The notes beneath the pieces are model-generated. The model saw only the letters and a list, made by a program, of their open reading frames with translations. It did no database searches and was not told the origin of the DNA. From NCBI GenBank assembly GCA_023898385.1, contig CP060220.1, positions 10,370 through 74,369 on the forward strand: a DNA stretch of 64,000 bases, read 5' to 3'. Both the position numbers and the translations under genes were made by a program. Source of the DNA: Pseudobdellovibrionaceae bacterium (GTDB lineage: Bacteria; Bdellovibrionota; Bdellovibrionia; Bdellovibrionales; UBA1609). Of this stretch, positions 1-64,000 are shown one piece after another; within the stretch, counting starts at the first letter, position 1, and the number at the start of each line of letters is the position of its first letter.

Positions 1-1
1 G

Positions 2-880
2 TGGAGCTGTGATCTCCAGGCTCTCGCCGATGGGCCGGCATTAGATGCGTGGCAAGTGGGGGATAAATACAACTTAGTGTGTAAGGGTGACGTGCTTGAG
101 GTGGGGCTAAAGCCCACTGCGCAGATCATGTTCAAAGAGAAAAATGATGAATACATATTGCGTATCCTCAACGTGCAGCAGTCGGATCAGCAACAAGCGA
201 CATTTGTTGTGACCGGCTACAAGCCTGGCGAGTATTCACAAAAGTCTTTTGAGATTGGTGATGGATCTGCACGAGTTGAAGTGAAAGATTTATCGTGGAC
301 GGTAACTTCAGTCATTGAGGGGCAGATGGCGCAGCCGTATCCTTCGGCGCCACCAAGGCCATTGGGTTTTCCCGTGTGGGTGTGGACGAGTTTGGGTGTT
401 TTTGCGGTGGTCATTTTGGCTAGCGTGGTCCGTGCAGTCATTAAATATTTTGAGCGAAAACGCTTGTACGAACGAATGGCGAAACAACGTACTGCTTTAG
501 GCCCCTACAACCAGTTAAACAAAGATTTGCGAATTCTACTGCGCAAATACACGGGCAAACGAGTGACAGCCGAGGAAGAAAATTTACTGGCACGAAACTA
601 TCTTCGCGATCTAGAAAGAGAATTTAAGATGTATCTGGTTCGACAGCTCTTAGTGCCAGCAACAGAGTGGAACATACGATTAACGATGAAAGAGATTAAA
701 TCTCGCCACCGTAAAATATATAAAGACCAGGGGCCCCAAATAGAGCGGCTTTTGCGGGAGTTTAGCAAGGCCTCTAAAAATGTCGAGCGCATTCAAATTG
801 TGGATTGTGAGCAGCTTGCCAATATGGTTCGGCATACGGCTGCGAGAATCCATTTACAGACGAGAGTGAAGCCCGTATGA
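2..880 (+). CDS. Membrane-anchored hypothetical protein of the Bat/MoxR locus (5'-partial)
   Basis: The frame is open back to the window edge (WSCDLQALADGPALDAWQVGDKY...). One TM helix (VWVWTSLGVFAVVILASVV). Stop overlaps the batA start. Confidence 0.7.
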   Translation, partial: WSCDLQALADGPALDAWQVGDKYNLVCKGDVLEVGLKPTAQIMFKEKNDEYILRILNVQQSDQQQATFVVTGYKPGEYSQKSFEIGDGSARVEVKDLSWTVTSVIEGQMAQPYPSAPPRPLGFPVWVWTSLGVFAVVILASVVRAVIKYFERKRLYERMAKQRTALGPYNQLNKDLRILLRKYTGKRVTAEEENLLARNYLRDLEREFKMYLVRQLLVPATEWNIRLTMKEIKSRHRKIYKDQGPQIERLLREFSKASKNVERIQIVDCEQLANMVRHTAARIHLQTRVKPV

Positions 881-1881
881 CCGTATGGAACACTCCTTGG
901 GCTTTTTTAGTGTTGATTCCCGTTTTGTTGGTGGTGGCTTATCTGGCCTACCGAAAGGGCCGGCGTCGAGGCGCCATGCAATTCAGTGCAGTGGGTGTTT
1001 TTAAAAATGTGCCCAAAACCCTTAGAGGACTTTTAGCGCCCATACCGACGGCGTTTAAAGTTATCGCACTTGTTTTGGCAGTCATTGCATTGGCGCGGCC
1101 ACAAAGGTCAGACACAAAAATACGGCGCAATGTTGAGGGAATTGACATCGTGCTCGCCCTTGACGTGTCAGACAGTATGTTGATTGAAGACATGCAGCCG
1201 GCAAATCGGCTTGAGTCCTCCAAGAAAACAATCAAAGAATTTGTTGAGAAGCGAGTGTCGGATAGGGTCGGGTTAGTCGTATTTTCGGGTGAGTCCTACA
1301 CGCGTGTTCCATTAACCTTAGATTATGAGCTTTTTCAAAAGAGTTTGTCAGAAGTACAGACCTCAAGAAACATCAAAATGGGTACGGCTATCGGAGTGGC
1401 CCTCGCCAATGCCGTGGGGCGACTGAAGGATTCGACGGCGAAAAGTCGCGTTGTGATATTTCTCACTGACGGAGAAAATAACAGTGGCACTATTGACCCG
1501 ATGACGGCCATTGAAATTGCCAAAGGCTATGGTGTTCGTGTTTACAGTATTGGTATGGGAGTCGATGGAGAAGCCAGGTTGCCCATTTACATCCAGCGCG
1601 GACGCGACAAAATAAAGCAGTATCGGCCAATTCACAGCAAAGTGAACGAAGAGCTGTTGCAGAAAATGGCGGCTGAAACCGGTGGTAAGTACTTTCGAGC
1701 CACCACGTCACAAGCTTTGGACGAAGTTTTCAAAGAAATCAATCAACTTGAAACCACAAAAATTGAAGTGAATAGTTTTACTAAATACACAGAGTTGTTT
1801 CCTCATTATTTATGGTGGGCAGTGGTCTTTTACCTAATGGCATTTGGATTGGCCCGCACTTGGCTGAGGAGGAATCCGTAG
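877..1881 (+). CDS. batA: vWA-domain protein BatA
   Basis: N-terminal BatA-type TM segment, LARPQ motif, MIDAS DVSDS, GTAIG, LTDGENNSG, C-terminal TM. Confidence 0.9.
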   Translation: MTVWNTPWAFLVLIPVLLVVAYLAYRKGRRRGAMQFSAVGVFKNVPKTLRGLLAPIPTAFKVIALVLAVIALARPQRSDTKIRRNVEGIDIVLALDVSDSMLIEDMQPANRLESSKKTIKEFVEKRVSDRVGLVVFSGESYTRVPLTLDYELFQKSLSEVQTSRNIKMGTAIGVALANAVGRLKDSTAKSRVVIFLTDGENNSGTIDPMTAIEIAKGYGVRVYSIGMGVDGEARLPIYIQRGRDKIKQYRPIHSKVNEELLQKMAAETGGKYFRATTSQALDEVFKEINQLETTKIEVNSFTKYTELFPHYLWWAVVFYLMAFGLARTWLRRNP

Positions 1882-2946
1882 ATGATCTATCGGTTTGCTG
1901 ACCCCAATATTCTAAAATGGCTTTGGTTGGTGCCGGTCATAGTGATTTTGGCCTATTTGTTACAGCGATGGCAGCAAAAGAAATTTCAAAGAGTCATTGG
2001 TGGTAAGTTGTCTGGTTTTTTGCTGTCGTCGGTTTCACAAAATAAACGTCGAATAAAGCTTATCCTGGAATCTATTGTTGTGGTGCTTTTTATATTGGCC
2101 CTTGCCAGGCCTCAGTCAGGGGAGCGCACCCAAAAAATTCAGAGCCAAGGTGTAGAGTTGATGCTTCTCGTGGATGTTTCAGAAAGTATGTTGGCGGAAG
2201 ATGTGAAGCCCAGTCGTATGGATTTGGCAAAAACCGAATTGGTGCGACTTTCTGACTCGGGTGGCGGCGACCGCATGGGAGTGATTGCCTTTGCGGGTTC
2301 GGCTATTTTGTTGTCGCCGGTGACGCCTGACAAATCGGCCATCAATATGTATTTAGATTCTCTCGGCACAAACTCCGTGTCTACACAGGGAACGAGTTTT
2401 AAAGAAGCGCTGCAAGCGGCTAGCGACGCATTTAAGCGCGGGGGCATTGAGGAAGATGAAAAATCAGTGGTGACGCAAGCTGTAGTGATGGTGTCTGATG
2501 GAGAAAATCACGATCCCGGAGCCATAGAGATTGCGGAAAAAATGGCCAGCGAAGGCGTACATATTTTCACTCTTGCAGTGGGGACCGAAAAGGGCGGAGC
2601 CATTCCCCTTCGGCAACATGGCCAACTTAAAGGCTATAAAAAGGATTCGTCGGGCCAGGTGGTCATGACACAAACTTCAGGTGAGGCACTAAAGGCCATT
2701 GCGCAAGCCGGAAAAGGTAGTTTTTATCACTTAACATTTGGTGGAAACGCCATATCCAATCTGAGACGGGACCTGGACCAGTTAGAAAAAAGCGAATTTG
2801 ATAGTGCTGAAGTCTCGCAATATGATGAAAACTATCAATGGCCCCTTGGGCTTGCCATTGTGTTGGCGCTCATTGAATTGCTCTTGGGCGAGCGACGACC
2901 CGAGGGTCGAATTTGGAAAGGCCGATTTGAGGTAACAGTTTCATGA
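1882..2946 (+). CDS. batB: vWA-domain protein BatB
   Basis: LARPQ motif, MIDAS DVSES, SDGENH; directly downstream of batA. Confidence 0.85.
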   Translation: MIYRFADPNILKWLWLVPVIVILAYLLQRWQQKKFQRVIGGKLSGFLLSSVSQNKRRIKLILESIVVVLFILALARPQSGERTQKIQSQGVELMLLVDVSESMLAEDVKPSRMDLAKTELVRLSDSGGGDRMGVIAFAGSAILLSPVTPDKSAINMYLDSLGTNSVSTQGTSFKEALQAASDAFKRGGIEEDEKSVVTQAVVMVSDGENHDPGAIEIAEKMASEGVHIFTLAVGTEKGGAIPLRQHGQLKGYKKDSSGQVVMTQTSGEALKAIAQAGKGSFYHLTFGGNAISNLRRDLDQLEKSEFDSAEVSQYDENYQWPLGLAIVLALIELLLGERRPEGRIWKGRFEVTVS

Positions 2947-3884
2947 GTGCCTTGTTGAAATATCTATTCGGTTTGACGTTGATCTTCGCGGTGGTTCCGG
3001 CGAGTGCCTATGATTTAAGAGTTGTACCAGAGAACAATCGGGCCCTCGTGGATTTGATGAAAGCGATTCTGGTAAAGAACGCTGAGCTTTCAATAAAACA
3101 AATGCTTGGCGAGGAAGCTGGGTTAAGTCGTGAAAATTTATTGAAGGTGATAGAGCAACTTAAGAAAGTAAAGCAAGAGGTTCAGAGCAAGCAACTGCAA
3201 AAAGACGCTGATGGTGAGAAAGATGCGTCCTCTGATCAAGTTCAACTGATTGATGGATTGATAGAGCAGTATGAAAACCTGCTTGAATCTGAACAATGGA
3301 ATGCCGAAATCTACGCCGCCGACGCCCATAAAAGACTTATTGAGGCGTTAATGTACGAGCCATTTATGCCACTGCTGCATTTCAATTTGGCGCAAGTCTA
3401 TTCGGTGAATGGTGAAAGTGAAAAGGCATTAAATGAGTACAACACGGTCATAAATGACCCCCAAACAAAACTAGAGTTAAAGTTTTTAGCCCGGTTCAAT
3501 GCCGGCAATGAGGCCAGTCGGGCTGGTAAAATAGACCTTGCGCTTGAACATTTTCAGGCAGCGCTTGCGATTAACCCTGAGTCAATCGAGGTGAAGACCA
3601 ATATTGAACTCCTGTGGCGGCAAAATCAAGGCGGCGGTGGTGGCGGTGGTAAGTCCAAAGAGGGGGAAGGTGATGGAGAAGGCGAAGGTTCTGAAAATAA
3701 AGAACCTGACGAAAATACTCAATACACAAATCAACCCCAACAAAATCGTCCGTTTAACAGTAAAGAATTAACAAAAAACGACGTGCGAAAAATTTTGGAT
3801 GAACTTCTAGATCAGGAACAAGAAATTAGAGCCAAAGAATACGACAAACAACCAAAGGAGAGACCTCGTGGCAAAGATTGGTAG
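2943..3884 (+). CDS. TPR protein, BatC-like
   Basis: Signal peptide, TPR-like helices (FNAGNEASRAGKIDLALEHFQAALAINP), Gly/Glu/Gln-rich linker and C-terminal ...RPRGKDW, typical of BatC. Confidence 0.75.
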   Translation: MSALLKYLFGLTLIFAVVPASAYDLRVVPENNRALVDLMKAILVKNAELSIKQMLGEEAGLSRENLLKVIEQLKKVKQEVQSKQLQKDADGEKDASSDQVQLIDGLIEQYENLLESEQWNAEIYAADAHKRLIEALMYEPFMPLLHFNLAQVYSVNGESEKALNEYNTVINDPQTKLELKFLARFNAGNEASRAGKIDLALEHFQAALAINPESIEVKTNIELLWRQNQGGGGGGGKSKEGEGDGEGEGSENKEPDENTQYTNQPQQNRPFNSKELTKNDVRKILDELLDQEQEIRAKEYDKQPKERPRGKDW

Positions 3885-5763
3885 AAGCCTATTGGGTGTA
3901 TTGGTTTTTGTGTGGAGTGTTGTTGCCTTTGCCGATGTAAAGGTGACGGCCGAGCTGGATCGCCAAAAGGTGAACCAGGGTGAGACTTTTAATTACATCA
4001 TCACTGTTGAATCCACTGACAGCGTTTCTGTCGGTGAACCCAGGTTGCCCAGTCTAACCGGAGTGAGTTTGCTAGATGCCTCTAAGTCATCAAGTAGTTC
4101 CACAAGTTTCATTAATGGTAAGTTCGAGTATTTGCAGACCTTACGCTATGTCTATGTGTTGCAAGCCGAGCAAGTGGGCAAACACCAAATCGGCACCACA
4201 GAAGTTGTGGTCGATAGCAAAAGTTACCTGACCGCAGCTGTAAATGTAGAAGTGGTGGCTGGTGGTGCACCGGCGCCCCCGATTGCCGGTGGTGGCGGGG
4301 CACCTCAGTCCTTTGACCCCTTTGCCGACGATATCTTTGATCAGTTACTCCAACGCGGCAACCCTCCCGGAGGTTTTAAGACCCAGCCGGTCAATCCCAA
4401 TGAAGCATTTTTTATTCAAGTGGATGTGGATAAATCGAAGGTTTACGAAGGAGAACAGGTCACAGCGTCTTGGTATCTTTATACCAGAGGTAACGTGTTG
4501 ACCATCGATACGCTGAAGTATCCCAGTCTCAATGGATTTTGGAAAGAAGACATCGAAGTGGCCACAAGACTCGATTTTACAAATGAAATGTATGATGGCG
4601 TGGTTTATAGAAAAGCGTTGCTGGCTTCTTATGCCCTGTTCCCGATTAAGTCTGGTCAGGGCATGATTGACCCCTACAAGGCCAGATGCCAAGTGATCAC
4701 GCCTTCAAATTTTGGATTGAGGCGCGCTAATTATTATACAAAAAGCAGCAAGCCGGTGAAAGTTGAGATTTTGCCCTTACCCAAAGAGGGGCAGCCTGCG
4801 GATTTTACCGGTGCTGTCGGACAGTTTGAAGTCACAGCAAAGTTAGATAGTGAGGTCGCAAAGGTCGATCAGCCTGTGACTCTGTTGGTTCGTTTTGATG
4901 GCAAGGGCAATGCGAAGTTGATTGATTTGCCCACCATTGATTTTCCTTCACACTTTGAAGTCTATGACACGCAAAAAGAAAGTCATTTTGAAAAAGATGG
5001 GTCGAGCCATAAAGAATTTAAAGTGCTGTTGATTCCGAGGCAGCAGGGAGATTATGAAATCCCGTCGTTTAGTGTGAGCTTTTTTGATCCAGACAGAGAG
5101 AGTTACTACACGAAGACCATACCGAGCCTACCGATAAAGGTCGCGCCCGGTGATGGAACTAAGGCCATTTCAGACGCGCCCCTTGCCGAGACCGGAGCTG
5201 GCGAAAAATTGCCAGCCATTGTGGAGCCGCCATTGAGTCTTGCGTGGTCCAGTGGGCCACTACTAACAAAAACTCAGCGGGCCACGCTATGGAGTGCTGT
5301 TTTTTCTTTTATTCTCTTGTTCTTGGGTTGGCAAAGTCGCATGGAGTTAGGTTGGGGTCGTAAGCGCCAAGATTTAGAACAGCTTTTAAGACTGCGTCTG
5401 AAAGTGGTGCATCAACACCTAGACAAAGGTGATTGGCGTCAGGTGGGTGTGAGTGTAATGAACACAATGTATATGGTGTTGGGCGAAGTCTCTGGGGAAA
5501 AGGGCGCCAGTGAAGAAATCGAAAAAATGTTTTTAAAAGCCCCGCCCAGTGTTAGGCGTGAAGTGGCCGAGCCTTTACAGAAACTCATGCAGTCCTTTGA
5601 AGTGCTGGCCTTTGCTCCTGAGTCTGTCGTGGGGCCGTTAAAAGATCCTAAAAAACTTAAAGATTTGGTGCAAGCCGTAGACAAGGTCTTATTTAAGGCC
5701 GTACGCTTAGGTGTAGGTACGGAGGAGATGGATTCTTCCGCCAAATCGGAGAAAAATGTTTAG
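3868..5763 (+). CDS. batD: BatD family protein
   Basis: Signal peptide, repeated Ig-like BatD segments, FTGAVGQF motif, C-terminal TM; position in operon. Confidence 0.85.
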   Translation: MAKIGRSLLGVLVFVWSVVAFADVKVTAELDRQKVNQGETFNYIITVESTDSVSVGEPRLPSLTGVSLLDASKSSSSSTSFINGKFEYLQTLRYVYVLQAEQVGKHQIGTTEVVVDSKSYLTAAVNVEVVAGGAPAPPIAGGGGAPQSFDPFADDIFDQLLQRGNPPGGFKTQPVNPNEAFFIQVDVDKSKVYEGEQVTASWYLYTRGNVLTIDTLKYPSLNGFWKEDIEVATRLDFTNEMYDGVVYRKALLASYALFPIKSGQGMIDPYKARCQVITPSNFGLRRANYYTKSSKPVKVEILPLPKEGQPADFTGAVGQFEVTAKLDSEVAKVDQPVTLLVRFDGKGNAKLIDLPTIDFPSHFEVYDTQKESHFEKDGSSHKEFKVLLIPRQQGDYEIPSFSVSFFDPDRESYYTKTIPSLPIKVAPGDGTKAISDAPLAETGAGEKLPAIVEPPLSLAWSSGPLLTKTQRATLWSAVFSFILLFLGWQSRMELGWGRKRQDLEQLLRLRLKVVHQHLDKGDWRQVGVSVMNTMYMVLGEVSGEKGASEEIEKMFLKAPPSVRREVAEPLQKLMQSFEVLAFAPESVVGPLKDPKKLKDLVQAVDKVLFKAVRLGVGTEEMDSSAKSEKNV

Positions 5764-8056
5764 ATCATTTGCTTGCGTCATTTTTTTTATTTTATCGGTG
5801 GCGGAGGCACAGCCTCATAAAGTGACCCTCACTGAGGCCGATCAGTGGCCGCAGCCACGATGGATGCACGACGGAAGCTCCAGTGTGACGGGGCCCGTGC
5901 GCATTCTATATTTGGCAAAAAAAGCAGAATCAGAAGAGAAATTCAAAACCTGTCTGAGCCAACTCAGCAAAGCAGAAAAACGATTTCAAAATATCCAACC
6001 CTGGATAGCTCATCTGCGCCTTCAGTGTGGTCGCCTAGAAGTAAAGAAAGACTCCGAATCTTTGCGGAATCTTTGGGAAACCACAGAGTGGGTCCGGCAA
6101 AATCCGCAGTGGCTGACGGGCAGCCCTTACAGTGCCTCTTTAAGAGAAGAGTATTTAGAGGGGTTAATGAGCGTGGCCGAGGGATATGCGCAGTCTACAC
6201 CCGAACGCGCGTGGACGGCAGTGGAGAATTTATTGGCATTATTCGAATTCCTCAGCACCAGCGAAAAGGCAAAGATACTGAAGCTTGCTGGAGATGTGGC
6301 CCAACAATTGAAAAATCCAAGGGGCGCATTGGCCTACTACCAACGCAGTTTAGATCAAGAGTATGAAACGGCTCTGGCTGTGAAAGTTCAAAGCCTGCGA
6401 AAAAAATTGTTGATCCCAGAGGTGCCATCTTCGAGCGACGGCCAGCCTTCAATGACTGCAGACGCTTCGACACCAGCAGAAAAAGAATTGGCCCAACTAT
6501 TAGAGCGAATGAAAAAATGGGGCCGCAAAGGTGATCATGTCGCTGCTATTGTTGATGGCGTTCGGTTGTTACGTCAATACCCGGCCAGCCCCCAAGCTGA
6601 AATCGCATCCAATCAAGTGTCTGAAAGCCTGAAAGTCGTAGTAAAAGGTGGGGCGCAAAGCAAGATCGAGAAAGTTTTAAGAGAATTAAAAAAGTGTGAC
6701 GGTGACAATCTCAATCGCTGGGCTTTAAGACTGTTTGCACAACGTGAGTATGAGTTGGCTGAAAAACTAGCAGAGGCCAGTGCTGAAAAACTAGAGACAG
6801 CCGGCCAAGGCGCCAGAACATTGTTGTTGATTGCCAAAGGATTTGTAACAGAAGGCGAGTACAATCAGGCCATAAAAATTTACACAAGAATAAGCGACAA
6901 CTACCCCGGCAAAGATTGGGCGCATGAAGCTCGTTACCGCCTAGGATTGGTGAAGTTTCGCCAACAAAAATATGACGAAGCCAAGCCGTTGTTTGAAGGC
7001 TATTTGGCAAATCCCAATCGCGAAGAATTTCGCTTGAGTGCAATGCATTGGCTCTGGCGATCAGAATTAGAACTGAAATCTGAAAAAGCAGCCACGGTGG
7101 CACAGCAGTTGGTGAAAGAGTATCCGCTCACCTATTATGGATTGCGGGCTCGTGCCGAACTCAATGGGGGACAGCTGGAGTGGTCTGATGAGACTCACGC
7201 TCCACTCAAAGCCGAGATGTGGCTCACAGACAGTGAGCAACAAAGCTTTGATCGGTTTAAGCTTTTGCTGCAAGCCGGATGGCTAAAGGCCGCGCAGACC
7301 GAGCTCAGAAGTTTGCCAGATCCTTTGTCTGCTGAAGAAAGGCTTTTACGGGCTCGATTATTTGCCGCATCCATGGACTATTTCACAGCCATTCAGTGGA
7401 CGCAGAAAAGTTGGGAAGACAATCCTGGGTTGAGGGTGAAGCGATTTTTACCGCTGGTGTTTCCAAAGGAGTTTTCAAATCTCGTAGAAACTCAATCTGA
7501 AAAATACGAAGTGGAGCCACTGCTTGTATACGGTTTGATAAAACAAGAAAGTTCGTTTCGCACCAACGCGATAAGCCCTGCGCGGGCCATGGGATTAATG
7601 CAGCTCATGCCGGGCACAGCGCGTGATGTGGCTCGTTACAATCGTACGGGGTCTGTGCAGTTGCCAGATGACATGTTCGATCCTGAAAAAAACGTGTATT
7701 TCGGGACAAGTTATTTAAAGCGCATGATTCGGGCCTTTGATGGACATGTTCCGTTGGCTTTGGCCGCCTACAATGTGGGCATTGGAAACATGCGACGGTT
7801 TTTACGGGGCCGGGATGAACTGTCAGAGCTAGGTAAAAAACAAACCTCTCACTACCTGCACGAAGTGTGGGTGGATGAGTTGCCTTGGGAAGAAACCAGT
7901 TTTTATGTGAAGGCCATCATGCGAAACTTGCTTGTCTACAGAATGCTTGAGCAAAACAGCGTGGGTCTTGCCGATCCTCTTTGGGCACCCGTGGTGATGC
8001 AGACTCCCCTTGAGGCCTCACACCCCAATGATGCAAAGCCAAAACCTGGCCCTTGA
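5756..8056 (+). CDS. slt: Soluble lytic murein transglycosylase with TPR repeats
   Basis: C-terminal SLT motifs IKQESSF, ARAMGLMQLMP, ALAAYNVG, ETSFYV; helical TPR region. Confidence 0.9.
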   Translation: MFRSFACVIFFILSVAEAQPHKVTLTEADQWPQPRWMHDGSSSVTGPVRILYLAKKAESEEKFKTCLSQLSKAEKRFQNIQPWIAHLRLQCGRLEVKKDSESLRNLWETTEWVRQNPQWLTGSPYSASLREEYLEGLMSVAEGYAQSTPERAWTAVENLLALFEFLSTSEKAKILKLAGDVAQQLKNPRGALAYYQRSLDQEYETALAVKVQSLRKKLLIPEVPSSSDGQPSMTADASTPAEKELAQLLERMKKWGRKGDHVAAIVDGVRLLRQYPASPQAEIASNQVSESLKVVVKGGAQSKIEKVLRELKKCDGDNLNRWALRLFAQREYELAEKLAEASAEKLETAGQGARTLLLIAKGFVTEGEYNQAIKIYTRISDNYPGKDWAHEARYRLGLVKFRQQKYDEAKPLFEGYLANPNREEFRLSAMHWLWRSELELKSEKAATVAQQLVKEYPLTYYGLRARAELNGGQLEWSDETHAPLKAEMWLTDSEQQSFDRFKLLLQAGWLKAAQTELRSLPDPLSAEERLLRARLFAASMDYFTAIQWTQKSWEDNPGLRVKRFLPLVFPKEFSNLVETQSEKYEVEPLLVYGLIKQESSFRTNAISPARAMGLMQLMPGTARDVARYNRTGSVQLPDDMFDPEKNVYFGTSYLKRMIRAFDGHVPLALAAYNVGIGNMRRFLRGRDELSELGKKQTSHYLHEVWVDELPWEETSFYVKAIMRNLLVYRMLEQNSVGLADPLWAPVVMQTPLEASHPNDAKPKPGP

Positions 8057-8186
8057 TCGGTCGAGCCCCCCGTCCTCAGCCCTATTGCCTTGCGGCATGA
8101 TTGCTCTAGATTATGGGGTAGGTTAGGATGAAGTTTGAGAGTATCACAGCTTATTTGGGATCTTTCAAAAGATTGGGGTTAGTTTA

Positions 8187-9710
8187 ATGGCAGTATGGTT
8201 GAAGTATGCGGCGCCGTTGGTGGCGGCGTCAGTGGGCCTTTCGGGTTGTTCAACTTTTCGGCAAGCTAAAACGGGCAATGATGACCGAGAGGTTGAAATT
8301 CGCCATGAGTTTTATCAGCAAAACCCGCAGGCCGAAGAGCAAGAAGTCACGGGGCAGGCCGCATCAATTCCCTTAGTGGTAAATCCAAAGGTCAACCAAT
8401 GGATCAATTATTTTCAAGGTCGAGGTCGACCTCATATGGAGCGGTACCTAAGGCGCTCCAGTCGCTATTTGCCAAAAATGAAATCCGTGTTGCGAGAGCG
8501 GGGCCTTCCTGAGGAATTAGTCTATGTGCCTTTAATTGAATCGGGATTTAACCCAGTAGCACACAGTCACGCCAGTGCCGTGGGTTACTGGCAGTTTATT
8601 AGAAGTACTGGCAAGCGATACAACCTTCGAATCGATGGCTATGTGGACGAGCGACGGGATTTTGTGATGTCCACCGAGGCCGCAGCCAATTATTTTTCAG
8701 CCCTTTACAGTCTTTTCGGAGATTGGTACTTGGCCCTGGCCGCCTATAACACTGGTGAAAATCGCGTTAAACGAGCCACCATGCGCTATCACACACGAGA
8801 CTTCTGGGAGCTGGCAGAGGGAAGGAGGCTTCCCCGCGAAACGCGCAATTATGTGCCTAAGTTTATCGCTGCGGCGTTAATTCATAGAGAGCCGCAACGC
8901 TATGGATTCACTGATATCGACTATCAAGAGCCCCTAGCCTATGACCGCTTTGAAGTGACAAAGCCTGTGAGCTTGATCAAGTTGGCAAAAAATATCGATG
9001 TTCCTTATAAAACATTAAAGGCGTTAAATCCGAGCTTTCGAACAGATTATGTTCCTATTTATGGATCTCGACCGCAGCTGATTCGAGTGCCTACGGGGCA
9101 GCGAGATTTAGCTCTCGCGCAAATAGATAACAGCTACAGCAAAAAGCCGTCTTATGTATCTCGTGATTATTTTTACTATCGCGTACGTCGCGGAGATACC
9201 CTTTCTGAAATTGCCCAACGCCATCGTACGAGGATATCCACACTTCGACGGCTTAACGATTTGGGTCGGCGCTCCTTTCTTAGAGTGGGACAAAAGCTGA
9301 AGGTGCCGGTAGCCGGTGGAGTACAGGTGGCAGCGAACGATTCTGGTGATGAAGCACCGGTCAAGGAGACGGCGCAAAGGGCCGCGAGTATTGAAACCTC
9401 CTCTGACGGAACTCACCGGGTGCGACGAGGCGAGAATCTCACGTTGATTGCCAGAAAATATGGAATGAGTGTGAGTGAATTAAGAAGCCTTAATGGTTTA
9501 GGGCGCCGGTCGATGCTTAGGGTGGGGCAGAAATTGAAGGTTTCAGGAGAAGGCTCATCCTCACTGCGAGTTCACGTGGTTCGACGGGGTGAAAATCTGT
9601 CTTTGATTGCTCAGAAGTACGGCACATCGGTACGAGCTTTGGCGCAAGTTAACTCGCTTGAGAATCGCTCACGCATTTTCGCGGGCAAAAAGTTATATAT
9701 TCCTCATTAA
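8187..9710 (+). CDS. mltD: Membrane-bound lytic murein transglycosylase D (lipoprotein, SLT domain plus 3 LysM)
   Basis: Lipobox LSGC, LIESGF, AVGYWQFI, ALAAYNTGE, ETRNYVPK; three LysM repeats (YRVRRGDTL, HRVRRGENL, HVVRRGENL). Confidence 0.92.
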   Translation: MAVWLKYAAPLVAASVGLSGCSTFRQAKTGNDDREVEIRHEFYQQNPQAEEQEVTGQAASIPLVVNPKVNQWINYFQGRGRPHMERYLRRSSRYLPKMKSVLRERGLPEELVYVPLIESGFNPVAHSHASAVGYWQFIRSTGKRYNLRIDGYVDERRDFVMSTEAAANYFSALYSLFGDWYLALAAYNTGENRVKRATMRYHTRDFWELAEGRRLPRETRNYVPKFIAAALIHREPQRYGFTDIDYQEPLAYDRFEVTKPVSLIKLAKNIDVPYKTLKALNPSFRTDYVPIYGSRPQLIRVPTGQRDLALAQIDNSYSKKPSYVSRDYFYYRVRRGDTLSEIAQRHRTRISTLRRLNDLGRRSFLRVGQKLKVPVAGGVQVAANDSGDEAPVKETAQRAASIETSSDGTHRVRRGENLTLIARKYGMSVSELRSLNGLGRRSMLRVGQKLKVSGEGSSSLRVHVVRRGENLSLIAQKYGTSVRALAQVNSLENRSRIFAGKKLYIPH

Positions 9711-9712
9711 AT

Positions 9713-9745
9713 AAAAAAAACCCGCCAGGGTGTTTCCTAGGCGGG
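9713..9745 (-). terminator. Intrinsic terminator oriented for the minus-strand riboswitch transcript
   Basis: Minus strand reads CCCGCC-U-AGG AAACAC CCU-GGCGGG followed by U8. The plus strand has no U-tract after the hairpin. Confidence 0.85.
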
Positions 9746-9801
9746 CTGCAGGGATAAGATCTTCGAGGTTTCCCAAATAAATCCCCAAAAGCCCATTCGA
9801 A

Positions 9802-9887
9802 CCTTTGGCAGCTGGCTGGCATGGCATAAGCCGAAGCCCCTGTAGCTTTGCGTCCCGTGGTTTCCGCACGGTTTGCCCCTACAAAGG
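9802..9887 (-). ncRNA. c-di-GMP-I (GEMM) riboswitch aptamer
   Basis: Minus strand: CCUUUG UAGGGGCAAACCGUGCGGAAACCACGGGACGCAAAGCUACAGGGGCUUCGGCUUAUGCCAUGCCAGCCAGCUGC CAAAGG. It has GGCAAACC, a GAAA tetraloop in P2, GGGACGCAAAGC and a perfect P1 (CCUUUG/CAAAGG). G at the position equivalent to Vc2 G20 indicates c-di-GMP rather than cGAMP type. Confidence 0.93.
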
Positions 9888-9911
9888 AAGAACACTCGAA
9901 GGAAAGTCCAT
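9879..9911 (-). CDS. Candidate micro-ORF MDFPSSVLPL (10 aa) overlapping riboswitch P1
   Basis: AAGGAGG 7 nt before ATG; the last codons are the 5' strand of P1. Unverified. Confidence 0.35.
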   Translation of the reverse strand: MDFPSSVLPL

Positions 9912-9996
9912 AATACGACCTCCTTGTTAGCGAATGTTAATCTCGTTAGTAAGGTCTTCTCATATAAGAGAAGTTTAGAATCTCGCGTGTCTCACG

Positions 9997-10041
9997 CTAC
10001 TTTGGCGGCGGATCAATGCGCCACTTCTTGGGGTCCGTCAT
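9997..10041 (-). CDS. Candidate micro-ORF MTDPKKWRIDPPPK (14 aa)
   Basis: AAGGAG 8 nt before ATG; ends in a PPP motif. Unverified. Confidence 0.35.
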   Translation of the reverse strand: MTDPKKWRIDPPPK

Positions 10042-10210
10042 CGAAACAACTCCTTTCGAAAATACGTCAGCGTCTATACCTTCATAATAACGCGAAGTGT
10101 CTTTGCGACAAAGAGTTTATGAGGTCCCCATGAGAAAAAACCAGGCTCTGTCTCATTACGGTTCGAAACTCGCCTCGAGATAAGACAACCTGGCAACACT
10201 TCGGCGACGA

Positions 10211-10246
10211 TTGGGTTCCAGGTCCTAAACCTGATCACACAGCGTC
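10211..10246 (-). repeat. REP-like inverted repeat, left of RAYT
   Basis: ttgggttccaggtcctaaacctgatcacacagcgtc is the reverse complement of 11048-11083 at 34/36 positions; internal cagg/cctg hairpin. Confidence 0.9.
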
Positions 10247-10273
10247 AATGTCCACCCGATGCCATTTTGATTT

Positions 10274-10912
10274 TTAAATTATTTCACCGTCGAATAGCAC
10301 GGAGCTGTTTGTTAGCTTGTCTTTTTTGCTTTTAAAGTACTGCCGTTTTAACGCCCACCGGACGGCTTCATTTTGTTGATCGGAGGGCTTTTGGTTCAGC
10401 CACGACAACGTATCGTCTATGTTGTCAAAAAGTGTGTCGTCGAAGGCTAGTGGGATGAGCAACTTGGAGCGACCAAGCAGACCATGAAGAGTGCTGTAAG
10501 GATAATCTTCAACTCTTTCAGCCATACAAGCCTGAACCGGATTTCTATAGTTATACTTGTAGGCATTGAGGTAGTAGCTGGGATGATCTAAAATCGTCTT
10601 ATAGTGTCGGCCGGCAAATGTCTGATTAATACGATTCCCTGCTTGAGTTAGCCTCAAACTCACATTTTTTAGGAGCCGATACATGCACTGACTGATGTTG
10701 GCATCCGGTGTGGACGCTAGCAGGTGAAAATGGTTATTCATAAGAACAAAACTGTGGATTAGCAAATTATGATTAATCACTGTTAGGTATAACTCTTCAC
10801 TAAAAACATCCCATACCTGTGGCATGGGCAAGTTAAACCACTCGCGATTAATACAGCGGCCACTGATATTGTAAGGATACTTCGACTGGAGAATAGCTCT
10901 TGCTCGGGGCAT
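10274..10912 (-). CDS. REP-associated tyrosine transposase (RAYT, Y1 HUH family)
   Basis: HUH motif NHFHLL, catalytic-Tyr region YNYRNPV, YPYST; flanked by inverted REP-like repeats. Start taken at MPRARAIL. Confidence 0.88.
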   Translation of the reverse strand: MPRARAILQSKYPYNISGRCINREWFNLPMPQVWDVFSEELYLTVINHNLLIHSFVLMNNHFHLLASTPDANISQCMYRLLKNVSLRLTQAGNRINQTFAGRHYKTILDHPSYYLNAYKYNYRNPVQACMAERVEDYPYSTLHGLLGRSKLLIPLAFDDTLFDNIDDTLSWLNQKPSDQQNEAVRWALKRQYFKSKKDKLTNSSVLFDGEII

Positions 10913-11047
10913 GGATGGAACTTGCTGCAAATGCATGCCATTTTTTTCTGTCAGCTGTGTGTGTATCTGGCACTTGTAGTGTCCGAATTACATTCCACAG
11001 GGTCCGGTAACCAGGCCAATCTATTTGGGGTTAAATGGGCGGACTCC

Positions 11048-11083
11048 GACGCTATGTGACCAGGTTTAGGACCTGGAACCCAA
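11048..11083 (+). repeat. REP-like inverted repeat, right of RAYT
   Basis: gacgctatgtgaccaggtttaggacctggaacccaa; partner of 10211-10246. Confidence 0.9.
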
Positions 11084-11103
11084 AAGTTCCCCGTGCTTAC
11101 AAG

Positions 11104-11230
11104 CCCAAAACCTGGCGAGCTAGTTTCATGAAAGTCTGGGCCTCTATGCTTTCGGGATAACTTTCTACCACAGGAATGCCGGCTTCGCCGGTGAGTCCAA
11201 TGTTGGGGTTAAATGGAATTTGCGCCAACT
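11104..11230 (-). pseudogene. Duplicated 3' fragment of mrp/apbC (direct repeat of 12973-13099)
   Basis: 127 bp with 5 mismatches. Encodes LAQIPFNPNIGLTGEAGIPVVESYPESIEAQTFMKLARQVLG, then L-stop just beyond the repeat. Confidence 0.92.
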
Positions 11231-11696
11231 ACCAAAAAAACGTGAGTTTCAAAGCATTAGCTGAATCCCCAACTGGATGTAAAAAAGGTACGCCATAAAA
11301 TGAGAATGACGGTAGGGTCGTCTCAAACAGGGGGATGGACGCATTGCACCCCTCTCCGCGGAGGTGAAAGTAAACATAACTCTTTTTGCCCGCTTCAGGA
11401 TCGTAGAGAATTCCACCATAGTCGTCCACTGCACAGTCGTATAAATAGGGTTCGTCAACATAGCCACGATACGACCGAGAAAGGTGAAATCCAGTTTGGT
11501 GCCATTCGGAATCATAATTAACCCATTCTAGCTCGAACCGTATGTAGAGAGAATTATTTGCTTCGGAGTACGTAATTTCTCGTGTAAATCTACCTTCCGC
11601 ATCTTTTGCTATGTTAAGTTGAGCTTCTACATAATCAACGTTGGCCAATACTGGTTTGGACAAGAGTAGTATGGCATATATTACGATATTCTTCAT
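11229..11696 (-). CDS. Secreted hypothetical protein
   Basis: 155 aa, signal peptide, purine-rich RBS; the stop codon abuts the duplicated mrp fragment. Confidence 0.7.
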   Translation of the reverse strand: MKNIVIYAILLLSKPVLANVDYVEAQLNIAKDAEGRFTREITYSEANNSLYIRFELEWVNYDSEWHQTGFHLSRSYRGYVDEPYLYDCAVDDYGGILYDPEAGKKSYVYFHLRGEGCNASIPLFETTLPSFSFYGVPFLHPVGDSANALKLTFFW

Positions 11697-11945
11697 AACT
11701 TGTTACCCCCCTTTAAATTTCCAATCTACTAGTGGAATGTCTTTAGAGTCAAATTTTGCTATTTAGAGCCAATGGGACCGGCCTCCAAATCCAGTGAACT
11801 AAGACCAGACGCATCCAGACCTTGGTCTCGGTCACAGATCATCACATCGACATTCACGTTCATCGCACAAAACAGTGGCTGCGACATCAAAAGCGCTTTG
11901 AACGGTGAATTGAGATAATCATAATGGGATCCGGCCTGCAATGTT

Positions 11946-12449
11946 TTACCGAGTTAACAGGTGTTTTGGGATTTTTCTGTAAATGTTGTTTAAGTGAGTT
12001 TTTACAGTAGATGGCGCGATATTCAGGTGTTCGCCAATTTCCCGGTTCGAAAAGCCTTTGAGGATCATCGCTGAGATTTCGAACTCTCTCGGTGTGATCA
12101 AAAAGCTTTTAAGGGCTTCAAGGCGGGCCTCTAAGATCTCATCTTGAGGAGTCAACACAATTACATATTGATCGTCACGATTGATCATCAGGACGTCACA
12201 CCATTGACCATGCATTTGAATATTGCGGCCATAATTGTTGCTACAGGAGCCGGAAAATTTTGAAAGGCAATCTTCATTGCAAGAGACTCCAAGCTGATCA
12301 TTACAAATTGCAACACAGGCCGGGTTTTGGAATTTCACTGGACCACCGGGGGCTTTCATGCACAGACCAATGGATGTTGATTTATCTAAGGAACATTCTG
12401 TTTCTTGGAAATTTCCACCCCGGGGGTCGATGTTATTTTCGACAGACAT
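11946..12449 (-). CDS. LuxR/GerE-type HTH regulator with Cys-rich N-terminal domain
   Basis: C-terminal ITPREFEISAMILKGFSNREIGEHLNIAPSTVKTHLNNIYRK. Confidence 0.85.
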   Translation of the reverse strand: MSVENNIDPRGGNFQETECSLDKSTSIGLCMKAPGGPVKFQNPACVAICNDQLGVSCNEDCLSKFSGSCSNNYGRNIQMHGQWCDVLMINRDDQYVIVLTPQDEILEARLEALKSFLITPREFEISAMILKGFSNREIGEHLNIAPSTVKTHLNNIYRKIPKHLLTR

Positions 12450-12495
12450 GTGGCATAGGTATCTGAATCAAACAGATAAAACAAGGGAGGATGCC

Positions 12496-12954
12496 ATGGG
12501 GTCATTCATCAAAACCGCAAAACTGTTTTCTTTCTGGCTGCCGTTGATTGTAACAAGTGCAAATGCTGCTGAATGCTTTAACCTAATGGAGTTAGGTCGT
12601 CAGACGCCGTCCTATGAACTTTGTGTAAAAGCGACGGGATCAATGAATCCAGGAGGGTGGAAGCCAGCCAATGTTGTTTTGAAGTTGCAAAGCAATAACT
12701 CCATCTTATCTGAATCCAAAGCTGCACTTATCTTCTCGCAGGCGACTGGAGAGAACCTCTCTTTTAATAAAATAGTGCTTACGGAGGAACCCGTAGGTAA
12801 CGACACCTTGATCAAAAAAGTAAATCGTTTTGTTATTCAAGAGATGAACCCTATAGAATTTAAGGTTTCATTTGGCGATCAGCAAAATACAGACGGCCTT
12901 GTGAGTATGGGCGAACAGCTCTATGTCTACAAAAGGGTGGGCGCTGAAAACTAG
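12496..12954 (+). CDS. Secreted hypothetical protein
   Basis: AAGGGAGG RBS before ATG 12496; signal peptide ending ANA-A; divergent from the LuxR gene. Confidence 0.7.
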   Translation: MGSFIKTAKLFSFWLPLIVTSANAAECFNLMELGRQTPSYELCVKATGSMNPGGWKPANVVLKLQSNNSILSESKAALIFSQATGENLSFNKIVLTEEPVGNDTLIKKVNRFVIQEMNPIEFKVSFGDQQNTDGLVSMGEQLYVYKRVGAEN

Positions 12955-12958
12955 CCGA

Positions 12959-12977
12959 TTTAGGACCTGGAACCCAA
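12959..12977 (+). repeat. Third (partial) REP copy, forming the last codons of mrp
   Basis: tttaggacctggaacccaa is identical to 11065-11083. Confidence 0.85.
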
Positions 12978-13745
12978 TACCTGGCGAGCTAGTTTCATGA
13001 AAGCCTGGGCCTCTATGCTTTCGGGGTAACTTTCTACCACGGGCATGCCGGCTTCGCCGGTGAGTCCAATGTTGGGGTTAAATGGAATTTGCGCCAACTT
13101 CTCAATGCCTTTGCTATCAAGGTATTGATCGAGTTCACCTTTTGGAAACAAGGCTATGGGGTCGCCACCGCCGGGGGGTTGAAAATAGGCCATGTTCTCT
13201 ACCACGCCGAGATTTTTTACATTTGTTTTTTCAAACATATCGATGGATTTTTTAGCATCGATGAGTGCGATATTTTGCGGTGTGCAGACGGTGACAGCTC
13301 CATCCACCGGAACTTTTTGGGCCACAGTGAGAGCGATGTCGCCGGTGCCTGGAGGCAAATCAATGATGAGAATGTCCAAATCCCCCCAGTCCACATCGCG
13401 AAAAAACTGGTCCATGGCTTTAAACAGCATGGGTCCCCGCCAAATCACAGCGGAGTCTTCATCTACCAGAAAGCCCATGCTCATCAGCTTCACTCCATGC
13501 CTTACCAAAGGCTGGATTTTTTGATTCTCATCCACCACGGGACGTTGATGAAGGGCCCCAAATAGCCGCGGCATGCTAGGACCATAAAGATCAGCATCCA
13601 GCAGCCCCACCTTTTGTCCTAATTTTTTTAATCCCAGGGCCAAATTGGCGGCCACAGTGCTTTTGCCCACGCCACCCTTGCCTGAGCCAACGGCAATAAT
13701 GCGCTTGATACCAGCAATGGGAGTTTGTTGATCAAATGGGTTCAT
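12960..13745 (-). CDS. mrp: Mrp/ApbC (NBP35 family) Fe-S carrier ATPase
   Basis: GSGKGGVGKST, DADLYGPS, WRGPM, DLPPGTGD, GVVENM. Confidence 0.92.
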   Translation of the reverse strand: MNPFDQQTPIAGIKRIIAVGSGKGGVGKSTVAANLALGLKKLGQKVGLLDADLYGPSMPRLFGALHQRPVVDENQKIQPLVRHGVKLMSMGFLVDEDSAVIWRGPMLFKAMDQFFRDVDWGDLDILIIDLPPGTGDIALTVAQKVPVDGAVTVCTPQNIALIDAKKSIDMFEKTNVKNLGVVENMAYFQPPGGGDPIALFPKGELDQYLDSKGIEKLAQIPFNPNIGLTGEAGMPVVESYPESIEAQAFMKLARQVLGSRS

Positions 13746-13802
13746 GGCATCTCCTTTAATGGCAAGAGTTGAAAATCAACGCCGCGTCACTATAATTATT
13801 AA

Positions 13803-14198
13803 ATGGACCCTAATGTAAAGAATTTTCTGATCGTAAACGGCATCGTGGTGTTGGCGCTGGTGTTCTATTTTCTAAAGCGGCGCAATAACCAACCTACCGT
13901 TTTGAAGATGAAAAAATCTGCAGGTTCGAAAGTGGCTGCGGTGTCCCAATCAGTTCCGGAGCCCCAGGAGGCGATTTTGAATGGGGAGAGGCCCAAGGGT
14001 CGTGATCTCAATGTGATCTTTGTTTTTAATGGCCATCCCTTTGATGCCTATGAGGCCTTGGGTTTGCCGGCGGGTAGTCCCATGCCCGCAGTGAAGCGGG
14101 CCTACGAAGACTCTGTAAAAAAAGTGAATGCGGATTCAAGGGAGTTTATTGATAAAGCCTACGAGTCCATTTGCCGAAAAACGGGCTCCGGTCATTAG
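13803..14198 (+). CDS. Membrane-anchored protein with degenerate C-terminal J-domain-like region
   Basis: N-terminal TM; PFDAYEALGLPAGSPMPAVKRAY resembles J-domain helices I-II; no HPD. Confidence 0.6.
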   Translation: MDPNVKNFLIVNGIVVLALVFYFLKRRNNQPTVLKMKKSAGSKVAAVSQSVPEPQEAILNGERPKGRDLNVIFVFNGHPFDAYEALGLPAGSPMPAVKRAYEDSVKKVNADSREFIDKAYESICRKTGSGH

Positions 14199-14388
14199 AA
14201 TCCCCTTTTGGGGTGTGGTTTTCGCCCCGCCCTCATCCATAAAATTTTAAAGATTTTCATAGCGTTAGCCGCCCGAGATGGGTGCGATTTGGTTGACTGA
14301 AATCGACCGCAAATGGTACCCGAAAAGCTTAAAAGGTTTGATGGCCAAACCAAGTAGAACTTGCCCGCTTTTTATTGAGGAGCCCAAC

Positions 14389-15726
14389 ATGCAGGTTAAT
14401 CGTCTTAAGGACCTCCAAACGCTCGTGTCGCTGGCAAAGCGACGGGGTATTATTTTTCAAAGTAGCGAAATTTACGGAGGGTTAAATTCCTGCTGGGATT
14501 ATGGCCCTTTAGGATCCCAATTTAAGTATAACGTGAAACAAGCGTGGTGGAAGGCGATGACTCGCCGGCGGGATATTGTAGGCCTTGATGCTGCTATATT
14601 GATGCATCCAAAGGTTTGGCATGCCTCGGGCCATGTGGAAGGCTTTACCGATCCGCTTGTGGACTGTCGCAACTGCAAAGCCCGCTTTCGTTTAGATACG
14701 GCACCGAAAAAAGACGGGCAAGTGGTGTGCCCCGAGTGTGGTTCTTCAAATATCACAGAAGCCCGTAATTTTAATCTCATGTTTAAAACATTTATGGGGC
14801 CGGTGGAAGAAGACGCGGCGGTGGTTTTTTTGCGTCCCGAAACGGCGCAGGGAATTTATGTTAACTTTGAAAATGTGGCCACCAGTGCGAGAAAGAAGAT
14901 TCCATTTGGGATTGCCCAAATAGGAAAGTCATTCAGAAATGAAATCACTCCGGGCAACTTCATTTTCAGAACTCGTGAATTTGAGCAAATGGAAATGCAG
15001 TATTTTGTAAAGCCAGGCGAAGATGAGCAATGGTTTGAAACTTGGAAAGAGACCCGTTGGAACTTCTATTTGCATCTCGGTCTTGATGAGCGAAAATTGC
15101 GATTTCATCAGCACGGCGAAGGTGAGTTAGCTCACTATGCGAAAGCGGCATTTGACGTTCACTACGAATTCCCCTTTGGTTGGCAGGAACTCGAAGGCAT
15201 TCACAATCGCAGTGATTTTGATTTGTCTCAGCATCAGAAATTTAGTGGTAAAAAACTAGAATATTTCGACGACACGACAAAAGAAAAGTATCTGCCCTAT
15301 GTGATTGAAACGGCCGTGGGTTGTGACCGTCTTTGTTTGGCACTTCTTTGTGATGCTTATCGAGAAGAGGTCACAACAGATGCCAATGGTAAAGAAGACA
15401 CAAGGGTGGTGTTGGGTTTAAAACCATCGGTGGCCCCAGTGAAAGCCGCCGTCTTACCGCTTTCTAAGAAATCGCCCTTAACTGAGATTTCACAAAAAAT
15501 ATTCGACGACCTAAGCCTCGATTGGGAAATTGACTATGACGATGCTGGCAGTATCGGAAAACGGTATCGACGACAAGACGAGATAGGCACGCCTCTTTGT
15601 ATCACCGTTGATTTCGATACGTCTGAAGATCAAAAAGTCACTGTACGCCACAGAGACAGCATGGAACAGGACCGCGTGGAGTTGGCGCAACTGAAAACCT
15701 ATGTGGCCAATAAACTTGCAGAATGA
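14389..15726 (+). CDS. glyQS: Glycine--tRNA ligase (alpha2 type)
   Basis: [60 protein letters not shown]; RBS GAGGAG before ATG 14389. Confidence 0.95.
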
Positions 15727-15765
15727 TTTTATCGTTTTAATTTTGATTAACCCTGAGGAGGGGGA

Positions 15766-18480
15766 ATGAGCTTGTCAACAGAACCACAAAGCAGCCAGTC
15801 AAAGAAGAAAGTTCCCCAACAATCGGTCTACTTTTTCTCTAAAGGAGAGACCGACGGCCACACGGGAATGCGCGATACCCTTGGCGGCAAGGGGGCCAAT
15901 TTAGCGGAAATGACAAGCCTGGGTTTGCCGGTGCCTCCAGGGTTCACCATTTCCACAGATGTTTGCCAGGCCTTTTATGATAATGACGAGCACCTGCCCG
16001 ATGAAGTTGTGGCGGCGGTGGAAAAGGCCTTGTCCCGAGTAGAAGGCGTGATGGGCAAACAGTTTGGTTCAGCTGAAAACCCATTGCTGGTGAGTGTTCG
16101 CTCTGGTGCGCGGGTGAGCATGCCCGGGATGATGGACACCATTTTAAATCTGGGTCTTAATGATAAAACCGTGCAAGGCTTAGCTCAGGTTTCGGGCAAC
16201 GAACGTTTTGCTTGGGACTCCTATCGAAGATTTCTGCAAATGTATTCTGATGTGGTTATGGGCATGAATGGTTCGCTCTTAGAAGTGACCCTAGAAGATC
16301 TAAAATTTGATAAGGGATACAAGTCAGACACAGAGCTGACTGTCGATGATTTAAAAAAATTAGTGGATCAATTTCGCAGACAAATTCTACAGGATACGGG
16401 TAAAGCCTTTCCTGAAAAACCCAAAGATCAATTGTGGGGAGCCATTAAAGCCGTATTTAAAAGTTGGAACACGGCTCGAGCGGTAACATACAGAGAGCTG
16501 CACGGTTACCCTCACAATTGGGGAACGGCCGTGAATGTTCAGAGTATGGTCTTTGGAAATATGGGCGACGACTCGGCAACGGGTGTGGCGTTTACAAGAG
16601 ACCCATCTACTGGCGAAAAAAAATTCTACGGAGAATTTTTGATCAATGCGCAGGGTGAAGATGTGGTGGCAGGAATTCGAACGCCCCAACCAATTACAAA
16701 ATTAGATGGTGAAGCCTCAGGGCAAGTTTCATTAGAGCAAGCGATGCCTGAAAGTTACAGCCAGCTTGTGGATGTGTACAAAAAACTAGAAACCCATTAT
16801 CGAGACATGCAAGACATTGAGTTCACCATAGAACAGGGTCGGCTGTGGATGTTGCAGACACGCACGGGTAAACGAACAGCTCGTGCGGCCCTCAAGATTG
16901 CCTGTGACATGATTGATGAAAAGCTCATCAACGAAGAAGAAGCACTGCTGCGAATAAATCCGAACAGTCTTGATCAGCTGCTCCATCCCACGCTCGATCC
17001 GAACGCCGAAAAAACGCTGTTAGGTAAAGGTCTGCCGGCAAGTCCGGGTGGAGCCACAGGAGAAGTGGTTTTTTCATCAGAGGCTGCTGTTGAGGCTGTG
17101 AACAAGGGTAAGAAAGTGATACTTGTTCGCGTTGAAACTTCGCCTGAAGATATTGAGGGTATGGTCAAAGCTCAAGGCGTGCTTACTAGTCGCGGAGGAA
17201 TGACTTCTCACGCCGCTGTGGTGGCCAGAGGTATGGGCAAGTGTTGTGTGGCTGGCTGTGAGGAAGCCGATGTGGATTATCAAAAAGCCGAGCTGCGCAT
17301 GCGTGGCTATGTGATCAAGCCCGGAGATATCATCACTCTGGACGGCTCTACCGGAGAAGTGCTGCTCGGAGAAGTGAAGACGGTCGAGCCAAGACTTGAT
17401 GAATACTTTGAGCGAGTGATGAAGCTTGCAGACAAGTATCGAAATTTGGGTATTCGCACCAACGCGGACACGGCCAAAGACGCCACGGTGGCTCGAGAGT
17501 TTGGGGCCGAGGGCATTGGCTTGTGCCGTACTGAGCATATGTTTTTTGCTCCAGAGCGCATCGATGTGGTTCGGCAAATGATTTTGGCTGAAAACAAAGA
17601 GCAACGGATATCGGCACTGGAAAAGCTGCTTCCCATGCAACGTGAAGACTTTGTGGCTTTGTTTAAAGCCATGTCGGGATTGCCAGTGACCATTCGACTT
17701 TTAGATCCGCCGTTACATGAATTTTTACCCCAAGACGAAAAAGACCTTTTGGATTTAGCCAATCGGTTGGGCATAGATCCTTCATCGCTTCGAACAAAAG
17801 TTCGAGCCTTACATGAATTTAATCCCATGTTAGGGCATCGGGGCTGTCGATTGGCGATCACTTATCCCGAAATCTATGAAATGCAAGCCCGTGCGATTGC
17901 TGAGGCCGCCGCCGAAATGGTGAACTCGGGTCAGAGTTTGACTCCTGAAATCATGATTCCGCTTGTGGGAATGGCCGGCGAGCTAGAGCAGCTTCGACAA
18001 CGGGTGGAGCGCACAGTGAGCATGGTAAAAAATGAACGCAACGTGCAATTTGATTATTTAGTGGGCACCATGATTGAGCTCCCGCGAGCGGCCGTGACAG
18101 CAGACAAAATTGCTGCATTTGCTGATTTTTTTAGTTTTGGAACAAACGACCTAACGCAGACCACGCTTGGGATTTCCCGTGATGACGCGGGGCGATTTTT
18201 GGGCAGCTATGTGAATGAAGGGCTGCTGCCGGCCGATCCATTTGCCAGTTTAGATCAAGAGGGCGTTGGATATTTAGTGCAAAAAGGTGTTGAATTAGGA
18301 CGTAAAACAAAGCCTGATATTAAGTTAGGAATTTGTGGAGAGCACGGTGGAGATCCAGCGAGCATTGAATTTTTCAATGGAGTGGGTCTCGACTATGTGA
18401 GTTGTTCGCCCTATCGAGTGCCTATAGCTCGTTTGGCGGCAGCTCGTGCGGCGATAATTCAACGAAAGGTCGAACATTGA
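15766..18480 (+). CDS. ppdK: Pyruvate, phosphate dikinase
   Basis: LGGKGANLAEM, VRSGARVSMPGMMDT, GGMTSHAAVVARG, GLCRTEHMF, GICGEHGG. Confidence 0.97.
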   Translation: MSLSTEPQSSQSKKKVPQQSVYFFSKGETDGHTGMRDTLGGKGANLAEMTSLGLPVPPGFTISTDVCQAFYDNDEHLPDEVVAAVEKALSRVEGVMGKQFGSAENPLLVSVRSGARVSMPGMMDTILNLGLNDKTVQGLAQVSGNERFAWDSYRRFLQMYSDVVMGMNGSLLEVTLEDLKFDKGYKSDTELTVDDLKKLVDQFRRQILQDTGKAFPEKPKDQLWGAIKAVFKSWNTARAVTYRELHGYPHNWGTAVNVQSMVFGNMGDDSATGVAFTRDPSTGEKKFYGEFLINAQGEDVVAGIRTPQPITKLDGEASGQVSLEQAMPESYSQLVDVYKKLETHYRDMQDIEFTIEQGRLWMLQTRTGKRTARAALKIACDMIDEKLINEEEALLRINPNSLDQLLHPTLDPNAEKTLLGKGLPASPGGATGEVVFSSEAAVEAVNKGKKVILVRVETSPEDIEGMVKAQGVLTSRGGMTSHAAVVARGMGKCCVAGCEEADVDYQKAELRMRGYVIKPGDIITLDGSTGEVLLGEVKTVEPRLDEYFERVMKLADKYRNLGIRTNADTAKDATVAREFGAEGIGLCRTEHMFFAPERIDVVRQMILAENKEQRISALEKLLPMQREDFVALFKAMSGLPVTIRLLDPPLHEFLPQDEKDLLDLANRLGIDPSSLRTKVRALHEFNPMLGHRGCRLAITYPEIYEMQARAIAEAAAEMVNSGQSLTPEIMIPLVGMAGELEQLRQRVERTVSMVKNERNVQFDYLVGTMIELPRAAVTADKIAAFADFFSFGTNDLTQTTLGISRDDAGRFLGSYVNEGLLPADPFASLDQEGVGYLVQKGVELGRKTKPDIKLGICGEHGGDPASIEFFNGVGLDYVSCSPYRVPIARLAAARAAIIQRKVEH

Positions 18481-21400
18481 GAATCAAAAAGCTGGAACTT
18501 TTTGGTTTTAAGTCGTTTAAGGACCGCACCGTGGTTCATTTTGATGCTGGCATCACTGGTATCGTTGGACCAAACGGATGTGGAAAATCCAATATTGTGG
18601 ATGCTCTAGTTTGGGTGATGGGCGAAATGTCAGCCAAACACTTGCGGGGCTCATCCATGGAAGACGTTATCTTTGCGGGAGCCGAAGGCTATGCCCCCAT
18701 GGGTATGGCCGAAGTGTCGCTGACCCTTGAGAATGACGGTGGCCCGTTTCCGGCAAAATATGCCAGACATTCTGAAATCATGGTCACTCGGCGGCTGAAC
18801 CGCTCGGGCGAGTCAGAGTATCAGATTAATAAAGAACCCGCTCGCCTTCGTGATATTCAAGAAATTTTCATGGATACCGGCGCCGGCTCAAAGGGATTTT
18901 CCATTATTGAGCAAGGGGCTATCGGTAAGATCATTACGGCTAAGCCAGAAGAGCGGCGCGTGTTGATTGAAGAAGCTGCTGGAATCACCAAGTTTAAAGT
19001 GAGAAAGCGTGAATCACAGCGAAAGCTCACGTCAACAGATCAAAACCTAGTGCGTCTGCAAGATATTATTGGTGAGCAAAAGCGCCAGCTAGACAGTTTG
19101 CAAAGGCAAGCGCAGCGGGCGGAACGATATCGAAAAATTAAAGACGAGCTTAAAGAAAAAGAGCTTTGGGTCAGTTCAAAAAAATATCTTTCTCTTCACG
19201 CTGAAACGAGCGAGGCTCAAAGTATTTTTACGGAAGCCAAAGAGCAAGAAGCCAGCATGTCGGCTGAAATCAGCCAGATCGAATCAGAGCTTGAGCAATT
19301 AAAGCTTAACGTTTCTGAGCGTGAGTCTGAGGTTCAACAGGGGCAGTCAGAAAACCAAGTTGTTCAAGATAAAGTGAAAAATCTTGAAAGCGAAATCCGA
19401 GAGTTGCAGTTTGAAATTGAGCAAGCCCGTCGTAACAAAGAAATGACCGGCAACATCCTTGAGCAATATACAGTACGTCGTGAAGCTCTTGAAAAAGACC
19501 AAAAAGACTTGAGCGAAAGGCAGCAGGCCGCGGCCAGCAAAGCCGGGCAATTAGAACAAGAGTTTAGTGAGAAGCGTGAACGGTTTGCGGAGGTGCAATC
19601 ACGTATTCAATCTGCCGATGATGAGTTAACTGAAAAGCGTCGAGAGATGTTGGCCGTGAGTCAAAGTGAATCTCATATGGAGGCAAAGCTTTCAGGCCAA
19701 GAAGCTCAATTGGCAGATCTTTCAGAGCGGTATGAACAGTCTCGCGCCATTGAACTCGAGCTTACAGAAAAGAAAACAGAGTTTGAACAGCGGCGTAATA
19801 AAATTTTTGGTGAACTCGAAAAAGAGCGACAGCTGCAATTTGACATAGTCCGCGACGTAGAGAATCTCACCGCTAACGTGGAGTCCCTTGGATCACAAGT
19901 GACAACTAAGCAAGATGAAGTGGCGCGTTTTAAAGATGAGCTCAATGAAGTGGCGAGCCGTTTGTACGGTCTTGAAAACTTGCGAGACAACTTTGAAGGT
20001 TTTCAAGAGGGCGTTAAATCTGTGATGTTGTGGCAGCGACAAAAAATGGAAGCCGTGCAACTGCAAGGCGGACAACCGGTTGTGGAGTATCGGCCCGTCG
20101 CAGAGGTTGTGGAAGTTCCCGCTGAATATGAGTTGGCCATGGAAGCCGCCCTCGGAAATCGCCTACAAATGTTACTCAGCTCAGATGCTGACGCGGCAGT
20201 ATCTGGTGTGGACTATTTAAAAGAACAAAAAAATGGTCGGTCGAGCTTTTTTGCTGGGGCCGAAAGCAATGCGGTGTCATCCTCAGAGACACAACAAAGC
20301 GAGCTCAAGGGTGAATCCGGTGTTCAAGCCATGCTCTCTGATGTGGTGCGTGTGCCAGAGGGCCACGAACGACAGGTGGCGCAAATCATTAAAGATATCG
20401 TCATTGTTGACTCTATTCGTACGGCACTGGCGTTGCGTCCCAACTATTCGGGAAAAACATTTGTGACCGTTGATGGTGACACACTGTCTGAAGATGGCGT
20501 GCTAACGGGTGGGGCGTCAGAGAACGCTGACTCCGGAATGTTAAAACGGCGTCGTGAGATTAAAGAGCTTTCGCAAAAACGAGAAGAGGCGGCCGGAAAG
20601 TTATCCTTAGCCCAAGCGTCTTTGCAAAAACTGGAGAAGCAACATAAAGCTTTGGCCGAGCAGCTTGAGACAGCGAAAAAACAAAGCAGTGAAAAAGAAA
20701 TTCTTATTACAGGATTGAAAAAAGACTTCGAACGGGCTGAGAACGAATTAAATAATGCACAAACTGCATTGAATCGCCAGCAAGAAGAGGTCAGTCGACA
20801 TGACAGCCAGCTTCAGGTTTTAAATGAAAAGATTGTTGAGCTGCGCGAAACTCTGCTTGAAGTGAAAGAGAAAAAGCAGGGTCTTGAACGGTCTGTGGAG
20901 GCGCTGACTGAAGAGTTGCGGCAAATTCGTCAAGGCATAGACGAAAAGCAACAAGAAGTGACACGGCTTCAGGTCGAATCCGCTTCTCGTCGTCAAGAGG
21001 CCGAAGGGTTAAGGCACCAGTTGGAGATGGTGACGAAGTCTTTAAATGAGGTCGAGACGCAGTTGGGAGAGATGTCAGAAGAGTCTCAACGCAATACAGA
21101 ATCGCTGTCGTCAAATCAAATCATCATAGAACGTTCAAAAGTCGATCTTGAAAGCCTTATTCGCCAAGCCAAAGAGCAAGAGAAAAAACTAGCTCAGGCT
21201 AAAGATGCTTACGAGCAGGCAGTGGCTCACCTCCGGCGCCGAGAAGAGCAAGTGGGTTCTTCTTTGCGCGGAATCAACGAGTACCGAAGTCGCATGAGTG
21301 AAGCTGAGCTCAAGCTAGAGCAGCTGCGCATGAAAGAGCAGTATTTGTTGGATCAAATCAACGAACGATACATGTTGGACCTTCGCGAAGTGGCGCCTCA

Positions 21401-22091
21401 GTATAAAGATCAAGAGGGCGACATAGCGGCCACAGAAGCTGAGCTGAGTGACTTGCGTGGTAAGTTGAGCCGAATTGGAGAAGTGAATCTCTCAGCCATT
21501 GAAGAGTACGATGATCTTGTGCAGCGCTATGAGTTTCTCAGCCAGCAACATAAAGATCTCATGGAGGCCAAGGAGCAATTGCGTAAAGTCATTGATCGAA
21601 TCAATCGCATTTGTTCTCGGCGGTTCAAAGAGACCTTTGAACAGGTCAATGAGCGGTTTACAAAAGTCTTCCCCGTTCTGTTTGGCGGTGGAGAGGCTCG
21701 CCTGATCCTTGTGGAAGATGAGCTCAAAGGGGAGATGGGGATCGATATTGTTTCTCGGCCTCCTGGTAAAAAATTACAGAATGTGAGTCTTTTGTCCGGT
21801 GGTGAGAAAGCATTGACCGCTGTGTCCTTGATTTTCGCCATCTTCCTCGTTAAACCGTCGCCATACTGTCTACTGGACGAGGTGGACGCTCCGCTTGATG
21901 ATGCCAACGTGTTCCGCTTCAATGATTTGGTGAAAGAAATGTCAAAACGAAGCCAAATTATTGTTGTGACCCACAACAAACACACGATGAGAGTGAACAA
22001 CAAGCTCTTCGGTGTGACCATGCAAGAAAAGGGCGTATCCAAACTTGTCTCAGTCAGTCTAGCTGAAGCTGTAAAAGTAGCTGAAGCGTAA
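18477..22091 (+). CDS. smc: Chromosome segregation protein SMC
   Basis: TTG start overlapping the ppdK stop; GPNGCGKSN, coiled coils, hinge, LLSGGEKA, LLDEVDAPLD. Confidence 0.97.
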   Translation: MRIKKLELFGFKSFKDRTVVHFDAGITGIVGPNGCGKSNIVDALVWVMGEMSAKHLRGSSMEDVIFAGAEGYAPMGMAEVSLTLENDGGPFPAKYARHSEIMVTRRLNRSGESEYQINKEPARLRDIQEIFMDTGAGSKGFSIIEQGAIGKIITAKPEERRVLIEEAAGITKFKVRKRESQRKLTSTDQNLVRLQDIIGEQKRQLDSLQRQAQRAERYRKIKDELKEKELWVSSKKYLSLHAETSEAQSIFTEAKEQEASMSAEISQIESELEQLKLNVSERESEVQQGQSENQVVQDKVKNLESEIRELQFEIEQARRNKEMTGNILEQYTVRREALEKDQKDLSERQQAAASKAGQLEQEFSEKRERFAEVQSRIQSADDELTEKRREMLAVSQSESHMEAKLSGQEAQLADLSERYEQSRAIELELTEKKTEFEQRRNKIFGELEKERQLQFDIVRDVENLTANVESLGSQVTTKQDEVARFKDELNEVASRLYGLENLRDNFEGFQEGVKSVMLWQRQKMEAVQLQGGQPVVEYRPVAEVVEVPAEYELAMEAALGNRLQMLLSSDADAAVSGVDYLKEQKNGRSSFFAGAESNAVSSSETQQSELKGESGVQAMLSDVVRVPEGHERQVAQIIKDIVIVDSIRTALALRPNYSGKTFVTVDGDTLSEDGVLTGGASENADSGMLKRRREIKELSQKREEAAGKLSLAQASLQKLEKQHKALAEQLETAKKQSSEKEILITGLKKDFERAENELNNAQTALNRQQEEVSRHDSQLQVLNEKIVELRETLLEVKEKKQGLERSVEALTEELRQIRQGIDEKQQEVTRLQVESASRRQEAEGLRHQLEMVTKSLNEVETQLGEMSEESQRNTESLSSNQIIIERSKVDLESLIRQAKEQEKKLAQAKDAYEQAVAHLRRREEQVGSSLRGINEYRSRMSEAELKLEQLRMKEQYLLDQINERYMLDLREVAPQYKDQEGDIAATEAELSDLRGKLSRIGEVNLSAIEEYDDLVQRYEFLSQQHKDLMEAKEQLRKVIDRINRICSRRFKETFEQVNERFTKVFPVLFGGGEARLILVEDELKGEMGIDIVSRPPGKKLQNVSLLSGGEKALTAVSLIFAIFLVKPSPYCLLDEVDAPLDDANVFRFNDLVKEMSKRSQIIVVTHNKHTMRVNNKLFGVTMQEKGVSKLVSVSLAEAVKVAEA

Positions 22092-22361
22092 CAGGCGTTA
22101 AAATAAAAAAAACGTCTCTGTATCCGTAGGTGGGTGCTTGAAAAGTTAAAGGCGCTTTGCCCAATAGGTTTCGTTTTGTCTTTGGTAGATTCGGGTTGTT
22201 AACCTGTTTTTGTGAAGACGGAATGATTCAAGGGAAGGTAACTTTCTCATCAAAAGCTTCCTCAGTCGGTATGTGTAAAACCAAGTAGGGCCATCGTACT
22301 TAGTTCGAAGCGGTGTGGTGGTTCAAAGATATGGGCTTCGTAAAGAATTGTTGGAACAGTT

Positions 22362-23618
22362 ATGGATGAAAATACTCAAGTTGTCTTATTTGTTGTGATC
22401 TTTGTTTTTGGGATGCTAGCCACAGCTGTTTATTACTTTGCTCGATATTATTTTCGCACCCATGATAAGGACCAAGAGGTGGTGCCAAAGCTGCGAGAAG
22501 AAGCGCCGGCGCTGCAAAAAGATTTGGTTCGTGAAACCGCCACTTTAGAGTTGGTTAAAGAAGAAAAACACACCGCCGAAGACCGTGTTGAACCCAAAGC
22601 ACCCATCGCAGAATCTGCTCCCGTAAAGCCCCTAGAAAAACCGCGTGAAGAAAAACCGGCACCCGTAAAAGATCTGCGCTCCGCACTGGCAAATACTCGA
22701 TCAAGTATGTTCGGTCGATTTAAAGAAGCCCTACTCAATAAGCCCCGGTTGTCAGAGGATGATTTTGAGTACCTAGAAGAGGTTCTTTATACCAGTGATC
22801 TGGGGCCGCACACGGTGCAGAGATTGGTAGAAGCCATTGGAAATCGGCTTTCTGCTGAAGATCGCGCGGATCTTGAAAAAGTAAGGCTGGCGCTAAAAAA
22901 TGAAATGCTGACCATTTTCTCCGAATTAAATGAAGAGCATGCGGGTGATCCTGAATTTAAAGAAATGGACGCCGTCGATAAGTTCATCAAGCAATCAGCG
23001 GTTAAGCATAAACCGCTGGTTTGGATGGTGGTGGGAGTTAATGGGGCTGGAAAGACCACTTCAATAGGCAAACTGGCAAGCCGCGCTCAAAGCATTGGGC
23101 TAAAAACTTTGGTGGTGGCCGGAGACACTTTTAGAGCCGCCGCTGAAGACCAGTTAAAGATTTGGAGCGAGCGGGCCGGTGCAGATACATTTAGCCCTGA
23201 AGGAGTCAAAGACCCCAGCGCGGTGGTGTTTGATGGCTTAGCCATGGCAAAGTCCAAAGACTATGATTTTGTGATTATCGATACGGCGGGGCGGCTGCAC
23301 ACACAGACTAACTTGATGGAAGAACTAAAAAAAATGAAGCGGGTAATGGAAAAAGTCGCAGAGGGTACGCCGCATGAAGTGATGTTGGTTCTTGATGCTA
23401 ATTCAGGACAAAATGCGATGGTACAAGCCAAAACATTTAGCGAAGCCCTCGACGTCACCGGTGTGGTGCTCACAAAGCTTGACGGTACAGCTAAAGGCGG
23501 TGTGGCCGTGGGGTTAGCCTATGAGTTGGGATTGCCCATCCGACTTATTGGAGTGGGCGAGGGCGTAGAAGATCTTCGGCCCTTTCATCACCAAGAGTTT
23601 GTAGATTCGATTATCTAA
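22362..23618 (+). CDS. ftsY: SRP receptor FtsY with N-terminal TM anchor
   Basis: GVNGAGKTT, DTFRAAA, DTAGRLH, TKLDGTAKGG. Confidence 0.96.
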   Translation: MDENTQVVLFVVIFVFGMLATAVYYFARYYFRTHDKDQEVVPKLREEAPALQKDLVRETATLELVKEEKHTAEDRVEPKAPIAESAPVKPLEKPREEKPAPVKDLRSALANTRSSMFGRFKEALLNKPRLSEDDFEYLEEVLYTSDLGPHTVQRLVEAIGNRLSAEDRADLEKVRLALKNEMLTIFSELNEEHAGDPEFKEMDAVDKFIKQSAVKHKPLVWMVVGVNGAGKTTSIGKLASRAQSIGLKTLVVAGDTFRAAAEDQLKIWSERAGADTFSPEGVKDPSAVVFDGLAMAKSKDYDFVIIDTAGRLHTQTNLMEELKKMKRVMEKVAEGTPHEVMLVLDANSGQNAMVQAKTFSEALDVTGVVLTKLDGTAKGGVAVGLAYELGLPIRLIGVGEGVEDLRPFHHQEFVDSII

Positions 23619-23619
23619 A

Positions 23620-23801
23620 GGTACCCGGTTCAATTTTGATTTGCAGTGCGTTGACTTTGGTATTCTTAGCCCCGTTGAATTCACACGGCCAGTTCCACAT
23701 TATCGTTGCCTCACAAATAAAACACTCGTGACCTCATGTCCCTCCACCAACTCGAATAGGCACCCACGATAGATGATCGAGCTTAAATTTAACCGGGTGC
23801 C
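23620..23801. repeat. Inverted pair of short REP-like sequences (REPIN-like)
   Basis: ggtacccggttcaattt (23620-23636) matches the reverse complement of aaatttaaccgggtgcc (23785-23801) at 15/17 positions. Confidence 0.6.
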
Positions 23802-23815
23802 GTGAATAGACCGCG

Positions 23816-25747
23816 TCATGAGGCGGGGATTGGAATGTTTAGATACTCCCAAATCTCATCAATAAAGAAATCAGCTTTAATTCGTACACTGGACTCATCG
23901 TCACTTAGGTCAATACTTTGAATTTGCATTTCGTTGTGAAGGCTGCGACCGGTCAACTCTTGAAGCCCTGTGCCGTCTACATTTCTGATATACACTTGAT
24001 CGCTGACACCATCGACATTTCGCACAACAAATACAACTCGACCATCGCTTAAGACCACATATCTAAAAACTTCACCTCCATTTAGCACACCCGCACTGAG
24101 GTCAATCGCCCCACTGCCATCGGCTTTTGCAAAAAACAGCTGTTCGTTTTGATCAATTTCAACATCTGCAACGTATAGAAAACCCGTGCCGTCGTTCAGC
24201 CACATAAACTGCGATACTGATGTATAGGCAAAGTGATTCAAAGATGCCTTTAAAGAGCCTGGCGTGCCATAGTCGGTCACAAACACCTCTTGAGGGCCTG
24301 AACCATCCCGAGCCACATAGGCAATCTTACTCCCACCATCTCCAGAATATATAGAAGTCAAGTTAGGGCTGGCTAAATTCGACACCTGCGAAATCGACTC
24401 GAATACACCCACAGTAAACGTGTAAGCTTGGAGCCCCACTTTCAGAATCGGATAAGTCTCATGAAACTCTAAATACCCGTTGGCATCTAAGGACGTAGGA
24501 TTCAGCCGCACCAAACTATTGGCCACACCGACTTGAGCTGTATAAAGGTCTTCGCGATTAATAAGTTCAAAGTCTGATAAAAAAACGACTTGCGATGAAT
24601 CAGACGTAAAGGAAATATTCTCAATTGAATTTCCGTTGCCGCCACTCATACTCAGGTTCGTAAGGTTATTACCATCGAGGTCAATGGAAAATAGGTCGTA
24701 AAAAGAACTATCATCACAAAATATCAAGGTCTGGCTGTTGGGCGTGATCGCAAAATGCCTCTCGTATATTTGCGCAGTGGACGTCGCTAACTCTATGGAG
24801 CTGGCGCCTGTCCCTATGGCAGACGAGTAAATTTTGAAAGACCCAGAACTATAGTATTGGTAGACCACCTTTTGGCTGTTGGGTGAAATCTTGAATTCAG
24901 AAACACGGCTATTGTTGGACGGAGCCGGGCTCAGCAACACAGGGCCTGTACTTAGATCGGTTGGCTGACTGTAAAGCCGGTTCTCTGATGTGGCGTCGAT
25001 ATCAGCCTCGTAAACGACGTGGGTGCCATCTCCACTTAACTCAATCCTATTGAAAAACACTTCATCCTCATTGGCCAAATGCCCCTCAAGATCTGTAAGT
25101 TGTCCTGTTGCCGCGTCTAAGAGGTGCATATTGGAGTCGCTATATGAGGGCCCCAACTTCGCTATGACAAATGATCCATGGGAAATATGACTGAACACAT
25201 TGATGTAGTCCCAGCTGCCAACCACGGTAGCTTGTCCGGTGCTCTTGTTAACTGTCACCAACTCTTTAGGACCGCTTTGGTCAATATTCATAGCCAATAC
25301 AATATAGTCATCCAGTTCACCTTCCACAACGCCGCCGCCATACCATTCCGATGGTACCCCACTCCAAGAAGTTGCCGGGTCAGTGAAAACGGTAAGGCTA
25401 GCCACTACTCCGCGACTATCTGTGACGAGTATCTCCGAAGTGCCTAGGCGATCACCGGCGATAAACTCCAATGATGATTCATCCACACTCCCTGGTCCCG
25501 AAATCACCTGGAAGCTGTACGGCGGCACTCCTCCAACCACATCGAGGTTAAGTCGCTGGCCTGGATGCAGACTGTTTGTCACGGTTGTAAAGATAAGGGC
25601 ATCACTGCCGGCAACAACTCGCCCATGAAGTCGATTGTCTCCGAGCTGACAAGAAACAAGAGTAATTGTTTGCAGCACCAAAAAGACCAGCAAAAGTCCT
25701 CGGTAAGGCGAAATAAAAATGATTGGATCCTTGATCCGAGATGGCAT
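23816..25747 (-). CDS. Lipoprotein with Ig-like N-terminal segment and TolB-like beta-propeller repeats
   Basis: RBS GGAGG before ATG 25747; lipobox LVSC; repeats such as FKISPNSQKVVY, FAITPNSQTLIF, ISFTSDSSQVVF. Confidence 0.7.
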   Translation of the reverse strand: MPSRIKDPIIFISPYRGLLLVFLVLQTITLVSCQLGDNRLHGRVVAGSDALIFTTVTNSLHPGQRLNLDVVGGVPPYSFQVISGPGSVDESSLEFIAGDRLGTSEILVTDSRGVVASLTVFTDPATSWSGVPSEWYGGGVVEGELDDYIVLAMNIDQSGPKELVTVNKSTGQATVVGSWDYINVFSHISHGSFVIAKLGPSYSDSNMHLLDAATGQLTDLEGHLANEDEVFFNRIELSGDGTHVVYEADIDATSENRLYSQPTDLSTGPVLLSPAPSNNSRVSEFKISPNSQKVVYQYYSSGSFKIYSSAIGTGASSIELATSTAQIYERHFAITPNSQTLIFCDDSSFYDLFSIDLDGNNLTNLSMSGGNGNSIENISFTSDSSQVVFLSDFELINREDLYTAQVGVANSLVRLNPTSLDANGYLEFHETYPILKVGLQAYTFTVGVFESISQVSNLASPNLTSIYSGDGGSKIAYVARDGSGPQEVFVTDYGTPGSLKASLNHFAYTSVSQFMWLNDGTGFLYVADVEIDQNEQLFFAKADGSGAIDLSAGVLNGGEVFRYVVLSDGRVVFVVRNVDGVSDQVYIRNVDGTGLQELTGRSLHNEMQIQSIDLSDDESSVRIKADFFIDEIWEYLNIPIPAS

Positions 25748-25973
25748 GACTACCTCCATCAGCCAGTACAAGACTCGTATCGGCAGCCTAGTCAAAAGAC
25801 TTAAGCTAAAAAATGGAGTATATGCGGGCTTCGGCGAACGAATTGTCGGCGAACGAATTGCCTCAAAATGAGAGTTACTAGTTGTTTTAAGGGGTTACCG
25901 TCGGCAATTTGGTATTGTTTGTCTCAGTTACCTCAAGCATAGTTAGGCGGGTCGCTTTCACGACACCGCCTAG

Positions 25974-27050
25974 TTAGAGACAGACCGCTGCATCCATGCG
26001 CTTTTTTAGTGAGGGGTATTTGCGAACATTCTCTCCGTTCACGTCGTCGTCGAAGTCGCTACTCATCTGGTCGTACGTTTCCCGTGAGACTTTGTGCAGA
26101 GCCAGCAGCGCATCTTGCATCCATTCTTGGGGAAACCCTGCGCGTTTTAATAGACAGGCTCCAAAGTGATCGGCTTCCATTTCCTGGGCTGGCGCTTTTT
26201 CGCCAAATGCATCCAGTATGACGGGCATATTCCCGCTGCCAAGAACTCGCTGCAATCTTTGGGTTTGATCCCCGGTAAACATCCAGAGAAGTTCGTCCAT
26301 GATTAGCTGGCTCACATGGGCTCCTGTGCTGGTCGCCAAAGAGAAAATAGATTCCACAGAGTGGCCTTGATCGCCATGGCTGATTTCATGAGCCAATACC
26401 GCTAGCAGTTGTTCGTCAGGCAGCTCCTTAACCATTTTTTCTGTTACAAAAATATTGCACCCAATATTAAAGGCATTGTTAAAACCCAACTCGATCACCT
26501 GCACTTGATAGCAGTCGCGCATTTCAGGGTCGGCGGCGTGGGGGCGAAGTTGGCGCAGCAAAGCATCGAGCTGGGGTTGTTGGGGGTGTTGTTTTGCATT
26601 TTTGATGGCGTTAATAACCAAAACAGCAAATTCAGAAGCATCTTTGTACTCGTTGGGGAGATGAGCGGTGGCTTGTTCCACTGTGTTAAGGCTTCTCCAT
26701 AGTGTCAGTATAAACTTTTCGTAAGACCTTTTTATCGGCGTGGGAACTCGCTCTAAATCGCTAAATGTTTCAGGGTATCGATTGGACCAGTATTTGTAGC
26801 TGTAGGATGAGGTTTCTTTAACAAAAGAAGATACCGAACGGATGGTAGCCAAAAATTGATTGCCTATGTCCTTGCCCCATCGATCGTAGTAGTCTTCGTA
26901 CATTTTTTGAGCGGCCGGTTGAATCGTATCACGCAGATAATCGTCAAAGCTCAGTGCCGTTTCTTGCCAGAAACTGAGTTTTGCCTCGGCTTTTTTTGTG
27001 TATGTTTGAAATGAAACTAACAAAATTATCAATGCAATTAAACGCCCCAC
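25974..27050 (-). CDS. Exported M48-family zinc metallopeptidase
   Basis: Signal peptide; NAFNIG, LAVLAHEISH (HExxH), EMEAD. Confidence 0.85.
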   Translation of the reverse strand: MGRLIALIILLVSFQTYTKKAEAKLSFWQETALSFDDYLRDTIQPAAQKMYEDYYDRWGKDIGNQFLATIRSVSSFVKETSSYSYKYWSNRYPETFSDLERVPTPIKRSYEKFILTLWRSLNTVEQATAHLPNEYKDASEFAVLVINAIKNAKQHPQQPQLDALLRQLRPHAADPEMRDCYQVQVIELGFNNAFNIGCNIFVTEKMVKELPDEQLLAVLAHEISHGDQGHSVESIFSLATSTGAHVSQLIMDELLWMFTGDQTQRLQRVLGSGNMPVILDAFGEKAPAQEMEADHFGACLLKRAGFPQEWMQDALLALHKVSRETYDQMSSDFDDDVNGENVRKYPSLKKRMDAAVCL

Positions 27051-27208
27051 CCCTGGCCCCCCTTGCCTTTTTCAAACATAGCAATTGGGTTTGGTTAGCA
27101 ATAGGGCGTTGGTGGGATGGGAGGGATTTTCCAAAATCTGCATGGTTTGTTGCGTGAAAAACAAACAGACACGGGTGAAAATTACTGAAGGCTGACAGCT
27201 CCAGGGAA

Positions 27209-27428
27209 TTCCCGTTTGCAACTCATGGCGTTAGTTGAGTCCGAGAGCGACGAAGTGGAGGGCGGCGGGCCATCGTCGTCATCCCGATGTGCATGGCGTA
27301 TCCGGGTTGCAGCACGCAGTGATGCAATCCGAAGACGACATGCGGCCACTCGGGCCTGCGACGATGGCCCGCCGCCCTCCACTTCGTCGCTCTCGGACTC
27401 AACTAACGCCATGAGTTGCAAGCGGGAA
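27209..27428 (+). repeat. Long hairpin element, copy 1 (70-bp arms, conserved structured core)
   Basis: Arms 27209-27278 and 27359-27428 are complementary with one G-U pair; core 27283-27354 is shared with 41804-41876. Confidence 0.9.
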
Positions 27429-27500
27429 CTTGGTTAGGGCTTGGGTCCTTGTTTGTTGGGTCAAGGGGGCGCGCCTTGCCAGATGTTGGGCTGGCATTAG

Positions 27501-27561
27501 ATATTATTATCGTAAAATACGATAATAATATATTGCATCGCACCGGGAAATTTAGTATGAT
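27501..27561 (+). promoter_or_regulatory. Sigma70 promoter with perfect palindromic operator
   Basis: atattattatcgta-aaa-tacgataataatat (27501-27531), then TTGCAT (27533) -N17- TATGAT (27556). Confidence 0.75.
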
Positions 27562-27579
27562 GAAGTTTTGGAGGTGTTG

Positions 27580-28338
27580 ATGCTGTTGGACTATTTGGTG
27601 AAATCAGAGACCCGCAAACGATTGTTGGGACTTTTTCTTAATGAAGGTCTTGAAGGATCGGTGCATAGTCTATCAAAAATCGCCAGTGCTTCCTATGCCG
27701 TCACCTATGATGAGCTTATGTCCATGAAGGCGGCCGAGCTTGTAAAGGAGGTTCAAAGGGGGCGGGCGAAGATCTTTTCATTGAATGAAGATTATTGCGA
27801 GCTCGATTTGCTTAAAAAACTCTTTGATGCTGAAAAGGCAACAAAGGTGTCGCGAGATTGGGATAAAGAATCTGTCAAAGCTAGCCTAGTGTTTTATGGC
27901 GCTCCACTTCAGGAAAAGGGCAAAAGTGTAGCGGAACTTTCTCTTGAAGAAACATTAGTGTTGGGTGTTCTTTACTCAAAACAGGAGTCCTATCTATTGC
28001 GAACACTTCCTTTGGTTTTGTGGCGGCATCGTAAAGAAGTGAGTTTTGATAGGCTTATGCATTTTGCCTTAAAGTATGACATAAAAAGGGAAGTGGGGTT
28101 TGTGCTGGATTTAACGGGAAAGTTGTCTAAGTATCGTAAGTTTTCAAAAGAAGCAGGAAAATTTGTAGACGGTAGACATAGGAAGTCGGAAAGCTTTTTT
28201 CAGAAAGCAAGAATAACTGGCGCGCAGACGACTTTGGAAGAGCTTAATACCCCCAGGCTTGCCAGAAAGTGGTTGTTTACTATGAATGTGGGGATGGATA
28301 GCTTTGAATCATTTTTTGAAAAATTTAAGGCGGTATAG
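27580..28338 (+). CDS. Winged-HTH protein, putative type IV (AbiEi-like) antitoxin/regulator
   Basis: GGAGGTG RBS; N-terminal ArsR-like wHTH; coupled to a nucleotidyltransferase gene. Confidence 0.6.
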   Translation: MLLDYLVKSETRKRLLGLFLNEGLEGSVHSLSKIASASYAVTYDELMSMKAAELVKEVQRGRAKIFSLNEDYCELDLLKKLFDAEKATKVSRDWDKESVKASLVFYGAPLQEKGKSVAELSLEETLVLGVLYSKQESYLLRTLPLVLWRHRKEVSFDRLMHFALKYDIKREVGFVLDLTGKLSKYRKFSKEAGKFVDGRHRKSESFFQKARITGAQTTLEELNTPRLARKWLFTMNVGMDSFESFFEKFKAV

Positions 28339-28340
28339 CG

Positions 28341-28853
28341 ATGAAAACTTTTGCCCGTGAGGATCTCATTAATTTCTTGCGAGTCTTAGATGTGACGTTG
28401 GCGAGTCCATTTGAAATGATTCTCATTGGTGGGACAGCTGCGGCGCTAGCTTATAACGTCAGTCGAGCCACGAGAGATATTGATGTCATAAGCCACATTG
28501 ATGGGGCCCTCGATTCGTATAAAATCGCTCAAGAAAAAACGGGTTTGAAAATTCCCATTGAAGTCGTGACCGTTCATGATGCTCCTTTCGAATATGAAGG
28601 CCGTCTGATGCTGATAAAGGAATTTAAATTTCAAAACTTAGTCCTTAAGGTCCCCGAAATCCATGATCTGATCCTAATGAAAACTGTCAGAGGGTATGAG
28701 CATGATTTTGAAGTAATTGAAGAGATGATTGCGCTCAACAAAGTATCAAAGGATATTCTCAAAGAGCGAATCAAAAATGAGATGAGTCATGTGATTGGCA
28801 ATCCAAAGGTGCTCAAAGTGAAATATGAAGCATTGTTGGAGTTGTTTGGCTAA
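28341..28853 (+). CDS. DUF6036-like nucleotidyltransferase, putative toxin
   Basis: Pol-beta-like NTase motif ILIGGTAAAL...RATRDID; LILMK. Confidence 0.75.
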   Translation: MKTFAREDLINFLRVLDVTLASPFEMILIGGTAAALAYNVSRATRDIDVISHIDGALDSYKIAQEKTGLKIPIEVVTVHDAPFEYEGRLMLIKEFKFQNLVLKVPEIHDLILMKTVRGYEHDFEVIEEMIALNKVSKDILKERIKNEMSHVIGNPKVLKVKYEALLELFG

Positions 28854-28920
28854 GCTAACTCGTGTAGCATTCCTCCAGGGGGAAGTCGGGATCCCTACTA
28901 GCTATCGAATGAAGGGAAAT

Positions 28921-31143
28921 ATGAGGCGGTTGATTCTTTGGGTAGTGGTTGGATTTTTTGTTCTTCTGATCACTGGCATTGTTGGTCTGGCTCTTTACAT
29001 TAGTAGTGAGGCGGGGTCTGAGAGACTGTTTGCCGAGTTGGTCTCTGTTGTTCAGCAAAAAACGGGTGTTCATATTAAGTCTCAGCGGCCGCGGCTGAGT
29101 TTGTTTGGTGGGATTGAAGTGAACAACTTCGCCGTCACCCACGAGGTTTCGGGGCAAATGAAGTTGGAGGCTTTTGCTGAGCGCCTTTATTTGCGTATTC
29201 AGCCCCTTTCGGTGTTTCGATCTTCGGTGGTTGTGGAATCTCTGGAAGCCGATGCTCTCACTTTAGATGTTTCGCTCTTTTCCTCAGAAAAAACGGCTGC
29301 TGATGAAGCGCCTGGCGGTGAGCCATTTCCCTTGGCCGTTGTCCTCAAAAATTTAGATTTAAATCGTATGAATATTACGGCAACACTCAATGTGGATGAT
29401 CCGCAATCTCATTGGGAGATCAAGAATGCCAAGGTCAATGGATCTCTTACTTTTTTAGGTCAAAGACCAGTCACCCAAGGCTGGTCGGGAACACTCTTGT
29501 TTGCTGCCGACGGCATTGCATCGTCATTGATTCAATTTCGGCCTCGACAAGTAAATCTAGAAATCATCTCTGTGGAAGACACACATCGGGTTTCTTTTGA
29601 TGTGGCTTTAAACGATGTTCATTCCTTTGGGTATGGGCTCAATGATGTTTCGGCTTCGGGGCAGGTCCTTCTCGATGAAACTTGGCCAGCTGAGGCCAAG
29701 GTGGCGGCCAGGTCTGTTCGCGGACCTCATTTGGTGGGCGAAATTGATTTTTCAACCGATATGAAAATGACTTGGGCACCCTTGGCTAAAAAACTAGATG
29801 CTCAGGGAAGCCTTTTTGTTGATGGTCACACCGCCATTGAAAATCTCAACCTTAAGGCTGATTTAAGTACAAAAACTTTTAATGCCAGTGCCTCGATGAG
29901 TGTTTATCTCAAGGATGACTGGGTTCGGCGATTTCAGCCCACACACGATTTACCCCTCTCTGTGGATAAGGTTTTGCCTACGCCGGTGGAACTACAGTTA
30001 AGTGTGCAGCAGAATGCAGTGACATCAACTTTGGGTGTTGTCGGAGGGGCTCAGTTTTCAAAAGTGGTGGTCCCGCAAAAGGGCTTGGTCACCGATGTGA
30101 AGTGGTCATTTCAAGGAGATGCGGAGTTTTCAAAGGATGGTTCGCCAAAGCTTTTCAACTTTGATTCCACCGTGGCTCACAAAGAAACGGCATTAATTGC
30201 AAAAGGTCTTGTTGTTTGGGAGCGTGGGGATCTGCAGGGGCAAGGTGACCTCACCTTAGCTTTCCCCGAGTTTTATGAAGTGATGGATGGCCACAAAATC
30301 AAAGGTGGAGTTCATATCCCGTGGACGGTTCGGCTCGAATCGAAACACGAATTATTTTTAGAAACGCAAGTGGTTTTAGGTGGTTTGCAGTTGCAAAGTA
30401 AAGACTACGGCATCGATGGACTGAATGGCGTGGTTCGAGTGAGCGAACATTTAAAAATAAAACCATCAGGCGTGGAGCTGGCCTCCACGGTGGTGCCGAA
30501 CCCCTTTTCTCGAGTGGAGTATGGGCGTGTTGAGCCGCTTATTGAAAATGTTGTGCCCATTGTGATTGATCGAGTGCGTTGGCAGAAGCATGAGTTTGGC
30601 CCATTTATTGGCTACTTTTCTTTAGTGCAGAACTTGTTTGCTATACACGAGTTTGACCTCGAAGTGGGTGATGGAGAATTGGTGGGCGAGTTTTACTTTG
30701 ATGGCAGGTCCAACCAGCAGCAGATTGGCCTTTTAACAAGAGCCATTGAAATTGATTTGAACCGTCTATTTCCTCGCTTTGCCACCGCAAAAAATCAAAA
30801 CGACAATCAAATTAGTGGACGTGCGGGATTGGTCGTCGATATTGCCCAAAAAAACTTAGAGGGTCGAGCTGACATCACTCAAATTGGCGCCCCCCCTTTA
30901 GTCACAATGATGAACGTGTTAGACCCCGAGTTTGAGGATGAACAATTTAATAAAGCCAGATACGCTTTGTCTTTAGCGTATCCAAGTTTAGTCATGACGG
31001 ATTTTCGCCAAGGCTATATGAATATGGATGTTCAACTGTCAGGGGCCCTTAACCACCGTTTTAAATTTAGAGGCATTCCCATGGGAACATTGTTTTCGCA
31101 GATAGCCTTTGGTGACAAAAACAATAAAAAGGAGACGCCATGA
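28921..31143 (+). CDS. AsmA/YdbH-like inner-membrane-anchored beta-rich protein
   Basis: Single N-terminal TM followed by a long beta-strand-rich region; RBS before ATG 28921. Family assignment is by pattern only. Confidence 0.55.
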   Translation: MRRLILWVVVGFFVLLITGIVGLALYISSEAGSERLFAELVSVVQQKTGVHIKSQRPRLSLFGGIEVNNFAVTHEVSGQMKLEAFAERLYLRIQPLSVFRSSVVVESLEADALTLDVSLFSSEKTAADEAPGGEPFPLAVVLKNLDLNRMNITATLNVDDPQSHWEIKNAKVNGSLTFLGQRPVTQGWSGTLLFAADGIASSLIQFRPRQVNLEIISVEDTHRVSFDVALNDVHSFGYGLNDVSASGQVLLDETWPAEAKVAARSVRGPHLVGEIDFSTDMKMTWAPLAKKLDAQGSLFVDGHTAIENLNLKADLSTKTFNASASMSVYLKDDWVRRFQPTHDLPLSVDKVLPTPVELQLSVQQNAVTSTLGVVGGAQFSKVVVPQKGLVTDVKWSFQGDAEFSKDGSPKLFNFDSTVAHKETALIAKGLVVWERGDLQGQGDLTLAFPEFYEVMDGHKIKGGVHIPWTVRLESKHELFLETQVVLGGLQLQSKDYGIDGLNGVVRVSEHLKIKPSGVELASTVVPNPFSRVEYGRVEPLIENVVPIVIDRVRWQKHEFGPFIGYFSLVQNLFAIHEFDLEVGDGELVGEFYFDGRSNQQQIGLLTRAIEIDLNRLFPRFATAKNQNDNQISGRAGLVVDIAQKNLEGRADITQIGAPPLVTMMNVLDPEFEDEQFNKARYALSLAYPSLVMTDFRQGYMNMDVQLSGALNHRFKFRGIPMGTLFSQIAFGDKNNKKETP

Positions 31144-31406
31144 GGTGTTTGAAGACTTCAATATCTATAGCAATAATCATTGGCATGACTGTGCTGTCAG
31201 CATGTGCCCCTAAAATCTATGTGATGGATCGCCCCACTGTGATGGAGGAAGAAGCGTCAGGATCCTGGCCTAATTTCACCAAAGACCTAAAGAAAAACGC
31301 GTTGAGCAAGGGGCCCACGTTTTTTCCAAAAGAAAAAGAGAACAACAAAAAAGCCCGCGTTTATAACATACTCAATGGCGACCTTACCTCAAAAAATCAG
31401 GAGTAA
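31140..31406 (+). CDS. Small lipoprotein (YnbE/DUF1318-like)
   Basis: Lipobox LSAC; overlaps the upstream stop. Confidence 0.6.
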   Translation: MRCLKTSISIAIIIGMTVLSACAPKIYVMDRPTVMEEEASGSWPNFTKDLKKNALSKGPTFFPKEKENNKKARVYNILNGDLTSKNQE

Positions 31407-31412
31407 TAGCCA

Positions 31413-34400
31413 ATGTTTCGATTTCAAAAACAGCTTGGATTGTTTCTCGTCTTTGTTTTGGCAACTGTAGCCCTAAATTGTTCAGCTTCTGCTGAAACAG
31501 AAGCCGAGCGCCACACTCGCTTGTTGCTTCGTCTTTTGCCCCTCAATAAGATCACTGTGGGCCCCTATGACAACTACCAAGGCTCGTTTGTGAAAGGTGG
31601 CCAACAGCTCCTTTTTTCTCGAAAGGTCGATCTGGCACCGCGAATATACAAATTGGATTTAAACACAGGTAAAGAGACGCCTCTTCTTGATTTAGCTTTT
31701 GACTCTAAAGATCCTCACGTCAGTAGCACGGGCGACAAGATTGTTTTTGTGTATTTTAAAAATCGAGCGAGGGGTCAGGTCTGCGTCAAGTCGATTGATT
31801 CCGCAGATGCTGAATCTTGTTTAGATCACAGCACCAAAGAGCCCGCATTCCCTGTATGGGTGGGTGAACATCAGGTGGCCTTTATTCTTCGTGATCTGGC
31901 AAAGCGAAAAAGCGAAGTGGTGCTCTGGGATTTAAAGGCGCAAAATTCAAGGGTGGTGGCCCAGGGCCATATTTCATCTTTGACCTGGTCTGAATCTCAA
32001 CAAAAAATCCTTTACACATCGGATGAAGGGATAGTGGTTTCTGATGTTTCGGGTGTGTCAAAATATGATCTCAAGTTGGATTTGCCAGGAATGCCCGGTT
32101 TTCTCTCTGCGGGCGAGGACGGATATGTTTACTTCAGTCACTACCTCAGTGACACCAATAACGATCAAATTGTTGACGCCAACGACAATGCCGTCGTATT
32201 CAGACTGCCTTTGGTTGAGGCCAAAGGTGGATCTCGGTTGGTGTTTCCGGAGCCATTGACATCAGTCGAGTACAACTGCAGTTTTCCGCAAGCGGCACGG
32301 CAGTCTTTGCTGGTGACCTGTGCGTTTGAGGGAACTCTCGATATCTATGAACTTCCCCATGCGGGAATGGTGCCATCAAGTTGGGACCACCAAATTCTTG
32401 AGAATGCCAGAAAGACTAGTCGCACCTATGCCGAACGGCTATTTTTAACTCAATCGTTAATATTTCGAAATGGGACTTTTTCTGCAGAGAAGAGTCTTCA
32501 GCAGTTGATGAGCAATCACTTGCTTGCAGAGGATGGATCGGCCACGCGATATTATCTAAAACGATTGATCGAGTTATATCCAAAGACTTCGTCTCTTTAC
32601 GCTCTTCTTGATGTCTATGTTCAAGGGCTGCAGTTTAAAAAGAAAGAAACTGTGGACCCACTTTCTCGGGCCTTCTCGCGAGAAGTGAGCCAATTCTTAA
32701 CAAAACTGGGTGCAATAAAAGGGGTGAATAAACAGAAAAAATTAGTGCATGCCGTATTTGACCTATGGAGCGGCAATGGGACGCGGGCCGCAGCCGTGTT
32801 GAAAGATCAAGAGACTTTAAAAGTCTCTAGCACTATTGACGGGTACTTGTTGTTTCAACTTATTGAAACTTACTCTGGCCGCCGTGGTGCGGTCGCACGA
32901 GGGGTCGACTCAGGATATTTAGCGCTCATCACCACATCAGATTTACCAGAAGAGAGCCAGCTCTTCTATGCCCACCGACTTTTGACGTACATCCAAAAAA
33001 GTGAGCCTGATCTTAAAAAACGAAAGACCTTAGTGGCGCGCTTTCAAAAAAAGTGTGAGCCTGGATCCTCGGTCGAGACTCTGATGCAGGCCGAAGTGGT
33101 TTCGTTAAATATTGTTTTGACTTTGGGCTTACAAGATAAGCGAAAAGTGTACAACGACCTAGACAAGTTGATGAGCCAAACCCGGGACAACTATTACTTA
33201 CGAAAAGCTTTATATGTAAGAGCTATAGCCACATTGGTTGAAGCGGACGAGTATGATATTGCCGGTTACGTCGCCACCAATTGGTTGAAGTACACAAAGC
33301 CAGTGGATACAGAATTTAGCTACGCAAAGACCCAATACATCTATTCAGTTTTTGACGAAGCCTATTCAAGCTATGGAAGTCAGAATTATCTTTTGGCCTC
33401 CAATCACTTCTTGGCAGGGCTTCGCCTAACCGATGACTTAGAGGCTCATTTCGGGTATATTCAATCGCTTTTGAAGCTAAAAAAACGACAAGAAATTGAC
33501 AAACAATATGATAATTTAAAAAAGCGGTCGTTCATCGGCGACAACATAACTTATGTAGAAACGCTCTTAGAGCTACTTGATGGTGAGGAGCGGGGCACTT
33601 TAGAATCCAAGGAAGTCAGGCGGGCCGTTGATAGGCTCAATGGTTTAACTGTTGAAAACTTCTCGCCCGTATTACACCTGACCATCGGCGCCCTTTATGT
33701 TTGGCTTTTAGACAGCGAAAGTAAAGGCCTAGATTTCTCGCAAGAAGATCTGGACAAGGCTCATAAGCATTTGATGTTGGCCTTTGATTTGGGAAGAAAC
33801 AATCAACGACTTCGAGCTTCGGCTTTGATAGACCTCGGTTTATTGCATCAGAGGGTGCGAAATTATTCTTTGTCGGCCCGATTTTTTGCAGATCGAAAAA
33901 AATTTGGATTTACAAGTGACGAGGAGAGGCTTGCGTTTTCATGGCTATACAGTCGGACCCTTTATTTATCGAACAATGCCAGTGGAGCCGCTGCAGAGCT
34001 TGCGGAATTGTTGTCTACCCAGCCAAAGGCGGAGGGCGATGGTTATTTGTTTGAGCGTCTGGCTTTTTATCAACAAGCCAGCGAACAATGCAAACAGTCC
34101 ATTGCCAACTATGACAAGGCTTTTGCAAAACTCTTAAAGTTAGCCGATGATCAACACGAAATGAAGATGCACCTAGGGCGTGGAGTTTGTTATTTTCGTG
34201 AAGAAAAGAAAAAGCCTGCAAAAGAAGATTTCTTAAAGGTAGTTGAGATCTCAAAAACATTGGTGAGTGAGAAGCCCACAGGCGATCGACCCTTGCCATT
34301 TAGGCCAGAGCGCCAACAGTTGTTGGCTTTAGGATATTTGGCCCAATTGAGTCAGGGCGCTGAAAGTGCAGGTTACCTGGAAGAGCGAGCTCAGTTGTTG

Positions 34401-34910
34401 GACTTAGTGGGTGATCAAATCAACTCATTTGCTATGAAAGAAGAATCCCTTTTGGGTTTCAAAGTAAAAAACAACCTTCAGCTTGCTGAAAAAAGGCTCG
34501 AAAGCGGGCGCAACGAAGGTGCCAACAGGTATTTGGTTTTGGCCCTGCGCGATTCTTGGCGTCTTGTTGGGGATTTAGAGCAGCCGCTCAGTGTGGTGGC
34601 ATTGAATGCTGTTGAAGCCTATTTGTTGCTTGCTGCTACGAAAAATTATGAAAGGTCGGGCGACGGTCACAAGTTGGCAGGCCAATTAACGTCGACGATT
34701 CAGGAGGCGTTAGTGAAGGTGCAAAAAACTCAACAGCAGCCCATTTGGGCCTTTAGGCAAACGAAGCTGGCTTTGTTGTGGGCAAAATACGAAGGGCGCA
34801 ATTTAGACCAAGAGCTGACATTGCCGCAGGCGGTGTTTTTAAAGCAACAAAGCCCTGAACGTTGGCAACAGCTCAAAGAATTATCTCAGTTGTTAGCGGC
34901 TCCACTTTGA
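31413..34910 (+). CDS. Large exported protein: TolB-like propeller plus TPR/helical region
   Basis: Signal peptide; PD40-like repeats (DPHVSSTGDKIVF, FPVWVGEHQVAF) followed by long helical repeats. Confidence 0.75.
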   Translation: MFRFQKQLGLFLVFVLATVALNCSASAETEAERHTRLLLRLLPLNKITVGPYDNYQGSFVKGGQQLLFSRKVDLAPRIYKLDLNTGKETPLLDLAFDSKDPHVSSTGDKIVFVYFKNRARGQVCVKSIDSADAESCLDHSTKEPAFPVWVGEHQVAFILRDLAKRKSEVVLWDLKAQNSRVVAQGHISSLTWSESQQKILYTSDEGIVVSDVSGVSKYDLKLDLPGMPGFLSAGEDGYVYFSHYLSDTNNDQIVDANDNAVVFRLPLVEAKGGSRLVFPEPLTSVEYNCSFPQAARQSLLVTCAFEGTLDIYELPHAGMVPSSWDHQILENARKTSRTYAERLFLTQSLIFRNGTFSAEKSLQQLMSNHLLAEDGSATRYYLKRLIELYPKTSSLYALLDVYVQGLQFKKKETVDPLSRAFSREVSQFLTKLGAIKGVNKQKKLVHAVFDLWSGNGTRAAAVLKDQETLKVSSTIDGYLLFQLIETYSGRRGAVARGVDSGYLALITTSDLPEESQLFYAHRLLTYIQKSEPDLKKRKTLVARFQKKCEPGSSVETLMQAEVVSLNIVLTLGLQDKRKVYNDLDKLMSQTRDNYYLRKALYVRAIATLVEADEYDIAGYVATNWLKYTKPVDTEFSYAKTQYIYSVFDEAYSSYGSQNYLLASNHFLAGLRLTDDLEAHFGYIQSLLKLKKRQEIDKQYDNLKKRSFIGDNITYVETLLELLDGEERGTLESKEVRRAVDRLNGLTVENFSPVLHLTIGALYVWLLDSESKGLDFSQEDLDKAHKHLMLAFDLGRNNQRLRASALIDLGLLHQRVRNYSLSARFFADRKKFGFTSDEERLAFSWLYSRTLYLSNNASGAAAELAELLSTQPKAEGDGYLFERLAFYQQASEQCKQSIANYDKAFAKLLKLADDQHEMKMHLGRGVCYFREEKKKPAKEDFLKVVEISKTLVSEKPTGDRPLPFRPERQQLLALGYLAQLSQGAESAGYLEERAQLLDLVGDQINSFAMKEESLLGFKVKNNLQLAEKRLESGRNEGANRYLVLALRDSWRLVGDLEQPLSVVALNAVEAYLLLAATKNYERSGDGHKLAGQLTSTIQEALVKVQKTQQQPIWAFRQTKLALLWAKYEGRNLDQELTLPQAVFLKQQSPERWQQLKELSQLLAAPL

Positions 34911-34977
34911 ATCCACTGTTCAAGCGCGGCTTGCTCACTGGTGCTGAGATTTACAACGCCATTGATGGGGGTGTTGA
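34830..34977 (+). repeat. Left 148-bp direct repeat bounding island 2
   Basis: Matches 39232-39379 with 3 mismatches. Confidence 0.93.
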
Positions 34978-35183
34978 AGCGAAATATACTCGCAGGAATT
35001 GCCAAAATCTAAATGGCCATGAACTGTTTCGGTCCGACTTTTCTGATTCTGGAGTTAACAATTTTGCTCTTGGTTTATGAAAGCACCTTTCGACTCTGCT
35101 GTTGGGAGCGTTCAGCTCGGGTCTTTTGGCCTGGCTTGATCTAAGAATTTGATATATTTGTTCAGAGAGGTTCACACTCAACT

Positions 35184-35211
35184 GTTAAGTCAACCGGTCG
35201 GTCTACTTAAC
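35184..35211. promoter_or_regulatory. Imperfect 28-bp palindrome resembling a TetR-family operator
   Basis: gttaagtcaaccggtcggtctacttaac is self-complementary at 22/28 positions. Confidence 0.4.
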
Positions 35212-35273
35212 TCCCCGTTATCGTTTGTGTTTTTTTTTTGGTTGCAAACAATTCTAATAACCTTTGCGCCATC

Positions 35274-36492
35274 TGTAGACTGCGGTTGATGGTGTCAGTG
35301 ACTTAGGCTGCCTTCATGGTTGTCTCACTTTGGGTATCGGCAGCCAATAATTTTTCTTTAGCCCCGGGTTTTAGCACTTGAGGGTACTGCAAGAGGTACT
35401 CGTTAGCAGACTTCCATCCGAGAGCTTTTCGGAGCCGCCAAGAGTTTTTCCATTGGCAATACTGTTCGAGGTATTCATTAAGCTGTTCGATGTTTTGCGG
35501 TCTTGCTCGATGGAACAACTCTTCATCGTCCATGCGGTGTGAACGCTCTACAAGCCCGTTAAGCTCTTTTTCTCCTGGAGGTATGAGTCTGTGCCTGATG
35601 CCGTGTTCATCGCATAGTTCATCCAAAATATGCGGCAAAGGATCGTCGATTCGTGAGACAAATTTATTCGTAAATTCCACGCCATTGTCTGTCTGAGTGC
35701 TGGTTATCCAAAAAGGCACTGCTCTTAGTAGTTCAATCATAAAGCGTTCAGTCTCCCAGTGACCATAACCTTCATAGGCCCTCTTAAACTCCCACCTCGA
35801 TGCGTGATCAACGAAGTTATAGACGTAACACTTCTTGCCGTTTTCAAGGAGCGTTGTTTGCCAATTAACATCGATCTGCGTGTGCACTCCTGGCAACTCT
35901 ACCTTCACAACGGTGGTGTGGCTAGACGCCGGCTTTGCACGCCTCTTAGAGCCCACAAGGCCCGCGTTCTTCAAAAACCGATGGATACGATACAGTGACA
36001 GCTCCACTCCAAGGTAACGTTTGAGGTGGGCTTGTATCACCTCAGCGCCCCAACCACAGAGTTTGCGCCATCGCCTGATGTGATAAGCCGTCCAGCCAGT
36101 GATGTCCTGTGCTTGTCGCCCTGGTGCCTTTCTTGGCGTTAGTTTTCTGTGTCCACCCTCGAGGTAACTCTTTCTCCAGCGATAAACAGTACGGCCAGAT
36201 TTACCGATTTCCAGACCCACAAGTTCATAGTCTAAGTCCGAAAGGTTGCCAGAATGTTCCCTTTTAGCTAGCTCTATCAACGCAAGTAGTCTCAAAGTGA
36301 GAATCTTATCTTTTTTTCGAAATTTCTTGGCTTCTCTTCGCAGTTTATCTAAATTAAGACGCATTGCTAACTCCTTGTTCTTCTTGGTGTTTCTTAATTT
36401 GAGACTTTAAATTTCACCAAGAAGACTTGGAGTTTTTCAAGTAAAATCAACGTTTCCCGCCATTTCACTGACAAAATCAACCGAAGCCTAAA
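35274..36492 (-). mobile_element. IS481-family insertion sequence (1219 bp)
   Basis: 28-bp imperfect IRs (tgtagactgcggttgatggtgtcagtga 35274-35301; tcactgacaaaatcaaccgaagcctaaa 36465-36492); direct repeat acctttgcgccatc at 35260-35273 and 36493-36506. Confidence 0.9.
35303..36364 (-). CDS. IS481-family DDE transposase
   Basis: N-terminal HTH (RTVYRWRKSY); D (TQIDV), D (QTDNGVEF), E (NGLVERSHR). Confidence 0.9.
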   Translation of the reverse strand: MRLNLDKLRREAKKFRKKDKILTLRLLALIELAKREHSGNLSDLDYELVGLEIGKSGRTVYRWRKSYLEGGHRKLTPRKAPGRQAQDITGWTAYHIRRWRKLCGWGAEVIQAHLKRYLGVELSLYRIHRFLKNAGLVGSKRRAKPASSHTTVVKVELPGVHTQIDVNWQTTLLENGKKCYVYNFVDHASRWEFKRAYEGYGHWETERFMIELLRAVPFWITSTQTDNGVEFTNKFVSRIDDPLPHILDELCDEHGIRHRLIPPGEKELNGLVERSHRMDDEELFHRARPQNIEQLNEYLEQYCQWKNSWRLRKALGWKSANEYLLQYPQVLKPGAKEKLLAADTQSETTMKAA

Positions 36493-36510
36493 ACCTTTGC
36501 GCCATCATCC

Positions 36511-36537
36511 TCAAGATTTTGCTAGACGATCCGATAG
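36511..36537 (+). promoter_or_regulatory. FliA/sigma28-like promoter
   Basis: TCAA-N15-TCCGATAG, 37 bp upstream of ATG 36574. Confidence 0.55.
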
Positions 36538-36573
36538 ATAGTGAAGGCTTTTTCCATTTTAGAGGACAATAGA

Positions 36574-38361
36574 ATGCGAGCAGCTACAACCACATTGATA
36601 CAGGCGACCTTGCGGGCATTGACCGGCCTGACAGCTCTCCCTCTGCTGTTTGGCTGTCAACTTGCTAACAACGAAATCAATGGCAGCATTAAGTCCCCGC
36701 CTCAGACCCCCGGAAGCCCAAGTCCAGTTGTTCCTCAATTAAGCTACTCCGGGGTACCTGATTACTTTGTTGCAGGTCAAAATATTGCATCTTTAACACC
36801 AACAACAAACGTTGTTAGCGGAGGGATCTATAGTGTTTCCCCGCCATTGCCTGCAGGCCTAGTATTAAATGAAGTCTCCGGTGCAATCTCAGGCGCTCCA
36901 ACGAATGCATTTTCGCCAACAACATTCTCTCTCACATTGACTCACGATGGACAAACAGTAACTGACTCTATCGAGTTGGAAGCAGGCCTTTTATTTTTAG
37001 TCAATACTGTCAACGATACCAGCGACATTAACCCAGGCGACGAAATTTGCGGTGATTTTTCTGGTGACTGTTCCGTCCGTGCAGCATTTGAGGAGGGGGC
37101 GGCGCTTTCTGATATTTTGGTTGTGGTCGATGTTCCCGCGGGCAACTACGACTTGCCATCCAATCCTCTCACCATTAGCTCTCGAGTGATAATGAATGGT
37201 GCCGGACCCAGCCAAACGATCTTCGACGCCAACCCTGATGCGTCTCCCATTGAACATGTCTTCATTATTGATGCCGTGGCGGAAGCCACCCTTAGAGGTT
37301 TTGCCGCGGTCAATGCCAATATAGTCAATGGCACTAACTTCTTAGGAATATTATATTTGGGATATGGAGGGGGCATCTATAGTCAAGCCGACACTCTGAA
37401 TTTAGAAAACTGCGATGTCTCTGGACATCGTGACACGCCAGGTACTCTAACGACAACCATGGGCTTAGGAATTTATTCTGCTGGATCATATCTTAACGTT
37501 GATAACTGCACAATTGACGACAATGTGTCGTCGTTGTCCGCAGGAGTCGGGTTCGCAAATGGAGGAGCAGGCATTGCTCATTTCGGAATCACCCACATCA
37601 GAAACTCTGTGATCTCGAACAACACCATGCTCAATGCCAACGACTCGACAGGGGGAGGTTTATGGTTAGATGCGGCAACAATTGAGGACTCCCAGATATT
37701 TGGTAATCGGGCAAGACTACATGGCGCTGGGATTAATGCCTCTAGTTTAACTTTGATTAATTCGCAAGTTTTTCTCAATGGCGGCAGTGGCATCGTGTTT
37801 GGGGCTGGCATACGATTAGGGAGTGGCGCCGTAAAAAATAGTGCTGTCTATGATAATTTTGGTGGCGATGCTGAAATTTACGGGGTCGATGGAACCATCG
37901 AGGTCAATAACTCCACCGTTTTTTCAAACAATACGCCCTTTGCCATAATTTCTGATGATGCCCATTTTCAAATACTTCACAGCACATTGGTTACCGATGT
38001 GAGCGTTGCACTAAACACCTCTGGGACAGGTTCTGGTACACATACACTGGGCCATTCCATTGTACATGCTATTTCAGGGGACAGTTGTGGCAATGCTTCA
38101 AGAGTCACGTCTACAGGTTATAACATTATTAACGATTTGACCTGCAACTTTTCTAGTGTTGGCGATGTGGAAAATATTGATCCTGAAGTGGGAGTCATTG
38201 CCAATAACGGCGGACCCACGTCCACCATGGCCATCAGTGCCACTAGCCCGGCTCGCAATGCCATTCCAGCTAGTAATTGCAACTTGTCGGTTGATCAAAG
38301 AGGCGAACCTCGTCCGATGGGAGGCGCATGCGACATTGGTGCGTTTGAATACGCTGAGTAG
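36574..38361 (+). CDS. Surface lipoprotein: putative Ig domain, CSLREA-type domain, beta-helix, choice-of-anchor-Q-like C-terminus
   Basis: Lipobox LFGC; PPLPAGLVLNEVSGAISGAP; VNTVNDTSD...GDCSVRAAFEE; DQRGEPRPMGGACDIGAFE. Confidence 0.8.
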   Translation: MRAATTTLIQATLRALTGLTALPLLFGCQLANNEINGSIKSPPQTPGSPSPVVPQLSYSGVPDYFVAGQNIASLTPTTNVVSGGIYSVSPPLPAGLVLNEVSGAISGAPTNAFSPTTFSLTLTHDGQTVTDSIELEAGLLFLVNTVNDTSDINPGDEICGDFSGDCSVRAAFEEGAALSDILVVVDVPAGNYDLPSNPLTISSRVIMNGAGPSQTIFDANPDASPIEHVFIIDAVAEATLRGFAAVNANIVNGTNFLGILYLGYGGGIYSQADTLNLENCDVSGHRDTPGTLTTTMGLGIYSAGSYLNVDNCTIDDNVSSLSAGVGFANGGAGIAHFGITHIRNSVISNNTMLNANDSTGGGLWLDAATIEDSQIFGNRARLHGAGINASSLTLINSQVFLNGGSGIVFGAGIRLGSGAVKNSAVYDNFGGDAEIYGVDGTIEVNNSTVFSNNTPFAIISDDAHFQILHSTLVTDVSVALNTSGTGSGTHTLGHSIVHAISGDSCGNASRVTSTGYNIINDLTCNFSSVGDVENIDPEVGVIANNGGPTSTMAISATSPARNAIPASNCNLSVDQRGEPRPMGGACDIGAFEYAE

Positions 38362-38562
38362 ATCCACGACTGACTTTTTAAACAGCTTGGCACCGCACTG
38401 TCGCCGCAAAAGGAAACCAGGTGCCGTGGTGCCCCCTGGCGGGCGATCTTCGTTCCGCTATTATGGGTTATTTTAAAAAGCCAAGTAGTTTAAATTATTT
38501 TAATATTTCTATTTACTGGAGGACATCTTTTGGCGTTTCCGAGCCTGTTCTCTAGCTCGAAG

Positions 38563-38591
38563 TTGACATATATGTGCAATGTATGTATAAT
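38563..38591 (+). promoter_or_regulatory. Consensus sigma70 promoter for a probably leaderless TA transcript
   Basis: TTGACA-N17-TATAAT, with ATG 7 nt after the -10 box; palindrome ACATATATGT (38566-38575) overlaps the -35. Confidence 0.85.
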
Positions 38592-38597
38592 GTAATA

Positions 38598-38834
38598 ATG
38601 CCGACGATCTTTGTTATTGGCCCATTTAAGATCATCATAAATACAAAAGATCACCGGCCAGCCCATGTGCACTGTGTTGGACCAGGTGTTTTTGTGATTG
38701 TTGAAATTGTGACCCAAGAAGTGATTCGTAATAAAGGGGTTTCTCCAAAGGATATTAAACGGCTGCAATTGTTTATTGAAGGAAACAAGGATGTCTTGAT
38801 GAACGAATGGAGGCATTACCATGAAGAAGAATAA
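38598..38834 (+). CDS. DUF4160-like putative toxin
   Basis: MPTIFVIGPFKIII..KDHRPAHVH...W pattern. Confidence 0.75.
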   Translation: MPTIFVIGPFKIIINTKDHRPAHVHCVGPGVFVIVEIVTQEVIRNKGVSPKDIKRLQLFIEGNKDVLMNEWRHYHEEE

Positions 38835-39063
38835 AGAATCTAAAAGTCTTTTAACAGATAAAGACATGAAGCCTGAAAATGTGAAAGCCAACATCACCAT
38901 TCGCATTTCTGGTGAGTTGTTAAACGCTTACCGCAAAGAGGCCGAAAAGCTTGGAATTGGTTATCAGACTTTGATGCAAATTAAGCTTAAAGAAGGACTG
39001 GATCATTCTCTTGAACGGCGGCTTGAAAAACTTGAAAAGGCCTTGAAAACAAAGGCTGGCTAA
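38821..39063 (+). CDS. BrnA/CopG-like ribbon-helix-helix antitoxin
   Basis: NITIRISGELLNAYRKEAEKLGIGYQTLMQIKL; overlaps the toxin stop. Confidence 0.8.
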   Translation: MKKNKESKSLLTDKDMKPENVKANITIRISGELLNAYRKEAEKLGIGYQTLMQIKLKEGLDHSLERRLEKLEKALKTKAG

Positions 39064-39172
39064 TGCCTTCGGCCCGACTTATCTTATTCGGGACTTAACA
39101 CTTTTGTTCTAGACTTATCGTGGCAGCTCTCAACTCTACCCGTGGGAGCGTTCAGCTAGGGTTTTGGCTTTC

Positions 39173-39241
39173 TTACTTAATTTCATCGAGCGATCTCCTT
39201 AAGCGTTTCTTGCTTGTTTCGATCTCCTTCTGCGGTGTTTT
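39173..39241 (-). pseudogene. C-terminal remnant of a RelE/Gp49-like toxin
   Basis: Reads KTPQKEIETSKKRLRRSLDEIK*; truncated at the island direct repeat. Confidence 0.4.
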
Positions 39242-39379
39242 TAAAGCAACAAAGCCCTGAGCGTTGGCAAGAGCTCAAAGAATTATCTCAGTTGTTAGCG
39301 GCTCCACTTTGAATCCACTGTTCAAGCGCGGCTTGCTCACTGGTGCTGAGATTTACAACGCCATTGATGTGGGTGTTGA
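39232..39379 (+). repeat. Right 148-bp direct repeat bounding island 2
   Basis: Matches 34830-34977 with 3 mismatches. Confidence 0.93.
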
Positions 39380-39785
39380 TCGGAGTGCAACCGCTGACGC
39401 CCCCAAAGTTGTCCTCATAGTACTGACTGCTTACAACACCCATTAAATACGATTGGCTTGGGCTGCCGGCGGCCACATTAGACAACGAACCACAAGTGCC
39501 TGAATTCGATGCCCCGCCCACGGATTGAAATAAACTGAAATAGCCAGTGCTGGTGGAAGAAAAATCCAGCGGGGCGCCTGCCACGTACCCCGATCCGCCA
39601 GGTTGGTGACAGCTGGCGCATTCAGTAGAAAACAACTTCGAATACAGCGAAGAAAACGTGGGCTCCACATCTCCGGCCGTATTTAATGGGTCCGAGCAGC
39701 GGGCTAGTAAGAGCGTAAAAGCCAAGCCAAAAAAACCTTTAACTAAAAGCCAGCCATAATTTTGCAAAGAATGAGCGTTAGGCAA
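39288..39785 (-). CDS. Putative lipoprotein with one c-type heme motif
   Basis: Hydrophobic signal ending LARC; CASCH; start placed at TTG after GAGGAGGGG. Confidence 0.65.
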   Translation of the reverse strand: MPNAHSLQNYGWLLVKGFFGLAFTLLLARCSDPLNTAGDVEPTFSSLYSKLFSTECASCHQPGGSGYVAGAPLDFSSTSTGYFSLFQSVGGASNSGTCGSLSNVAAGSPSQSYLMGVVSSQYYEDNFGGVSGCTPINTHINGVVNLSTSEQAALEQWIQSGAANN

Positions 39786-39877
39786 AGACCCCTCCTCAAT
39801 GGGATATATCAATACAGGTTTACTTATTTCACTATGACGGTGCGTGCAATCCAAGAATTTTGTGTTAGAATTTCGTT

Positions 39878-41521
39878 ATGGGGCACTCATCTTTAGTTTT
39901 AGCCATCGCCGGTATCGCATTTTTTCTATTTGGAATGGGTTTTGCCAGTGACAATCTGCAAAAATTGGCGGCCAACCGTATTCGTGATTTGCTGACCACG
40001 CTGGGTGATCGCCCACTTTGGGGTGTGGTGGTGGGGATTTTAATGACAGTGGTCATTCAAAGCTCCGGGGCGGTGATGAGCTTATTGGTGGGCCTGGGGT
40101 CGGCCGGAGTGGTGACCTTAAGGCAGGTGATGGGGATTATCATTGGTGCCGCTATTGGGACGACTTTTACAGTTCAACTATTAAGTTTAAATATTTCAAA
40201 ATACGGTCTACCCCTGTTTGCGTTTTCTTTTATTGTCTATTTTATCAGTAAAAAGCGCGTGGTTAGGCGTGTGATGAGCGTGTTCATGGGATTTGGTCTG
40301 CTGTTTTGGGGGCTAGATCTTATCGGAGTGGCCACTAGCGATTTGCGGGACGCTCGGTTTTTTGTCGATTTTTTAGATTACTTAAAGGCCAATCCTCTGG
40401 TTACGGTGTTAGTGACTTCAGTGTTTACCGCTGTGGTTCACAGTAGTGCGGCCACTATTGGATTTTCAATGTCTCTGGCGACAACGGGTTTAATCTCATT
40501 GTCTGACGCCATCTATTGGGTTTATGGGGCCAATATTGGAACTACGGCCACAGCCCTGATGGCTTCAACAGGTGGCAACTATGTGGGTCGCCAAGTGGCC
40601 TGGGCGCATTTTTTATTTAAAATTATAAGTGTAGGTATTTTCTACTTTGCCACTGATTTTTTTGCTCACCTTATTGATTTAGATAGCATTCAACGAAACG
40701 TAGCCAATGCCCACACGGCCTACAATATTATTTCAGCAATTTTGTTTTTTCCATTTATCCATATCGGTGCCCGCGTAGTAGAAAAAATGTTTCCGCCCTT
40801 AGATTCAGAAAAAGAATTTTCAACAAAATTCCTAGAACGCGGCACCTATGAAAGTCCGTCGGTGGTCATGGCCCACGCCGAGCGCGAAGTCCTTCGCATG
40901 GGTGACATTGTGTATTCGATGGTTCGAGATTCACTTAAACTCTTTGAAAGGGAAGATCCGGACCTGTTTGAAAAAATCAAAAAACGCGACAACCGCGTGG
41001 ACCTTTTAAACAAAGAGATAAGTCTGTATCTCACCTCTTTCATAGAAAATTCGGAGAGCCTGTTGCAGGGCCAGGTGATTCAAATAGTATCCTTTGCCGC
41101 CGACCTAGAGAGTGCCGCGGACGTGGTAGACAATAGCTTGATTGAACTGGCCAACAAAAAGCACGCCTTAAAGCTTGAGTTCACAAAAGAAGCCTGGGAG
41201 GGCTTGCGCCACCTGCATAAACTGGTGGTTGAAGAAGTGGAGCTTTCACTCAGCGCCTTTCAGCGAAGGGACACCGAGCTGGCCTCAAAAGTTATTTACC
41301 TCAAGCGCGAGGTAAGGAAAGTGGAAAAAGCCCTGCGAGAGGGGCACTTTTCAAGACTCATAGAGGGCCGCCGCGAATCCATAAATACTAGCTCCATCCA
41401 CCTTGATGTATTGCACGAATATCGCCGAATAGCCGGACTAGCGGCCAACCACGTGTACGGTGTCCTTAAAGACAACGATCCATACAACATTATGCCTCGT
41501 AGGGAACCCAACCAAACCTAA
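39878..41521 (+). CDS. Na+/Pi cotransporter family protein with PhoU domains
   Basis: IQSSGA and VHSSAA repeats, GANIGTT, C-terminal PhoU-like helical bundles. Confidence 0.92.
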   Translation: MGHSSLVLAIAGIAFFLFGMGFASDNLQKLAANRIRDLLTTLGDRPLWGVVVGILMTVVIQSSGAVMSLLVGLGSAGVVTLRQVMGIIIGAAIGTTFTVQLLSLNISKYGLPLFAFSFIVYFISKKRVVRRVMSVFMGFGLLFWGLDLIGVATSDLRDARFFVDFLDYLKANPLVTVLVTSVFTAVVHSSAATIGFSMSLATTGLISLSDAIYWVYGANIGTTATALMASTGGNYVGRQVAWAHFLFKIISVGIFYFATDFFAHLIDLDSIQRNVANAHTAYNIISAILFFPFIHIGARVVEKMFPPLDSEKEFSTKFLERGTYESPSVVMAHAEREVLRMGDIVYSMVRDSLKLFEREDPDLFEKIKKRDNRVDLLNKEISLYLTSFIENSESLLQGQVIQIVSFAADLESAADVVDNSLIELANKKHALKLEFTKEAWEGLRHLHKLVVEEVELSLSAFQRRDTELASKVIYLKREVRKVEKALREGHFSRLIEGRRESINTSSIHLDVLHEYRRIAGLAANHVYGVLKDNDPYNIMPRREPNQT

Positions 41522-41742
41522 AGGGGGAGGTGAGGGGTTCGCCAAATAAGTTAAAAAAGTTCTAAATCAAGTAAAAGGGGCGCATCAGGAAGGTGGCGAT
41601 CATCCGATATCAGATATTGGGTTGGGCGGATCAACCTGAGAGTGATTAGCCAAAACTCTGAACCAGCAGGGCTGGAGACACGTCAAAAAAAATCCGAACA
41701 CCCAGAACCAAGACGGAAGTTAGTCGTTGTAGACACAGGGCA

Positions 41743-41933
41743 GGAGTGGAGAGAGAGGGAGGGAGGGCGGCTGAGGGGGGCCGGGAGCCATGGGATCGGC
41801 CATCACGATGTGCATTGCGTATCCGGGTTGCGGCACGCAAGTGACGCAATCCGAAGACGCAATGCGGCCACTCGTGCCGGCCGATCCCATGGCTCCCGGC
41901 CCCCCTCAGCCGCCCTCCCTCTCTCTCCATTCC
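41743..41933 (+). repeat. Long hairpin element, copy 2
   Basis: Arms 41743-41801 and 41879-41933 are complementary apart from a 4-nt bulge and one G-U pair; core shared with copy 1. Confidence 0.9.
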
Positions 41934-42060
41934 GTTCGAACCAGCACCCCCAACCCTCCTTATCACTGATGCGGTGTTTCTGCAGGTGGAGAAGTCCTAG
42001 CTCCTTGGGTTCCCATAGGTTATTAATATTCTTTGAGAATTTTTCGGATTTTGAGGAATT

Positions 42061-42375
42061 GTGGAAGAGTCATCGAAAAACCTATATATGGTTGAAATCG
42101 CCGGCTTGCCAATGAAGTTGCGCTCGTCGCATGACGAAGAAACAGTGAAGCAACTGGCCGCTATGGTTGATGAAAAAGTGAAAGAAGCCCTGGATATTGG
42201 AAAAAACGTATCTTTCCAAAACGCACTTTTATTGGCCTCCCTACATATTGCCGAGGAGCTGATCATATTAAAAAGAACAGCTCTGGGCGAGTTAGATCGC
42301 ATTGAATCACGAACCCAACAACTCCTCACTGATCTGGAAGACTCTCCTGTAGCACGAATTAGATTAGATAACTAA
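42061..42375 (+). CDS. zapA: Cell division protein ZapA
   Basis: VEIAGLPMKLRS...QLAAMVDEKV...LLASLHIAEE; canonical position before fau. Confidence 0.85.
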   Translation: MEESSKNLYMVEIAGLPMKLRSSHDEETVKQLAAMVDEKVKEALDIGKNVSFQNALLLASLHIAEELIILKRTALGELDRIESRTQQLLTDLEDSPVARIRLDN

Positions 42376-42395
42376 TTCTAGGAAGAGTTTGAATT

Positions 42396-43007
42396 TTGAC
42401 AGAAGACAGATCCTTAACTCCATTGCGAGACAAGAGTGTTTTGCGAAAACACTATCAGAGAGTGCGCAACGATTTTGCGGCCACTCCTGAGGCCAAAGCG
42501 GCGTGTGCGCAACTGGTGACCCATCTTAGAAAAGTGTTACCAAACAAGGCAGGCCTTTGTGCGAGCTACCTGAATAAGAGCGGTGAGGCCAGCTTGGAGG
42601 ACTTTCACCGTCAGCCTGAGGGTTGGCAGTTGGCAGTGCCTCGGGTCGATGGTGATGATCTGGATTTTTTCCTGTTCGATTCTGAGGCCGATATGCCGGT
42701 CAATCGTTGGGGAATTCGAGAGCCGCGCCCAGAGGGGTCGCAGGCTGTGGATTTGTCCCAGTGCCAAGTGGTTTTGGTGCCGGGTGTGGCCTTTGATATT
42801 TTTGGACATCGACTGGGGCATGGAAGGGGTTTCTATGATCGGGCGTTGGCCAAATATTCGGGTTTAAAAGTGGGTGTGGCTTTTGAAGTTCAAATTGATG
42901 AAAAGCCGTTGCCGGCAGATAGCCACGATGTGGTTATGGATTGGATTGTCACTGAAAAGCGAACGATTCAAACACAGCCGGCGGCAGGTGTTGAAAGGAT
43001 GGTTTAA
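42396..43007 (+). CDS. fau: 5-formyltetrahydrofolate cyclo-ligase
   Basis: VLVPGVAFDIFGHRLGHGRGFYDR, HDVVMD. Confidence 0.92.
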   Translation: MTEDRSLTPLRDKSVLRKHYQRVRNDFAATPEAKAACAQLVTHLRKVLPNKAGLCASYLNKSGEASLEDFHRQPEGWQLAVPRVDGDDLDFFLFDSEADMPVNRWGIREPRPEGSQAVDLSQCQVVLVPGVAFDIFGHRLGHGRGFYDRALAKYSGLKVGVAFEVQIDEKPLPADSHDVVMDWIVTEKRTIQTQPAAGVERMV

Positions 43008-43009
43008 AA

Positions 43010-44593
43010 ATGGATAGCTCAATGGTTTTAACGGGCGTGATTGGCCTGTTAGCGGGAGCGGTTTTTGGCGTTTTAGGTCTCTATATTTATCGACAAATGC
43101 TCGATGAAAAAGTCCGCGATTTTGCAAAAGTGGAAGCAGACCGCATTATGAGTAAGGCCAAATCTAACGCCAATCGTTTAGAAAGAGATGCTCAGAAAAA
43201 AGCCAAAGACTTTGAGGTGAGAGCTCGACGTAATGCCGAAAACGACATTCGTAAAGAGAAGCAAAAGATCCAGCAGGTCGAAGGGCAGTTGAAGAACAAA
43301 GAGTCCCGGCTAGAAAAAGAGTATCAGAAAAAAGCTGAGACCTTGCAGTCAAAGCTGGGTGAAACAGATGAGCGAGAACAGCGCCTAGAAATTGCTGAGC
43401 AGCGAATAAAAGACCTCGAAAAACAAACCACGGGCAAGATCAATGAGTTGCAAGAAAAACTAGAGGCCGTGGCCAACATGAGCACGGACCAAGCCCGGCA
43501 CGAGTTAAAGACGGCCCTTGAAGAGGACGCGCGCCGAGAAGCTTCTCAAAAGCTTTCCCATATTGAAGAAGAGGCCCTCAAAGAGGCCAATAAAAAAGCC
43601 CGCCAGATTCTTTCAACAGCCCTGGCTCGCTATGCCAGTGAAGTCACTACCGAGCGAACGGTGACGAGCCTTCCGCTTTCGGGCGATGAGATGAAGGGAA
43701 AGATCATCGGCCGTGAGGGGCGAAATATTCGGGCCCTCGAAGCGGCTTGTGGTGTCGATATTATTATTGATGAAACGCCGGACTCAGTGATGGTTTCTAG
43801 TTTTGACCCGGTTCGCCGCGAAGTGGGACGCCGGACTTTGCTTAAGCTTATGGACGACGGGCGTGTACATCCTGCACGCATTGAAGAGGTGGTGGATAAG
43901 GTTAAAAAAGAACTGCTTCGGGATATCAAAGAGGATGGCGAAAAGGCTTGTTTTGATTTGGGTATCCCCAATGTGCACCCAGAGATTTTGAACCTGCTTG
44001 GAAGTCTTAAATACCGCAGTTCGGCTACGCAAAATCTATATGAACACAGTTTAGAAGTGGGATATGTGGCGGGTTTAATGGCCGCTGAAATCGGGGCTGA
44101 TGTGAAGTTGGCAAGGCGAGCGGGATTGTTGCACGACATTGGCAAATCCATTGACCATACTGTTGAAGGCAGTCATGCCATTGTCGGCGCTGATTTTGCG
44201 CGTCGACATGGTGAAACCGATCAGGTTGTGCATGCCATTCGGGCTCACCATGGTGAAGAAGAGCCACAGTCAGTGACAGCTCACATCGTGCAAGCGGCCA
44301 ATGAGTTTTCAAAAGCCCGACCTGGGGCTCGACGGTCTTCGATGCAAAATTTCATTCGTCGATTGGAAGACTTAGAATCTATTGGCAATAGTTTTGATGG
44401 CGTAGAGCGCACGTTTGCTATTCAATCGGGTAAAGAAATTCGAGTGCTTGTGGATAGCGGTAAGATCACGGATGACCAATCTGTGATGTTAAGCCGAGAT
44501 ATTGCTAGAAAGATTGAGCGTGAGTTGAACTATCCTGGGCAAATTAAAGTGAATGTTGTGCGAGAGACACGAATGGTGGAGCACGCTCGATAA
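43010..44593 (+). CDS. rny: Ribonuclease Y
   Basis: N-terminal TM and coiled coil, KH domain (KGKIIGREGRNIR), HD domain (LLHDIGK). Confidence 0.96.
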   Translation: MDSSMVLTGVIGLLAGAVFGVLGLYIYRQMLDEKVRDFAKVEADRIMSKAKSNANRLERDAQKKAKDFEVRARRNAENDIRKEKQKIQQVEGQLKNKESRLEKEYQKKAETLQSKLGETDEREQRLEIAEQRIKDLEKQTTGKINELQEKLEAVANMSTDQARHELKTALEEDARREASQKLSHIEEEALKEANKKARQILSTALARYASEVTTERTVTSLPLSGDEMKGKIIGREGRNIRALEAACGVDIIIDETPDSVMVSSFDPVRREVGRRTLLKLMDDGRVHPARIEEVVDKVKKELLRDIKEDGEKACFDLGIPNVHPEILNLLGSLKYRSSATQNLYEHSLEVGYVAGLMAAEIGADVKLARRAGLLHDIGKSIDHTVEGSHAIVGADFARRHGETDQVVHAIRAHHGEEEPQSVTAHIVQAANEFSKARPGARRSSMQNFIRRLEDLESIGNSFDGVERTFAIQSGKEIRVLVDSGKITDDQSVMLSRDIARKIERELNYPGQIKVNVVRETRMVEHAR

Positions 44594-44602
44594 GATCGTA
44601 AG

Positions 44603-45838
44603 GTGGTATTTGAATTGTTTCCGTTAAAACCTGAAGAACAACTTCGAGAAATTAAACTGGGATCCGTTGATTTGGTTTCTGAGGCTGAACTGTTGGCCAA
44701 ATTGAAAAAGAGCTATGAGACAAAAACGCCACTACGGGTGAAGGCCGGCTTTGATCCCTCTCGTCCGGATTTACATTTAGGGCATGTGGTTTTAATCAAT
44801 AAAATGCGGCAGCTGCAAAATCTTGGTCACCACGTCATGTTTCTTATTGGTGATTTTACCGGGTTAATAGGTGACCCCACCGGTAAAAATGAAACTCGCC
44901 CAGCTCTCACCGAAGAAGAAGTGCAGGAGAACGCCAAAACCTATGCTCGACAAGTGTTTAAGGTATTAGATCCAGAGAGAACCGAGGTCTTGTACAATTC
45001 GCAGTGGATGGGCCAATTGACGGCCACGGATTTTATTCGGCTAGTGGCTCAATACAATGTGGCTCGAATGCTTGAGAGAGATGATTTTAACAAACGCTTT
45101 AAAGGTGGCGAGTCCATTGCTATTCACGAGTTCTTATATCCATTGGTTCAAGGTTATGACTCTGTGGCGATGAAGGCCGATCTTGAGCTGGGTGGCACAG
45201 ATCAACGGTTTAATTTGTTGGTGGGGCGTGACATACAAAAAGCTTACGGCGTTTCACAGCAATGTATATTAACAATGCCCATTCTTGAAGGCCTAGATGG
45301 CGTTCAAAAAATGTCAAAGAGCCTTAATAATTATATCGCAGTAGAAGATTCCCCAACTGAGATGTTTGGTAAAACCATGCGGCTTTCAGATGAACTAATG
45401 GTTCGCTATTACGAACTTTTAGGCGACATGACTGCAGACTCCTTGGCACAGTTTAAAAAAGATCTATCTATTGGAAAAAAGCATCCCCGCGATGCGAAAG
45501 CAGATCTGGCCAAAAGTTTTGTCGCGCGCTTTCATTCGTCAGAAGCCGCGACAAAGGCCGAAGAAGAATTTAATCGAATGTTTCAACAAAAAGGGCTGCC
45601 CGATGAAATGCCTGAGGTGGTTCTTTCGGCCCAAGACTCCATGGGGTTATGTCAATTGATTGTGGCGGCCGGACTGGCTAAGTCCAACGGTGAAGCCCGT
45701 CGGTTGGTTGAGGGGCGTGCCATAGAGCGGGACGGAGAAAAACTTTTGGACCCAAAAATGTTTATGAGTTTGTCATCGGGTGAAGAATTTGTGTTGAAGG
45801 CGGGCAAGAAGAGATTTGCAAAGGTGAAGGTGAGCTGA
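44603..45838 (+). CDS. tyrS: Tyrosine--tRNA ligase
   Basis: [27 protein letters not shown]-terminal S4 domain. Confidence 0.96.
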
Positions 45839-45839
45839 C

Positions 45840-46391
45840 GTGAAGGTGAAGTTTGTTCCCCAAAACGTAGAATTTGAGATCGCTCCAAATCAGTCGGTGA
45901 TGGACCTGGCCCATGAAAACGGATTGCCGATCAAATCGGTTTGTAATGGAGTGCCCTCGTGTGCTGAATGTCGCGTGAAGATCGTAGAGGGTGATCACAA
46001 TGTGTTGCCGCCATCGAATAAAGAGTTAAGTCTTATTGGCAGTGGCTACTTTTTGGATCAAAGACGGCTTTCCTGCCAGTTGCAGGTCTTCGGTGATATC
46101 ACTGTGGATTTAAGTGAACAGATGAATAAAGTCCAAGATGTGGGTAAGCGCCGGCCTCAGGGCGGAGTGGCCAAATCGGACACCGAAGAGTCCTACGCCG
46201 TGCAAGGAAGCCTTATAGAAGAAGATGCCGATCTAATGGCTCAATCAGAAAATTTGGTAAAAGAAGAAACTGTCGCGGCTCAACGATCAGCCCCCTCTGG
46301 TGACGGAAAATCAGGTCCGTCCAGAGGCAACGACCGCCAAGACTCGCGAAAGCGACGAAACCGTCGTCGCCCGCGTCGGCGCAAAGATTAG
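45840..46391 (+). CDS. 2Fe-2S ferredoxin-domain protein with basic tail
   Basis: CNGVPSCAEC...RLSCQ. Confidence 0.85.
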   Translation: MKVKFVPQNVEFEIAPNQSVMDLAHENGLPIKSVCNGVPSCAECRVKIVEGDHNVLPPSNKELSLIGSGYFLDQRRLSCQLQVFGDITVDLSEQMNKVQDVGKRRPQGGVAKSDTEESYAVQGSLIEEDADLMAQSENLVKEETVAAQRSAPSGDGKSGPSRGNDRQDSRKRRNRRRPRRRKD

Positions 46392-46711
46392 TGTAAATAG
46401 CGACTGTAAAACGGAGAGTCTGCATTGATGTCTTCTGTAAGCATCAACGCCACTGCTTTTCGTTGACCGATTTCATCTGCAAAAGACCGCTCAAGGGAGT
46501 GTAGTACATTGGTGAGGTCTTCGCCATCGGCCTGCACATCAAAGAAAAAAGCATCATTTTTAACCTGGAGCACGAGCTTGTGATTGCTGTTATCTTTGTC
46601 TGGCCATTGTCTGACCTCAAGCAATATAGCGGTTTGAGGCGTACGGCTTTGCAGACGGTGAACGAACTCTTCAAGTCGCTTTGCCATAGCTTGATCTATA
46701 ACTACATTCAT
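46388..46711 (-). CDS. Hypothetical protein
   Basis: 107-aa ORF filling the gap between ferredoxin and the OMP gene; no recognised motif. Confidence 0.5.
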   Translation of the reverse strand: MNVVIDQAMAKRLEEFVHRLQSRTPQTAILLEVRQWPDKDNSNHKLVLQVKNDAFFFDVQADGEDLTNVLHSLERSFADEIGQRKAVALMLTEDINADSPFYSRYLH

Positions 46712-46813
46712 AAAACCTTAACCTCCGCTATTAAATGTGGGGCCGTTTTTGAATATGTCAAAAATCTAATTTGATTAACTATTTCAGATAGTTACTGTTT
46801 TTCAGTGCGATCG

Positions 46814-47377
46814 TTAATAAACGTAAGCTATGCGCGACAAAATGGTCACAAAGCTATCCACCACAGTCACATCACTGCCAGAAAGCTGCTTTTTAACGGG
46901 TAAACCGTAATAATAGCGAACTTGAAACCCCGCCACAAACTGGCTACTCAGGTCGAAATCGATTCCGGCACCTCCGCCAAGACCCACGCCGTTAGCTGCG
47001 GCCGTGTCTGTGCCTGATGTTAAAGAATTCAAGATCAGCGTCATACCACCTGTGTAGCTTAAATAAATATTTCGAAAGGCCTCATAGTAGTTTGAGATAT
47101 TAATTCCTAAACCCGTATGAGTGAGGTCGCCGGCACTGCTGGACAGAAAATCCATCTCATACACGAGGTCATCGCTAAACATATAGGCAAAATGCAGACC
47201 ATATCCAATCCCATTGCCACCAGCAGCCAGTGCTCCTTGAGGCATAAAGTTTCCAGCTAAAACCCCGAACCGAAAATCGTTTTCAGCAATACCATGGGCC
47301 TGCATGGTGGCGGAGACGATGAAGAGACCAACGATGAAACGTAACAAGGGAGACTCCTTCTGTGTAATGCGATGCAA
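46814..47377 (-). CDS. Small outer-membrane beta-barrel protein
   Basis: Signal peptide, alternating beta strands, terminal aromatic (IAYVY). Confidence 0.75.
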   Translation of the reverse strand: MHRITQKESPLLRFIVGLFIVSATMQAHGIAENDFRFGVLAGNFMPQGALAAGGNGIGYGLHFAYMFSDDLVYEMDFLSSSAGDLTHTGLGINISNYYEAFRNIYLSYTGGMTLILNSLTSGTDTAAANGVGLGGGAGIDFDLSSQFVAGFQVRYYYGLPVKKQLSGSDVTVVDSFVTILSRIAYVY

Positions 47378-47424
47378 CTAAGACAAAAATCCAGAACACC
47401 TCGATTTTATTTTCGGATCTGGCC

Positions 47425-47451
47425 TCAAGTCAATGCCGGGGTTGGCCGATG
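47425..47451 (+). promoter_or_regulatory. FliA/sigma28-like promoter
   Basis: TCAA-N15-GCCGATGG upstream of ATG 47486. Confidence 0.6.
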
Positions 47452-47485
47452 GTGACATTGTCTATTGAGCTTTTGGAGGAATGAA

Positions 47486-48202
47486 ATGCTACGAATAGTT
47501 CTAGAAAAAACACTTCGTCTAATTTTGATCACACTCGGCGTAGCGCTGATGTATCCAGGCAACGCCATGGGAAAGACCCCAGCAGAGGCTAAATCAAAAA
47601 ATGATTTGGGTTTTCGGTTTCAATGGGATGAACCCAGCAAAACTGGCGTGTGCAAAAATGACCGCGGGGAAGAGGGTTATAATCCACACTTCGTAGGGCC
47701 ATGTGGCGATATGCGGGGTATGAAGTTGGGTCGAGTGAAATTAAATGGCGCCGATCTTTCAGGCGCTATCCTTGATGGTCTTGATTTAAGAAATGCCCAA
47801 CTCAATGGGGCCATTCTGGTTGGTGTAAAAGCTAGAGGTACTGATTTTTCAAAAGCCTATCTCAACGGCGCAAAACTTTATTCTGCTGATGTGAGCGGTG
47901 CAGTCCTTGATCGCACAGAACTCAATGGCGCTTATCTAGATAACGCCGATCTCAGCGGTGCCGTAGTTATTCATGCGCAAATGCATGGGGCGCAAATGAG
48001 TCATGCAAATCTTGCGGGAACTAAAATTAATTCGCCCATGGACACCGCCAATGTGCGTGGCGCCATAGTGGCCATCGGTACGGAGCTTCCTTTTGGAATC
48101 AAAGAAGCCAGTGCTCGCGGAATGTACGGAATGAACATTCAAGGTCTAGCTGATTATAAAACGGTAGAAAAGAATCGTTTGCCCGCTTCAAACGGCAAAT
48201 GA
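47486..48202 (+). CDS. Exported pentapeptide-repeat protein
   Basis: GGAGG RBS; signal peptide; repeated A(D/N)LxG pentapeptides. Confidence 0.85.
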   Translation: MLRIVLEKTLRLILITLGVALMYPGNAMGKTPAEAKSKNDLGFRFQWDEPSKTGVCKNDRGEEGYNPHFVGPCGDMRGMKLGRVKLNGADLSGAILDGLDLRNAQLNGAILVGVKARGTDFSKAYLNGAKLYSADVSGAVLDRTELNGAYLDNADLSGAVVIHAQMHGAQMSHANLAGTKINSPMDTANVRGAIVAIGTELPFGIKEASARGMYGMNIQGLADYKTVEKNRLPASNGK

Positions 48203-48514
48203 AGATCCACAACCACAGGTTTTAGTGGCATTGGGGTTTGAAAACACAAACCCCTGACCGTTTAAGCCGCCTTCATAATCTAAAGTCATACCTAAAAGAT
48301 AAAGTAGGCTTTCGCTGTCTACGACAACTTTTTCGCCGCTTGACTCAAAGGTTTTGTCTTTATCGCCTGTTTGCGTGTCGAATTCCATTTTATACGAAAA
48401 ACCAGAGCAGCCCCCGCGCTTCACCTTCACTCGCAAGAAGGCTTCAGGTTGAGCTCCTTCTTCGGCTTTTAACGAAGTAATTTTTTTTGCAGCAGTTTCA
48501 CTGATTTGAATCAT
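48188..48514 (-). CDS. iscA: HesB/IscA/ErpA A-type Fe-S carrier
   Basis: GGCSGFSY, CGCGSSF. Confidence 0.9.
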   Translation of the reverse strand: MIQISETAAKKITSLKAEEGAQPEAFLRVKVKRGGCSGFSYKMEFDTQTGDKDKTFESSGEKVVVDSESLLYLLGMTLDYEGGLNGQGFVFSNPNATKTCGCGSSFAV

Positions 48515-48639
48515 AGGGTCTCCATTTAAAAACACCTGTGGTTTCGCACAAACGTCGAAAATAGTATAGCACAACCGTCAATTTCTGGCGAGATGGCCCG
48601 AGAGAGTGTCTAACTATGCGAAATCTTTTAAGAGTTTCG

Positions 48640-49824
48640 CTACTGTGGGTGAGGCATTTGCACAATGGCTGCGGCCAGGGCGTCCACATCTTGCACTGAG
48701 GTTTCGCGTCCCAGCCCGATGCGAATGGTGGATCGGGCCAGATCTTCAGGCAGCCCAATGGCTTGAAGCACATGGCTCGGTTCGGTGCAGGCCGAATTAC
48801 AGGCTGAGCTAGAGCTGATTGCAAAGTTTCTGAGGTGCTGAGAAATAATCTCAGGTGAAACGCCTTGAAAGGCAAAACTCGCGTTATTGCAAAGTCGCAG
48901 TGTGGGGTGCCCATTTAAACGAGCCTTCGGCACTTCAGAAAGAATTTTTTGAATCAGCCGATCTCGAAGCTGAGTGATGCGGCTGGATTCTTGATGTTGT
49001 TCGTGTTGATAAATTTCACAGGCTTGGCCGAGGCCTACAATGGCGGGCACATTCAATGTGCCTGGGCGCAATCCGAATTCTTGAGTGCCGCCAAAAATAA
49101 TGGGTTTCAGTGGCGCGTCTGATTTTTTGTAGAGAGCGCCAATGCCCTTGGGGCCGTAGATTTTGTGTCCAGAGATGGACATAAAATCCACGTCTAGATC
49201 AGAAACGCGAAGTGGCATTTTGCCAACAGCTTGTGCGGCATCCAGGTGGTACAAGACATTACAATTTTTAACTACCTTCCCGATTTCATCCACGGGATTG
49301 ATAGATCCTATTTCATTGTTGGCCATAATAATGCTAACCAATCGCGTGTGGGGTCTGAGGGCCGCACTCACCTGGTCGGGTTGCACTTGACCGTAGCGGT
49401 TCACCGGCAGGTAGGTGATTTCAATTCCGCGCCCACTCAAGGCTTGGCACGTGTTTATAGTGGCTTTGTGTTCCGCATTTGTGGTGATGATATGGATGGG
49501 ATCATCGCTATCCATAAATTCTTCCACAACCCCTTGCAGAACCATGTTGATGCTTTCAGTAGCGCCACTTGTGAAAAACACTTCCTCTGGGGAGGCATCG
49601 ATCAGTCGGGCCACATGGCTGCGAGCTCTTTCGACGGCGGATCGCGCCTGCCATCCAAAGCGATGGTTATCGCTTGAGGCATTTCCAAATTCTTTACAAA
49701 AGTAGGGGAGCATGGCCTCTAAAACGCGAGTATCCATGGGAGTTGTGGCGTTGTAGTCAAAATAACTATGAAGGTGGGGAGATGTGTGGGTCGAATCAAA
49801 TGTCGGTTCGGTCACGTTGGCCAC
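48640..49824 (-). CDS. iscS: Cysteine desulfurase (IscS/NifS family)
   Basis: YFDYNATTP, FTSGATES, HLDAAQA, SGHKIYGPKG, SSSSAC; GTG start assumed. Confidence 0.88.
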   Translation of the reverse strand: MANVTEPTFDSTHTSPHLHSYFDYNATTPMDTRVLEAMLPYFCKEFGNASSDNHRFGWQARSAVERARSHVARLIDASPEEVFFTSGATESINMVLQGVVEEFMDSDDPIHIITTNAEHKATINTCQALSGRGIEITYLPVNRYGQVQPDQVSAALRPHTRLVSIIMANNEIGSINPVDEIGKVVKNCNVLYHLDAAQAVGKMPLRVSDLDVDFMSISGHKIYGPKGIGALYKKSDAPLKPIIFGGTQEFGLRPGTLNVPAIVGLGQACEIYQHEQHQESSRITQLRDRLIQKILSEVPKARLNGHPTLRLCNNASFAFQGVSPEIISQHLRNFAISSSSACNSACTEPSHVLQAIGLPEDLARSTIRIGLGRETSVQDVDALAAAIVQMPHPQ

Positions 49825-50123
49825 AAAAATCCCCCTGGTAAATTGCTGCTTTGCGACGGTTAATGAGGGGGAGTTTAGTAAAAAATTGATAATTTGCAAC
49901 GAGGGACCCTACAAAATTTACGGCAAATCCATGCTGCAGCGACTCATTGAGGGGCTTCGTGACGAACCCTTCGGTCCGCAATCCCGTGGCCGCAAAAGGT
50001 GTGGGGGTGATCACGAGTTCATGAGAGTTTTCACTCGGTGATAGAGGTAAAAAAATTCACAGTGGCCCAACTCCTATGGGGTCTGTATATTGATTTTGGA
50101 TTTTACCAGATGAAGGAGAGCCC

Positions 50124-51332
50124 ATGTCCGATGTGCAGTTGCCCCAATTTGATCTTTACAACCCTTCCGAAGAACACCAAATGCTTCGCGATGCCGTTCG
50201 TGAGTTTGTTGTGCAAGAAGTGGAGCCACAGGCCCTTGAGTATGACAGTAAAGAGAAATTCAATTTGCCGCTTTTTCGAAAGTTAGGCGAGATGGGGCTT
50301 TTGGGTATCACCGTACCCGAAGAGTACGGTGGGGCGGAGATGGATGCCGTGGCCGCCGTCATCGTACATGAAGAATTGTCAGCATCTGATCCTGGTTTTT
50401 GTTTAGCTTATCTGGCCCATTCCATGCTCACGGCTAACAACTTTGCTGTGAATGCCAGTGATGAACAAAAAGCTCGCGTGTTACCAAAGCTGTGTTCGGG
50501 TGAATGGGTGGGATGTATGGCCATGTCTGAGCCACAGGTGGGTACGGATGTACTGGGTCTTACCACGGTGGCTGAAAAAAAAGGTGAAGGGTATGTGATT
50601 AACGGCCGAAAAATGTGGATCACTAACGGCACCATCGATGAAGAGAACACGGCCGCTGATTGTGTTTTGTTGTATGCAAAAACAGGAGAGACCAAGGGGC
50701 GGGCTTTAATTTCTACGTTTTTGGTTGAAAAAGATCATCCGGGCTATTCGGTGGGGCAAAAAATTAAAGACAAAGCCGGTATGCGCGCTTCAAACACGGC
50801 GGAGTTGGTGTTCACAAATTGCCAGGTGCCGATGTCGGCGTTGATTGGTGCTGAAGGTGATTCGATGGAACACATGATGCGAAATTTAGAACTCGAACGC
50901 CTCACTTTGGCTGCTATGAGCTTGGGAATTGCGAAGCGTTCCCTGCAAGTGATGGTTCGTTATGCCAATGAGCGCGAAGCTTTTGGTCAACCCTTGTCGA
51001 AGTTTGGGCAGATTCAAAGACACATTGGTGAGAGCTATGCTGAATATATGGCGAGTCGCGCTTATGTTTACGATACGGCTCGGCGATTGGATCTTGCCCA
51101 GTCCGGGAATCGAATTGATTCTGATGGTGTTAAATTAGTCGCTTCCACTATGGGAAAAAATGTCGCCGATCGAGCCATGCAGGTTTTGGGTGGTTATGGT
51201 TATGTGGGAGAGTACACGGTTGAGCGCTTGTGGCGAGATGCAAAGCTTCTTGAAATCGGTGGTGGCACCATTGAAGCTCATCAAAAAAATATCACCCGTG
51301 ATTTAGCTAAAGTTTGGCGGGAGCATCTGTAA
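50124..51332 (+). CDS. Acyl-CoA dehydrogenase (isovaleryl-CoA dehydrogenase-like)
   Basis: MAMSEP..GTD, KMWITNG, GMRASNTAELVF, EIGGGT. Confidence 0.9.
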   Translation: MSDVQLPQFDLYNPSEEHQMLRDAVREFVVQEVEPQALEYDSKEKFNLPLFRKLGEMGLLGITVPEEYGGAEMDAVAAVIVHEELSASDPGFCLAYLAHSMLTANNFAVNASDEQKARVLPKLCSGEWVGCMAMSEPQVGTDVLGLTTVAEKKGEGYVINGRKMWITNGTIDEENTAADCVLLYAKTGETKGRALISTFLVEKDHPGYSVGQKIKDKAGMRASNTAELVFTNCQVPMSALIGAEGDSMEHMMRNLELERLTLAAMSLGIAKRSLQVMVRYANEREAFGQPLSKFGQIQRHIGESYAEYMASRAYVYDTARRLDLAQSGNRIDSDGVKLVASTMGKNVADRAMQVLGGYGYVGEYTVERLWRDAKLLEIGGGTIEAHQKNITRDLAKVWREHL

Positions 51333-51883
51333 TGGGATCAACATCATTGTTTTTAGTGGTTCTTATTCCTCTACTTGTGTTTGCCGTTGTCGACACTTTT
51401 GCATCACTGAAGGTGGCACTGATTGCAGCAGCAGTGGCCGCTTTAGGAGAAGTGGCTTTTTCCTATTTTTATCTTGGCGAGATAGATTCGTTCTCCATGG
51501 CCTCGGTGTTTTTAGTGTTTTTAATGGGGGGCGTGGCGTACTTAAAAGAATCTCGACAGATTTTTTATTTGAAGCCGGCCATTTTAAGTTTTGCCCTCGG
51601 CGCCTTTTTAGTTGGTGCGCATATGATGGGGCATTCCGTGTTGCTAGAAGGTGTAACGAAATACGCACAGTTATTTCCGCCAGAGCAGCAAGAAGTTTTA
51701 GCTCAACCCATGCTTGTGAAAATTTTAACAAATGCCAGTTTTACGGTGGGGATATCATTGATTCTTCATGGGCTGTTCACTGCCTGGGCAGCCTATCGCC
51801 TATCCCGCTGGGGTTGGTTAGCCGTAGCCGCCGTGGGTGTCTACTTTTTCATGTTTGCCGGCTTAGTGGCGGCAGCCTTGTAG
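51332..51883 (+). CDS. Multi-TM membrane protein, IspZ/YciB-like
   Basis: Five to six TM helices, FYLKPAI motif; coupled start. Confidence 0.55.
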   Translation: MGSTSLFLVVLIPLLVFAVVDTFASLKVALIAAAVAALGEVAFSYFYLGEIDSFSMASVFLVFLMGGVAYLKESRQIFYLKPAILSFALGAFLVGAHMMGHSVLLEGVTKYAQLFPPEQQEVLAQPMLVKILTNASFTVGISLILHGLFTAWAAYRLSRWGWLAVAAVGVYFFMFAGLVAAAL

Positions 51884-52190
51884 GGTGCCTGGTTTGTTTT
51901 TGGTCACTGTTATGGATTTGTGGGTCCGGTCCTGGCAAAGCTTTAGTGCCAAATTTAAAGAACCACGTAGTCTGGGGGTATAGGATTGCGGTGCCCCGCT
52001 TCGAAGGAGGCCGGACCTGGAGCAGCCTCACTTTTTCATAATTTTGGTTCATTTTGATGCACATTTTTGTGCAATCGTCTCAACCTGGGACAGGGGTGGT
52101 TTTCTTTTTAGAGTATGTTCAGTTGTGTGATATCCTCAAAGTAATGAATTGTATTTTCTATTGCCGGAGGATGGCTCTTTGCAAGATGTA

Positions 52191-53168
52191 ATGACAAAAA
52201 ACGACAATGGCGCTGGTCTAGTGAGCGTGTTGGTGTTTTTAGGCGTATCAATGACAGTAATGTTGAGTTTGTTGACTTTGATCAATAATTTAACAAGGGC
52301 TCAGTCACGAGTTCAAACAAAAATGGATTCTTTGTTGCTTAGGGATGAACTCGCTGCACTGTTTTGGGATTCAGCTGTGTGTACGGAGGTATTCCAGGGT
52401 CAAGAGCTTGACGTGACTGCGGAGTCAGTGGCAGAGAAATTAAGGCAAAGGGCTTCAGACATTAAAAATCGAAATCTCGGCCACACTACCCTGGGTAAAT
52501 ATCAGCTAGGTGTGGCAAAGTTGAATGATTTGCCAATTCAAGTTGTTGGACCGGCGGGCACCGACTATTTGGCCCGCGCATATGTAGAAATTGATTCGCC
52601 TTATAACTTTAATCCGCCAGCTGTATTGTTAAAGGTCACCGTGTCCAGCGGTAAAATCACAAGCTGTTCATCTAATACCAGGGACTTAACCGTTGTTGCT
52701 GACAACCAAAGTGGTGATGGTTGGGATTCAGGGACAGATCAAAGTTCTTTGGATTCCCGTGCCGCATGCCACTACGAAACGTCAAACTTCATTATTGACG
52801 CTAAAGTTGAAAAACATCAGCCGCCAGGAGGAGGGTACGGTTCTTCCTTTTATGTAGGTAAACTGTACGGGAAGTGGAAAACCCCTGATCCTGGCTTGCC
52901 GACGGGTTTTAGTGTGGAGTGCAGTTCGGGTAATGCATCGTCGCCGTGGGAAACCGAGTCGAGTGGGGTGATCACCTGGGATTGTTGGATCAGCGAAAGT
53001 GGCACAAGTGAACCCACCAGTACAAAATATCAAGTTTGCTCATGGGTTGATAAAACTGGTAGCGATGAAGTTTTGCGAGCACAGATTGTCAATTCTATAG
53101 GTGGGTCCTGTCGAGATAATATTTCTAGCAAAGTTATAACTTGTTCGGAGCCGCTGGCGGTGCCTTGA
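52191..53168 (+). CDS. Pilin/pseudopilin-like protein
   Basis: Short leader, G|AGLVSVLVFLGV hydrophobic helix, Cys-containing C-terminal domain. Confidence 0.55.
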   Translation: MTKNDNGAGLVSVLVFLGVSMTVMLSLLTLINNLTRAQSRVQTKMDSLLLRDELAALFWDSAVCTEVFQGQELDVTAESVAEKLRQRASDIKNRNLGHTTLGKYQLGVAKLNDLPIQVVGPAGTDYLARAYVEIDSPYNFNPPAVLLKVTVSSGKITSCSSNTRDLTVVADNQSGDGWDSGTDQSSLDSRAACHYETSNFIIDAKVEKHQPPGGGYGSSFYVGKLYGKWKTPDPGLPTGFSVECSSGNASSPWETESSGVITWDCWISESGTSEPTSTKYQVCSWVDKTGSDEVLRAQIVNSIGGSCRDNISSKVITCSEPLAVP

Positions 53169-53377
53169 AAAGAGCAAGGCTTTTGAGCAGGTTTTGTCCA
53201 TTTTGGCCTATAGCGTCTTCAAGTAGACTATGGCGCCAGGTGAGTGTTTCCGTCTTGGGTCAAGGTGGCTTTATTGATCCCAGGGGGAGCCCTAGTCGCA
53301 ATTGATTCACGTATTAATTCACGTCATCCCACAATAACTCCTGTATCAATTCGAGACTAAAAAAACCAAAAAATCCC

Positions 53378-53405
53378 TCAAGGTTTGTCGACTTTCGTCC
53401 GATCT
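53378..53405 (+). promoter_or_regulatory. FliA/sigma28-like promoter for the giant surface protein
   Basis: TCAA-N16-TCCGATCT upstream of TTG 53459. Confidence 0.45.
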
Positions 53406-53458
53406 ATATTCGAAGACCTATTTGATAGATGTTGAACGTTAAAAAGGGTTAGAAGAGA

Positions 53459-56400
53459 TTGGAAAAGCTTTTTTATAAAATCATCGATATCGTATTTGGG
53501 CGTGCAAAGATATTTTTGCAAGTCGGGGCCATCGTTCAACTTATTTTTGCAGTTGGTTGCAGCATTGGCGATACGACGTTGACGGGTAACTTTATGGGGG
53601 CGCTTAAATCCACGGCCGCCCTCAGCCTTGAAAACAATCTCCACTTTCAAATTCCAGAAGATGCTCAGACTCAGTTTGTAATGAAGCTTTCTGACCCCGT
53701 CGACAAAGACACACGAGTGGATTGGGTGATTTTTCCTGATGGTGGCGGCGATGCCAGCAGTGATTTTACGGCGATCTCGGGCACTTCAACCATTCCGAAG
53801 GGTGAGATTTCATACTCAGTGGCTCTTCCGATCAATGACGACAATTTGTATGAAGGCAACGAAATATTTCGTTGGGTTTTTATCAGCTACAGTGAGCATC
53901 TCACCGTTGATATAGAACAATATAATTTTACTATTATCGATAACGAGCCCGTTCCAACCCTATCTCTTTCTAGTGGTTCCAGTCAGTTTAACGAAGCTGA
54001 TGGGAGTGTTACGGTTGGTGTTATTGTAAACCCTCCAAGTGCTTTTCCCGTTGATATTTCGTACACGGTTGGCGGGTCAGCTCTTGGCGCCGGTGATGAT
54101 TATGACAACTTTGTGGCTGGCAATTTGAATATTGCCGCGGGTAATGCCACGGCCAACTTTAACATCGATCTTGTTGATGATGCCACAGATGAAACTGATG
54201 AAACTATCGTCATTAACTTGACTGGAGCCTTGGTGGACGGCTCCATAGTCGCGACATTGGCGGCTCCCAACGCTCACGCATTGACCATAGTAGATAACGA
54301 AAATGCCATTCTTAGCATAACGGACTCCAATCCCTATGATTTTGGCAACGTGAGCGTGAATGGAAGCTCCACATACAGTTTTACTTTGAGCAACGCGGGA
54401 GCTGGTGCAGCAACTGCACTTGCCGATTCTCTGGGTCTTTCAGCGCCATTTGAATTTTTAGATGGAACCTATCCTGGTAATGGGGGTAACTGCGGAGGAG
54501 CACTTGCCGCAGGTGGATCGTGCGTTTTAGTGGTGGAGTTTGCCCCCACAGCCACAGGTAGTTTTTCTGATGACATTGAACTTTCTTACTTTGACGGTAT
54601 GGATTCGCAGTCCATCGTTCACGGCGTTCAGGGAAATGGCGCATCCGGCGCGGTTCTTACAATCAGCGATGCCGCCACTTATGACTACGGCTTGACTGAA
54701 AATAGCACAACAAAAGATCACAGTTTTACTATCACAAATACTGGGGGCAGCCCGGCTTCAAGTATTGCTTATTCAGGTTTGGCAGCTCCTTATGATTATA
54801 AAGACAGCGTGTTTCCGGGCACGGGTGGTGATTGTGGTGCTACGCTTGCGGGCGGAGCTACTTGTACTCTCGTCATTTCATTTTCGCCATCGGCCAGTGG
54901 CGCATACCCAGAGCAGCTAGTGGTGGATTATGACTCTGGTACGGGAATGTCTCAAGTGACTCGCGACATTGCGGGTGTGGGTGCAAGTCCTTTTACGTGG
55001 ACGGGTCTAGGGGTTGACAGCAATTGGGCCACAGCCGGTAACTGGCTCGGGGGCAGTGCTCCAGGTGTTTCTGATGTGGCGGTGTTTGATCAATATTGCA
55101 CAAACTGCAATGCAACGGTCAATGCTTCCATAAGTATTGCCGGAGCCGAAATGAAAACAGGCTATACCGGCACCATCACACAGGCCTCTGGTGCATCGAT
55201 AACAATTGGCGCATCGGGCTGGACCCAGCAGGTGGGAACATTTGTTGGTGGTGATAGCGATTTTGTGCTTAGTGATGCACCAGGTGGTAACTTTTCTCTA
55301 TCTGGAGGGTCATTCACTGGCCCCAACGCCTTATTTAAACCACTCAATGGGTTTAGTATTAGTGGAGGTTCCTTCACAGCAAGTCCGACCACTCACCTCG
55401 GTGGGCTCGGTGGCGGCATAATAAATATTGGGGCGAGCGAGCTTAACGATGTTGAATTTTTAGAGGCGATAATATTGACTGGCACGCTAAAGGTTAATGG
55501 TGACTTACTGATAAACGCCAGTGGCACAGCTGTCATTAATGGCGGGACCATTGAAGTGGCTGGAAATGTCAATGTGACAAACCAAAATGGTGGAACTTCA
55601 TTATTGAAGTTTGTTGGGACATCGAACTCCACCTTAACAGTTGCAAACGGCGAAAAGATCAACAAACTAGAACTTGCTATGGGGGCGGCTCAGACCTTAA
55701 CTGTTGCTGGTGACTTTAGCGCCTGTGGTGGATTTACCTATACGTCAGGGATACTAAATGCCACGGGGTCGACCATTGATTTTACATGCGTAGGCGGCGT
55801 CAGTATGAACGCGGGATCGGCTCACTTCGACAGCGTTAAGTTTTCTGAAAACACAACCATAACAGGCTTCCTCAATATTGATGGAGATTTGACATTAAAC
55901 GGCAGCTACGCATTAAATGCTGGAGAAGTCTTGGTCGCTGGAAATGTCACCTCCAGCTCTTGGTCGCAAGGTACGAGCGCAATGACTTTCAATGGTGCAG
56001 GCCTACAAACAATTACCTCCAGTGCCGTCTCAGAGCTACCCACTAGTGCATTCAAGATAGACAAAGCTTCGGGCACTGTCGTGCTTGCAAACGCCATTAG
56101 CCTCAACGGTGCAGGCCAAGACCTCAATATCCTAGATGGCGACCTCGACCTCAACGGCTTTGATCTCACCGTCAACGATCAACTGAATGTTGGTGATGGT
56201 TCCGGCGCCGCAAGTAGCGCTCGAATACTAAAAGCCTGTAGTACCATCACTGCTGGCACACAAACCGTAAATCCCACAGATGGAGAAATTGTGGGCTCAA
56301 GTTCAAATCCAAACATCACCATTTCAGATGCGACAGTGGCCGAAGGCGGTAACCTCGTATTTAACGTGGCATTAAGCGAAGGTGTTTGCGCTACCGACTT

Positions 56401-59400
56401 CACTGTGAACTATTCTATAAGTAATGGGACGACGACCGCGGCCGACTATGCGACACCTGCCAACGATTCGGATGCGACTCCTGCCGATGGCATATTAACG
56501 CTTTCATCTGGAGCAACAAGCGGCACCGTAACGATTGCGACAACAACAGATGCCAATATGGAGATGGATGAGTACCTCATTGTCGTGCTTTCTGTCAATT
56601 CCCATGGAACCTTCGTGGATGACACTGGCCGCGGTGTTATCGAAAACGACGATGACAATGGGTACATTTGGACCGGTGATGCGGGTGATGGCGATTTCCA
56701 TAATGGGGCTAACTGGAGTAACGGAGTCACCGCGCCTGGAAATACCAATGTGGTATTATTTGATGATGTCTGTGCCGATGTGCCAAGCAATTGTGATGTG
56801 CTAGTTTCAAATGGCAATGTGGATGTCCAGGGTTTTTGGATCAACGAATCTTACGCGGGCACGATCACCCAAGGAGCAGGTCGCACGATAAAAGTGGGAA
56901 ATTCTTATTTTGAACAAAGAGGCGGCACTTTCGTGGGGGGTGATTCCACTATTGATGTGGATCGGTTTTACATGAAAGCCGGTACATTTATCAGTACCAC
57001 TGGTGAGCTTCGAGTGGGGCAAGTGAGCGTCGCTGGCGGCGGGCAGTTAAGTGTCACCGGTGGCGCCTTTGACAACAACTCTGGAACCGTTCGAATGGAT
57101 GGTCAAATTTGGGATGTGAACCCAGTTCGGGTTGGTGAATTGACTGCACCGTCTGGTTTAACACTCAACAATCTTATTATTGATGCTCATGATACGGAGA
57201 CTGGCAGCGGGGCGGATGATGCCTACGTCGTAATTGCGAATGGCACAACAATTCATGTTGATGGCGACCTCACAATTCGCGATGGATTCATTGGGGGCGT
57301 CAATATGGGCATTTACCCTGGCAACATCTATTTAAAGGGAAATTTTTATCAATTGGACGTTAGTTCCAGTATACGGTCTGAAGTTGTTCAACTGGGTTAT
57401 GATATAGTTCCACCCATTGTTTACTTTGATAGCGGTGGGTCGCAAGAATATTCAGGAACGTCAAATACTCGGGGTCCACGAATCACGGTGACAAATGGGT
57501 CAGTGGTAACACCTGCTGCAGGGACAACGGACGTTGGTTTCTCATCCTTTGCCCTTTTGAGTGGTTCATTTCAGGCTCCATCAGGAACGATGAAGTTGGG
57601 GTACAACACCAGTTCAGATGCAGATATGCTCAGTGGTTGGACCCATACGGGAGGTATTTTCGATCATAATTTTGGGACCATTAAATTTGATTCAAATGGA
57701 TACTTCAATAATCCCCGAAATGGCTGCACTGTGAACTCACCAAGTGGGACTACGTTTTACAATCTTCACATAGCGGTGAGGGATTATGCCTCCGACAGCG
57801 GCTACAATGGCGCTGAATTCGACTGGAGTGCAGCTTCCCCATTGACGGTCCTTAATGATCTTATCGTTACTGATGGCGTAGTAAAGGCCGGCGGCAGTTT
57901 CATAGTCGGTCGAGATGTGCGTTTAAACTATACAAATGCGCAAATCCACGCTGAAGGGTTTTCTGCGGGACTCACATTTAACGGTGCATCAGATGCAGCC
58001 ATCGAAGTTCAGTTGGGCGCTTCCGGTTTTAGTACATCATTAAATGTTGAAAAAGATAGTACGAGTACTACAACAATGCTGAGCGATATTAACCTGAGTA
58101 GCGCGGGTTTGGATCTCAATTTGGATTCAGGCACATTGGATATCAATGGTCACAACCTAACAGTCAACGACCAACTCAATGTGGGCGATGGTGTTGGCGC
58201 CGCAAGTAGTGCCCGCATTTTAAAAGATTGCAATACCATCACGGCTGGCACCCAAACAGTGAATCCCACTGACGGTGAAATTGTAGGTTCAGGAAGCAAT
58301 CCGAATATCACCATCTCGGATGCCACAGTGTTAGAAGGTGGCAACCTCGTATTTAACGTCACACTCTCTGAAGGTGTGTGCGGAAGTGCAACAAATATCA
58401 CCTTCACCACCGATAATGGCACGGCAGTGGCTGGCAGCGACTACACGGATAATGACAGCACACTCGTCATCGCTGCCGGCGATACCAGTGGCACCATTAC
58501 AGTGGTTACCGCCGACGATGGCACTGGCGTGGCTGGTACAATGGAGTTTGATGAGACTCTTTATATTAACCTCACGGGCACAGACCAAGGTGCAATTACT
58601 GACAGCCAAGGGATTGGTACGATTCTCAATGAGGACGACAACGGCTACATTTGGATGGGTCGTACTGATAGTGACTGGAATACGGGCGCCAACTGGTCAG
58701 GCAGCGCCGTGCCTCCCACCGACGGCAGTGTGGTGGTGGCCTTCACCGGTGCCTGTCAGGCTGAAGCAACTTGCAATGCGGTGACAGCTGGCAATGTGGA
58801 TGTGAAAGGCATGTGGCTTTATGGTTCTTACGTCGGCACTATCACGCAAAGTCCTGGAAATACTGTTGATGTGGGTACGGATCGGTGGATCCAAAACTCG
58901 GGAATATTTAGCGGTGGTAGCAGCCCCATCCAAATCGCCGAGTATGTCTTGAGTGGTGGTGTATTTACAAGCACCTCGGGCTCTTTGACGGTGGGTTATG
59001 ACCTGCCGCTTAATACCAGCAACGCAGACGGATTCACCGTTTCAGGTGGTACTTTCAATCATAATTCAGGAACGCTCGAATTCAAAAATCAGGCCCTCAT
59101 TAATGATGCCACTTGGCGTCCTCAGGTAGTTGTAGATGTTTCAGGCAGCCTGGAGCTAAACGATGTCGTGGTAGATATAAATAATTCGGTTGGCCAATTT
59201 TCTCACGCTTCTGTCGACATTGCGGTGGGGAATACTCTTGTAGTCAACGGTGATCTTACAATCCACAATGGATATTTGCGTGAAGGTCAAATTGACTTAA
59301 AAGGCGATTTGATACTGAACTGTGCAAGTGGTCCTGGTGTCAATTTGTGTGCTGAAGGGGGGACCACGGTCATTACAATGACCGGTGGCTCACCTCAAGA

Positions 59401-62400
59401 ATATACACACCAAGTAGGCGCTTTTGCTCCATTTCTGGTCATCAATTCTAGTTCCACAGTAGGCCCTTCCGCCGGAACTTCGACTCTTGGCGTTTTTGAG
59501 TTTACGCTTCAGTCTGGCGGCTTTACAGCTCCAACAGGCCTGATGGAAGTCGGCTATAAGATGCCGAATACAACTGCAAATACAAATGGATTTACAGTTT
59601 CTGGTGGAACCTACAATCATAACGGCGGCACGCTAGAGTTTTTAGGTGAGATGTGGAATGCGGGGTCAACGGTGCGTCCAGTTACAGTTGTCGATGTCCC
59701 AGGATCACTCACATTAAATGATTTAGTGGTCGACATTAAAGACACATCGGGCGCAAACAGCAATGTTTCAGTTGAAATTGCAGCAGGTGACACTTTAGTT
59801 GTTCAAGGCGACTTGACCATAAATGATGGGCAACTGATAGGACAGACTATTGATCTAAAAGGAAATCTCATCATTAATTGTGCCGACGGCTTTGATGGTA
59901 ATTCTTGTGCAGAGGGTGGCACCACAATCATTTTAATGACTGGTGCATCACCGCAGGAATACACACATGAGCCGGGTGGTTTTGTGCCAACATTACATAT
60001 CAATTCAACTTCGACAGTTTCTCCTGCTTTGGGCATAACATCACTAGGCGTGTGGAAGTTTGTTCTTCAGAGTGGGACTTTCAGCGCTCCTGCGGGGACA
60101 ATGCAAGTCGGTTACAGGATGAGCAATAATGCTTCAAATGCAGACGGTTTTACTGTTTTAGGTGGCACTTTTAATCACAGTTCAGGAACCTTGGAATTTT
60201 TGGGTAACGAGTGGTCGGGAAGTTCGATGGCGAGTGTCACTACAATTGATGTGGCAAGTTCATTGGATGTTTATAATTTAATTGTCAACGTTGCAGATAC
60301 ATCTGGTGATTTTGACGACGTTTCTGTAGATATCACTGCTGGTGACACGATTGTAGTCAACGGTGACTTGACCATTGAAAATGGTTATTTGAAAGATGGA
60401 GTCATCGATTTAAAGGGCAATCTACAAATAAATTGTGATGATGGTCCTTCAGGAAATCTTTGCGCCCAAGGAGGTACGACCGAACTACATTTTACAGGAC
60501 CTGGTGATCAGAATATTAGTATTGCTTCGAATGCCACTGCTCCCGGAGGTGTTTTTACGGTTTCAAAATCTTCTGGTGATGTTGTTCAATTGAGTTCCGT
60601 AAATTTAAGTGCTGCTGGCCAAGATCTTCTGATCTACGATGGCGATTGGAACATGGCAGGATATGACCTCACTGTTAATGATCAACTCAACGTGGGCGAT
60701 GGTGTTGGCGCCGCAAGTAGTGCCCGCATTTTAAAAGATTGCAATACCATCACGGCTGGCACCCAAACAGTGAATCCCACTGACGGTGAAATTGTAGGTT
60801 CCGGAAATAATCCAGATATCACCATCTCTGACGCCTCTGTGCTAGAGGGTGGCAACCTAGTATTTAATGTATCCTTAAGTGAAGGCGTTTGTGCAACCGA
60901 CTTTTCGGTGAATTACTCTATCAATGACGGTACTGCGACCACAGCGAACTCTGATTATGCTGTTCCGGCAACAGATTCTGATGCTGCTCCGAACGACGGT
61001 GTATTAACTCTATCGGGTGGTGCCACATCGGGCACGATCACTGTGGCGTCTACTGCAGATGCGACGATGGAGATTGATGAAAACATGACTGTGGTATTGG
61101 ACACTCCATCGCATGGCGCACTTACTGACAACACTGGCGTGGGAGTTATAGAAAACGATGATGACAACGGATATATTTGGACGGGCGATGCTGGCGATTC
61201 GAACTTTAGCAACGGCGCCAACTGGAGTAATGGAACACTCGCACCTGGGCCGGGCGATATTGTTTTATTTGATGATATTTGCAGTGATGTGCCGGCAAAC
61301 TGCGATGTGGAAACTACGGCTAGTGTGTCTATTACGGGAATAATGTTTAACAATGACTACCCTGGTACGTTTACGCAAAACAGTGGCCACCAGATATCTA
61401 CGATTAATCGTTGGCTGCAAGATGGTGGAACCTTTGTGGGCGGAGATTCTAATGTCACCGTTCAAAGTAGTTTCCAGTTGTTAAACGGAAGCTTTACCAG
61501 CACCTCTGCAACGCTTGCGGTAGACTACGGTACAAATCGGACTCACATATTTGGAAATACGGCCAATTTTACTCATAACAATGGAAAATTACGATTTTAT
61601 ACAAACAACTCCACGTCCGACAATGTGATTACATTAAATAGGAATATTGACTTATATGACTTGGAGTTTATCCGGACAAGCTCTGGTGGTTCCTATACTC
61701 ATTGGAATTTTAATAGCACAGGTGTTTTTAATGTAACAAACGATTTGTACTACACTCGAACATTAGCTGGGGGGCTGTCACTAACGGGAAGTTCCATTGA
61801 GGTTAAGGGCGACATATTTGCCGGTGGAGGGTATCATTCGGGGGCCCCTAAAATAACTACGGTAGTAAAATTAAACGGCACAGCAGACCAATACTATAAT
61901 TATACAAGTGGCGTATTTCCTCGCCTTAATATAGAGAAAGTTTCAGGGAGCGTTTTGCCAGAGGTCGGTACCACAGCCCTTGAGGTCACGAGTCTTCGGT
62001 TACTTCAGGGTACCTTTACCGCACCTACGGGCACATTGAGTATCTTCTCTCGCGATGGAAATCAGATTCAAATCGATGCGGGCACAACATTTAATCACAA
62101 TAACGGAAATCTCCGCTTACGTTTTGAGGGGGCCGGCGGGTCAACCGGTACAGTAAACTTAGCTTCGGATTTAAATCTTTACGACATGCAAGTTTCAAGA
62201 GGCAACTCCGGTACAGGCTCTCAGACTATTCAAATAAGCGGTGGAAATATCCATTTAATCGATGACTTGTTGTTAACCGCCCACACCGGTACCGGCCCTT
62301 TCAAGCTGAATGGCGGAAAAATCTTTGTGGGTGGCGATATGACTGTGGAAACACCGTATTCCGGAGGCTCAACACAAATTGAATTTGATGGGCCGGGCGA

Positions 62401-64000
62401 TCAAACAGCGAGTGTTATTAGTGGATCATTGCCACAGGGAACCTTTACTATAAATAAATTCAGCGGCTCAGTTCTGCTTGGATCTGCTTTGAATTTAGGT
62501 GGCACCGGGCAAGATTTGAGTATTTTAAATGGTGATTTCCTACTCAATGGTTATGATTTGACAGTGAACGACCAGCTCAACGTAGGCGATGGTGTGGGTG
62601 CTGCAAATAGTGCGCGAATTTTAAAAGATTGCAACACTATCACCGCAGGTGCACAAAATGTAAATCCCACTGACGGTGTTATTGAGGGTTCAAGCTCGAA
62701 TCCAAATATAACCATTTCTGATGCCTCCGTGTTAGAAGGCGGCAACCTTGTCTTTAATGTGGCATTAAGCGAAGGGGTCTGCGCCACAGACTTCACAGTA
62801 AACTATTCCGTTGCTGACGGTACCGCTACCACTGCGAATTTGGATTACTCAACGCCGGCCACTGACTCTGATGCCACACCCAATGATGGTATTTTAACGA
62901 TTTCAGGTGGTGGTACTTCTGGCACAATCACCGTGGCGACCACGGCCGATGCTACAATGGAGCTTGACGAAACCATCAATGTTTCGATCAACAGTGCCTC
63001 TCACGGCAGTATCACCGATAGCAGCGCAGTAGGGGTGATCGAAAATGACGATGACAACGGCTATATTTGGACAGGCGACACTGGTAACGGTAGTCTATCT
63101 GATGGTGCAAACTGGAGTAACGGCTCCACGGCCCCTGGTCCAGGTGTGGTTGTGATGTTTAATGACACATGTAGTGATGTGCCAGTTAATTGCGACGCAG
63201 TGACCACGTCAAATTTTAGTGTGGCCGGTATATTGATGGCATCAAATTACGCAGGCACTATCACTCAAGATCTCGGACACTCAATCACCGTGGGCACCTC
63301 CGGTTGGACGATGGAGGGCGGGACGTTTGATGGTGGTAACTCGCAAATTGCAGTTGGTGACTCGAATTTAGAAATTCTCGGTGGAGTGTTTACTTCTACT
63401 CAAGGTCAATTGAGGCTCACTTATAATCAGGCTCCTGGTGGTATTGGTAGTGCGACACCTCTTAAAATCACGGGTGGCGTTTTTAATCATAACTCAGGTA
63501 CATTATATGCGGATGGCAAGAAGAACGGCACAAACTTTGCTTATAACATGGATGTTCCCTTCGATCAGGCATTCTACAATTTCACTCTCGATAATACTTA
63601 TAATAGGATTGGATATTTTAGAATCATTGGCGGCGGGCAAATCCGGGTTTTGAATAATCTAAAGTTTTCTACAACTGCCGGAAACGTGGGTGCGACTTTT
63701 GATACGGGAACAATTGTTCACGAGGGGCCAAAAATTATCTCCGATCGCGCCGATTATGCGTACCAAATTGGTCATGGCGATGGCCTAGTAAAAATAGCGG
63801 GATCGTCAAATCAGAAATTTGAGACGTTAAACAACGGATACTTTCCTCGCCTTCAATATGATAGTCCTGGTAACAGCTTGTCGCCTGAGGTTGGAACGAC
63901 AGAACTCAATGCCATTTCTCTAGATATTCAAAATGGAAATTTCGTGGGACCGAATACGATCAGTTTGGGTAAAACCAACTTTTATGGAGAAGTGCCATTC
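53459..64000 (+). CDS. Giant modular surface lipoprotein/adhesin (>3514 aa, 3'-partial): Calx-beta, ASH-like Ig and beta-helical repeat modules
   Basis: TTG start after an in-frame TAG; signal ending IFAVG|C. Sampled segments and the final codons (SLGKTNFYGEVPF) are in the same frame, and the ORF track lists no terminated ORF in this frame. Motifs: Calx-beta (INDDNLYEGNE, ENDDDNG), ASH-like domains (YDFGNV...CGGALAAGGSC), WTG...NW repeats. Confidence 0.9.
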   Translation, partial: MEKLFYKIIDIVFGRAKIFLQVGAIVQLIFAVGCSIGDTTLTGNFMGALKSTAALSLENNLHFQIPEDAQTQFVMKLSDPVDKDTRVDWVIFPDGGGDASSDFTAISGTSTIPKGEISYSVALPINDDNLYEGNEIFRWVFISYSEHLTVDIEQYNFTIIDNEPVPTLSLSSGSSQFNEADGSVTVGVIVNPPSAFPVDISYTVGGSALGAGDDYDNFVAGNLNIAAGNATANFNIDLVDDATDETDETIVINLTGALVDGSIVATLAAPNAHALTIVDNENAILSITDSNPYDFGNVSVNGSSTYSFTLSNAGAGAATALADSLGLSAPFEFLDGTYPGNGGNCGGALAAGGSCVLVVEFAPTATGSFSDDIELSYFDGMDSQSIVHGVQGNGASGAVLTISDAATYDYGLTENSTTKDHSFTITNTGGSPASSIAYSGLAAPYDYKDSVFPGTGGDCGATLAGGATCTLVISFSPSASGAYPEQLVVDYDSGTGMSQVTRDIAGVGASPFTWTGLGVDSNWATAGNWLGGSAPGVSDVAVFDQYCTNCNATVNASISIAGAEMKTGYTGTITQASGASITIGASGWTQQVGTFVGGDSDFVLSDAPGGNFSLSGGSFTGPNALFKPLNGFSISGGSFTASPTTHLGGLGGGIINIGASELNDVEFLEAIILTGTLKVNGDLLINASGTAVINGGTIEVAGNVNVTNQNGGTSLLKFVGTSNSTLTVANGEKINKLELAMGAAQTLTVAGDFSACGGFTYTSGILNATGSTIDFTCVGGVSMNAGSAHFDSVKFSENTTITGFLNIDGDLTLNGSYALNAGEVLVAGNVTSSSWSQGTSAMTFNGAGLQTITSSAVSELPTSAFKIDKASGTVVLANAISLNGAGQDLNILDGDLDLNGFDLTVNDQLNVGDGSGAASSARILKACSTITAGTQTVNPTDGEIVGSSSNPNITISDATVAEGGNLVFNVALSEGVCATDFTVNYSISNGTTTAADYATPANDSDATPADGILTLSSGATSGTVTIATTTDANMEMDEYLIVVLSVNSHGTFVDDTGRGVIENDDDNGYIWTGDAGDGDFHNGANWSNGVTAPGNTNVVLFDDVCADVPSNCDVLVSNGNVDVQGFWINESYAGTITQGAGRTIKVGNSYFEQRGGTFVGGDSTIDVDRFYMKAGTFISTTGELRVGQVSVAGGGQLSVTGGAFDNNSGTVRMDGQIWDVNPVRVGELTAPSGLTLNNLIIDAHDTETGSGADDAYVVIANGTTIHVDGDLTIRDGFIGGVNMGIYPGNIYLKGNFYQLDVSSSIRSEVVQLGYDIVPPIVYFDSGGSQEYSGTSNTRGPRITVTNGSVVTPAAGTTDVGFSSFALLSGSFQAPSGTMKLGYNTSSDADMLSGWTHTGGIFDHNFGTIKFDSNGYFNNPRNGCTVNSPSGTTFYNLHIAVRDYASDSGYNGAEFDWSAASPLTVLNDLIVTDGVVKAGGSFIVGRDVRLNYTNAQIHAEGFSAGLTFNGASDAAIEVQLGASGFSTSLNVEKDSTSTTTMLSDINLSSAGLDLNLDSGTLDINGHNLTVNDQLNVGDGVGAASSARILKDCNTITAGTQTVNPTDGEIVGSGSNPNITISDATVLEGGNLVFNVTLSEGVCGSATNITFTTDNGTAVAGSDYTDNDSTLVIAAGDTSGTITVVTADDGTGVAGTMEFDETLYINLTGTDQGAITDSQGIGTILNEDDNGYIWMGRTDSDWNTGANWSGSAVPPTDGSVVVAFTGACQAEATCNAVTAGNVDVKGMWLYGSYVGTITQSPGNTVDVGTDRWIQNSGIFSGGSSPIQIAEYVLSGGVFTSTSGSLTVGYDLPLNTSNADGFTVSGGTFNHNSGTLEFKNQALINDATWRPQVVVDVSGSLELNDVVVDINNSVGQFSHASVDIAVGNTLVVNGDLTIHNGYLREGQIDLKGDLILNCASGPGVNLCAEGGTTVITMTGGSPQEYTHQVGAFAPFLVINSSSTVGPSAGTSTLGVFEFTLQSGGFTAPTGLMEVGYKMPNTTANTNGFTVSGGTYNHNGGTLEFLGEMWNAGSTVRPVTVVDVPGSLTLNDLVVDIKDTSGANSNVSVEIAAGDTLVVQGDLTINDGQLIGQTIDLKGNLIINCADGFDGNSCAEGGTTIILMTGASPQEYTHEPGGFVPTLHINSTSTVSPALGITSLGVWKFVLQSGTFSAPAGTMQVGYRMSNNASNADGFTVLGGTFNHSSGTLEFLGNEWSGSSMASVTTIDVASSLDVYNLIVNVADTSGDFDDVSVDITAGDTIVVNGDLTIENGYLKDGVIDLKGNLQINCDDGPSGNLCAQGGTTELHFTGPGDQNISIASNATAPGGVFTVSKSSGDVVQLSSVNLSAAGQDLLIYDGDWNMAGYDLTVNDQLNVGDGVGAASSARILKDCNTITAGTQTVNPTDGEIVGSGNNPDITISDASVLEGGNLVFNVSLSEGVCATDFSVNYSINDGTATTANSDYAVPATDSDAAPNDGVLTLSGGATSGTITVASTADATMEIDENMTVVLDTPSHGALTDNTGVGVIENDDDNGYIWTGDAGDSNFSNGANWSNGTLAPGPGDIVLFDDICSDVPANCDVETTASVSITGIMFNNDYPGTFTQNSGHQISTINRWLQDGGTFVGGDSNVTVQSSFQLLNGSFTSTSATLAVDYGTNRTHIFGNTANFTHNNGKLRFYTNNSTSDNVITLNRNIDLYDLEFIRTSSGGSYTHWNFNSTGVFNVTNDLYYTRTLAGGLSLTGSSIEVKGDIFAGGGYHSGAPKITTVVKLNGTADQYYNYTSGVFPRLNIEKVSGSVLPEVGTTALEVTSLRLLQGTFTAPTGTLSIFSRDGNQIQIDAGTTFNHNNGNLRLRFEGAGGSTGTVNLASDLNLYDMQVSRGNSGTGSQTIQISGGNIHLIDDLLLTAHTGTGPFKLNGGKIFVGGDMTVETPYSGGSTQIEFDGPGDQTASVISGSLPQGTFTINKFSGSVLLGSALNLGGTGQDLSILNGDFLLNGYDLTVNDQLNVGDGVGAANSARILKDCNTITAGAQNVNPTDGVIEGSSSNPNITISDASVLEGGNLVFNVALSEGVCATDFTVNYSVADGTATTANLDYSTPATDSDATPNDGILTISGGGTSGTITVATTADATMELDETINVSINSASHGSITDSSAVGVIENDDDNGYIWTGDTGNGSLSDGANWSNGSTAPGPGVVVMFNDTCSDVPVNCDAVTTSNFSVAGILMASNYAGTITQDLGHSITVGTSGWTMEGGTFDGGNSQIAVGDSNLEILGGVFTSTQGQLRLTYNQAPGGIGSATPLKITGGVFNHNSGTLYADGKKNGTNFAYNMDVPFDQAFYNFTLDNTYNRIGYFRIIGGGQIRVLNNLKFSTTAGNVGATFDTGTIVHEGPKIISDRADYAYQIGHGDGLVKIAGSSNQKFETLNNGYFPRLQYDSPGNSLSPEVGTTELNAISLDIQNGNFVGPNTISLGKTNFYGEVPF
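58181..58290 (+). repeat. 110-bp segment identical to 60692-60801 inside the giant gene
   Basis: Direct comparison shows no mismatch, while flanking homologous sequence differs at many codons. Confidence 0.9.

Follow-up and report, generated by a model that had tools for sequence, protein, structure and literature searches.

What kind of event places an accessory cassette between two long copies of a gene end when no integrase gene accompanies it? The question is raised by two islands at positions 11104–39379 of the window (the whole stretch of 64,000 nt analysed here, from Pseudobdellovibrionaceae bacterium GCA_023898385.1, CP060220.1:10370-74369). They belong to a predatory member of the Bdellovibrionota that comes from activated sludge.

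Structure of the two islands

Island 1 is enclosed by repeat pair D2 (11104–11230 and 12973–13099; 127 nt, 5 mismatches, 96% identity) and island 2 by pair D1 (34830–34977 and 39232–39379; 148 nt, 3 mismatches, 98% identity). Each repeat occurs in exactly two copies across the 3.33-Mb genome. Identical junctions were found in a separate MAG (GCA_020434665.1) and in several ENA/Logan contigs, so the structure is no assembly artefact, and both repeat pairs are real, with the lengths and the ∼96–98% identity given in the original prediction. The inserts are 1.7 kb (island 1) and 4.25 kb (island 2) long, with a cargo GC content of 43–45% versus 47% for the genome. As had been proposed, the cargo includes exported proteins, which, judged by sequence, have signal or lipoprotein N-termini.

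The features of island 1 (mrp locus) are as follows.

10211–11083, minus strand: RAYT-like gene unit, with the RAYT-like gene at 10274–10936 and inverted 47-nt REP arms at 10211–10257 and 11037–11083 (inverted repeat I3)
11065–11230: left repeat D2L, extended; REP end (11065–11083), 25-nt spacer and 127-nt non-functional mrp 3′ fragment (11104–11230)
11231–12958: island 1 cargo, 1728 bp, GC 43%
11229–11696, minus strand: 155-aa secreted protein (cargo)
11946–12449, minus strand: LuxR/GerE regulator (cargo)
12493–12954, plus strand: 152-aa secreted protein (cargo)
12959–13099: right repeat D2R, extended; REP end joined directly to the functional mrp 3′ end, the 25-nt spacer being absent
12960–13745, minus strand: mrp/apbC, NUBPL-type P-loop ATPase, the target of island 1 (Pfam ParA PF10609, E = 1.5e-92), its 3′ end overlapped by D2R

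The RAYT-like gene (Pfam Y1_Tnp, E = 5e-4; NCBIfam REP_Tyr_transpos, 47 bits, under the cut-off of 80) is the left neighbour of the island and lies outside its cargo; the genome has ∼15 REP copies. The duplication does begin inside a REP, as the predicted REP overlap implied, with a corrected boundary: the sequence TTTAGGACCTGGAACCCAA is present at 11065–11083 and at 12959–12977, so that the duplication reaches 19 nt into the REP. The left mrp fragment ends in …ARQVLGL-stop. D2R lacks the 25 nt located between two CCCAA repeats, and this loss moves the mrp stop codon into the REP (…QVLGSRS-stop).

Gene order around this locus is glyS-p131-mrp-(variable)-SLT/LysM in 80 relatives, where mrp and SLT are convergent neighbours. 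Neither the cargo genes of island 1 nor a duplicated mrp 3′ end was present at the mrp locus in any of the 80 related species. A search for an empty site of island 1 found none, yielding only synteny with distant relatives; polymorphism of this island is therefore assumed by analogy with the islands described below.

The features of island 2 (gene A/gene B locus) are as follows.

31413–34910, plus strand: gene A, the left target; exported protein of 1165 aa with TPR
34830–34977: left repeat D1L; functional gene A end and 67-nt non-functional gene B end
34981–35129, plus strand: MITE fragment, 149 nt from the 5′ end of a ∼465-bp element, with TIR GAAATATACTCGC (family TIR TAGAAATTTACTCGC)
35274–36493, minus strand: IS481-like IS, 1220 bp, with an rve DDE transposase at 35303–36364 and a 15-bp TSD, AACCTTTGCGCCATC
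36541–38361, plus strand: exported lipoprotein (595–606 aa), the main cargo, with He_PIG and choice-of-anchor Q domains
38574–39063, plus strand: toxin–antitoxin-like pair, DUF4160 (DhiT-like; 38574–38834) and CopG/BrnA-like antitoxin (38821–39063)
39067–39165, plus strand: internal MITE fragment of the same family without TIR, in direct orientation to the left fragment (77% identity)
39151–39231, minus strand: HigB/HigA-like module remnant, last toxin codons and antitoxin start, cut off against D1R at GCGG(T/C)GT(T/C)TTT
39232–39379: right repeat D1R; 56-nt non-functional gene A end and functional gene B end
39288–39785, minus strand: gene B, 165-aa (188-aa ORF) cytochrome-c-like lipoprotein, right target

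The left MITE fragment starts 3 nt past D1L, so a MITE terminus forms the left cargo edge. The IS481-like element has five near-identical copies in the genome (≥99.8%, the island 2 copy counted) and one more at 95%. The sister MAG carries the island without this element, which, together with the 15-bp TSD of its own, identifies it as a late passenger; passengers, too, are the pieces of MITE. For the remnant at the right edge an intact paralogue exists at genome-window coordinates 2299301–2299381. The original prediction had a truncated toxin gene joined to the repeat through ∼10 bp of microhomology. A truncated HigB-like gene is indeed located at the junction; the microhomology amounts to 3 nt of perfect match against the genomic paralogue and to 9/11 in a variant strain (contig L086). 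The nearest homologue of the lipoprotein outside is 35% identical, and we found no evidence for the suggested origin of the cargo from prey DNA, given this distance and a GC content near that of the genome.

Mobility genes and element ends

By matches to PF00589 and PF00239, the genome encodes nine tyrosine and two serine recombinases. None of them, in this whole-genome search, is located in or beside islands 1, 2, I3, I4, I6 or I7 (I3, I4, I6 and I7 being further islands of the genome). The claim that the islands lack a recombinase thus holds for tyrosine and serine enzymes; it has to be qualified for island 2, which holds the DDE transposase of the passenger IS481-like element. A classical tRNA-att island with an integrase does exist elsewhere (genome-window coordinates 1269423–1271914). 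Islands 1 and 2 contain no restriction–modification (RM) genes detectable with Pfam, NCBIfam or PADLOC.

Ends typical of known mobile elements were looked for as well. No inverted repeats bound island 1 or 2, and neither island combines TIRs at both ends with a short fixed TSD; the duplications (127–166 bp in island 1 and 148 bp in island 2) far exceed the 15-bp TSD of the resident IS481 and are not tRNA att sites, in line with the original prediction. Inverted REPs flank the RAYT gene only (10211–11083), so that neither island forms a unit bounded by inverted REPs: the cargo of island 1 meets only one REP end, on the right, and that end is part of the duplicated target, while island 2 has no REP. 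No REP, MITE or IS was found at the edges of I4 and I6. The hallmarks of integrase islands and CIMEs (a recombinase in cis or a related intact element, a shared att core and defined ends) are absent too, related intact elements having been looked for at 80 mrp loci by the duplicated 3′ end and the cargo genes; the islands share no conserved att core, their repeats being unrelated and variable in length.

Local direct repeats in the genome

The arrangement seen in islands 1 and 2 recurs genome-wide. We counted two-copy repeats only, 70–700 bp long with at least 88% identity. At spacings of 0.4–15 kb the whole genome contains 13 direct and no inverted repeats of this kind; at 15–100 kb there are none in either orientation. 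The bias of two-copy repeats toward local and direct arrangement exceeds chance. At least eight of the 13 local direct repeats overlap gene ends. Repeats of separate islands are mutually unrelated in sequence and range from 94 to 652 bp (94 bp in I6, 170 bp in I4); I4 and I6 carry one defence-type gene apiece. Defence or selfish cargo elsewhere in the genome includes an HNH gene, AAA_14/DUF4143 genes (PADLOC PDC-S01) and toxin–antitoxin modules. The first 2.0 Mb hold 10 local direct repeats versus 2 in a related genome, a five-fold difference; with respect to this one relative, the repeats are commoner here, as the original prediction required.

Empty sites and exchange between repeats

Collinear sites of the same species without the insert were found in metagenome contigs for island 2 (L096, L098 and L099), I6 (L125) and I4 (L236 and L237), and in sample ERZ28655133 island 2 occurs in filled as well as in empty form. 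The cassettes of island 2, I4 and I6 are thereby shown to be dispensable and polymorphic in a natural population. At the empty site of island 2 a single 148-bp copy aligns to both D1L and D1R, and gene B overlaps gene A by 25 nt at its 3′ end; likewise, one copy is aligned by both repeats of I6 (94 bp) and of I4 (170 bp). Homologues of genes A and B are adjacent and convergent in another genus. Comparison of gene order shows the empty convergent arrangement to be the ancestral one.

In all three cases the repeat of the empty site corresponds to the left copy in its left part and to the right copy in its right part. At the three mismatched positions, D1L has the base of the empty allele at numbers 1 and 2 but not at number 3 (34968), and D1R has it only at number 3. 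There is a single switch from left type to right type, between repeat positions 40 and 139 in island 2, between 33 and 89 in I4 and after 53 in I6. The switch in I4 is off the gene boundary, as position 89 differs within the functional end of gene A. Presence of one hybrid repeat unit in the empty allele shows that the repeats are the sites of exchange, hence one homologous crossover between them converts a filled site into an empty one or the reverse.

Flanks of filled and empty alleles are 99.8–100% identical, while repeat copies differ by 2–6%; expressed by parts, functional halves and flanks diverge by 0–0.2% between the alleles and inner halves by 2–10%. Both flank haplotypes carry filled as well as empty alleles. 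Gene A itself has two population haplotypes ∼1.9% apart, with a breakpoint near 34238. Mismatches between repeat copies are distributed over codon positions as 10/11/29 (n = 50), with 26 synonymous and 24 non-synonymous changes. The excess at third positions has p ∼ 2e-4 versus a uniform distribution and ∼0.02–0.05 versus decay in situ; among polarised changes alone, 9/15 are at third positions (p ∼ 0.03). The bias toward synonymous changes is no more than moderate, and in island 2 taken alone two of the three changes are non-synonymous.

Possible origin of the islands

We favour, with a probability of about 0.5, the reading that each island arose without an integrase as an insertion with long target duplication, gain and loss proceeding by general homologous recombination after an illegitimate founding join. 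The accessory cassette sits between two direct copies of a 130–170-bp piece of target. Because that piece includes the 3′ ends of the genes on either side, both of them keep an intact end and none is broken. Exchange would be carried out by general (RecA-type) recombination with no dedicated recombinase. A crossover between the repeats would free a circle made of the cargo and one repeat, a precise loss; a circle from a lineage diverged by 2–6% would then probably integrate at an empty site through one crossover of the Campbell type. Arriving with its own diverged copy of the target, the circle would explain why inner halves differ from the empty allele, mostly at third positions. The first linkage of cargo and target may have been an illegitimate, microhomology-assisted join, as suggested by the truncated toxin gene at one edge, the MITE end at the other and the REP at the boundary of island 1. 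On this point the original prediction is supported: the short, imperfect microhomology at one junction points to a founding event that was illegitimate and not site-specific. Several considerations weigh against the favoured reading, among them the moderate strength of the synonymous bias, the non-synonymous majority in island 2 and the fruitless search for an empty site of island 1. Deletion between repeats would equally yield the empty allele, and we infer the integration of a circle; homologous recombination on 94–170 bp at 2–6% divergence is also expected to be inefficient.

It is possible, if rather doubtful, that the duplication was made directly: a linear fragment would have been captured once in the lineage by microhomology joining at two breaks 130–170 bp apart (e.g. 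on sister chromatids or at a stalled fork), without re-integration of a circle, the non-functional halves having decayed since and the empty alleles being ancestral survivors or later deletions. The junctions look as illegitimate as this course of events would have them (the truncated HigB-like gene with 3–11 nt of microhomology, the MITE terminus, the REP loop), the differences fall, as expected under decay, in the non-functional inner halves, and the non-synonymous majority in island 2 agrees. This is also the usual reading of published cases, in which the two copies resemble each other more closely than they do the target of the other strain. Yet the excess of third-position (29/50) and synonymous (26 versus 24) changes is above that expected when a decaying copy is paired with a constrained one (p ∼ 0.02–0.05), and both the contrast between nearly invariant functional halves and diverged inner halves and the I4 switch point within a functional gene end speak against this rival. 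Unlikely, in our estimation, are decayed site-specific (CIME-like) islands, made by a tyrosine or serine integrase acting at the 3′ end of the target and later lost, or acting in trans. Duplicated 3′ ends of protein genes at imperfect identity are the classical mark of integrase-driven integration, the single switch fits attP × attB recombination, and the genome does have its tRNA-att island; still, the six loci screened lack a recombinase in or beside them, I4 and I6 are each made up of one defence-type gene, and cargo edges are truncated genes rather than defined element ends. Unrelated repeats of 94 to 652 bp would call for many different integrases, and the duplicated 3′ end and the cargo genes, the two features compared there, occur at 0/80 related mrp loci.

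Less probable again are breaks introduced by mobile-element machinery, REP/RAYT in island 1 or MITE/IS481 in island 2, as the source of the duplication. One boundary of the island 1 duplication lies inside a REP adjoining the RAYT-like gene, and the cargo of island 2 starts exactly at a MITE terminus; on the other side, the sister strain has island 2 without IS481, the TSD of which is 15 bp and not 148 bp, just one MITE end is present (the second piece being internal and in direct orientation), and the edges of I4 and I6 are free of all three element types. The RAYT-triggered duplication that had been suggested also finds no support in the numbers, as only one of the boundaries read falls in a REP and a relative likewise equipped with RAYT-like genes contains one fifth as many such repeats. 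A false duplication, with two strain alleles stacked in tandem by the assembler, is very hard to credit: the copies differ by 2–4%, the same order as the strain divergence of gene A, and filled and empty alleles are present together in one sample, but the independent MAG and short-read contigs from multiple samples span the whole repeat plus both sides, and a JGI contig (L123) spans the entire I6 island.

Comparison with known systems

Phage 21 and e14 integrate at icd by means of an integrase and carry a replacement gene end, and other integrase-driven islands likewise duplicate a protein gene at its 3′ end; CIMEs are integrase-less elements bounded by att sites. The islands resemble these in having imperfect direct repeats of a gene 3′ end with the gene kept functional, and in a hybrid pattern which, like that of attL and attR, fits a single crossover. 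They differ in lacking an integrase in cis, and nothing points to one acting in trans. Relatives do not reuse the sites, the repeats of one island bear no relation to those of another, and truncated genes rather than element ends form the cargo edges.

Campbell-type integration of circular DNA by general homologous recombination (suicide plasmids) and homology-facilitated illegitimate recombination (HFIR) in natural transformation are known mainly from laboratory constructs, HFIR being normally an insertion plus deletion with no duplication. As in these systems, the insert is flanked by two copies of one homologous stretch, the reverse crossover leads to loss and a microhomology join is present at one cargo edge. 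Each repeat of island 2, I4 and I6 has one switch point relative to the empty allele, as Campbell-type integration predicts, and the reverse reaction predicts the same. Unlike in the laboratory cases, the vehicle or uptake route in this organism is only putative.

The island pattern matches a little-studied known phenomenon that the original prediction had not recognised, insertion with long target duplication, which was reportedly described by Nobusato et al. 2000 (Gene 259:99). Furuta, Abe & Kobayashi 2010 (NAR 38:2428, PMC2853133) screened for inserts of <20 kb with RM genes and flanking direct repeats of >30 bp; they found target repeats of 46–423 bp around RM systems and a lone HNH mcrA and hypothesised an insert/amplify/release cycle. 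Several properties are shared with those cases. Here, too, a cassette lies between long, variable direct repeats of the target (94–652 bp), and the repeats are genome-unique and in many cases take in the 3′ ends of neighbouring genes; where a strain has the empty site, both align to one copy (so found for island 2, I6 and I4; for island 1, D2 is 127 nt long with the target copy unseen). No mobility gene that would account for the insertion accompanies the two-copy repeats, the insert having no integrase or transposase of its own and the IS481 of island 2 being a later passenger; selfish or defence-type cargo is present elsewhere in the genome. RM genes are missing from the inserts, and these were a criterion of the screen rather than a property of the rearrangement type: islands 1 and 2 instead carry secreted proteins, a LuxR regulator and TA-like pairs. 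Each repeat copy is closer here to the empty target than to the other copy, the opposite of several published cases. Further differences from the cases of Furuta et al. are that the host, a Bdellovibrionota predator, is outside the reported taxa, that many examples are found in one 3.3-Mb genome and that filled and empty alleles coexist in one community.

Duplicated gene ends flank two islands

A repeat search over positions 9000-42000 yielded two repeat pairs enclosing islands: D2 at 11104-11230 and 12973-13099 (127 nt, 96% identity), which flanks island 1, and D1 at 34830-34977 and 39232-39379 (148 nt, 98% identity), which flanks island 2; left and right copies are designated L and R. Each has exactly two copies in the whole 3.33-Mb single-contig genome (BLAST). 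The target genes are the following:

12960-13745, minus strand, mrp/apbC (Pfam ParA, E=1.5e-92)
31413-34910, plus strand, gene A, 1165-aa TPR protein
39288-39785/39854, minus strand, gene B, cytochrome-c-like lipoprotein

D2R comprises the 127 nt at the 3′ end of mrp/apbC; the 3′ ends of the convergent genes A and B both lie inside D1 and overlap each other there. Both islands, with both repeat copies, are present in the independent MAG GCA_020434665.1 (island 1 at 99.95% identity), and several contigs from ENA and Logan cross individual island junctions, which rules out assembly artefacts as the source of the structures. Thus, the repeat pairs of the original prediction are real and lie where described, being unique pairs on which independent assemblies agree.

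The predicted REP overlap at the island 1 junction was found as well. The REPs there originate from the adjacent unit:

10211-11083, RAYT-like unit, source of the REPs at island 1

The duplication starts within a REP (TTTAGGACCTGGAACCCAA at 11065-11083 and 12959-12977). D2R lacks 25 nt found between two CCCAA pentamers; therefore, the functional mrp terminates in the REP (...QVLGSRS*), and the left mrp fragment reads ...QVLGL*. The cargo includes secreted proteins and a LuxR regulator; a 155-aa protein falls into a two-member cluster and has no family-library match. A recurrent att site at mrp was rejected, as 0 of 80 related loci had a duplicated mrp 3′ end or cargo genes. The variable region downstream of mrp also carries a c-di-GMP-I riboswitch aptamer unrelated to the repeats, with the SLT/LysM gene on one side and the RAYT unit on the other (9804-9887, minus strand; 62.5 bits, above the Rfam gathering score).

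Recurrence in the genome

We screened the genome for two-copy repeats of 70-700 bp with at least 88% identity. Thirteen direct pairs were separated by 0.4-15 kb, with no inverted pairs in this range; none in either orientation were 15-100 kb apart, and only seven were farther apart. At least 8 of the 13 local direct repeats overlap gene ends as at islands 1 and 2. Two of these repeats, which delimit the further islands I4 and I6, duplicate the ends of two convergent genes, just as in island 2. In a single partial control, restricted to the initial 2.0 Mb of Pseudobdellovibrio sp. HCB154, there were two local direct pairs; a stretch of equal length at the start of this genome has 10 (p~0.02). 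The self-comparison and this control, together with the integrase-free islands, bear out the recurrent route that had been proposed. Involvement of RAYT in it is unsupported: RAYT-like genes are present in both genomes, so their presence leaves the difference unaccounted for.

Nine tyrosine and two serine recombinases were found genome-wide, none of them in or beside these islands; a tRNA-att island with an integrase (whole-genome coordinates 1269423-1271914) served as internal positive control. The claim that the islands lack a recombinase stands for these two classes and fails for DDE transposases, an IS481-like one being present in island 2 as a late passenger.

A 202-nt direct repeat (58155-58356 and 60666-60867, 91%, six copies) was rejected as an island boundary; it represents protein repeat modules inside a giant ORF (53459-67714). 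Two long imperfect hairpins at 27209-27428 and 41753-41927 (79- and 56-nt arms) have a common core of ~42 nt. Sub-threshold miRNA-like Rfam hits at 41745-41930 were dismissed as hairpin artefacts.

Mosaic structure of island 2

From left to right, island 2 contains a MITE piece, an IS, an exported protein of 595-606 aa, a DUF4160/CopG-like pair, an internal MITE piece and a HigB/HigA-like remnant. The IS encodes the transposase:

35303-36364, minus strand, rve/IS481-like DDE transposase inside a 1220-bp IS (35274-36493)

Five near-identical copies of this IS (the island 2 copy included), one at 95% and several fragments are present genome-wide. In the sister MAG GCA_020434665.1 island 2 is present without the IS; comparing the two reveals a TSD of 15 bp, AACCTTTGCGCCATC. 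This marks the IS as a recently active, later passenger, and it is rejected as the cause of the 148-bp repeat. Several copies of it adjoin MITE copies or AAA_14/DUF4143 genes.

The 5′ 149-nt piece of a ~465-bp MITE begins 3 nt past D1L (34981-35129); the internal piece lies at 39067-39165. The family has terminal inverted repeats of 15-16 bp (TAGAAATTTACTCGC) and ~15 genomic copies or fragments; a full copy is located at 999-1463 of metagenome contig L083, and some copies have an additional internal hairpin. Given this structure, a group II intron origin initially considered for a ~100-150-nt family was rejected. No autonomous partner of the MITE was identified, and no Rfam family accounts for the repeats or the MITE. 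Elsewhere, a direct-orientation MITE pair brackets a 3.5-kb cassette of an AAA_14/DUF4143 gene and two ORFs (whole-genome coordinates 1562598-1566994).

The truncated toxin gene of the 81-nt HigB/HigA-like module remnant abuts D1R. A microhomology of ~10 bp had been claimed here; a short one does exist, but only 3 nt are perfect when compared with an intact HigB-like paralogue. In the variant strain represented by contig L086 (ERZ27309371) the junction GCGGCGTCTTT matches the target (GCGGTGTTTTT) at 9 of 11 positions and the paralogue at 10 of 11. This contig has, in the equivalent of 39201-39240, a ~20-bp deletion immediately left of D1R and, in the opening bases of the repeat, two additional differences. 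Since these changes make the junction more paralogue-like, they suggest that gene conversion shortened or lengthened the repeat at its edge, depending on the strain.

Empty sites in the population

Empty sites were sought in metagenomes, including other sludge metagenomes, by exact sequence of flanking proteins. Three contigs (L096, L098 and L099) link ...34977 to 39232... via a single 148-bp copy and thus lack island 2; sample ERZ28655133 contains the empty (L096) and filled (L089) alleles together. Empty sites were also found for I6, located between folA and an NtrC-like regulator (L125), and for I4 (L236 and L237). At all three loci the single copy begins as the left repeat and, after one switch, continues as the right repeat; the switch falls between repeat positions 40 and 139 in island 2, between 33 and 89 in I4 and after 53 in I6. 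In island 2 the variants of the inner, cargo-side repeat halves are G at 39261 and 39271 in the right copy and G at 34968 in the left one; I4 has ten such sites. Filled and empty flanks are 99.8-100% identical; the divergence between the two repeat copies is 2-6%.

Two haplotypes of gene A, ~1.9-2% apart (57 sites over 31588-34238), become abruptly identical from 34239 on, which places a recombination breakpoint (34238/34239) ~590 bp left of island 2. Each haplotype, as scored from left-flank SNPs only, was seen with and without the island.

For island 1, look-ups by exact protein (mrp, RAYT and p131) returned filled or broken contigs only, pattern scans of JGI metagenome contigs gave no empty site, and a cluster look-up yielded nothing beyond a C-terminal piece of that allele; short-read contigs break within the 55-nt identical stretch of the repeat. 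An empty site of another island, I3, was not recovered, as contigs end in its repeat.

In another genus of the family, homologues of genes A and B are adjacent and convergent, and in many of 80 relatives mrp is near the convergent SLT/LysM gene with no cargo genes between. From this gene order, the empty state is ancestral and the islands are insertions.

Cargo of the islands

With a GC content of 43-45% (genome, 47%) and a closest outside homologue of the main island 2 protein at 35% identity, the cargo does not support the suggested origin from prey DNA. The AAA_14/DUF4143 proteins of I4 and I6 match the candidate defence family PDC-S01 of PADLOC (E=1e-99 and 1e-55), and these two genes are the sole cargo of their repeat-flanked, population-polymorphic islands. 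Altogether ~15 diverged paralogues (25-55% identity) are present in the 3.3-Mb genome, including those at whole-genome coordinates 142198, 351818, 1360644, 1564188, 2936868, 2999973 and 3304351. Most have TTGAC and then a paralogue-specific palindrome of 10-21 bp immediately upstream of the start codon, which suggests that they may be autoregulated. A shared hairpin at cargo edges was discarded as a recombination site common to the islands: the palindrome with a 21-bp stem on the left side of I6 is the gene's own promoter/operator, of a kind that most of these paralogues have.

The cargo of island I5 is a 404-aa HNH endonuclease. HNH genes are associated with repeat-flanked islands at whole-genome coordinates 77265-83431 and 1343889-1346144; at I3, the left 652-bp repeat is preceded, at a distance of 5 nt, by the end of a 117-aa HNH gene. 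A 12-kb segment (3289091-3301470) with a nirK/norB/norQ/norD denitrification-like cluster, assigned from N-terminal sequences only, is bracketed by 231-bp direct repeats (98.3%) with MITE copies near; 4 of 4 mismatches between them fall at third codon positions of the flanking ORF.

Mechanism of insertion

The lack of relatedness among the island repeats and their variable length (94-652 bp) speak against a site-specific enzyme, and also against a staggered cut of the transposase type. Exchange takes place at the repeats themselves, as the single-switch pattern shows. A single homologous crossover between them would convert the filled allele to the empty one, and the reverse (Campbell) reaction would convert empty to filled; the pattern by itself does not fix the direction.

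The founding joins look illegitimate, given the truncated toxin gene with short microhomology, the MITE terminus and the REP at one boundary, in line with the original prediction. The inner (cargo-side) repeat halves are non-functional gene ends. Mismatches between repeat copies are distributed 10/11/29 over codon positions 1/2/3 (26 synonymous, 24 non-synonymous), a skew with p~2e-4 against uniformity and ~0.02-0.05 against a decaying-copy model; 9 of the 15 changes polarised by empty sites are at third positions. One difference in I4 lies within the still functional end of its gene A, so the switch there was not dictated by selection on gene boundaries. This difference and the third-position excess favour arrival of the inner halves with the cargo, as a diverged, once functional allele. 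We put at about 0.5 the probability that cargo and one target copy circulate as a circle, which general homologous recombination would release and re-integrate. The main rival, a single duplicative insertion in situ followed by decay and deletions, could also yield empty alleles by deletion between the repeats; the skew against the decaying-copy model speaks against it, and we consider it less likely. No donor or sister lineage for the inner halves was found (nearest homologue 49% for the I3 target gene, 35% for the island 2 cargo protein), and the genome collection searched holds no other species of the genus.

Circulation as a circle might, tentatively, be extended to a general recombinase-free route. 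An accessory or defence cassette would carry an ‘address tag’ of 100-650 bp, copied from the ends of two core genes, that directs it to a harmless site and mends the interrupted genes; the cassette would cycle between lineages as a circle via host homologous recombination. If so, the fact that filled and empty alleles coexist, together with an inner-half divergence that looks selected, would be the first population-level evidence for ‘release and re-infection’, a step so far only hypothesised, for restriction-modification units.

A permuted locus, A - x - B, A′ - cargo - B′, occurs at whole-genome coordinates 1876173-1881701: a 200-bp repeat B is directly followed by a 488-bp copy of A (normally 582 bp upstream of B), a methyltransferase, a sensor-kinase-like gene and B again. 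It would be the expected product of a single crossover with circularised A′-cargo-B′; tandem duplication with replacement fits too.

Comparison with known systems

Much of the variation between bacterial strains consists of small accessory-gene ‘islets’ that lack mobility genes and whose arrival has mostly gone unexplained. Long target duplications were reported between 2000 and 2010, in connection with restriction-modification genes, and have received little attention since. Here one genome has more than 10 cases, whose cargo ranges from secreted proteins and toxin-antitoxin remnants to a candidate single-gene defence system, an HNH nuclease and a denitrification-like cluster. For annotation, duplicated gene ends beside small inserts are not necessarily a sign of a lost integrase.

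‘Insertion with long target duplication’ was reported from Helicobacter, for restriction-modification units, and subsequently from many bacteria, with variable target direct repeats of 46-423 bp, unique in the genome and often overlapping 3′ ends of neighbouring genes, and with inserts devoid of mobility genes; a lone HNH mcrA is among the cases (PMC2853133). The mechanism is unsolved, a cycle of insertion, amplification and release having been hypothesised (PMC2853133). The islands described here have the same anatomy and thus represent a rearrangement of a kind already known, although its mechanism is unsolved, in a new host with new cargo. What is added is natural filled/empty polymorphism at three loci, which makes the release and re-entry hypothesis testable: such islands are either passively deleted relics or units leaving and re-entering genomes through ordinary homologous recombination. 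The selfish or defence cargo of the published cases is echoed by the HNH gene of I5 and the PDC-S01 matches of I4 and I6, whereas in islands 1 and 2 the place of restriction-modification units is taken by secreted proteins, a LuxR regulator and toxin-antitoxin-like modules.

Follow-up and report, generated by a model that had tools for sequence, protein, structure and literature searches.

The window, a stretch of 64,000 nucleotides from the genome of a Pseudobdellovibrionaceae bacterium, contains two long hairpins, both located in intergenic DNA, and a gene for a RAYT-like Y1-HUH transposase. The first hairpin (copy 1) occupies positions 27209-27428 and the second (copy 2) positions 41753-41927; these locations had been given in a preliminary description of the window and both were verified. 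Copy 1 is formed by a 5' arm of 74 nt with a unique sequence (27209..27282, plus strand), a conserved core of 72 nt (27283..27354, plus strand) and a 3' arm (27355..27428, plus strand) that is the complement of the first, the pairing of the arms being broken by a single T/C difference and by a few core-proximal bases. Its core scores 97.8 bits against the covariance model R1, has a type I foot (CCCGA...TCGGG) and contains the invariant boxes GCGTATCC at 27296-27303 and CCGAAGACG at 27329-27337. Copy 2 has a G-rich 5' arm of 51 nt (41753..41803, plus strand) whose GGGGGG run is located 22-27 nt away from the core, a core of 73 nt (41804..41876, plus strand; 104.4 bits) with a type II foot (CACGA...TCGTG) and boxes at 41817-41824 and 41851-41859, and a 3' arm at 41877..41927 (plus strand); it belongs to the class without REP ends. 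An inverted-repeat search delimited 79-nt arms with 94% complementarity in copy 1 and 56-nt arms with 95% in copy 2, and the RNA folds predicted for them reach -201 kcal/mol (z = -23.7 against shuffles) and -180.6 kcal/mol (z = -19.4), respectively.

The transposase gene (RAYT1, 10274..10936, minus strand) encodes 220 amino acids, with the HUH motif in NNHFHLL and the tyrosine motif in YKYNYRNP. The product matches the Pfam profile Y1_Tnp (E = 5e-4) and the NCBIfam profile REP_Tyr_transpos (E = 1.9e-12, below the curated cut-off), and it is one of four RAYT-like paralogs in the source genome. The gene is bordered by two B-type REPs or terminal inverted repeats, the left one at 10213..10247 (plus strand) and the right one at 11048..11081 (minus strand). 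The sequence of the left one is the same as the outer ends of B-type core hairpins elsewhere in the genome.

The two cores of the window differ by 7 substitutions and 1 indel, exactly as first counted, and the three compensatory pairs and the mismatch repair that had been claimed between them can be read off the sequences. The foot changes from CCCGA/TCGGG to CACGA/TCGTG, the second helix shows G-C replaced by T-A and one G·A repaired, and the tip helix has G-C in place of A-T. The view of the core as a feature of two copies did not hold: when queried with BLAST against its own genome, a single contig of 3.33 Mb, the core returned 56 segments corresponding to about 54 elements.

Each element spans 170-340 nt and forms a rod-like hairpin comprising long arms, a mismatch-rich box with its foot, and a variable tip. 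Inverted arms of 50-85 bp were identified on both sides of nearly every full core, and they pair over 98.4% of their length (42 mismatches and 7 gaps in 2690 arm pairs, counted beyond the six core-adjacent positions). The foot flanking the box (..GTGCATGG / CATGCGGCC..) occurs in three types: type I, CCCGATG...CTCGGG; type II, CACGATG...CTCGTG; and type III, CGCGTCG...GGCCGAAAGCG. A census of the long palindromes of the genome found 87, of which 53 carry the core. The others are two ordinary REP-doublet families (REPIN-C and REPIN-D), one core-less A-type palindrome, and families X and Y, which have other cores and an identical overall design. The lone core-less palindrome looks as if the upper hairpin had been deleted between short direct repeats, and may have arisen in that way. 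The genes flanking the elements are convergent in 13 cases, divergent in 11 and tandem in 22, and many copies lie a few nucleotides from a stop codon or within an operon.

The upper part of the rod is variable in several ways. In a long form, identified in 5-6 cores, an insert of 121 nt with its own covarying hairpins takes the place of TATCC in the 5' box, always at this fixed site. One copy presents an exact inversion of the 27-nt tip, another (at genome position 862976) has a tip corrected to a perfect palindrome, and at two loci there is an extra half-element that begins at the apex. Six copies share identical 73-nt cores, loop included, inside unrelated arms, and at two pairs of loci (772394/782242 and 807331/809252) the similarity next to the core drops abruptly from identical to unrelated. 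Identical cores within unrelated arms are awkward for slow paired substitution alone and suggest turnover of the arms or gene conversion among the cores.

The arms had been described as mostly unrelated, with one word in common. This word, GGAGGGCGGC, is indeed found in the arms of both window copies, but the statement is too broad for the family, in which the copies without REP ends (23 elements) have arms of 50-63 bp and a G-run (motif YCAARGRGGGG) placed 23-26 nt from the core. The constant length and the positioned G-run indicate that the arms of these copies share a common descent and have become saturated with paired changes. The unique arms gave no match to the rest of the genome or to a phage collection, and an origin as captured DNA or as something like a CRISPR spacer was therefore rejected. 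Arms also change between strains: in a sludge sample copy 2 lacks one G at 41775 and has an additional CCCT at 41912 whereas several kb of flank are identical, so that slippage is one process altering them.

The ends of the elements divide the family further. About 10 type I copies terminate in an A-type sequence (AGGTACCTGCTTCCTTTTGTGGCGAC...) and about 10 type II copies in a B-type sequence (GGGTTCCAGGTCCTAAACCTGGTCAC...), which gives some 20 genomic copies with an inverted REP pair at the hairpin ends. The pairing of foot and end is strict, type I being found with REP-A or with none and type II with REP-B or with none. A-type ends also border a second paralog, RAYT2 (genome positions 1973902 and 1974762-1975210), as B-type ends border RAYT1. 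Since their ends are REPs that border RAYT genes, these 20 or so copies are true REPINs; only in the A and B subfamilies are REP ends and RAYT flanks shared. The termini of about half of all copies are unique, and a clear REP end is missing from both window copies. An A-type end was considered for copy 1 and dropped, the similarity being marginal and limited to a single member (score 27 against 16.3 ± 3.2 in shuffles), with none to the other members.

The box, of about 20 bp and rich in mismatches, lies near the tip, where GCGTATCC on the 5' strand faces CCGAAGACG on the 3' strand. Paired without gaps, these strands form a helix in which G·A, A·G and C·A mismatches are fixed; the tip helix retains one G·T and one G·A. 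Across genera, GCGTATC(C) of the 5' strand and C(C)GAAGACG of the 3' strand are invariant, together with the adjoining foot helix. Covariation was evaluated in 28 cores from several genera, the same number from which the model R1 was built. Changes on both sides were observed at 15 of the 26 predicted pairs and 94% of the cells are paired, values matched by 0 of 500 shuffles. Along the DNA, the box strands are separated by 25 nt in short-form cores, by about 150 nt in long-form cores and by 45-82 nt in genome G019. The strands are juxtaposed whatever the length of the tip, which indicates that the box acts in the folded state. Half-sites in a linear duplex would be intolerant of such differences in spacing whereas a hairpin keeps the strands facing each other, and from this pattern we infer that the box is read in a folded single strand, probably as a protein site. 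Selection on a folded structure, as initially proposed, is therefore supported by the covariation of the core, by the invariance of its internal loops and by the opposition of the box strands despite the variation of the tip.

Among 109 genomes of the same family, the model detected the core in 19, which belong to 12 of the 35 genera and contain up to 32 or more copies each. In a sample of 401 genomes of the phylum there were 9 positives, all in the same order and distributed among three families. Both G000 and G004 contain the two foot subfamilies ..GCGGCCAC.. and ..GGCCGAAAG.., and in G062 the GGCCGAAAG type predominates; as they coexist in several genera, both lineages are older than the genera. 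A pattern scan of genome contigs yielded one true homolog and three chance matches in coding DNA, and no relatives were found through a flanking protein in a metagenome search. A phage vector was rejected, since the 55 loose pattern matches in IMG/VR viral contigs all fail the covariance model and are due to chance.

The core hairpin is an insertion, as orthologous sites in congeners are short and empty. In G066 one element lies between two co-directional genes that are about 200 nt apart; their spacing is 26 nt in both G024 and G064, and in G065 it is 15-18 nt. These empty sites lack the core and both arms, and neither arm derives from the flank; the arms therefore arrive together with the core, and the possibility that they are copied from the target flank was rejected for this family. 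Two elements of G063 are likewise missing at syntenic intergenic sites of G062. No target-site duplication was identified, direct repeats of at least 4 nt being present at 6 of 46 elements against about 7.6 of 46 expected by chance. At the level of strains, six other metagenomes from sludge or digesters were covered through their Logan contigs, none of which joins the flanks at either window copy, every contig breaking at the repeat; contigs entering the arms place copy 1 in two metagenomes and copy 2 in one. No transposition event or excised circle was observed.

The association with Y1 transposases is frequent and incomplete. A RAYT homolog was identified in 16 of the 19 core-positive genomes against 38 of the 90 core-negative ones. 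A RAYT is not present wherever the repeat family is, the exceptions being G019, with 15 intact elements, and G004, with 8. In these genomes, each 99% complete, the elements have long, perfect and unique arms and there is no PF01797 match at E ≤ 0.01. With intact copies in two genomes without a Y1 transposase, the enzyme is unproven. Sampled RAYT flanks in G062, G021, G007, G046, G066 and G023 have no sequence in common with the local elements, and with model R1 and filters off no core was identified beside the Y1 genes of 18 loci from 10 genomes. An autonomous parent was rejected on these two grounds.

The explanation that best accommodates these observations, and that we hold to be somewhat better than an even bet, is that each hairpin is a copy of a REPIN-like, non-autonomous family of mobile single-stranded DNA, defined by its structure and not by its termini and limited to one Bdellovibrio-like order. 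The palindrome would become single-stranded, for instance at a replication fork, and then fold, and a trans-acting protein would recognise the box on the folded strand. The entire hairpin would be excised and integrated elsewhere, at an intergenic site that is itself single-stranded, with no duplication of the target, as proposed for REPINs and the RAYT Y1-HUH transposases (Bertels & Rainey 2011, PMC3116915, PMC3337134; Nunvar 2010, PMC2817692). Only lineages keeping the box and a good stem would continue to replicate, a restriction that would leave the box frozen and the arms saturated with paired substitutions at constant length. Of the three options offered in the preliminary description, the substrate of an HUH enzyme is the best fit, given the multi-copy insertion without target-site duplication and the two subfamilies whose REP ends flank RAYT genes; the single-stranded intermediate and the enzyme itself are both putative. 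The half-elements starting at the apex, the inverted tip, the palindrome-corrected tip, the core-less A-type palindrome with its deletion-like form and the symmetric arm mismatches detailed below were counted as signatures of a process acting on DNA.

A different and unlikely reading takes the rods as a separate class of structure-defined DNA replicators, in which the box is read in the folded strand by a protein other than Y1 and the rest of the rod is free to vary. This would account for the persistence of intact elements in genomes devoid of Y1. The box would then be likened to the conserved central region of the viroid rod, with the sequence of the arms, the length of the tip and the nested inserts being free here. 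Families X and Y, having the same design, would point to a general machinery that copies or maintains hairpins in Bdellovibrionales.

It is fairly improbable that the elements are DNA sites maintained by the host and no longer mobile, that is, old insertions kept as a cruciform or hairpin for a host protein, with template-switch (quasipalindrome) correction pairing the arms and gene conversion or selection at each locus keeping the cores alike. BIME and REP elements bind gyrase or IHF, which offers an analogy. The intact and perfect elements of the genomes lacking any Y1 transposase would fit such sites, and so would the unrelated arms around identical cores, the abrupt ends of core-adjacent similarity, which resemble the ends of conversion tracts, and the slippage of arms between strains beside identical flanks. 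The core at 862976 demonstrates that correction to a perfect palindrome does occur. However, the five or six mismatches conserved in the core should not survive frequent correction, and only about 1 in 50 copies is corrected; the persistence of two foot subfamilies together in several genera goes against homogenisation; presence or absence differs among congeners at the three loci examined (3/3); and a distribution over 12 of 35 genera is patchy for a host function.

A structured RNA appears quite improbable. The hairpins would here be transcribed alone or with their neighbours, the box would be an RNA or RNA-protein motif acting in processing, stability or attenuation, for example through cleavage of the stem by an RNase III-type enzyme, and mobility would only spread the module. 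The strong covariation of the core agrees with this, as do the tip loops, which are often GNRA-like (GAAA or GCAA), the two core wobbles, which are G·U on the assumed plus strand in 27 and 20 of the 28 sequences, respectively, and the many copies next to stop codons or in operons, which would hence be transcribed. The GUA of the box opposite GAA presumably resembles the loop-E or sarcin-ricin core. The strand symmetry of the family is against it. The preliminary description had taken G-U pairs as favouring the plus strand, a preference that disappears over the whole family, where the 42 arm mismatches include 14 of the G·T type (G·U in RNA) and 15 of the A·C type. In G062 the wobble position, G·T in the source genome, is A·C or G·A, so that what is retained is the mismatch as such. 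The orientation relative to flanking transcription is random, with 8 elements in tandem contexts having the same orientation as the genes and 14 the opposite one, and other elements lie between convergent or divergent genes. No conserved promoter or terminator was found accompanying the hairpins, and one copy carries an inverted tip. Under RNA parameters both core strands have nearly equal fold energies (-36.6 and -36.0 kcal/mol); with DNA parameters the plus strand folds better in 41 of 41 copies, which is weak evidence.

Searches for a known RNA family agree with this. As anticipated for an undescribed element, neither the window hairpins nor the long-form copies match any Rfam family at the gathering and E-value thresholds, and the only match in the window reaching a gathering score is an unrelated c-di-GMP-I riboswitch. 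The best Rfam matches of the hairpins are models of plant and animal miRNA precursors, far below threshold, and reflect only the shape of a long hairpin. None of the RNA runs contained the hairpin, and four metatranscriptomes with the riboswitch of a relative have 0 core reads, a result that is uninformative rather than negative. The suggestion of an ncRNA or dsRNA element is not supported, given the lack of strand bias in the arms, of orientation bias and of promoter or terminator, and the near equality of the fold energies of the strands. Transcription of the hairpins, with side effects on neighbouring mRNAs, is possible.

Very improbable is the homing of a mobile core of about 60 nt into the tips of existing hairpins (REPIN spacers or other palindromes), whose arms would predate the cores and bear no relation to them: the unrelated arms around identical cores, the nested inserts accepted by the tip (121 nt at a constant position in 5-6 cores, and a palindrome nested in a tip of G019) and the precedent of REP dimers inside long palindromes (PMC3733652) would agree with it, but none of the 87 long palindromes of the whole-genome census is a free GC-rich palindrome able to serve as target, both arms are missing with the core at the empty sites of G066, the strict pairing of type I with REP-A and of type II with REP-B favours common descent over random homing, and the length and positioned G-run shared by the arms of REP-less copies make these arms part of the element.

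The interest of the REPIN-like family lies in a question that is unsettled after decades, namely how REP and REPIN repeats are copied and how their stems vary while staying paired. The family separates what is constrained (a mismatch box in the folded strand) from what is free (the arms and the tip), and offers a concrete recognition target for binding and cleavage assays. It also provides natural controls, such as copies with and without RAYT-linked REP ends and genomes with and without Y1, which could reveal whether a RAYT is sufficient or another enzyme is involved. Perfect palindromes of 170-340 bp break short-read assemblies. The elements are located in promoter regions and operon junctions and may affect the expression of neighbouring genes.

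Among the known systems, the DDE-type MITEs (Correia/NEMIS, ERIC and RUP; PMC2229807) are similar in being small, non-autonomous, intergenic and hairpin-forming, and ERIC has long forms with inserts at fixed internal sites. The elements described here differ in having no target-site duplication, no conserved terminal inverted repeats in half of the copies and no parent IS. A DDE-type MITE was discarded on account of the target-site duplication and of the termini, unique in about half of the copies.

With the ends of IS200/IS605 elements and of their palindrome-associated derivatives there are in common imperfect hairpins, conserved single-stranded or mismatched bases, the reading of one folded strand (by a Y1-HUH enzyme in those elements, and proposed here) and the absence of target duplication. 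The differences are a single central hairpin here against two subterminal ones, and the lack of a core by any Y1 gene at the loci examined. IS608-type elements show an orientation bias with respect to the direction of replication, whereas the bias here is not significant (21 vs 33, p = 0.13). Derivation from an IS200/IS605 element was rejected, as no core was found at the end of a tnpA-bearing IS in the 18 Y1 loci of 10 genomes.

Integron attC sites resemble the elements in that a folded single strand is recognised by its structure, with extrahelical or mismatched bases and most of the sequence free. The arrangement is the opposite one: in attC the conserved boxes are basal and the tip is variable, whereas here the conservation lies close to the tip and the variation at the base. 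The elements are also dispersed and form no cassette arrays.

The GTAG/CGTC-tagged REPs (Di Nocera et al. 2013, PMC3733652) present, like the elements described here, a short conserved hairpin central in a longer palindrome for which the genome has no empty form; their REP dimers lie inside long palindromes and the empty form was never found. The CGTC type has no dedicated transposase, and the minus strand of the elements described here reads CGTC directly 5' of the tip hairpin, with loops of 3-5 nt. The stems here are 12-15 bp long and contain fixed mismatches, whereas the CGTC type is described with a stem of 8-9 bp, a loop of 4-5 nt and a tail of 3 bp; the surrounding palindromes are unique to each copy and do not fit a consensus.

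The closest resemblance is with the REPIN/RAYT system. Both comprise intergenic, multi-copy long hairpins, often right after stop codons and without target-site duplication, in which the stem between the ends differs from copy to copy and stays paired. Two subfamilies have REP ends that border single-copy RAYT genes, and the genome contains several RAYT paralogs, each with its own REP type. The elements had initially been called the reverse of a REPIN, with variable arms around a conserved centre. This was overstated, as about 20 copies have conserved REP ends and REPIN spacers are themselves variable, no two being identical and yet all folding as a hairpin (PMC3337134). It was correct in that the conserved apical box departs from the description of REPINs: the arrangement of conserved ends and a less conserved spacer is not the one found here, where the arms are variable and paired but the centre is the most conserved segment. 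Further differences are that half of the copies, including both in the window, are without a clear REP end, that the elements of other genera are unlike the sampled local RAYT flanks, and that two genomes have no Y1 transposase. The highest conservation is thus found not at the ends but in an apical mismatch box common to REP types, genera and REP-less copies, and this box, on a REPIN-like element, is the unusual feature of the family.

Long-form cores were identified outside the window at genome positions 2229033-2229219, 1265724-1265911, 1035271-1035457, 564121-564306, 234522-234709 and 3199656-3199821. In these cores the TATCC of the 5' box is replaced by a 121-nt insert that folds into two or three hairpins, and these hairpins present compensatory changes from copy to copy. 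The insert was located in cores only and is present with both foot types (the variants of the core), the outer ends being A-type (the REP ends flanking RAYT2), B-type (those flanking RAYT1) or devoid of REP. A decayed copy adjoins RAYT2 at genome positions 1974800-1975010.

Rearranged members of the family were located at genome positions 390533-390604, 862976-863048, 234406-234443, 904965-905001, 148081-148152 and 1606968-1607078. They comprise one copy with an exact inversion of the 27-nt tip, one in which correction has made the tip a perfect palindrome, three half-elements, of which two start at the apex, and one A-type palindrome lacking the core, which looks like a deletion footprint. 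In G019, a related genome without a detectable Y1 transposase, the tip of element L150 (contig C12, 108723-108861) holds a nested perfect palindrome with arms of ~35 bp, so additional hairpins can insert at the apex.

The arms of copy 2, the second hairpin of the window, vary among strains. In run X4, a different activated-sludge metagenome, the contigs of this copy have lost 1 nt from the G-run of the left arm (window 41775) and gained CCCT in the right arm (window 41912), with 3.5 kb of flank identical. The differences are strain-level slippage, apparently uncompensated. Read by eye, GGGAGGGAGGGCGGCTGAGGGGGG in the 5' arm (window 41757-41780) fits the usual G-quadruplex pattern, and most of the copies that lack REP ends also have G-runs at this spacing from the core.

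Near copy 1, the first hairpin of the window, a perfect 14-bp AT-rich palindrome (ATATTATTATCGTA / TACGATAATAATAT, 3-nt spacer) occupies window 27501-27531. This possible operator has no relation to the hairpin family. It overlaps promoter-like hexamers that closely precede the gene at 27568.

Two additional repeat families share the design of the studied hairpins, with near-perfect, unique arms of 38-75 bp. Family X (genome positions 1608140-1608274, 2105326-2105470 and 2443153-2443291) has a conserved core of 45 nt. That of family Y (747028-747398, 1911021-1911179, 2697566-2697727, 2933186-2933339 and 3069281-3069417) is ~62 nt long, reads ..GCGTTCGGCAGC...GATCCGAAC.. and has the GCGT..TCGG / CCGAA pattern in common with the studied core.

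The RAYT-like Y1-HUH transposase gene of the window (10274-10936, minus strand) lies inside a unit (10213-11081) with inverted repeats of 34-35 nt on both sides of the gene. A c-di-GMP-I riboswitch aptamer (window 9804-9887, minus strand; Rfam RF01051, 62.5 bits) directly adjoins this unit. The genome contains four RAYT-like paralogs with mutual identities of 34-50%; the three outside the window (genome positions 1974099-1974707, 1588100-1588711 and 3055830-3056429) each have their own REP type. Types C (..AAAAGGTATCGGATTACTTTTGGTAGC..) and D (..AAGGTATCCCTTTCCTTTTTGCGTTGC..), exemplified at genome positions 158797-158886 and 248477-248578, form ~11 and ~12 loci, respectively, each type matching the flanks of RAYT3 or RAYT4. 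Both are ordinary REP-doublet (REPIN) families and have no core of any kind.

Follow-up and report, generated by a model that had tools for sequence, protein, structure and literature searches.

How tightly packed bacterial genomes take up accessory genes when no recombinase is involved is still without explanation. This question is raised by a 4.25-kb island in an uncultured, Bdellovibrio-like bacterium from sludge, where it separates two convergent genes that would otherwise overlap. We analysed the island within a 64-kb window (the whole stretch of DNA under study) of the genome, a metagenome-derived single contig of 3,330,855 bp. A direct repeat of 148 bp bounds the island (Table 1). Its two copies are identical at 145 of 148 aligned positions, and a BLAST search over the 3,330,855 bp showed that exactly two copies exist genome-wide (E about 1e-68 to 1e-73).

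Table 1. Features of the island and its flanks (coordinates of the window).
Feature	Coordinates	Strand	Details
Gene of 1165 aa	31413..34910	+	ORF list; weak TPR_12 match (Pfam)
D1L, left target-duplication copy	34830..34977	.	functional 3' end of the + gene in positions 1-81
D1L, positions 82-148	34911-34977		redundant relic, 3' end of the cytochrome-c-like gene
IS630-type MITE, 5' fragment	34981..35129	+	element positions about 1-149, about 82% identity
IS481-family element (HTH_32/rve/rve_3)	35274..36493	-	transposase ORF 35303-36364; Pfam
Lipoprotein gene	36541..38361	+	606 aa from GTG, or 595 aa from ATG at 36574 (public records)
DUF4160 gene, putative toxin partner	38574..38834	+	83 aa from ATG at 38583; Pfam
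CopG/BrnA-like antitoxin gene, 80 aa	38821..39063	+	Pfam
MITE internal fragment	39067..39161	+	element positions about 47-141, about 86% identity
Gp49/DUF891 (HigB-like) toxin gene and HTH_37 antitoxin relic, 81 bp	39151..39231	-	BLAST
D1R, right target-duplication copy	39232..39379	.	functional 3' end of the - gene in positions 57-148 (39288-39379)
D1R, positions 1-81	39232-39312		relic of the + gene 3' end; positions 1-56 redundant
Cytochrome-c-like exported protein or lipoprotein, CASCH haem motif (CxxCH)	39288..39854	-	ORF list, Pfam

The three mismatches fall at repeat positions 30, 40 and 139 (left/right copy: 34859/39261 A/G, 34869/39271 C/G and 34968/39370 G/T) and leave an identical core of 98 bp between them; the boundaries of the repeat are sharp. 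The repeat matched no tRNA and no Rfam RNA, and it folds no better than shuffled sequences (z = 0.27). The + gene ends at repeat position 81, its last 81 bp including the stop codon lying inside the left copy, and the - gene (188 aa from TTG, or 165 aa as in public records) has its stop end at position 57 of the right copy; in a single copy, the two genes thus overlap by 25 bp. All three mismatches are found in the redundant halves of the copies: two of them, 39261 and 39271, in positions 1-56 of D1R, and the third in D1L, where the G at 34968 changes His to Pro in the frame of the cytochrome-c-like gene. An earlier note on this DNA had described a 148-bp flanking repeat with three mismatches that holds both gene ends, overlapping by about 25 bp, and of which the left copy completes one gene and the right copy the other. 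Alignment, genome BLAST and ORF positions all agree with this description, as do the gene calls on an empty-site contig (L020, 1077-1574 on the + strand and 1550-3571 on the - strand, with the same 25-bp overlap). The label 'TolB' given to the + gene could not be confirmed, Pfam yielding the weak TPR_12 match alone. An identical 1165-aa gene is also called on a MAG contig (L017).

The empty site, which the earlier note had proposed to search for in relatives, was found in three same-species metagenome contigs (L020, L022 and L023), each with one repeat copy. These contigs align to 40861-39232 and to 34977-32888, the 148 bp being common to both segments, and their alleles at the mismatch positions (A, C and T) are those that D1L and D1R carry in their functional halves. 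L022 is a MEGAHIT contig assembled at k=141; since a 141-mer with A, C and T together is impossible from the occupied genome, this contig is not a collapsed repeat. The left flank of L020 is 1.5% diverged, showing that it derives from a different strain. The occupied site was also seen independently of the genome: L017, obtained from NCBI, is a single contig in which the island is present with both repeat copies, and short-read contigs from eight metagenome runs of eight studies (2015-2025) cover parts of the stretch. Contigs cross the left and/or right junction in most of these eight runs, and run contigs assembled at k=31 break within the 98-bp identical core of the repeat. The empty-site contigs and L017 bear out the earlier claim of a genuine inserted island. 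The joints are identical in every occupied contig that covers a joint, with extra changes at the right joint of one variant (L018), and it follows from this identity that the island has a single origin. Two flank haplotypes, h1 and h2, were each seen with and without the island, and one sample holds both states (L020, empty, and L047): the island is a presence/absence polymorphism. An intermediate allele with a single joint was not seen in any contig of the locus, and none of the nine contigs carrying the locus (0/9) has an integrase-bearing occupant.

The insert is 4254 bp long, or 3021 bp without the IS481-family element and its duplication. This element is flanked by its own 13-bp target duplication (CCTTTGCGCCATC, at 35261-35273 and 36494-36506) and is missing from L017, as it is from a contig of run X16; on both grounds, it is a secondary, independent and later insertion into the island, and it did not make the island ends, as had been argued from its duplication before. 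An LLFGC lipobox marks the lipoprotein, the rest of which is beta-helix-like apart from a weak Ig-like match (He_PIG), and paralogs are encoded elsewhere in the genome at 32-37% identity. A sigma28-like candidate motif, CAAGATTT-N10/11-(T)CCGATAG, is visible upstream of its gene; the earlier label 'sigma28-promoted' is taken as putative. The DUF4160 gene overlaps the CopG/BrnA-like antitoxin gene by 14 bp, and the MITE fragment at 39067..39161, which has lost both terminal repeats, belongs to the same family as the fragment at 34981..35129. Pfam and BLAST hence recover the cargo reported earlier (IS481, a surface lipoprotein, a TA pair and gene relics), and neither Pfam nor PADLOC detected restriction-modification genes in it. 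No donor locus was found for the cargo, which was seen at the present site only.

What lies at the two edges, a MITE terminus on the left and a truncated toxin gene on the right, had escaped the earlier note. The full MITE is roughly 460 bp long, has the TIR GAAATTTACTCGC and is TA-flanked in full copies. The left edge of the island lies 3 bp outside the MITE terminus, and the native site does not contain TA, the dinucleotide duplicated by this family. On the right side, the 81-bp relic is 94% identical to genome positions 2309670-2309750, where the 3' end of a toxin gene is followed by an antitoxin gene start, and the toxin relic is cut mid-gene exactly at the island edge; a loose contig end falls at 39234. 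At this joint, GCG, the first three bases of the repeat, is shared with the continuing sequence of the paralogous toxin (microhomology), as are 10 of 13 bases, and L018 has two extra bases there, both matching the toxin paralog. The locus resembles an IS or composite-transposon insertion in that a target duplication surrounds inserted DNA containing IS and MITE sequences; however, the IS481-family element duplicates 13 bp and the MITE 2 bp (TA), and neither of these resident elements duplicates 148 bp. A composite or unit transposon was rejected, because the island ends on the right in a toxin relic cut mid-gene and has neither a terminus pair nor a short duplication of fixed length. The edges are not the element ends of one transposon.

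The sole mobility gene of the island is the IS481 transposase. That the island lacks an integrase had been noticed before, and we found no tyrosine or serine recombinase in the whole 64-kb window either. The genome has nine tyrosine and two serine recombinase genes, all outside this window; Ku was not found in the genome.

The insertion process recurs in the host genome, where the earlier note had missed the sibling events. In case B (folA / sigma-54 regulator), the repeat is 94 bp long, both of its mismatches lie in redundant halves and the empty site is verified (L036); in case C, the repeat is 170 bp long. Both cases are situated at overlapping convergent gene ends, with overlaps of 4 and 7 bp, and each insert is a single gene, a PDC-S01 (AAA_14-DUF4143) candidate defence gene (ATPase). 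The repeats are unrelated in sequence and differ in length. At least one further event, case B, is thus verified, and case C is likely another. The inner edge of a further long-repeat pair, case J (genome 3299460-3299690), also adjoins a MITE terminus.

An 'insertion with long target duplication' was described by Nobusato, Uchiyama, Ohashi & Kobayashi (2000, Gene 259:99, as cited in PMC2853133). In the later survey by Furuta, Abe & Kobayashi (2010, NAR 38:2428; PMC2853133), the repeats range from 46 to about 420 bp, often over stop codons, and no mobility genes are present; the class comprises direct repeats longer than 30 bp around an insert shorter than 20 kb, with an empty site in the same species. 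The class was defined on restriction-modification cargo, for which that survey (PMC2853133) screened; the criterion is not a mechanistic one, but such cargo is missing from our island, which counts against the assignment. Here we find 148-bp repeats, an empty site, a 4254-bp insert that is not a prophage and no other element explaining the ends. The likeness extends to a target sequence that is single-copy in the same-species empty site, to repeats over stop codons with no integrase or transposase responsible, to a repeat length that varies by event and to a cargo of selfish or addictive modules. In contrast to the described cases, the cargo is a TA pair and a lipoprotein gene (a candidate defence ATPase-nuclease in the siblings) and not restriction-modification, the host is a Bdellovibrio-like predator, the duplication covers two overlapping convergent gene ends, and one edge is a MITE terminus. 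The architecture, which the earlier note implied to be novel, has therefore already been published, and the island is a clear new example of an already described insertion class, not a new kind of element.

We consider it probable that the island arose by a single recombinase-independent insertion of this class. In the scheme that we infer for the joining mechanism and for the route of spread or loss, linear DNA, foreign but Bdellovibrio-like, would have been joined into the 3' overlap by illegitimate, microhomology-assisted recombination. The incoming piece would have carried the lipoprotein gene, the DUF4160/CopG-type TA pair, the partial Gp49/HTH TA pair and MITE debris, and its two joints would have been placed 148 bp apart, so that the intervening 148 bp came to lie on both sides of the insert. 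This may have happened through a staggered break and its fill-in, through a fragment bridging two misaligned sister chromosomes, or through replication that switched template away from the site and later returned to it; the three routes would have the same outcome, which does not discriminate among them. Since Ku is absent, classical end joining would be unavailable, and an alternative end-joining or replication-based route is assumed. With 25 bp shared by the two genes, both survive an insertion only if the overlap is duplicated, and selection would thus have kept the product: duplication is the sole way to insert between overlapping convergent genes without killing one. Later, the redundant repeat halves and the cargo edges would have decayed, and the IS481-family element then inserted with its own 13-bp duplication. 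Spread and loss would have followed through ordinary homologous recombination, with exchange in the flanking genes or from one 148-bp copy to the other. The 3-bp gap between the left edge and the MITE terminus could reflect a transposase-linked step outside this explanation.

Alternatively, a circle with one 148-bp copy may have entered a naive chromosome by a single RecA-dependent crossover, in the manner of Campbell-type integration of suicide plasmids; such a circle could have been excised in another strain by recombination between the repeats. The homology-insert-homology order, the sharp boundaries and the reversibility via the repeats all fit this reading, and so does the occurrence of both flank haplotypes with and without the island. 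Moreover, the observed mismatches are those expected of a crossover that falls within the repeat after position 40 and before position 139: relative to the empty-site allele, D1L has one difference, at 139, and D1R has two, at 30 and 40; the mismatch pattern of sibling B fits likewise. Campbell-type integration of a circle whose 148-bp copy was slightly diverged predicts this pattern equally well, so it is no proof of decay after duplication. However, a crossover of this type accounts for spread and not for origin: a circle in which the 148 bp link a truncated toxin gene to a MITE end must itself have come from an older structure of repeat, cargo and repeat, the first of which is left unexplained. 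In addition, the G, G, G allele of the hypothetical donor copy was not seen in the three empty contigs. We judge this entry unlikely as the source of the island.

It is well known that islands can insert at the 3' ends of genes and regenerate these through long att repeats. The 148 bp might then be the attL/attR identity block of a decayed integrative element, evolved so as to rebuild the ends of both genes, its tyrosine or serine integrase being lost or provided in trans. Nine tyrosine recombinases are indeed encoded elsewhere in the genome, and excision would recreate the empty site that we observed; as in integrase-encoding islands and prophages, the direct repeats keep the 3' end of the target gene functional, and the island is strain-variable. 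Yet the island and the 64-kb window hold no recombinase gene or relic, the locus has no tRNA or arm-type sites, and gene debris flanks the repeat, the truncated toxin gene and the truncated MITE abutting it with no room for arm sites or int. The lack of integrase-bearing occupants among the nine locus contigs, and siblings B and C, which are single genes between unrelated repeats of other lengths (94 and 170 bp), also argue against such an element, which makes this origin very unlikely. tRNA-targeting island cases are discussed in Furuta 2010 (PMC2853133).

The chances of a two-step origin appear slimmer still. Two independent insertions, 148 bp apart and on different chromosomes, would have recombined via shared MITE or IS sequences, or else a first insertion at 34977/34978 would have broken the cytochrome-c-like gene, which was later repaired by import of a wild-type fragment joined homologously at one end and illegitimately at the other. 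The MITE terminus at the left edge, with its counterpart in case J, and a right edge resembling an illegitimate joint with microhomology are in keeping with such a history, and MITE and IS copies are abundant enough as a source of homology. Against it stand the lack of a single-joint intermediate in any contig, the native site without the TA that the MITE family duplicates, a right edge that is not a mobile-element end, and the need for two rare events, one of them deleterious. An assembly artefact (a misjoin or collapsed repeat), named as a refuting condition in the earlier note and conceivable for a metagenome-derived single contig when short-read contigs break inside the repeat, is ruled out by L017 and the junction-crossing run contigs, and the three mismatches tell the copies apart.

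Records of insertions with long target duplication go back to 2000; most concern restriction-modification genes, and they come without a mechanism. The present locus is a cleanly resolved natural case beyond such cargo, with both joints, the empty site, a dated secondary IS and polymorphism within one sample, and at least one further event in the genome carries a candidate defence gene; it may be of use in mechanistic study and can serve as a worked example. A more specific reading, which we hold to be quite unlikely, is that such insertion is a recurrent and mechanistically specific entry route for addiction and defence genes into overlapping convergent 3' ends in a Ku-less lineage. The donor end would be made at an IS630-type MITE terminus, by transposase nicking or at a stalled fork, after which replication, having switched template, would copy the cargo and return to the site 100-200 bp upstream. 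Were this true, at least three events in one genome, together with natural empty sites in public metagenomes, would open a mechanism unsolved for 25 years to direct testing. The cargo so far for such an entry route consists of TA pairs and single-gene PDC-S01 ATPase-nucleases.

The island is an insert of 4254 bp (34978-39231) between two copies of a 148-bp direct repeat, and alignment of the copies gave boundaries that were sharp on both sides. BLAST against the complete, single-contig genome of 3,330,855 bp found only these two copies, and chance is thus excluded as the origin of the repeat. The copies differ at three repeat positions, 30, 40 and 139 (34859/39261, 34869/39271 and 34968/39370), and share an identical core of 98 bp. 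The left copy holds the end of the 1165-aa ORF of the + strand (31413-34910), at repeat position 81, and the right copy that of the 188-aa ORF of the - strand (39288-39854), at position 57; a 25-bp overlap of the two genes is therefore expected in a single copy. An earlier note, made from the sequence alone, had described this flanked island, its three mismatches, the preservation of both gene ends and an overlap of about 25 bp in the reconstructed empty site, and had called for a search of relatives for that site. The description was confirmed, and the overlap was found as predicted in three public contigs with an empty site (L020, L022 and L023). The "TolB" label given to the + gene was not borne out: Pfam returned a weak TPR_12 match and nothing more. 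For the - gene, it returned a borderline cytochrome c match, and a CASCH motif is present.

The three mismatches are confined to the redundant halves of the repeat. In the left copy this half is a relic of the - gene end and in the right copy of the + gene end, and the functional halves of both copies carry the empty-site allele. As we read the frames, one change is synonymous, one replaces Gln by Glu and one His by Pro. As a sequence pattern, this would fit a true target duplication followed by relaxed selection. A Campbell-type entry with a crossover between positions 40 and 139 would leave the same signature, so that the pattern does not discriminate between the two; we consider such an entry unlikely. 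The repeat and the island edges were also considered as RNA or att-like sequences, and this reading was rejected: no Rfam match was obtained at E ≤ 1, and the repeat folds no better than its shuffles, with no unusual structure. A GGTGTT hexamer near both ends of the 148 bp misfits a simple tandem-duplication joint and is possibly due to chance.

The contents of the island are listed in the table. Its G+C content barely differs from that of the flanks and it contains no Rfam match. No donor locus was found for the cargo: the lipoprotein has homologues in the family, and its matches are paralogs at 32-46% identity only (32-37% within the same genome). The exact CopG protein occurred at no other site in an exact-protein look-up of public contigs. 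The intact Gp49/HTH_37 pair at 2.31 Mb has a MITE-end-like fragment 6 bp past the antitoxin stop (L003:700-745, genome about 2310000). The MITE family itself is dispersed, non-coding, about 460 bp long and without a match in Rfam. It numbers at least 8 near-full copies, 95-97% identical, besides many fragments. Terminal inverted repeats of 13-16 bp (GAAATTTACTCGC) and the TA that flanks full copies identify it as a non-autonomous element of the IS630/Tc1 type. A 98-bp internal repeat (35028-35125 / 39068-39165) was considered as a second pair of island ends and rejected, as it consists of two unrelated fragments of this family.

Repeats, island contents and related features. Positions are those of the window unless marked genome; L001 and L011-L013 are stretches of the same genome.
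Feature	Position	Strand	Remarks
Direct repeat, 148 nt	34830-34977 / 39232-39379		98% identical, 4402 bp apart; repeat search of the window
MITE fragment, first ~149 bp of element	34981-35129
IS481-family element	35274-36493		HTH_32, rve, rve_3 (Pfam)
Lipoprotein gene	36541-38361		LLFGC lipobox, weak He_PIG match, beta-helix-like remainder
DUF4160 gene overlapping CopG/BrnA-like antitoxin gene	38574-39063		Putative toxin-antitoxin pair
Internal MITE fragment	39067-39161		Element positions 47-141
81-bp relic, Gp49/DUF891 toxin gene end and HTH_37 antitoxin gene start	39151-39231	-	94% identical to the 2.31 Mb pair
Full MITE copy (example)	L001:299-762 = genome 3301481-3301944
Case B repeat	genome 3010206-3010299 / 3011540-3011633 (L012, 3009000-3013200)		94 bp, 98%, 2 mismatches
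Case C repeat	genome 152154-152323 / 154048-154217 (L013, 150800-155000)		170 bp, 94%
Case J repeat	genome 3299460-3299690 / 3311609-3311839 (L011, 3298000-3313000)		231 bp, 98%, 12 kb apart
Direct repeat	11104-11230 / 12973-13099		127 bp, 96%, 1.87 kb apart
Direct repeat	58155-58356 / 60666-60867		202 bp, 91%, 2.5 kb apart

The earlier note had further held that the island lacks an integrase and that its IS481 element did not make the ends, and both statements stand. No integrase, resolvase or other recombinase was found in the island or in the 64-kb window, and a decayed integrase element is thus a decidedly improbable explanation. The sole transposase there belongs to the IS481-family element, demonstrably a secondary insertion: it has its own 13-bp duplication (CCTTTGCGCCATC at 35261-35273 / 36494-36506) and is absent from two other occupied contigs, L017 (an NCBI MAG contig) and a contig of metagenome run X16, which share the same IS-less joint. 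The family has five other copies in the genome, and its target duplication, unusually long, measures 13-14 bp at every copy. A metagenome contig of run X10 joins the end of the IS481 element, 13 nt and the IS start; this joint matches a partial copy in tandem with a full one near genome 1078529-1079790.

The island is not bounded by paired element termini. At the right edge the toxin gene is cut in a mid-codon region; the toxin paralog continues GCGTCGTCTTTTG where the repeat starts GCGGTGTTTTTAA, so that the two share a perfect microhomology of 3 bp and agree at 10 of 13 bases. In the occupied contig L018, the right copy starts with GCGGCGTCTTT; these 11 bases carry two extra substitutions, both of which match the paralogous toxin gene, and this comparison suggests that the original joint lay inside this patch. 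The left edge lies 3 bp outside the MITE terminus, and no TA, the dinucleotide duplicated by the MITE family, is present at the native site (GTTGA|TCGG); the left edge is thus not a clean MITE transposition. The genome contains no Ku gene, so that classical end joining is not the route. An origin in two steps we hold to be very improbable. The best explanation, and probably the correct one, is an insertion with long target duplication, with homologous recombination governing its later dynamics. An illegitimate, microhomology-assisted insertion would have produced two joints 148 bp apart, through the fill-in of a staggered break, a bridge between misaligned sisters or a template switch during replication. 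The insertion would have been kept because only a duplication across the 25-bp overlap leaves both genes intact, and later spread and loss would have proceeded by homologous recombination.

The stretch was present at a word share of 0.42 or more in 20 public metagenome runs, from activated sludge, wastewater and other sources. Eight runs were inspected; their contigs, assembled at k=31, cover it in part, and contigs from most of the eight cross the left and/or right junction. These assemblies are interrupted at the identical core of 98 bp, and accordingly no empty site or excision junction shows in them. Occupancy was determined in nine public contigs matched by the exact cytochrome-c-like protein and aligned to the window. 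L017 carries the island and both repeat copies. L018 (ENA ERZ27309371 k141_29080) carries a variant of the island that has lost 29 bp of the toxin relic between CGATCT repeats (equivalent to 39190-39245). L019 and L024 have the same right joint as the window, and L021 and L025 end within the repeat, with the right-copy allele. The remaining three (L020, L022 and L023) have one repeat copy and no island. L022 is a k=141 contig with repeat alleles A, C and T, a combination found in no 141-mer of the occupied genome, and L020 differs from the genome at 30 positions of the left flank; these empty sites are therefore not collapsed assemblies. The possibility of an assembly artefact, which the earlier note had raised against itself, is practically nil, given the intact island of L017, the junction-crossing contigs and the three mismatches that tell the two copies apart. 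Both states occur in a single sample, SAMN08389255 (empty L020 and island contig L047). The island is real, polymorphic and of single origin. A left-flank SNP set, h2, is common to occupied L017 and empty L020, and the h1 flank of this genome is common to empty L022 and L023, which shows that island presence is uncoupled from flank haplotype; judged from these contigs, the uncoupling would imply homologous exchange or repeated loss. Inside the 1165-aa gene (31104-33732) two haplotypes about 1.5% apart were seen, the rest of the locus being >99.9% identical between strains, and this split points to recombination inside the gene among strains of the sludge population. No related loci were found in genome contigs. 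The nearest genomes compared belong to other genera, and their cytochrome-c homologues (43% identical) lie in different neighbourhoods and give no synteny information.

Insertions with long target duplication are defined by duplications of more than 30 bp (from 46 to about 420 bp in the published table), an empty site in a conspecific genome and no other mobile element; the repeats often span start or stop codons, cases are known in many phyla, and the mechanism is not established, double-strand breakage having been suggested (Furuta 2010, PMC2853133). The island has every structural property of this class and differs from the Furuta 2010 survey in cargo alone: restriction-modification genes there, toxin-antitoxin or defence-type genes in the island and its siblings. 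The novelty implied by the earlier note was thus overstated; the island belongs to an already known class, with unusually complete natural documentation.

Compared with itself, the genome shows about a dozen pairs of unique direct repeats, 60-650 bp long and 1-15 kb apart. Case B encloses one gene only, of the AAA_14-DUF4143 type (392 aa). Its neighbours are folA and the gene of a sigma-54 response regulator, which are convergent with a 4-bp overlap of their ends; the redundant relic of folA holds both mismatches, and the empty site of case B is present in a public contig (L036). Case B is thus a second insertion with long target duplication. Case C, probably a third, encloses a paralogue of that AAA_14-DUF4143 gene (385 aa) and adjoins tRNA-His; its neighbours, a FecR-domain gene and a gene of 190 aa, are convergent and overlap by 7 bp, and exact-protein look-ups returned no record of its empty site. 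Both cargo genes match PDC-S01, a candidate defence family (PADLOC); the literature on DUF4143 as a mobile gene yielded nothing relevant. No common motif was seen at the repeat boundaries of the island and cases B and C. The insert of case J, about 12 kb, contains several MITE copies and a DUF6036 nucleotidyltransferase gene; here again a MITE terminus adjoins the inner edge on the left, and the right copy is followed by an IS91-type Y2_Tnp gene. Within the window, the 127-bp pair encloses a LuxR/GerE-type regulator gene and two ORFs and adjoins the 3' end of a Mrp/NUBPL-type ATPase gene; it may be another such insertion. The 202-bp pair does not resemble island ends; it looks like modules repeated in the coding sequence of a large repetitive protein.
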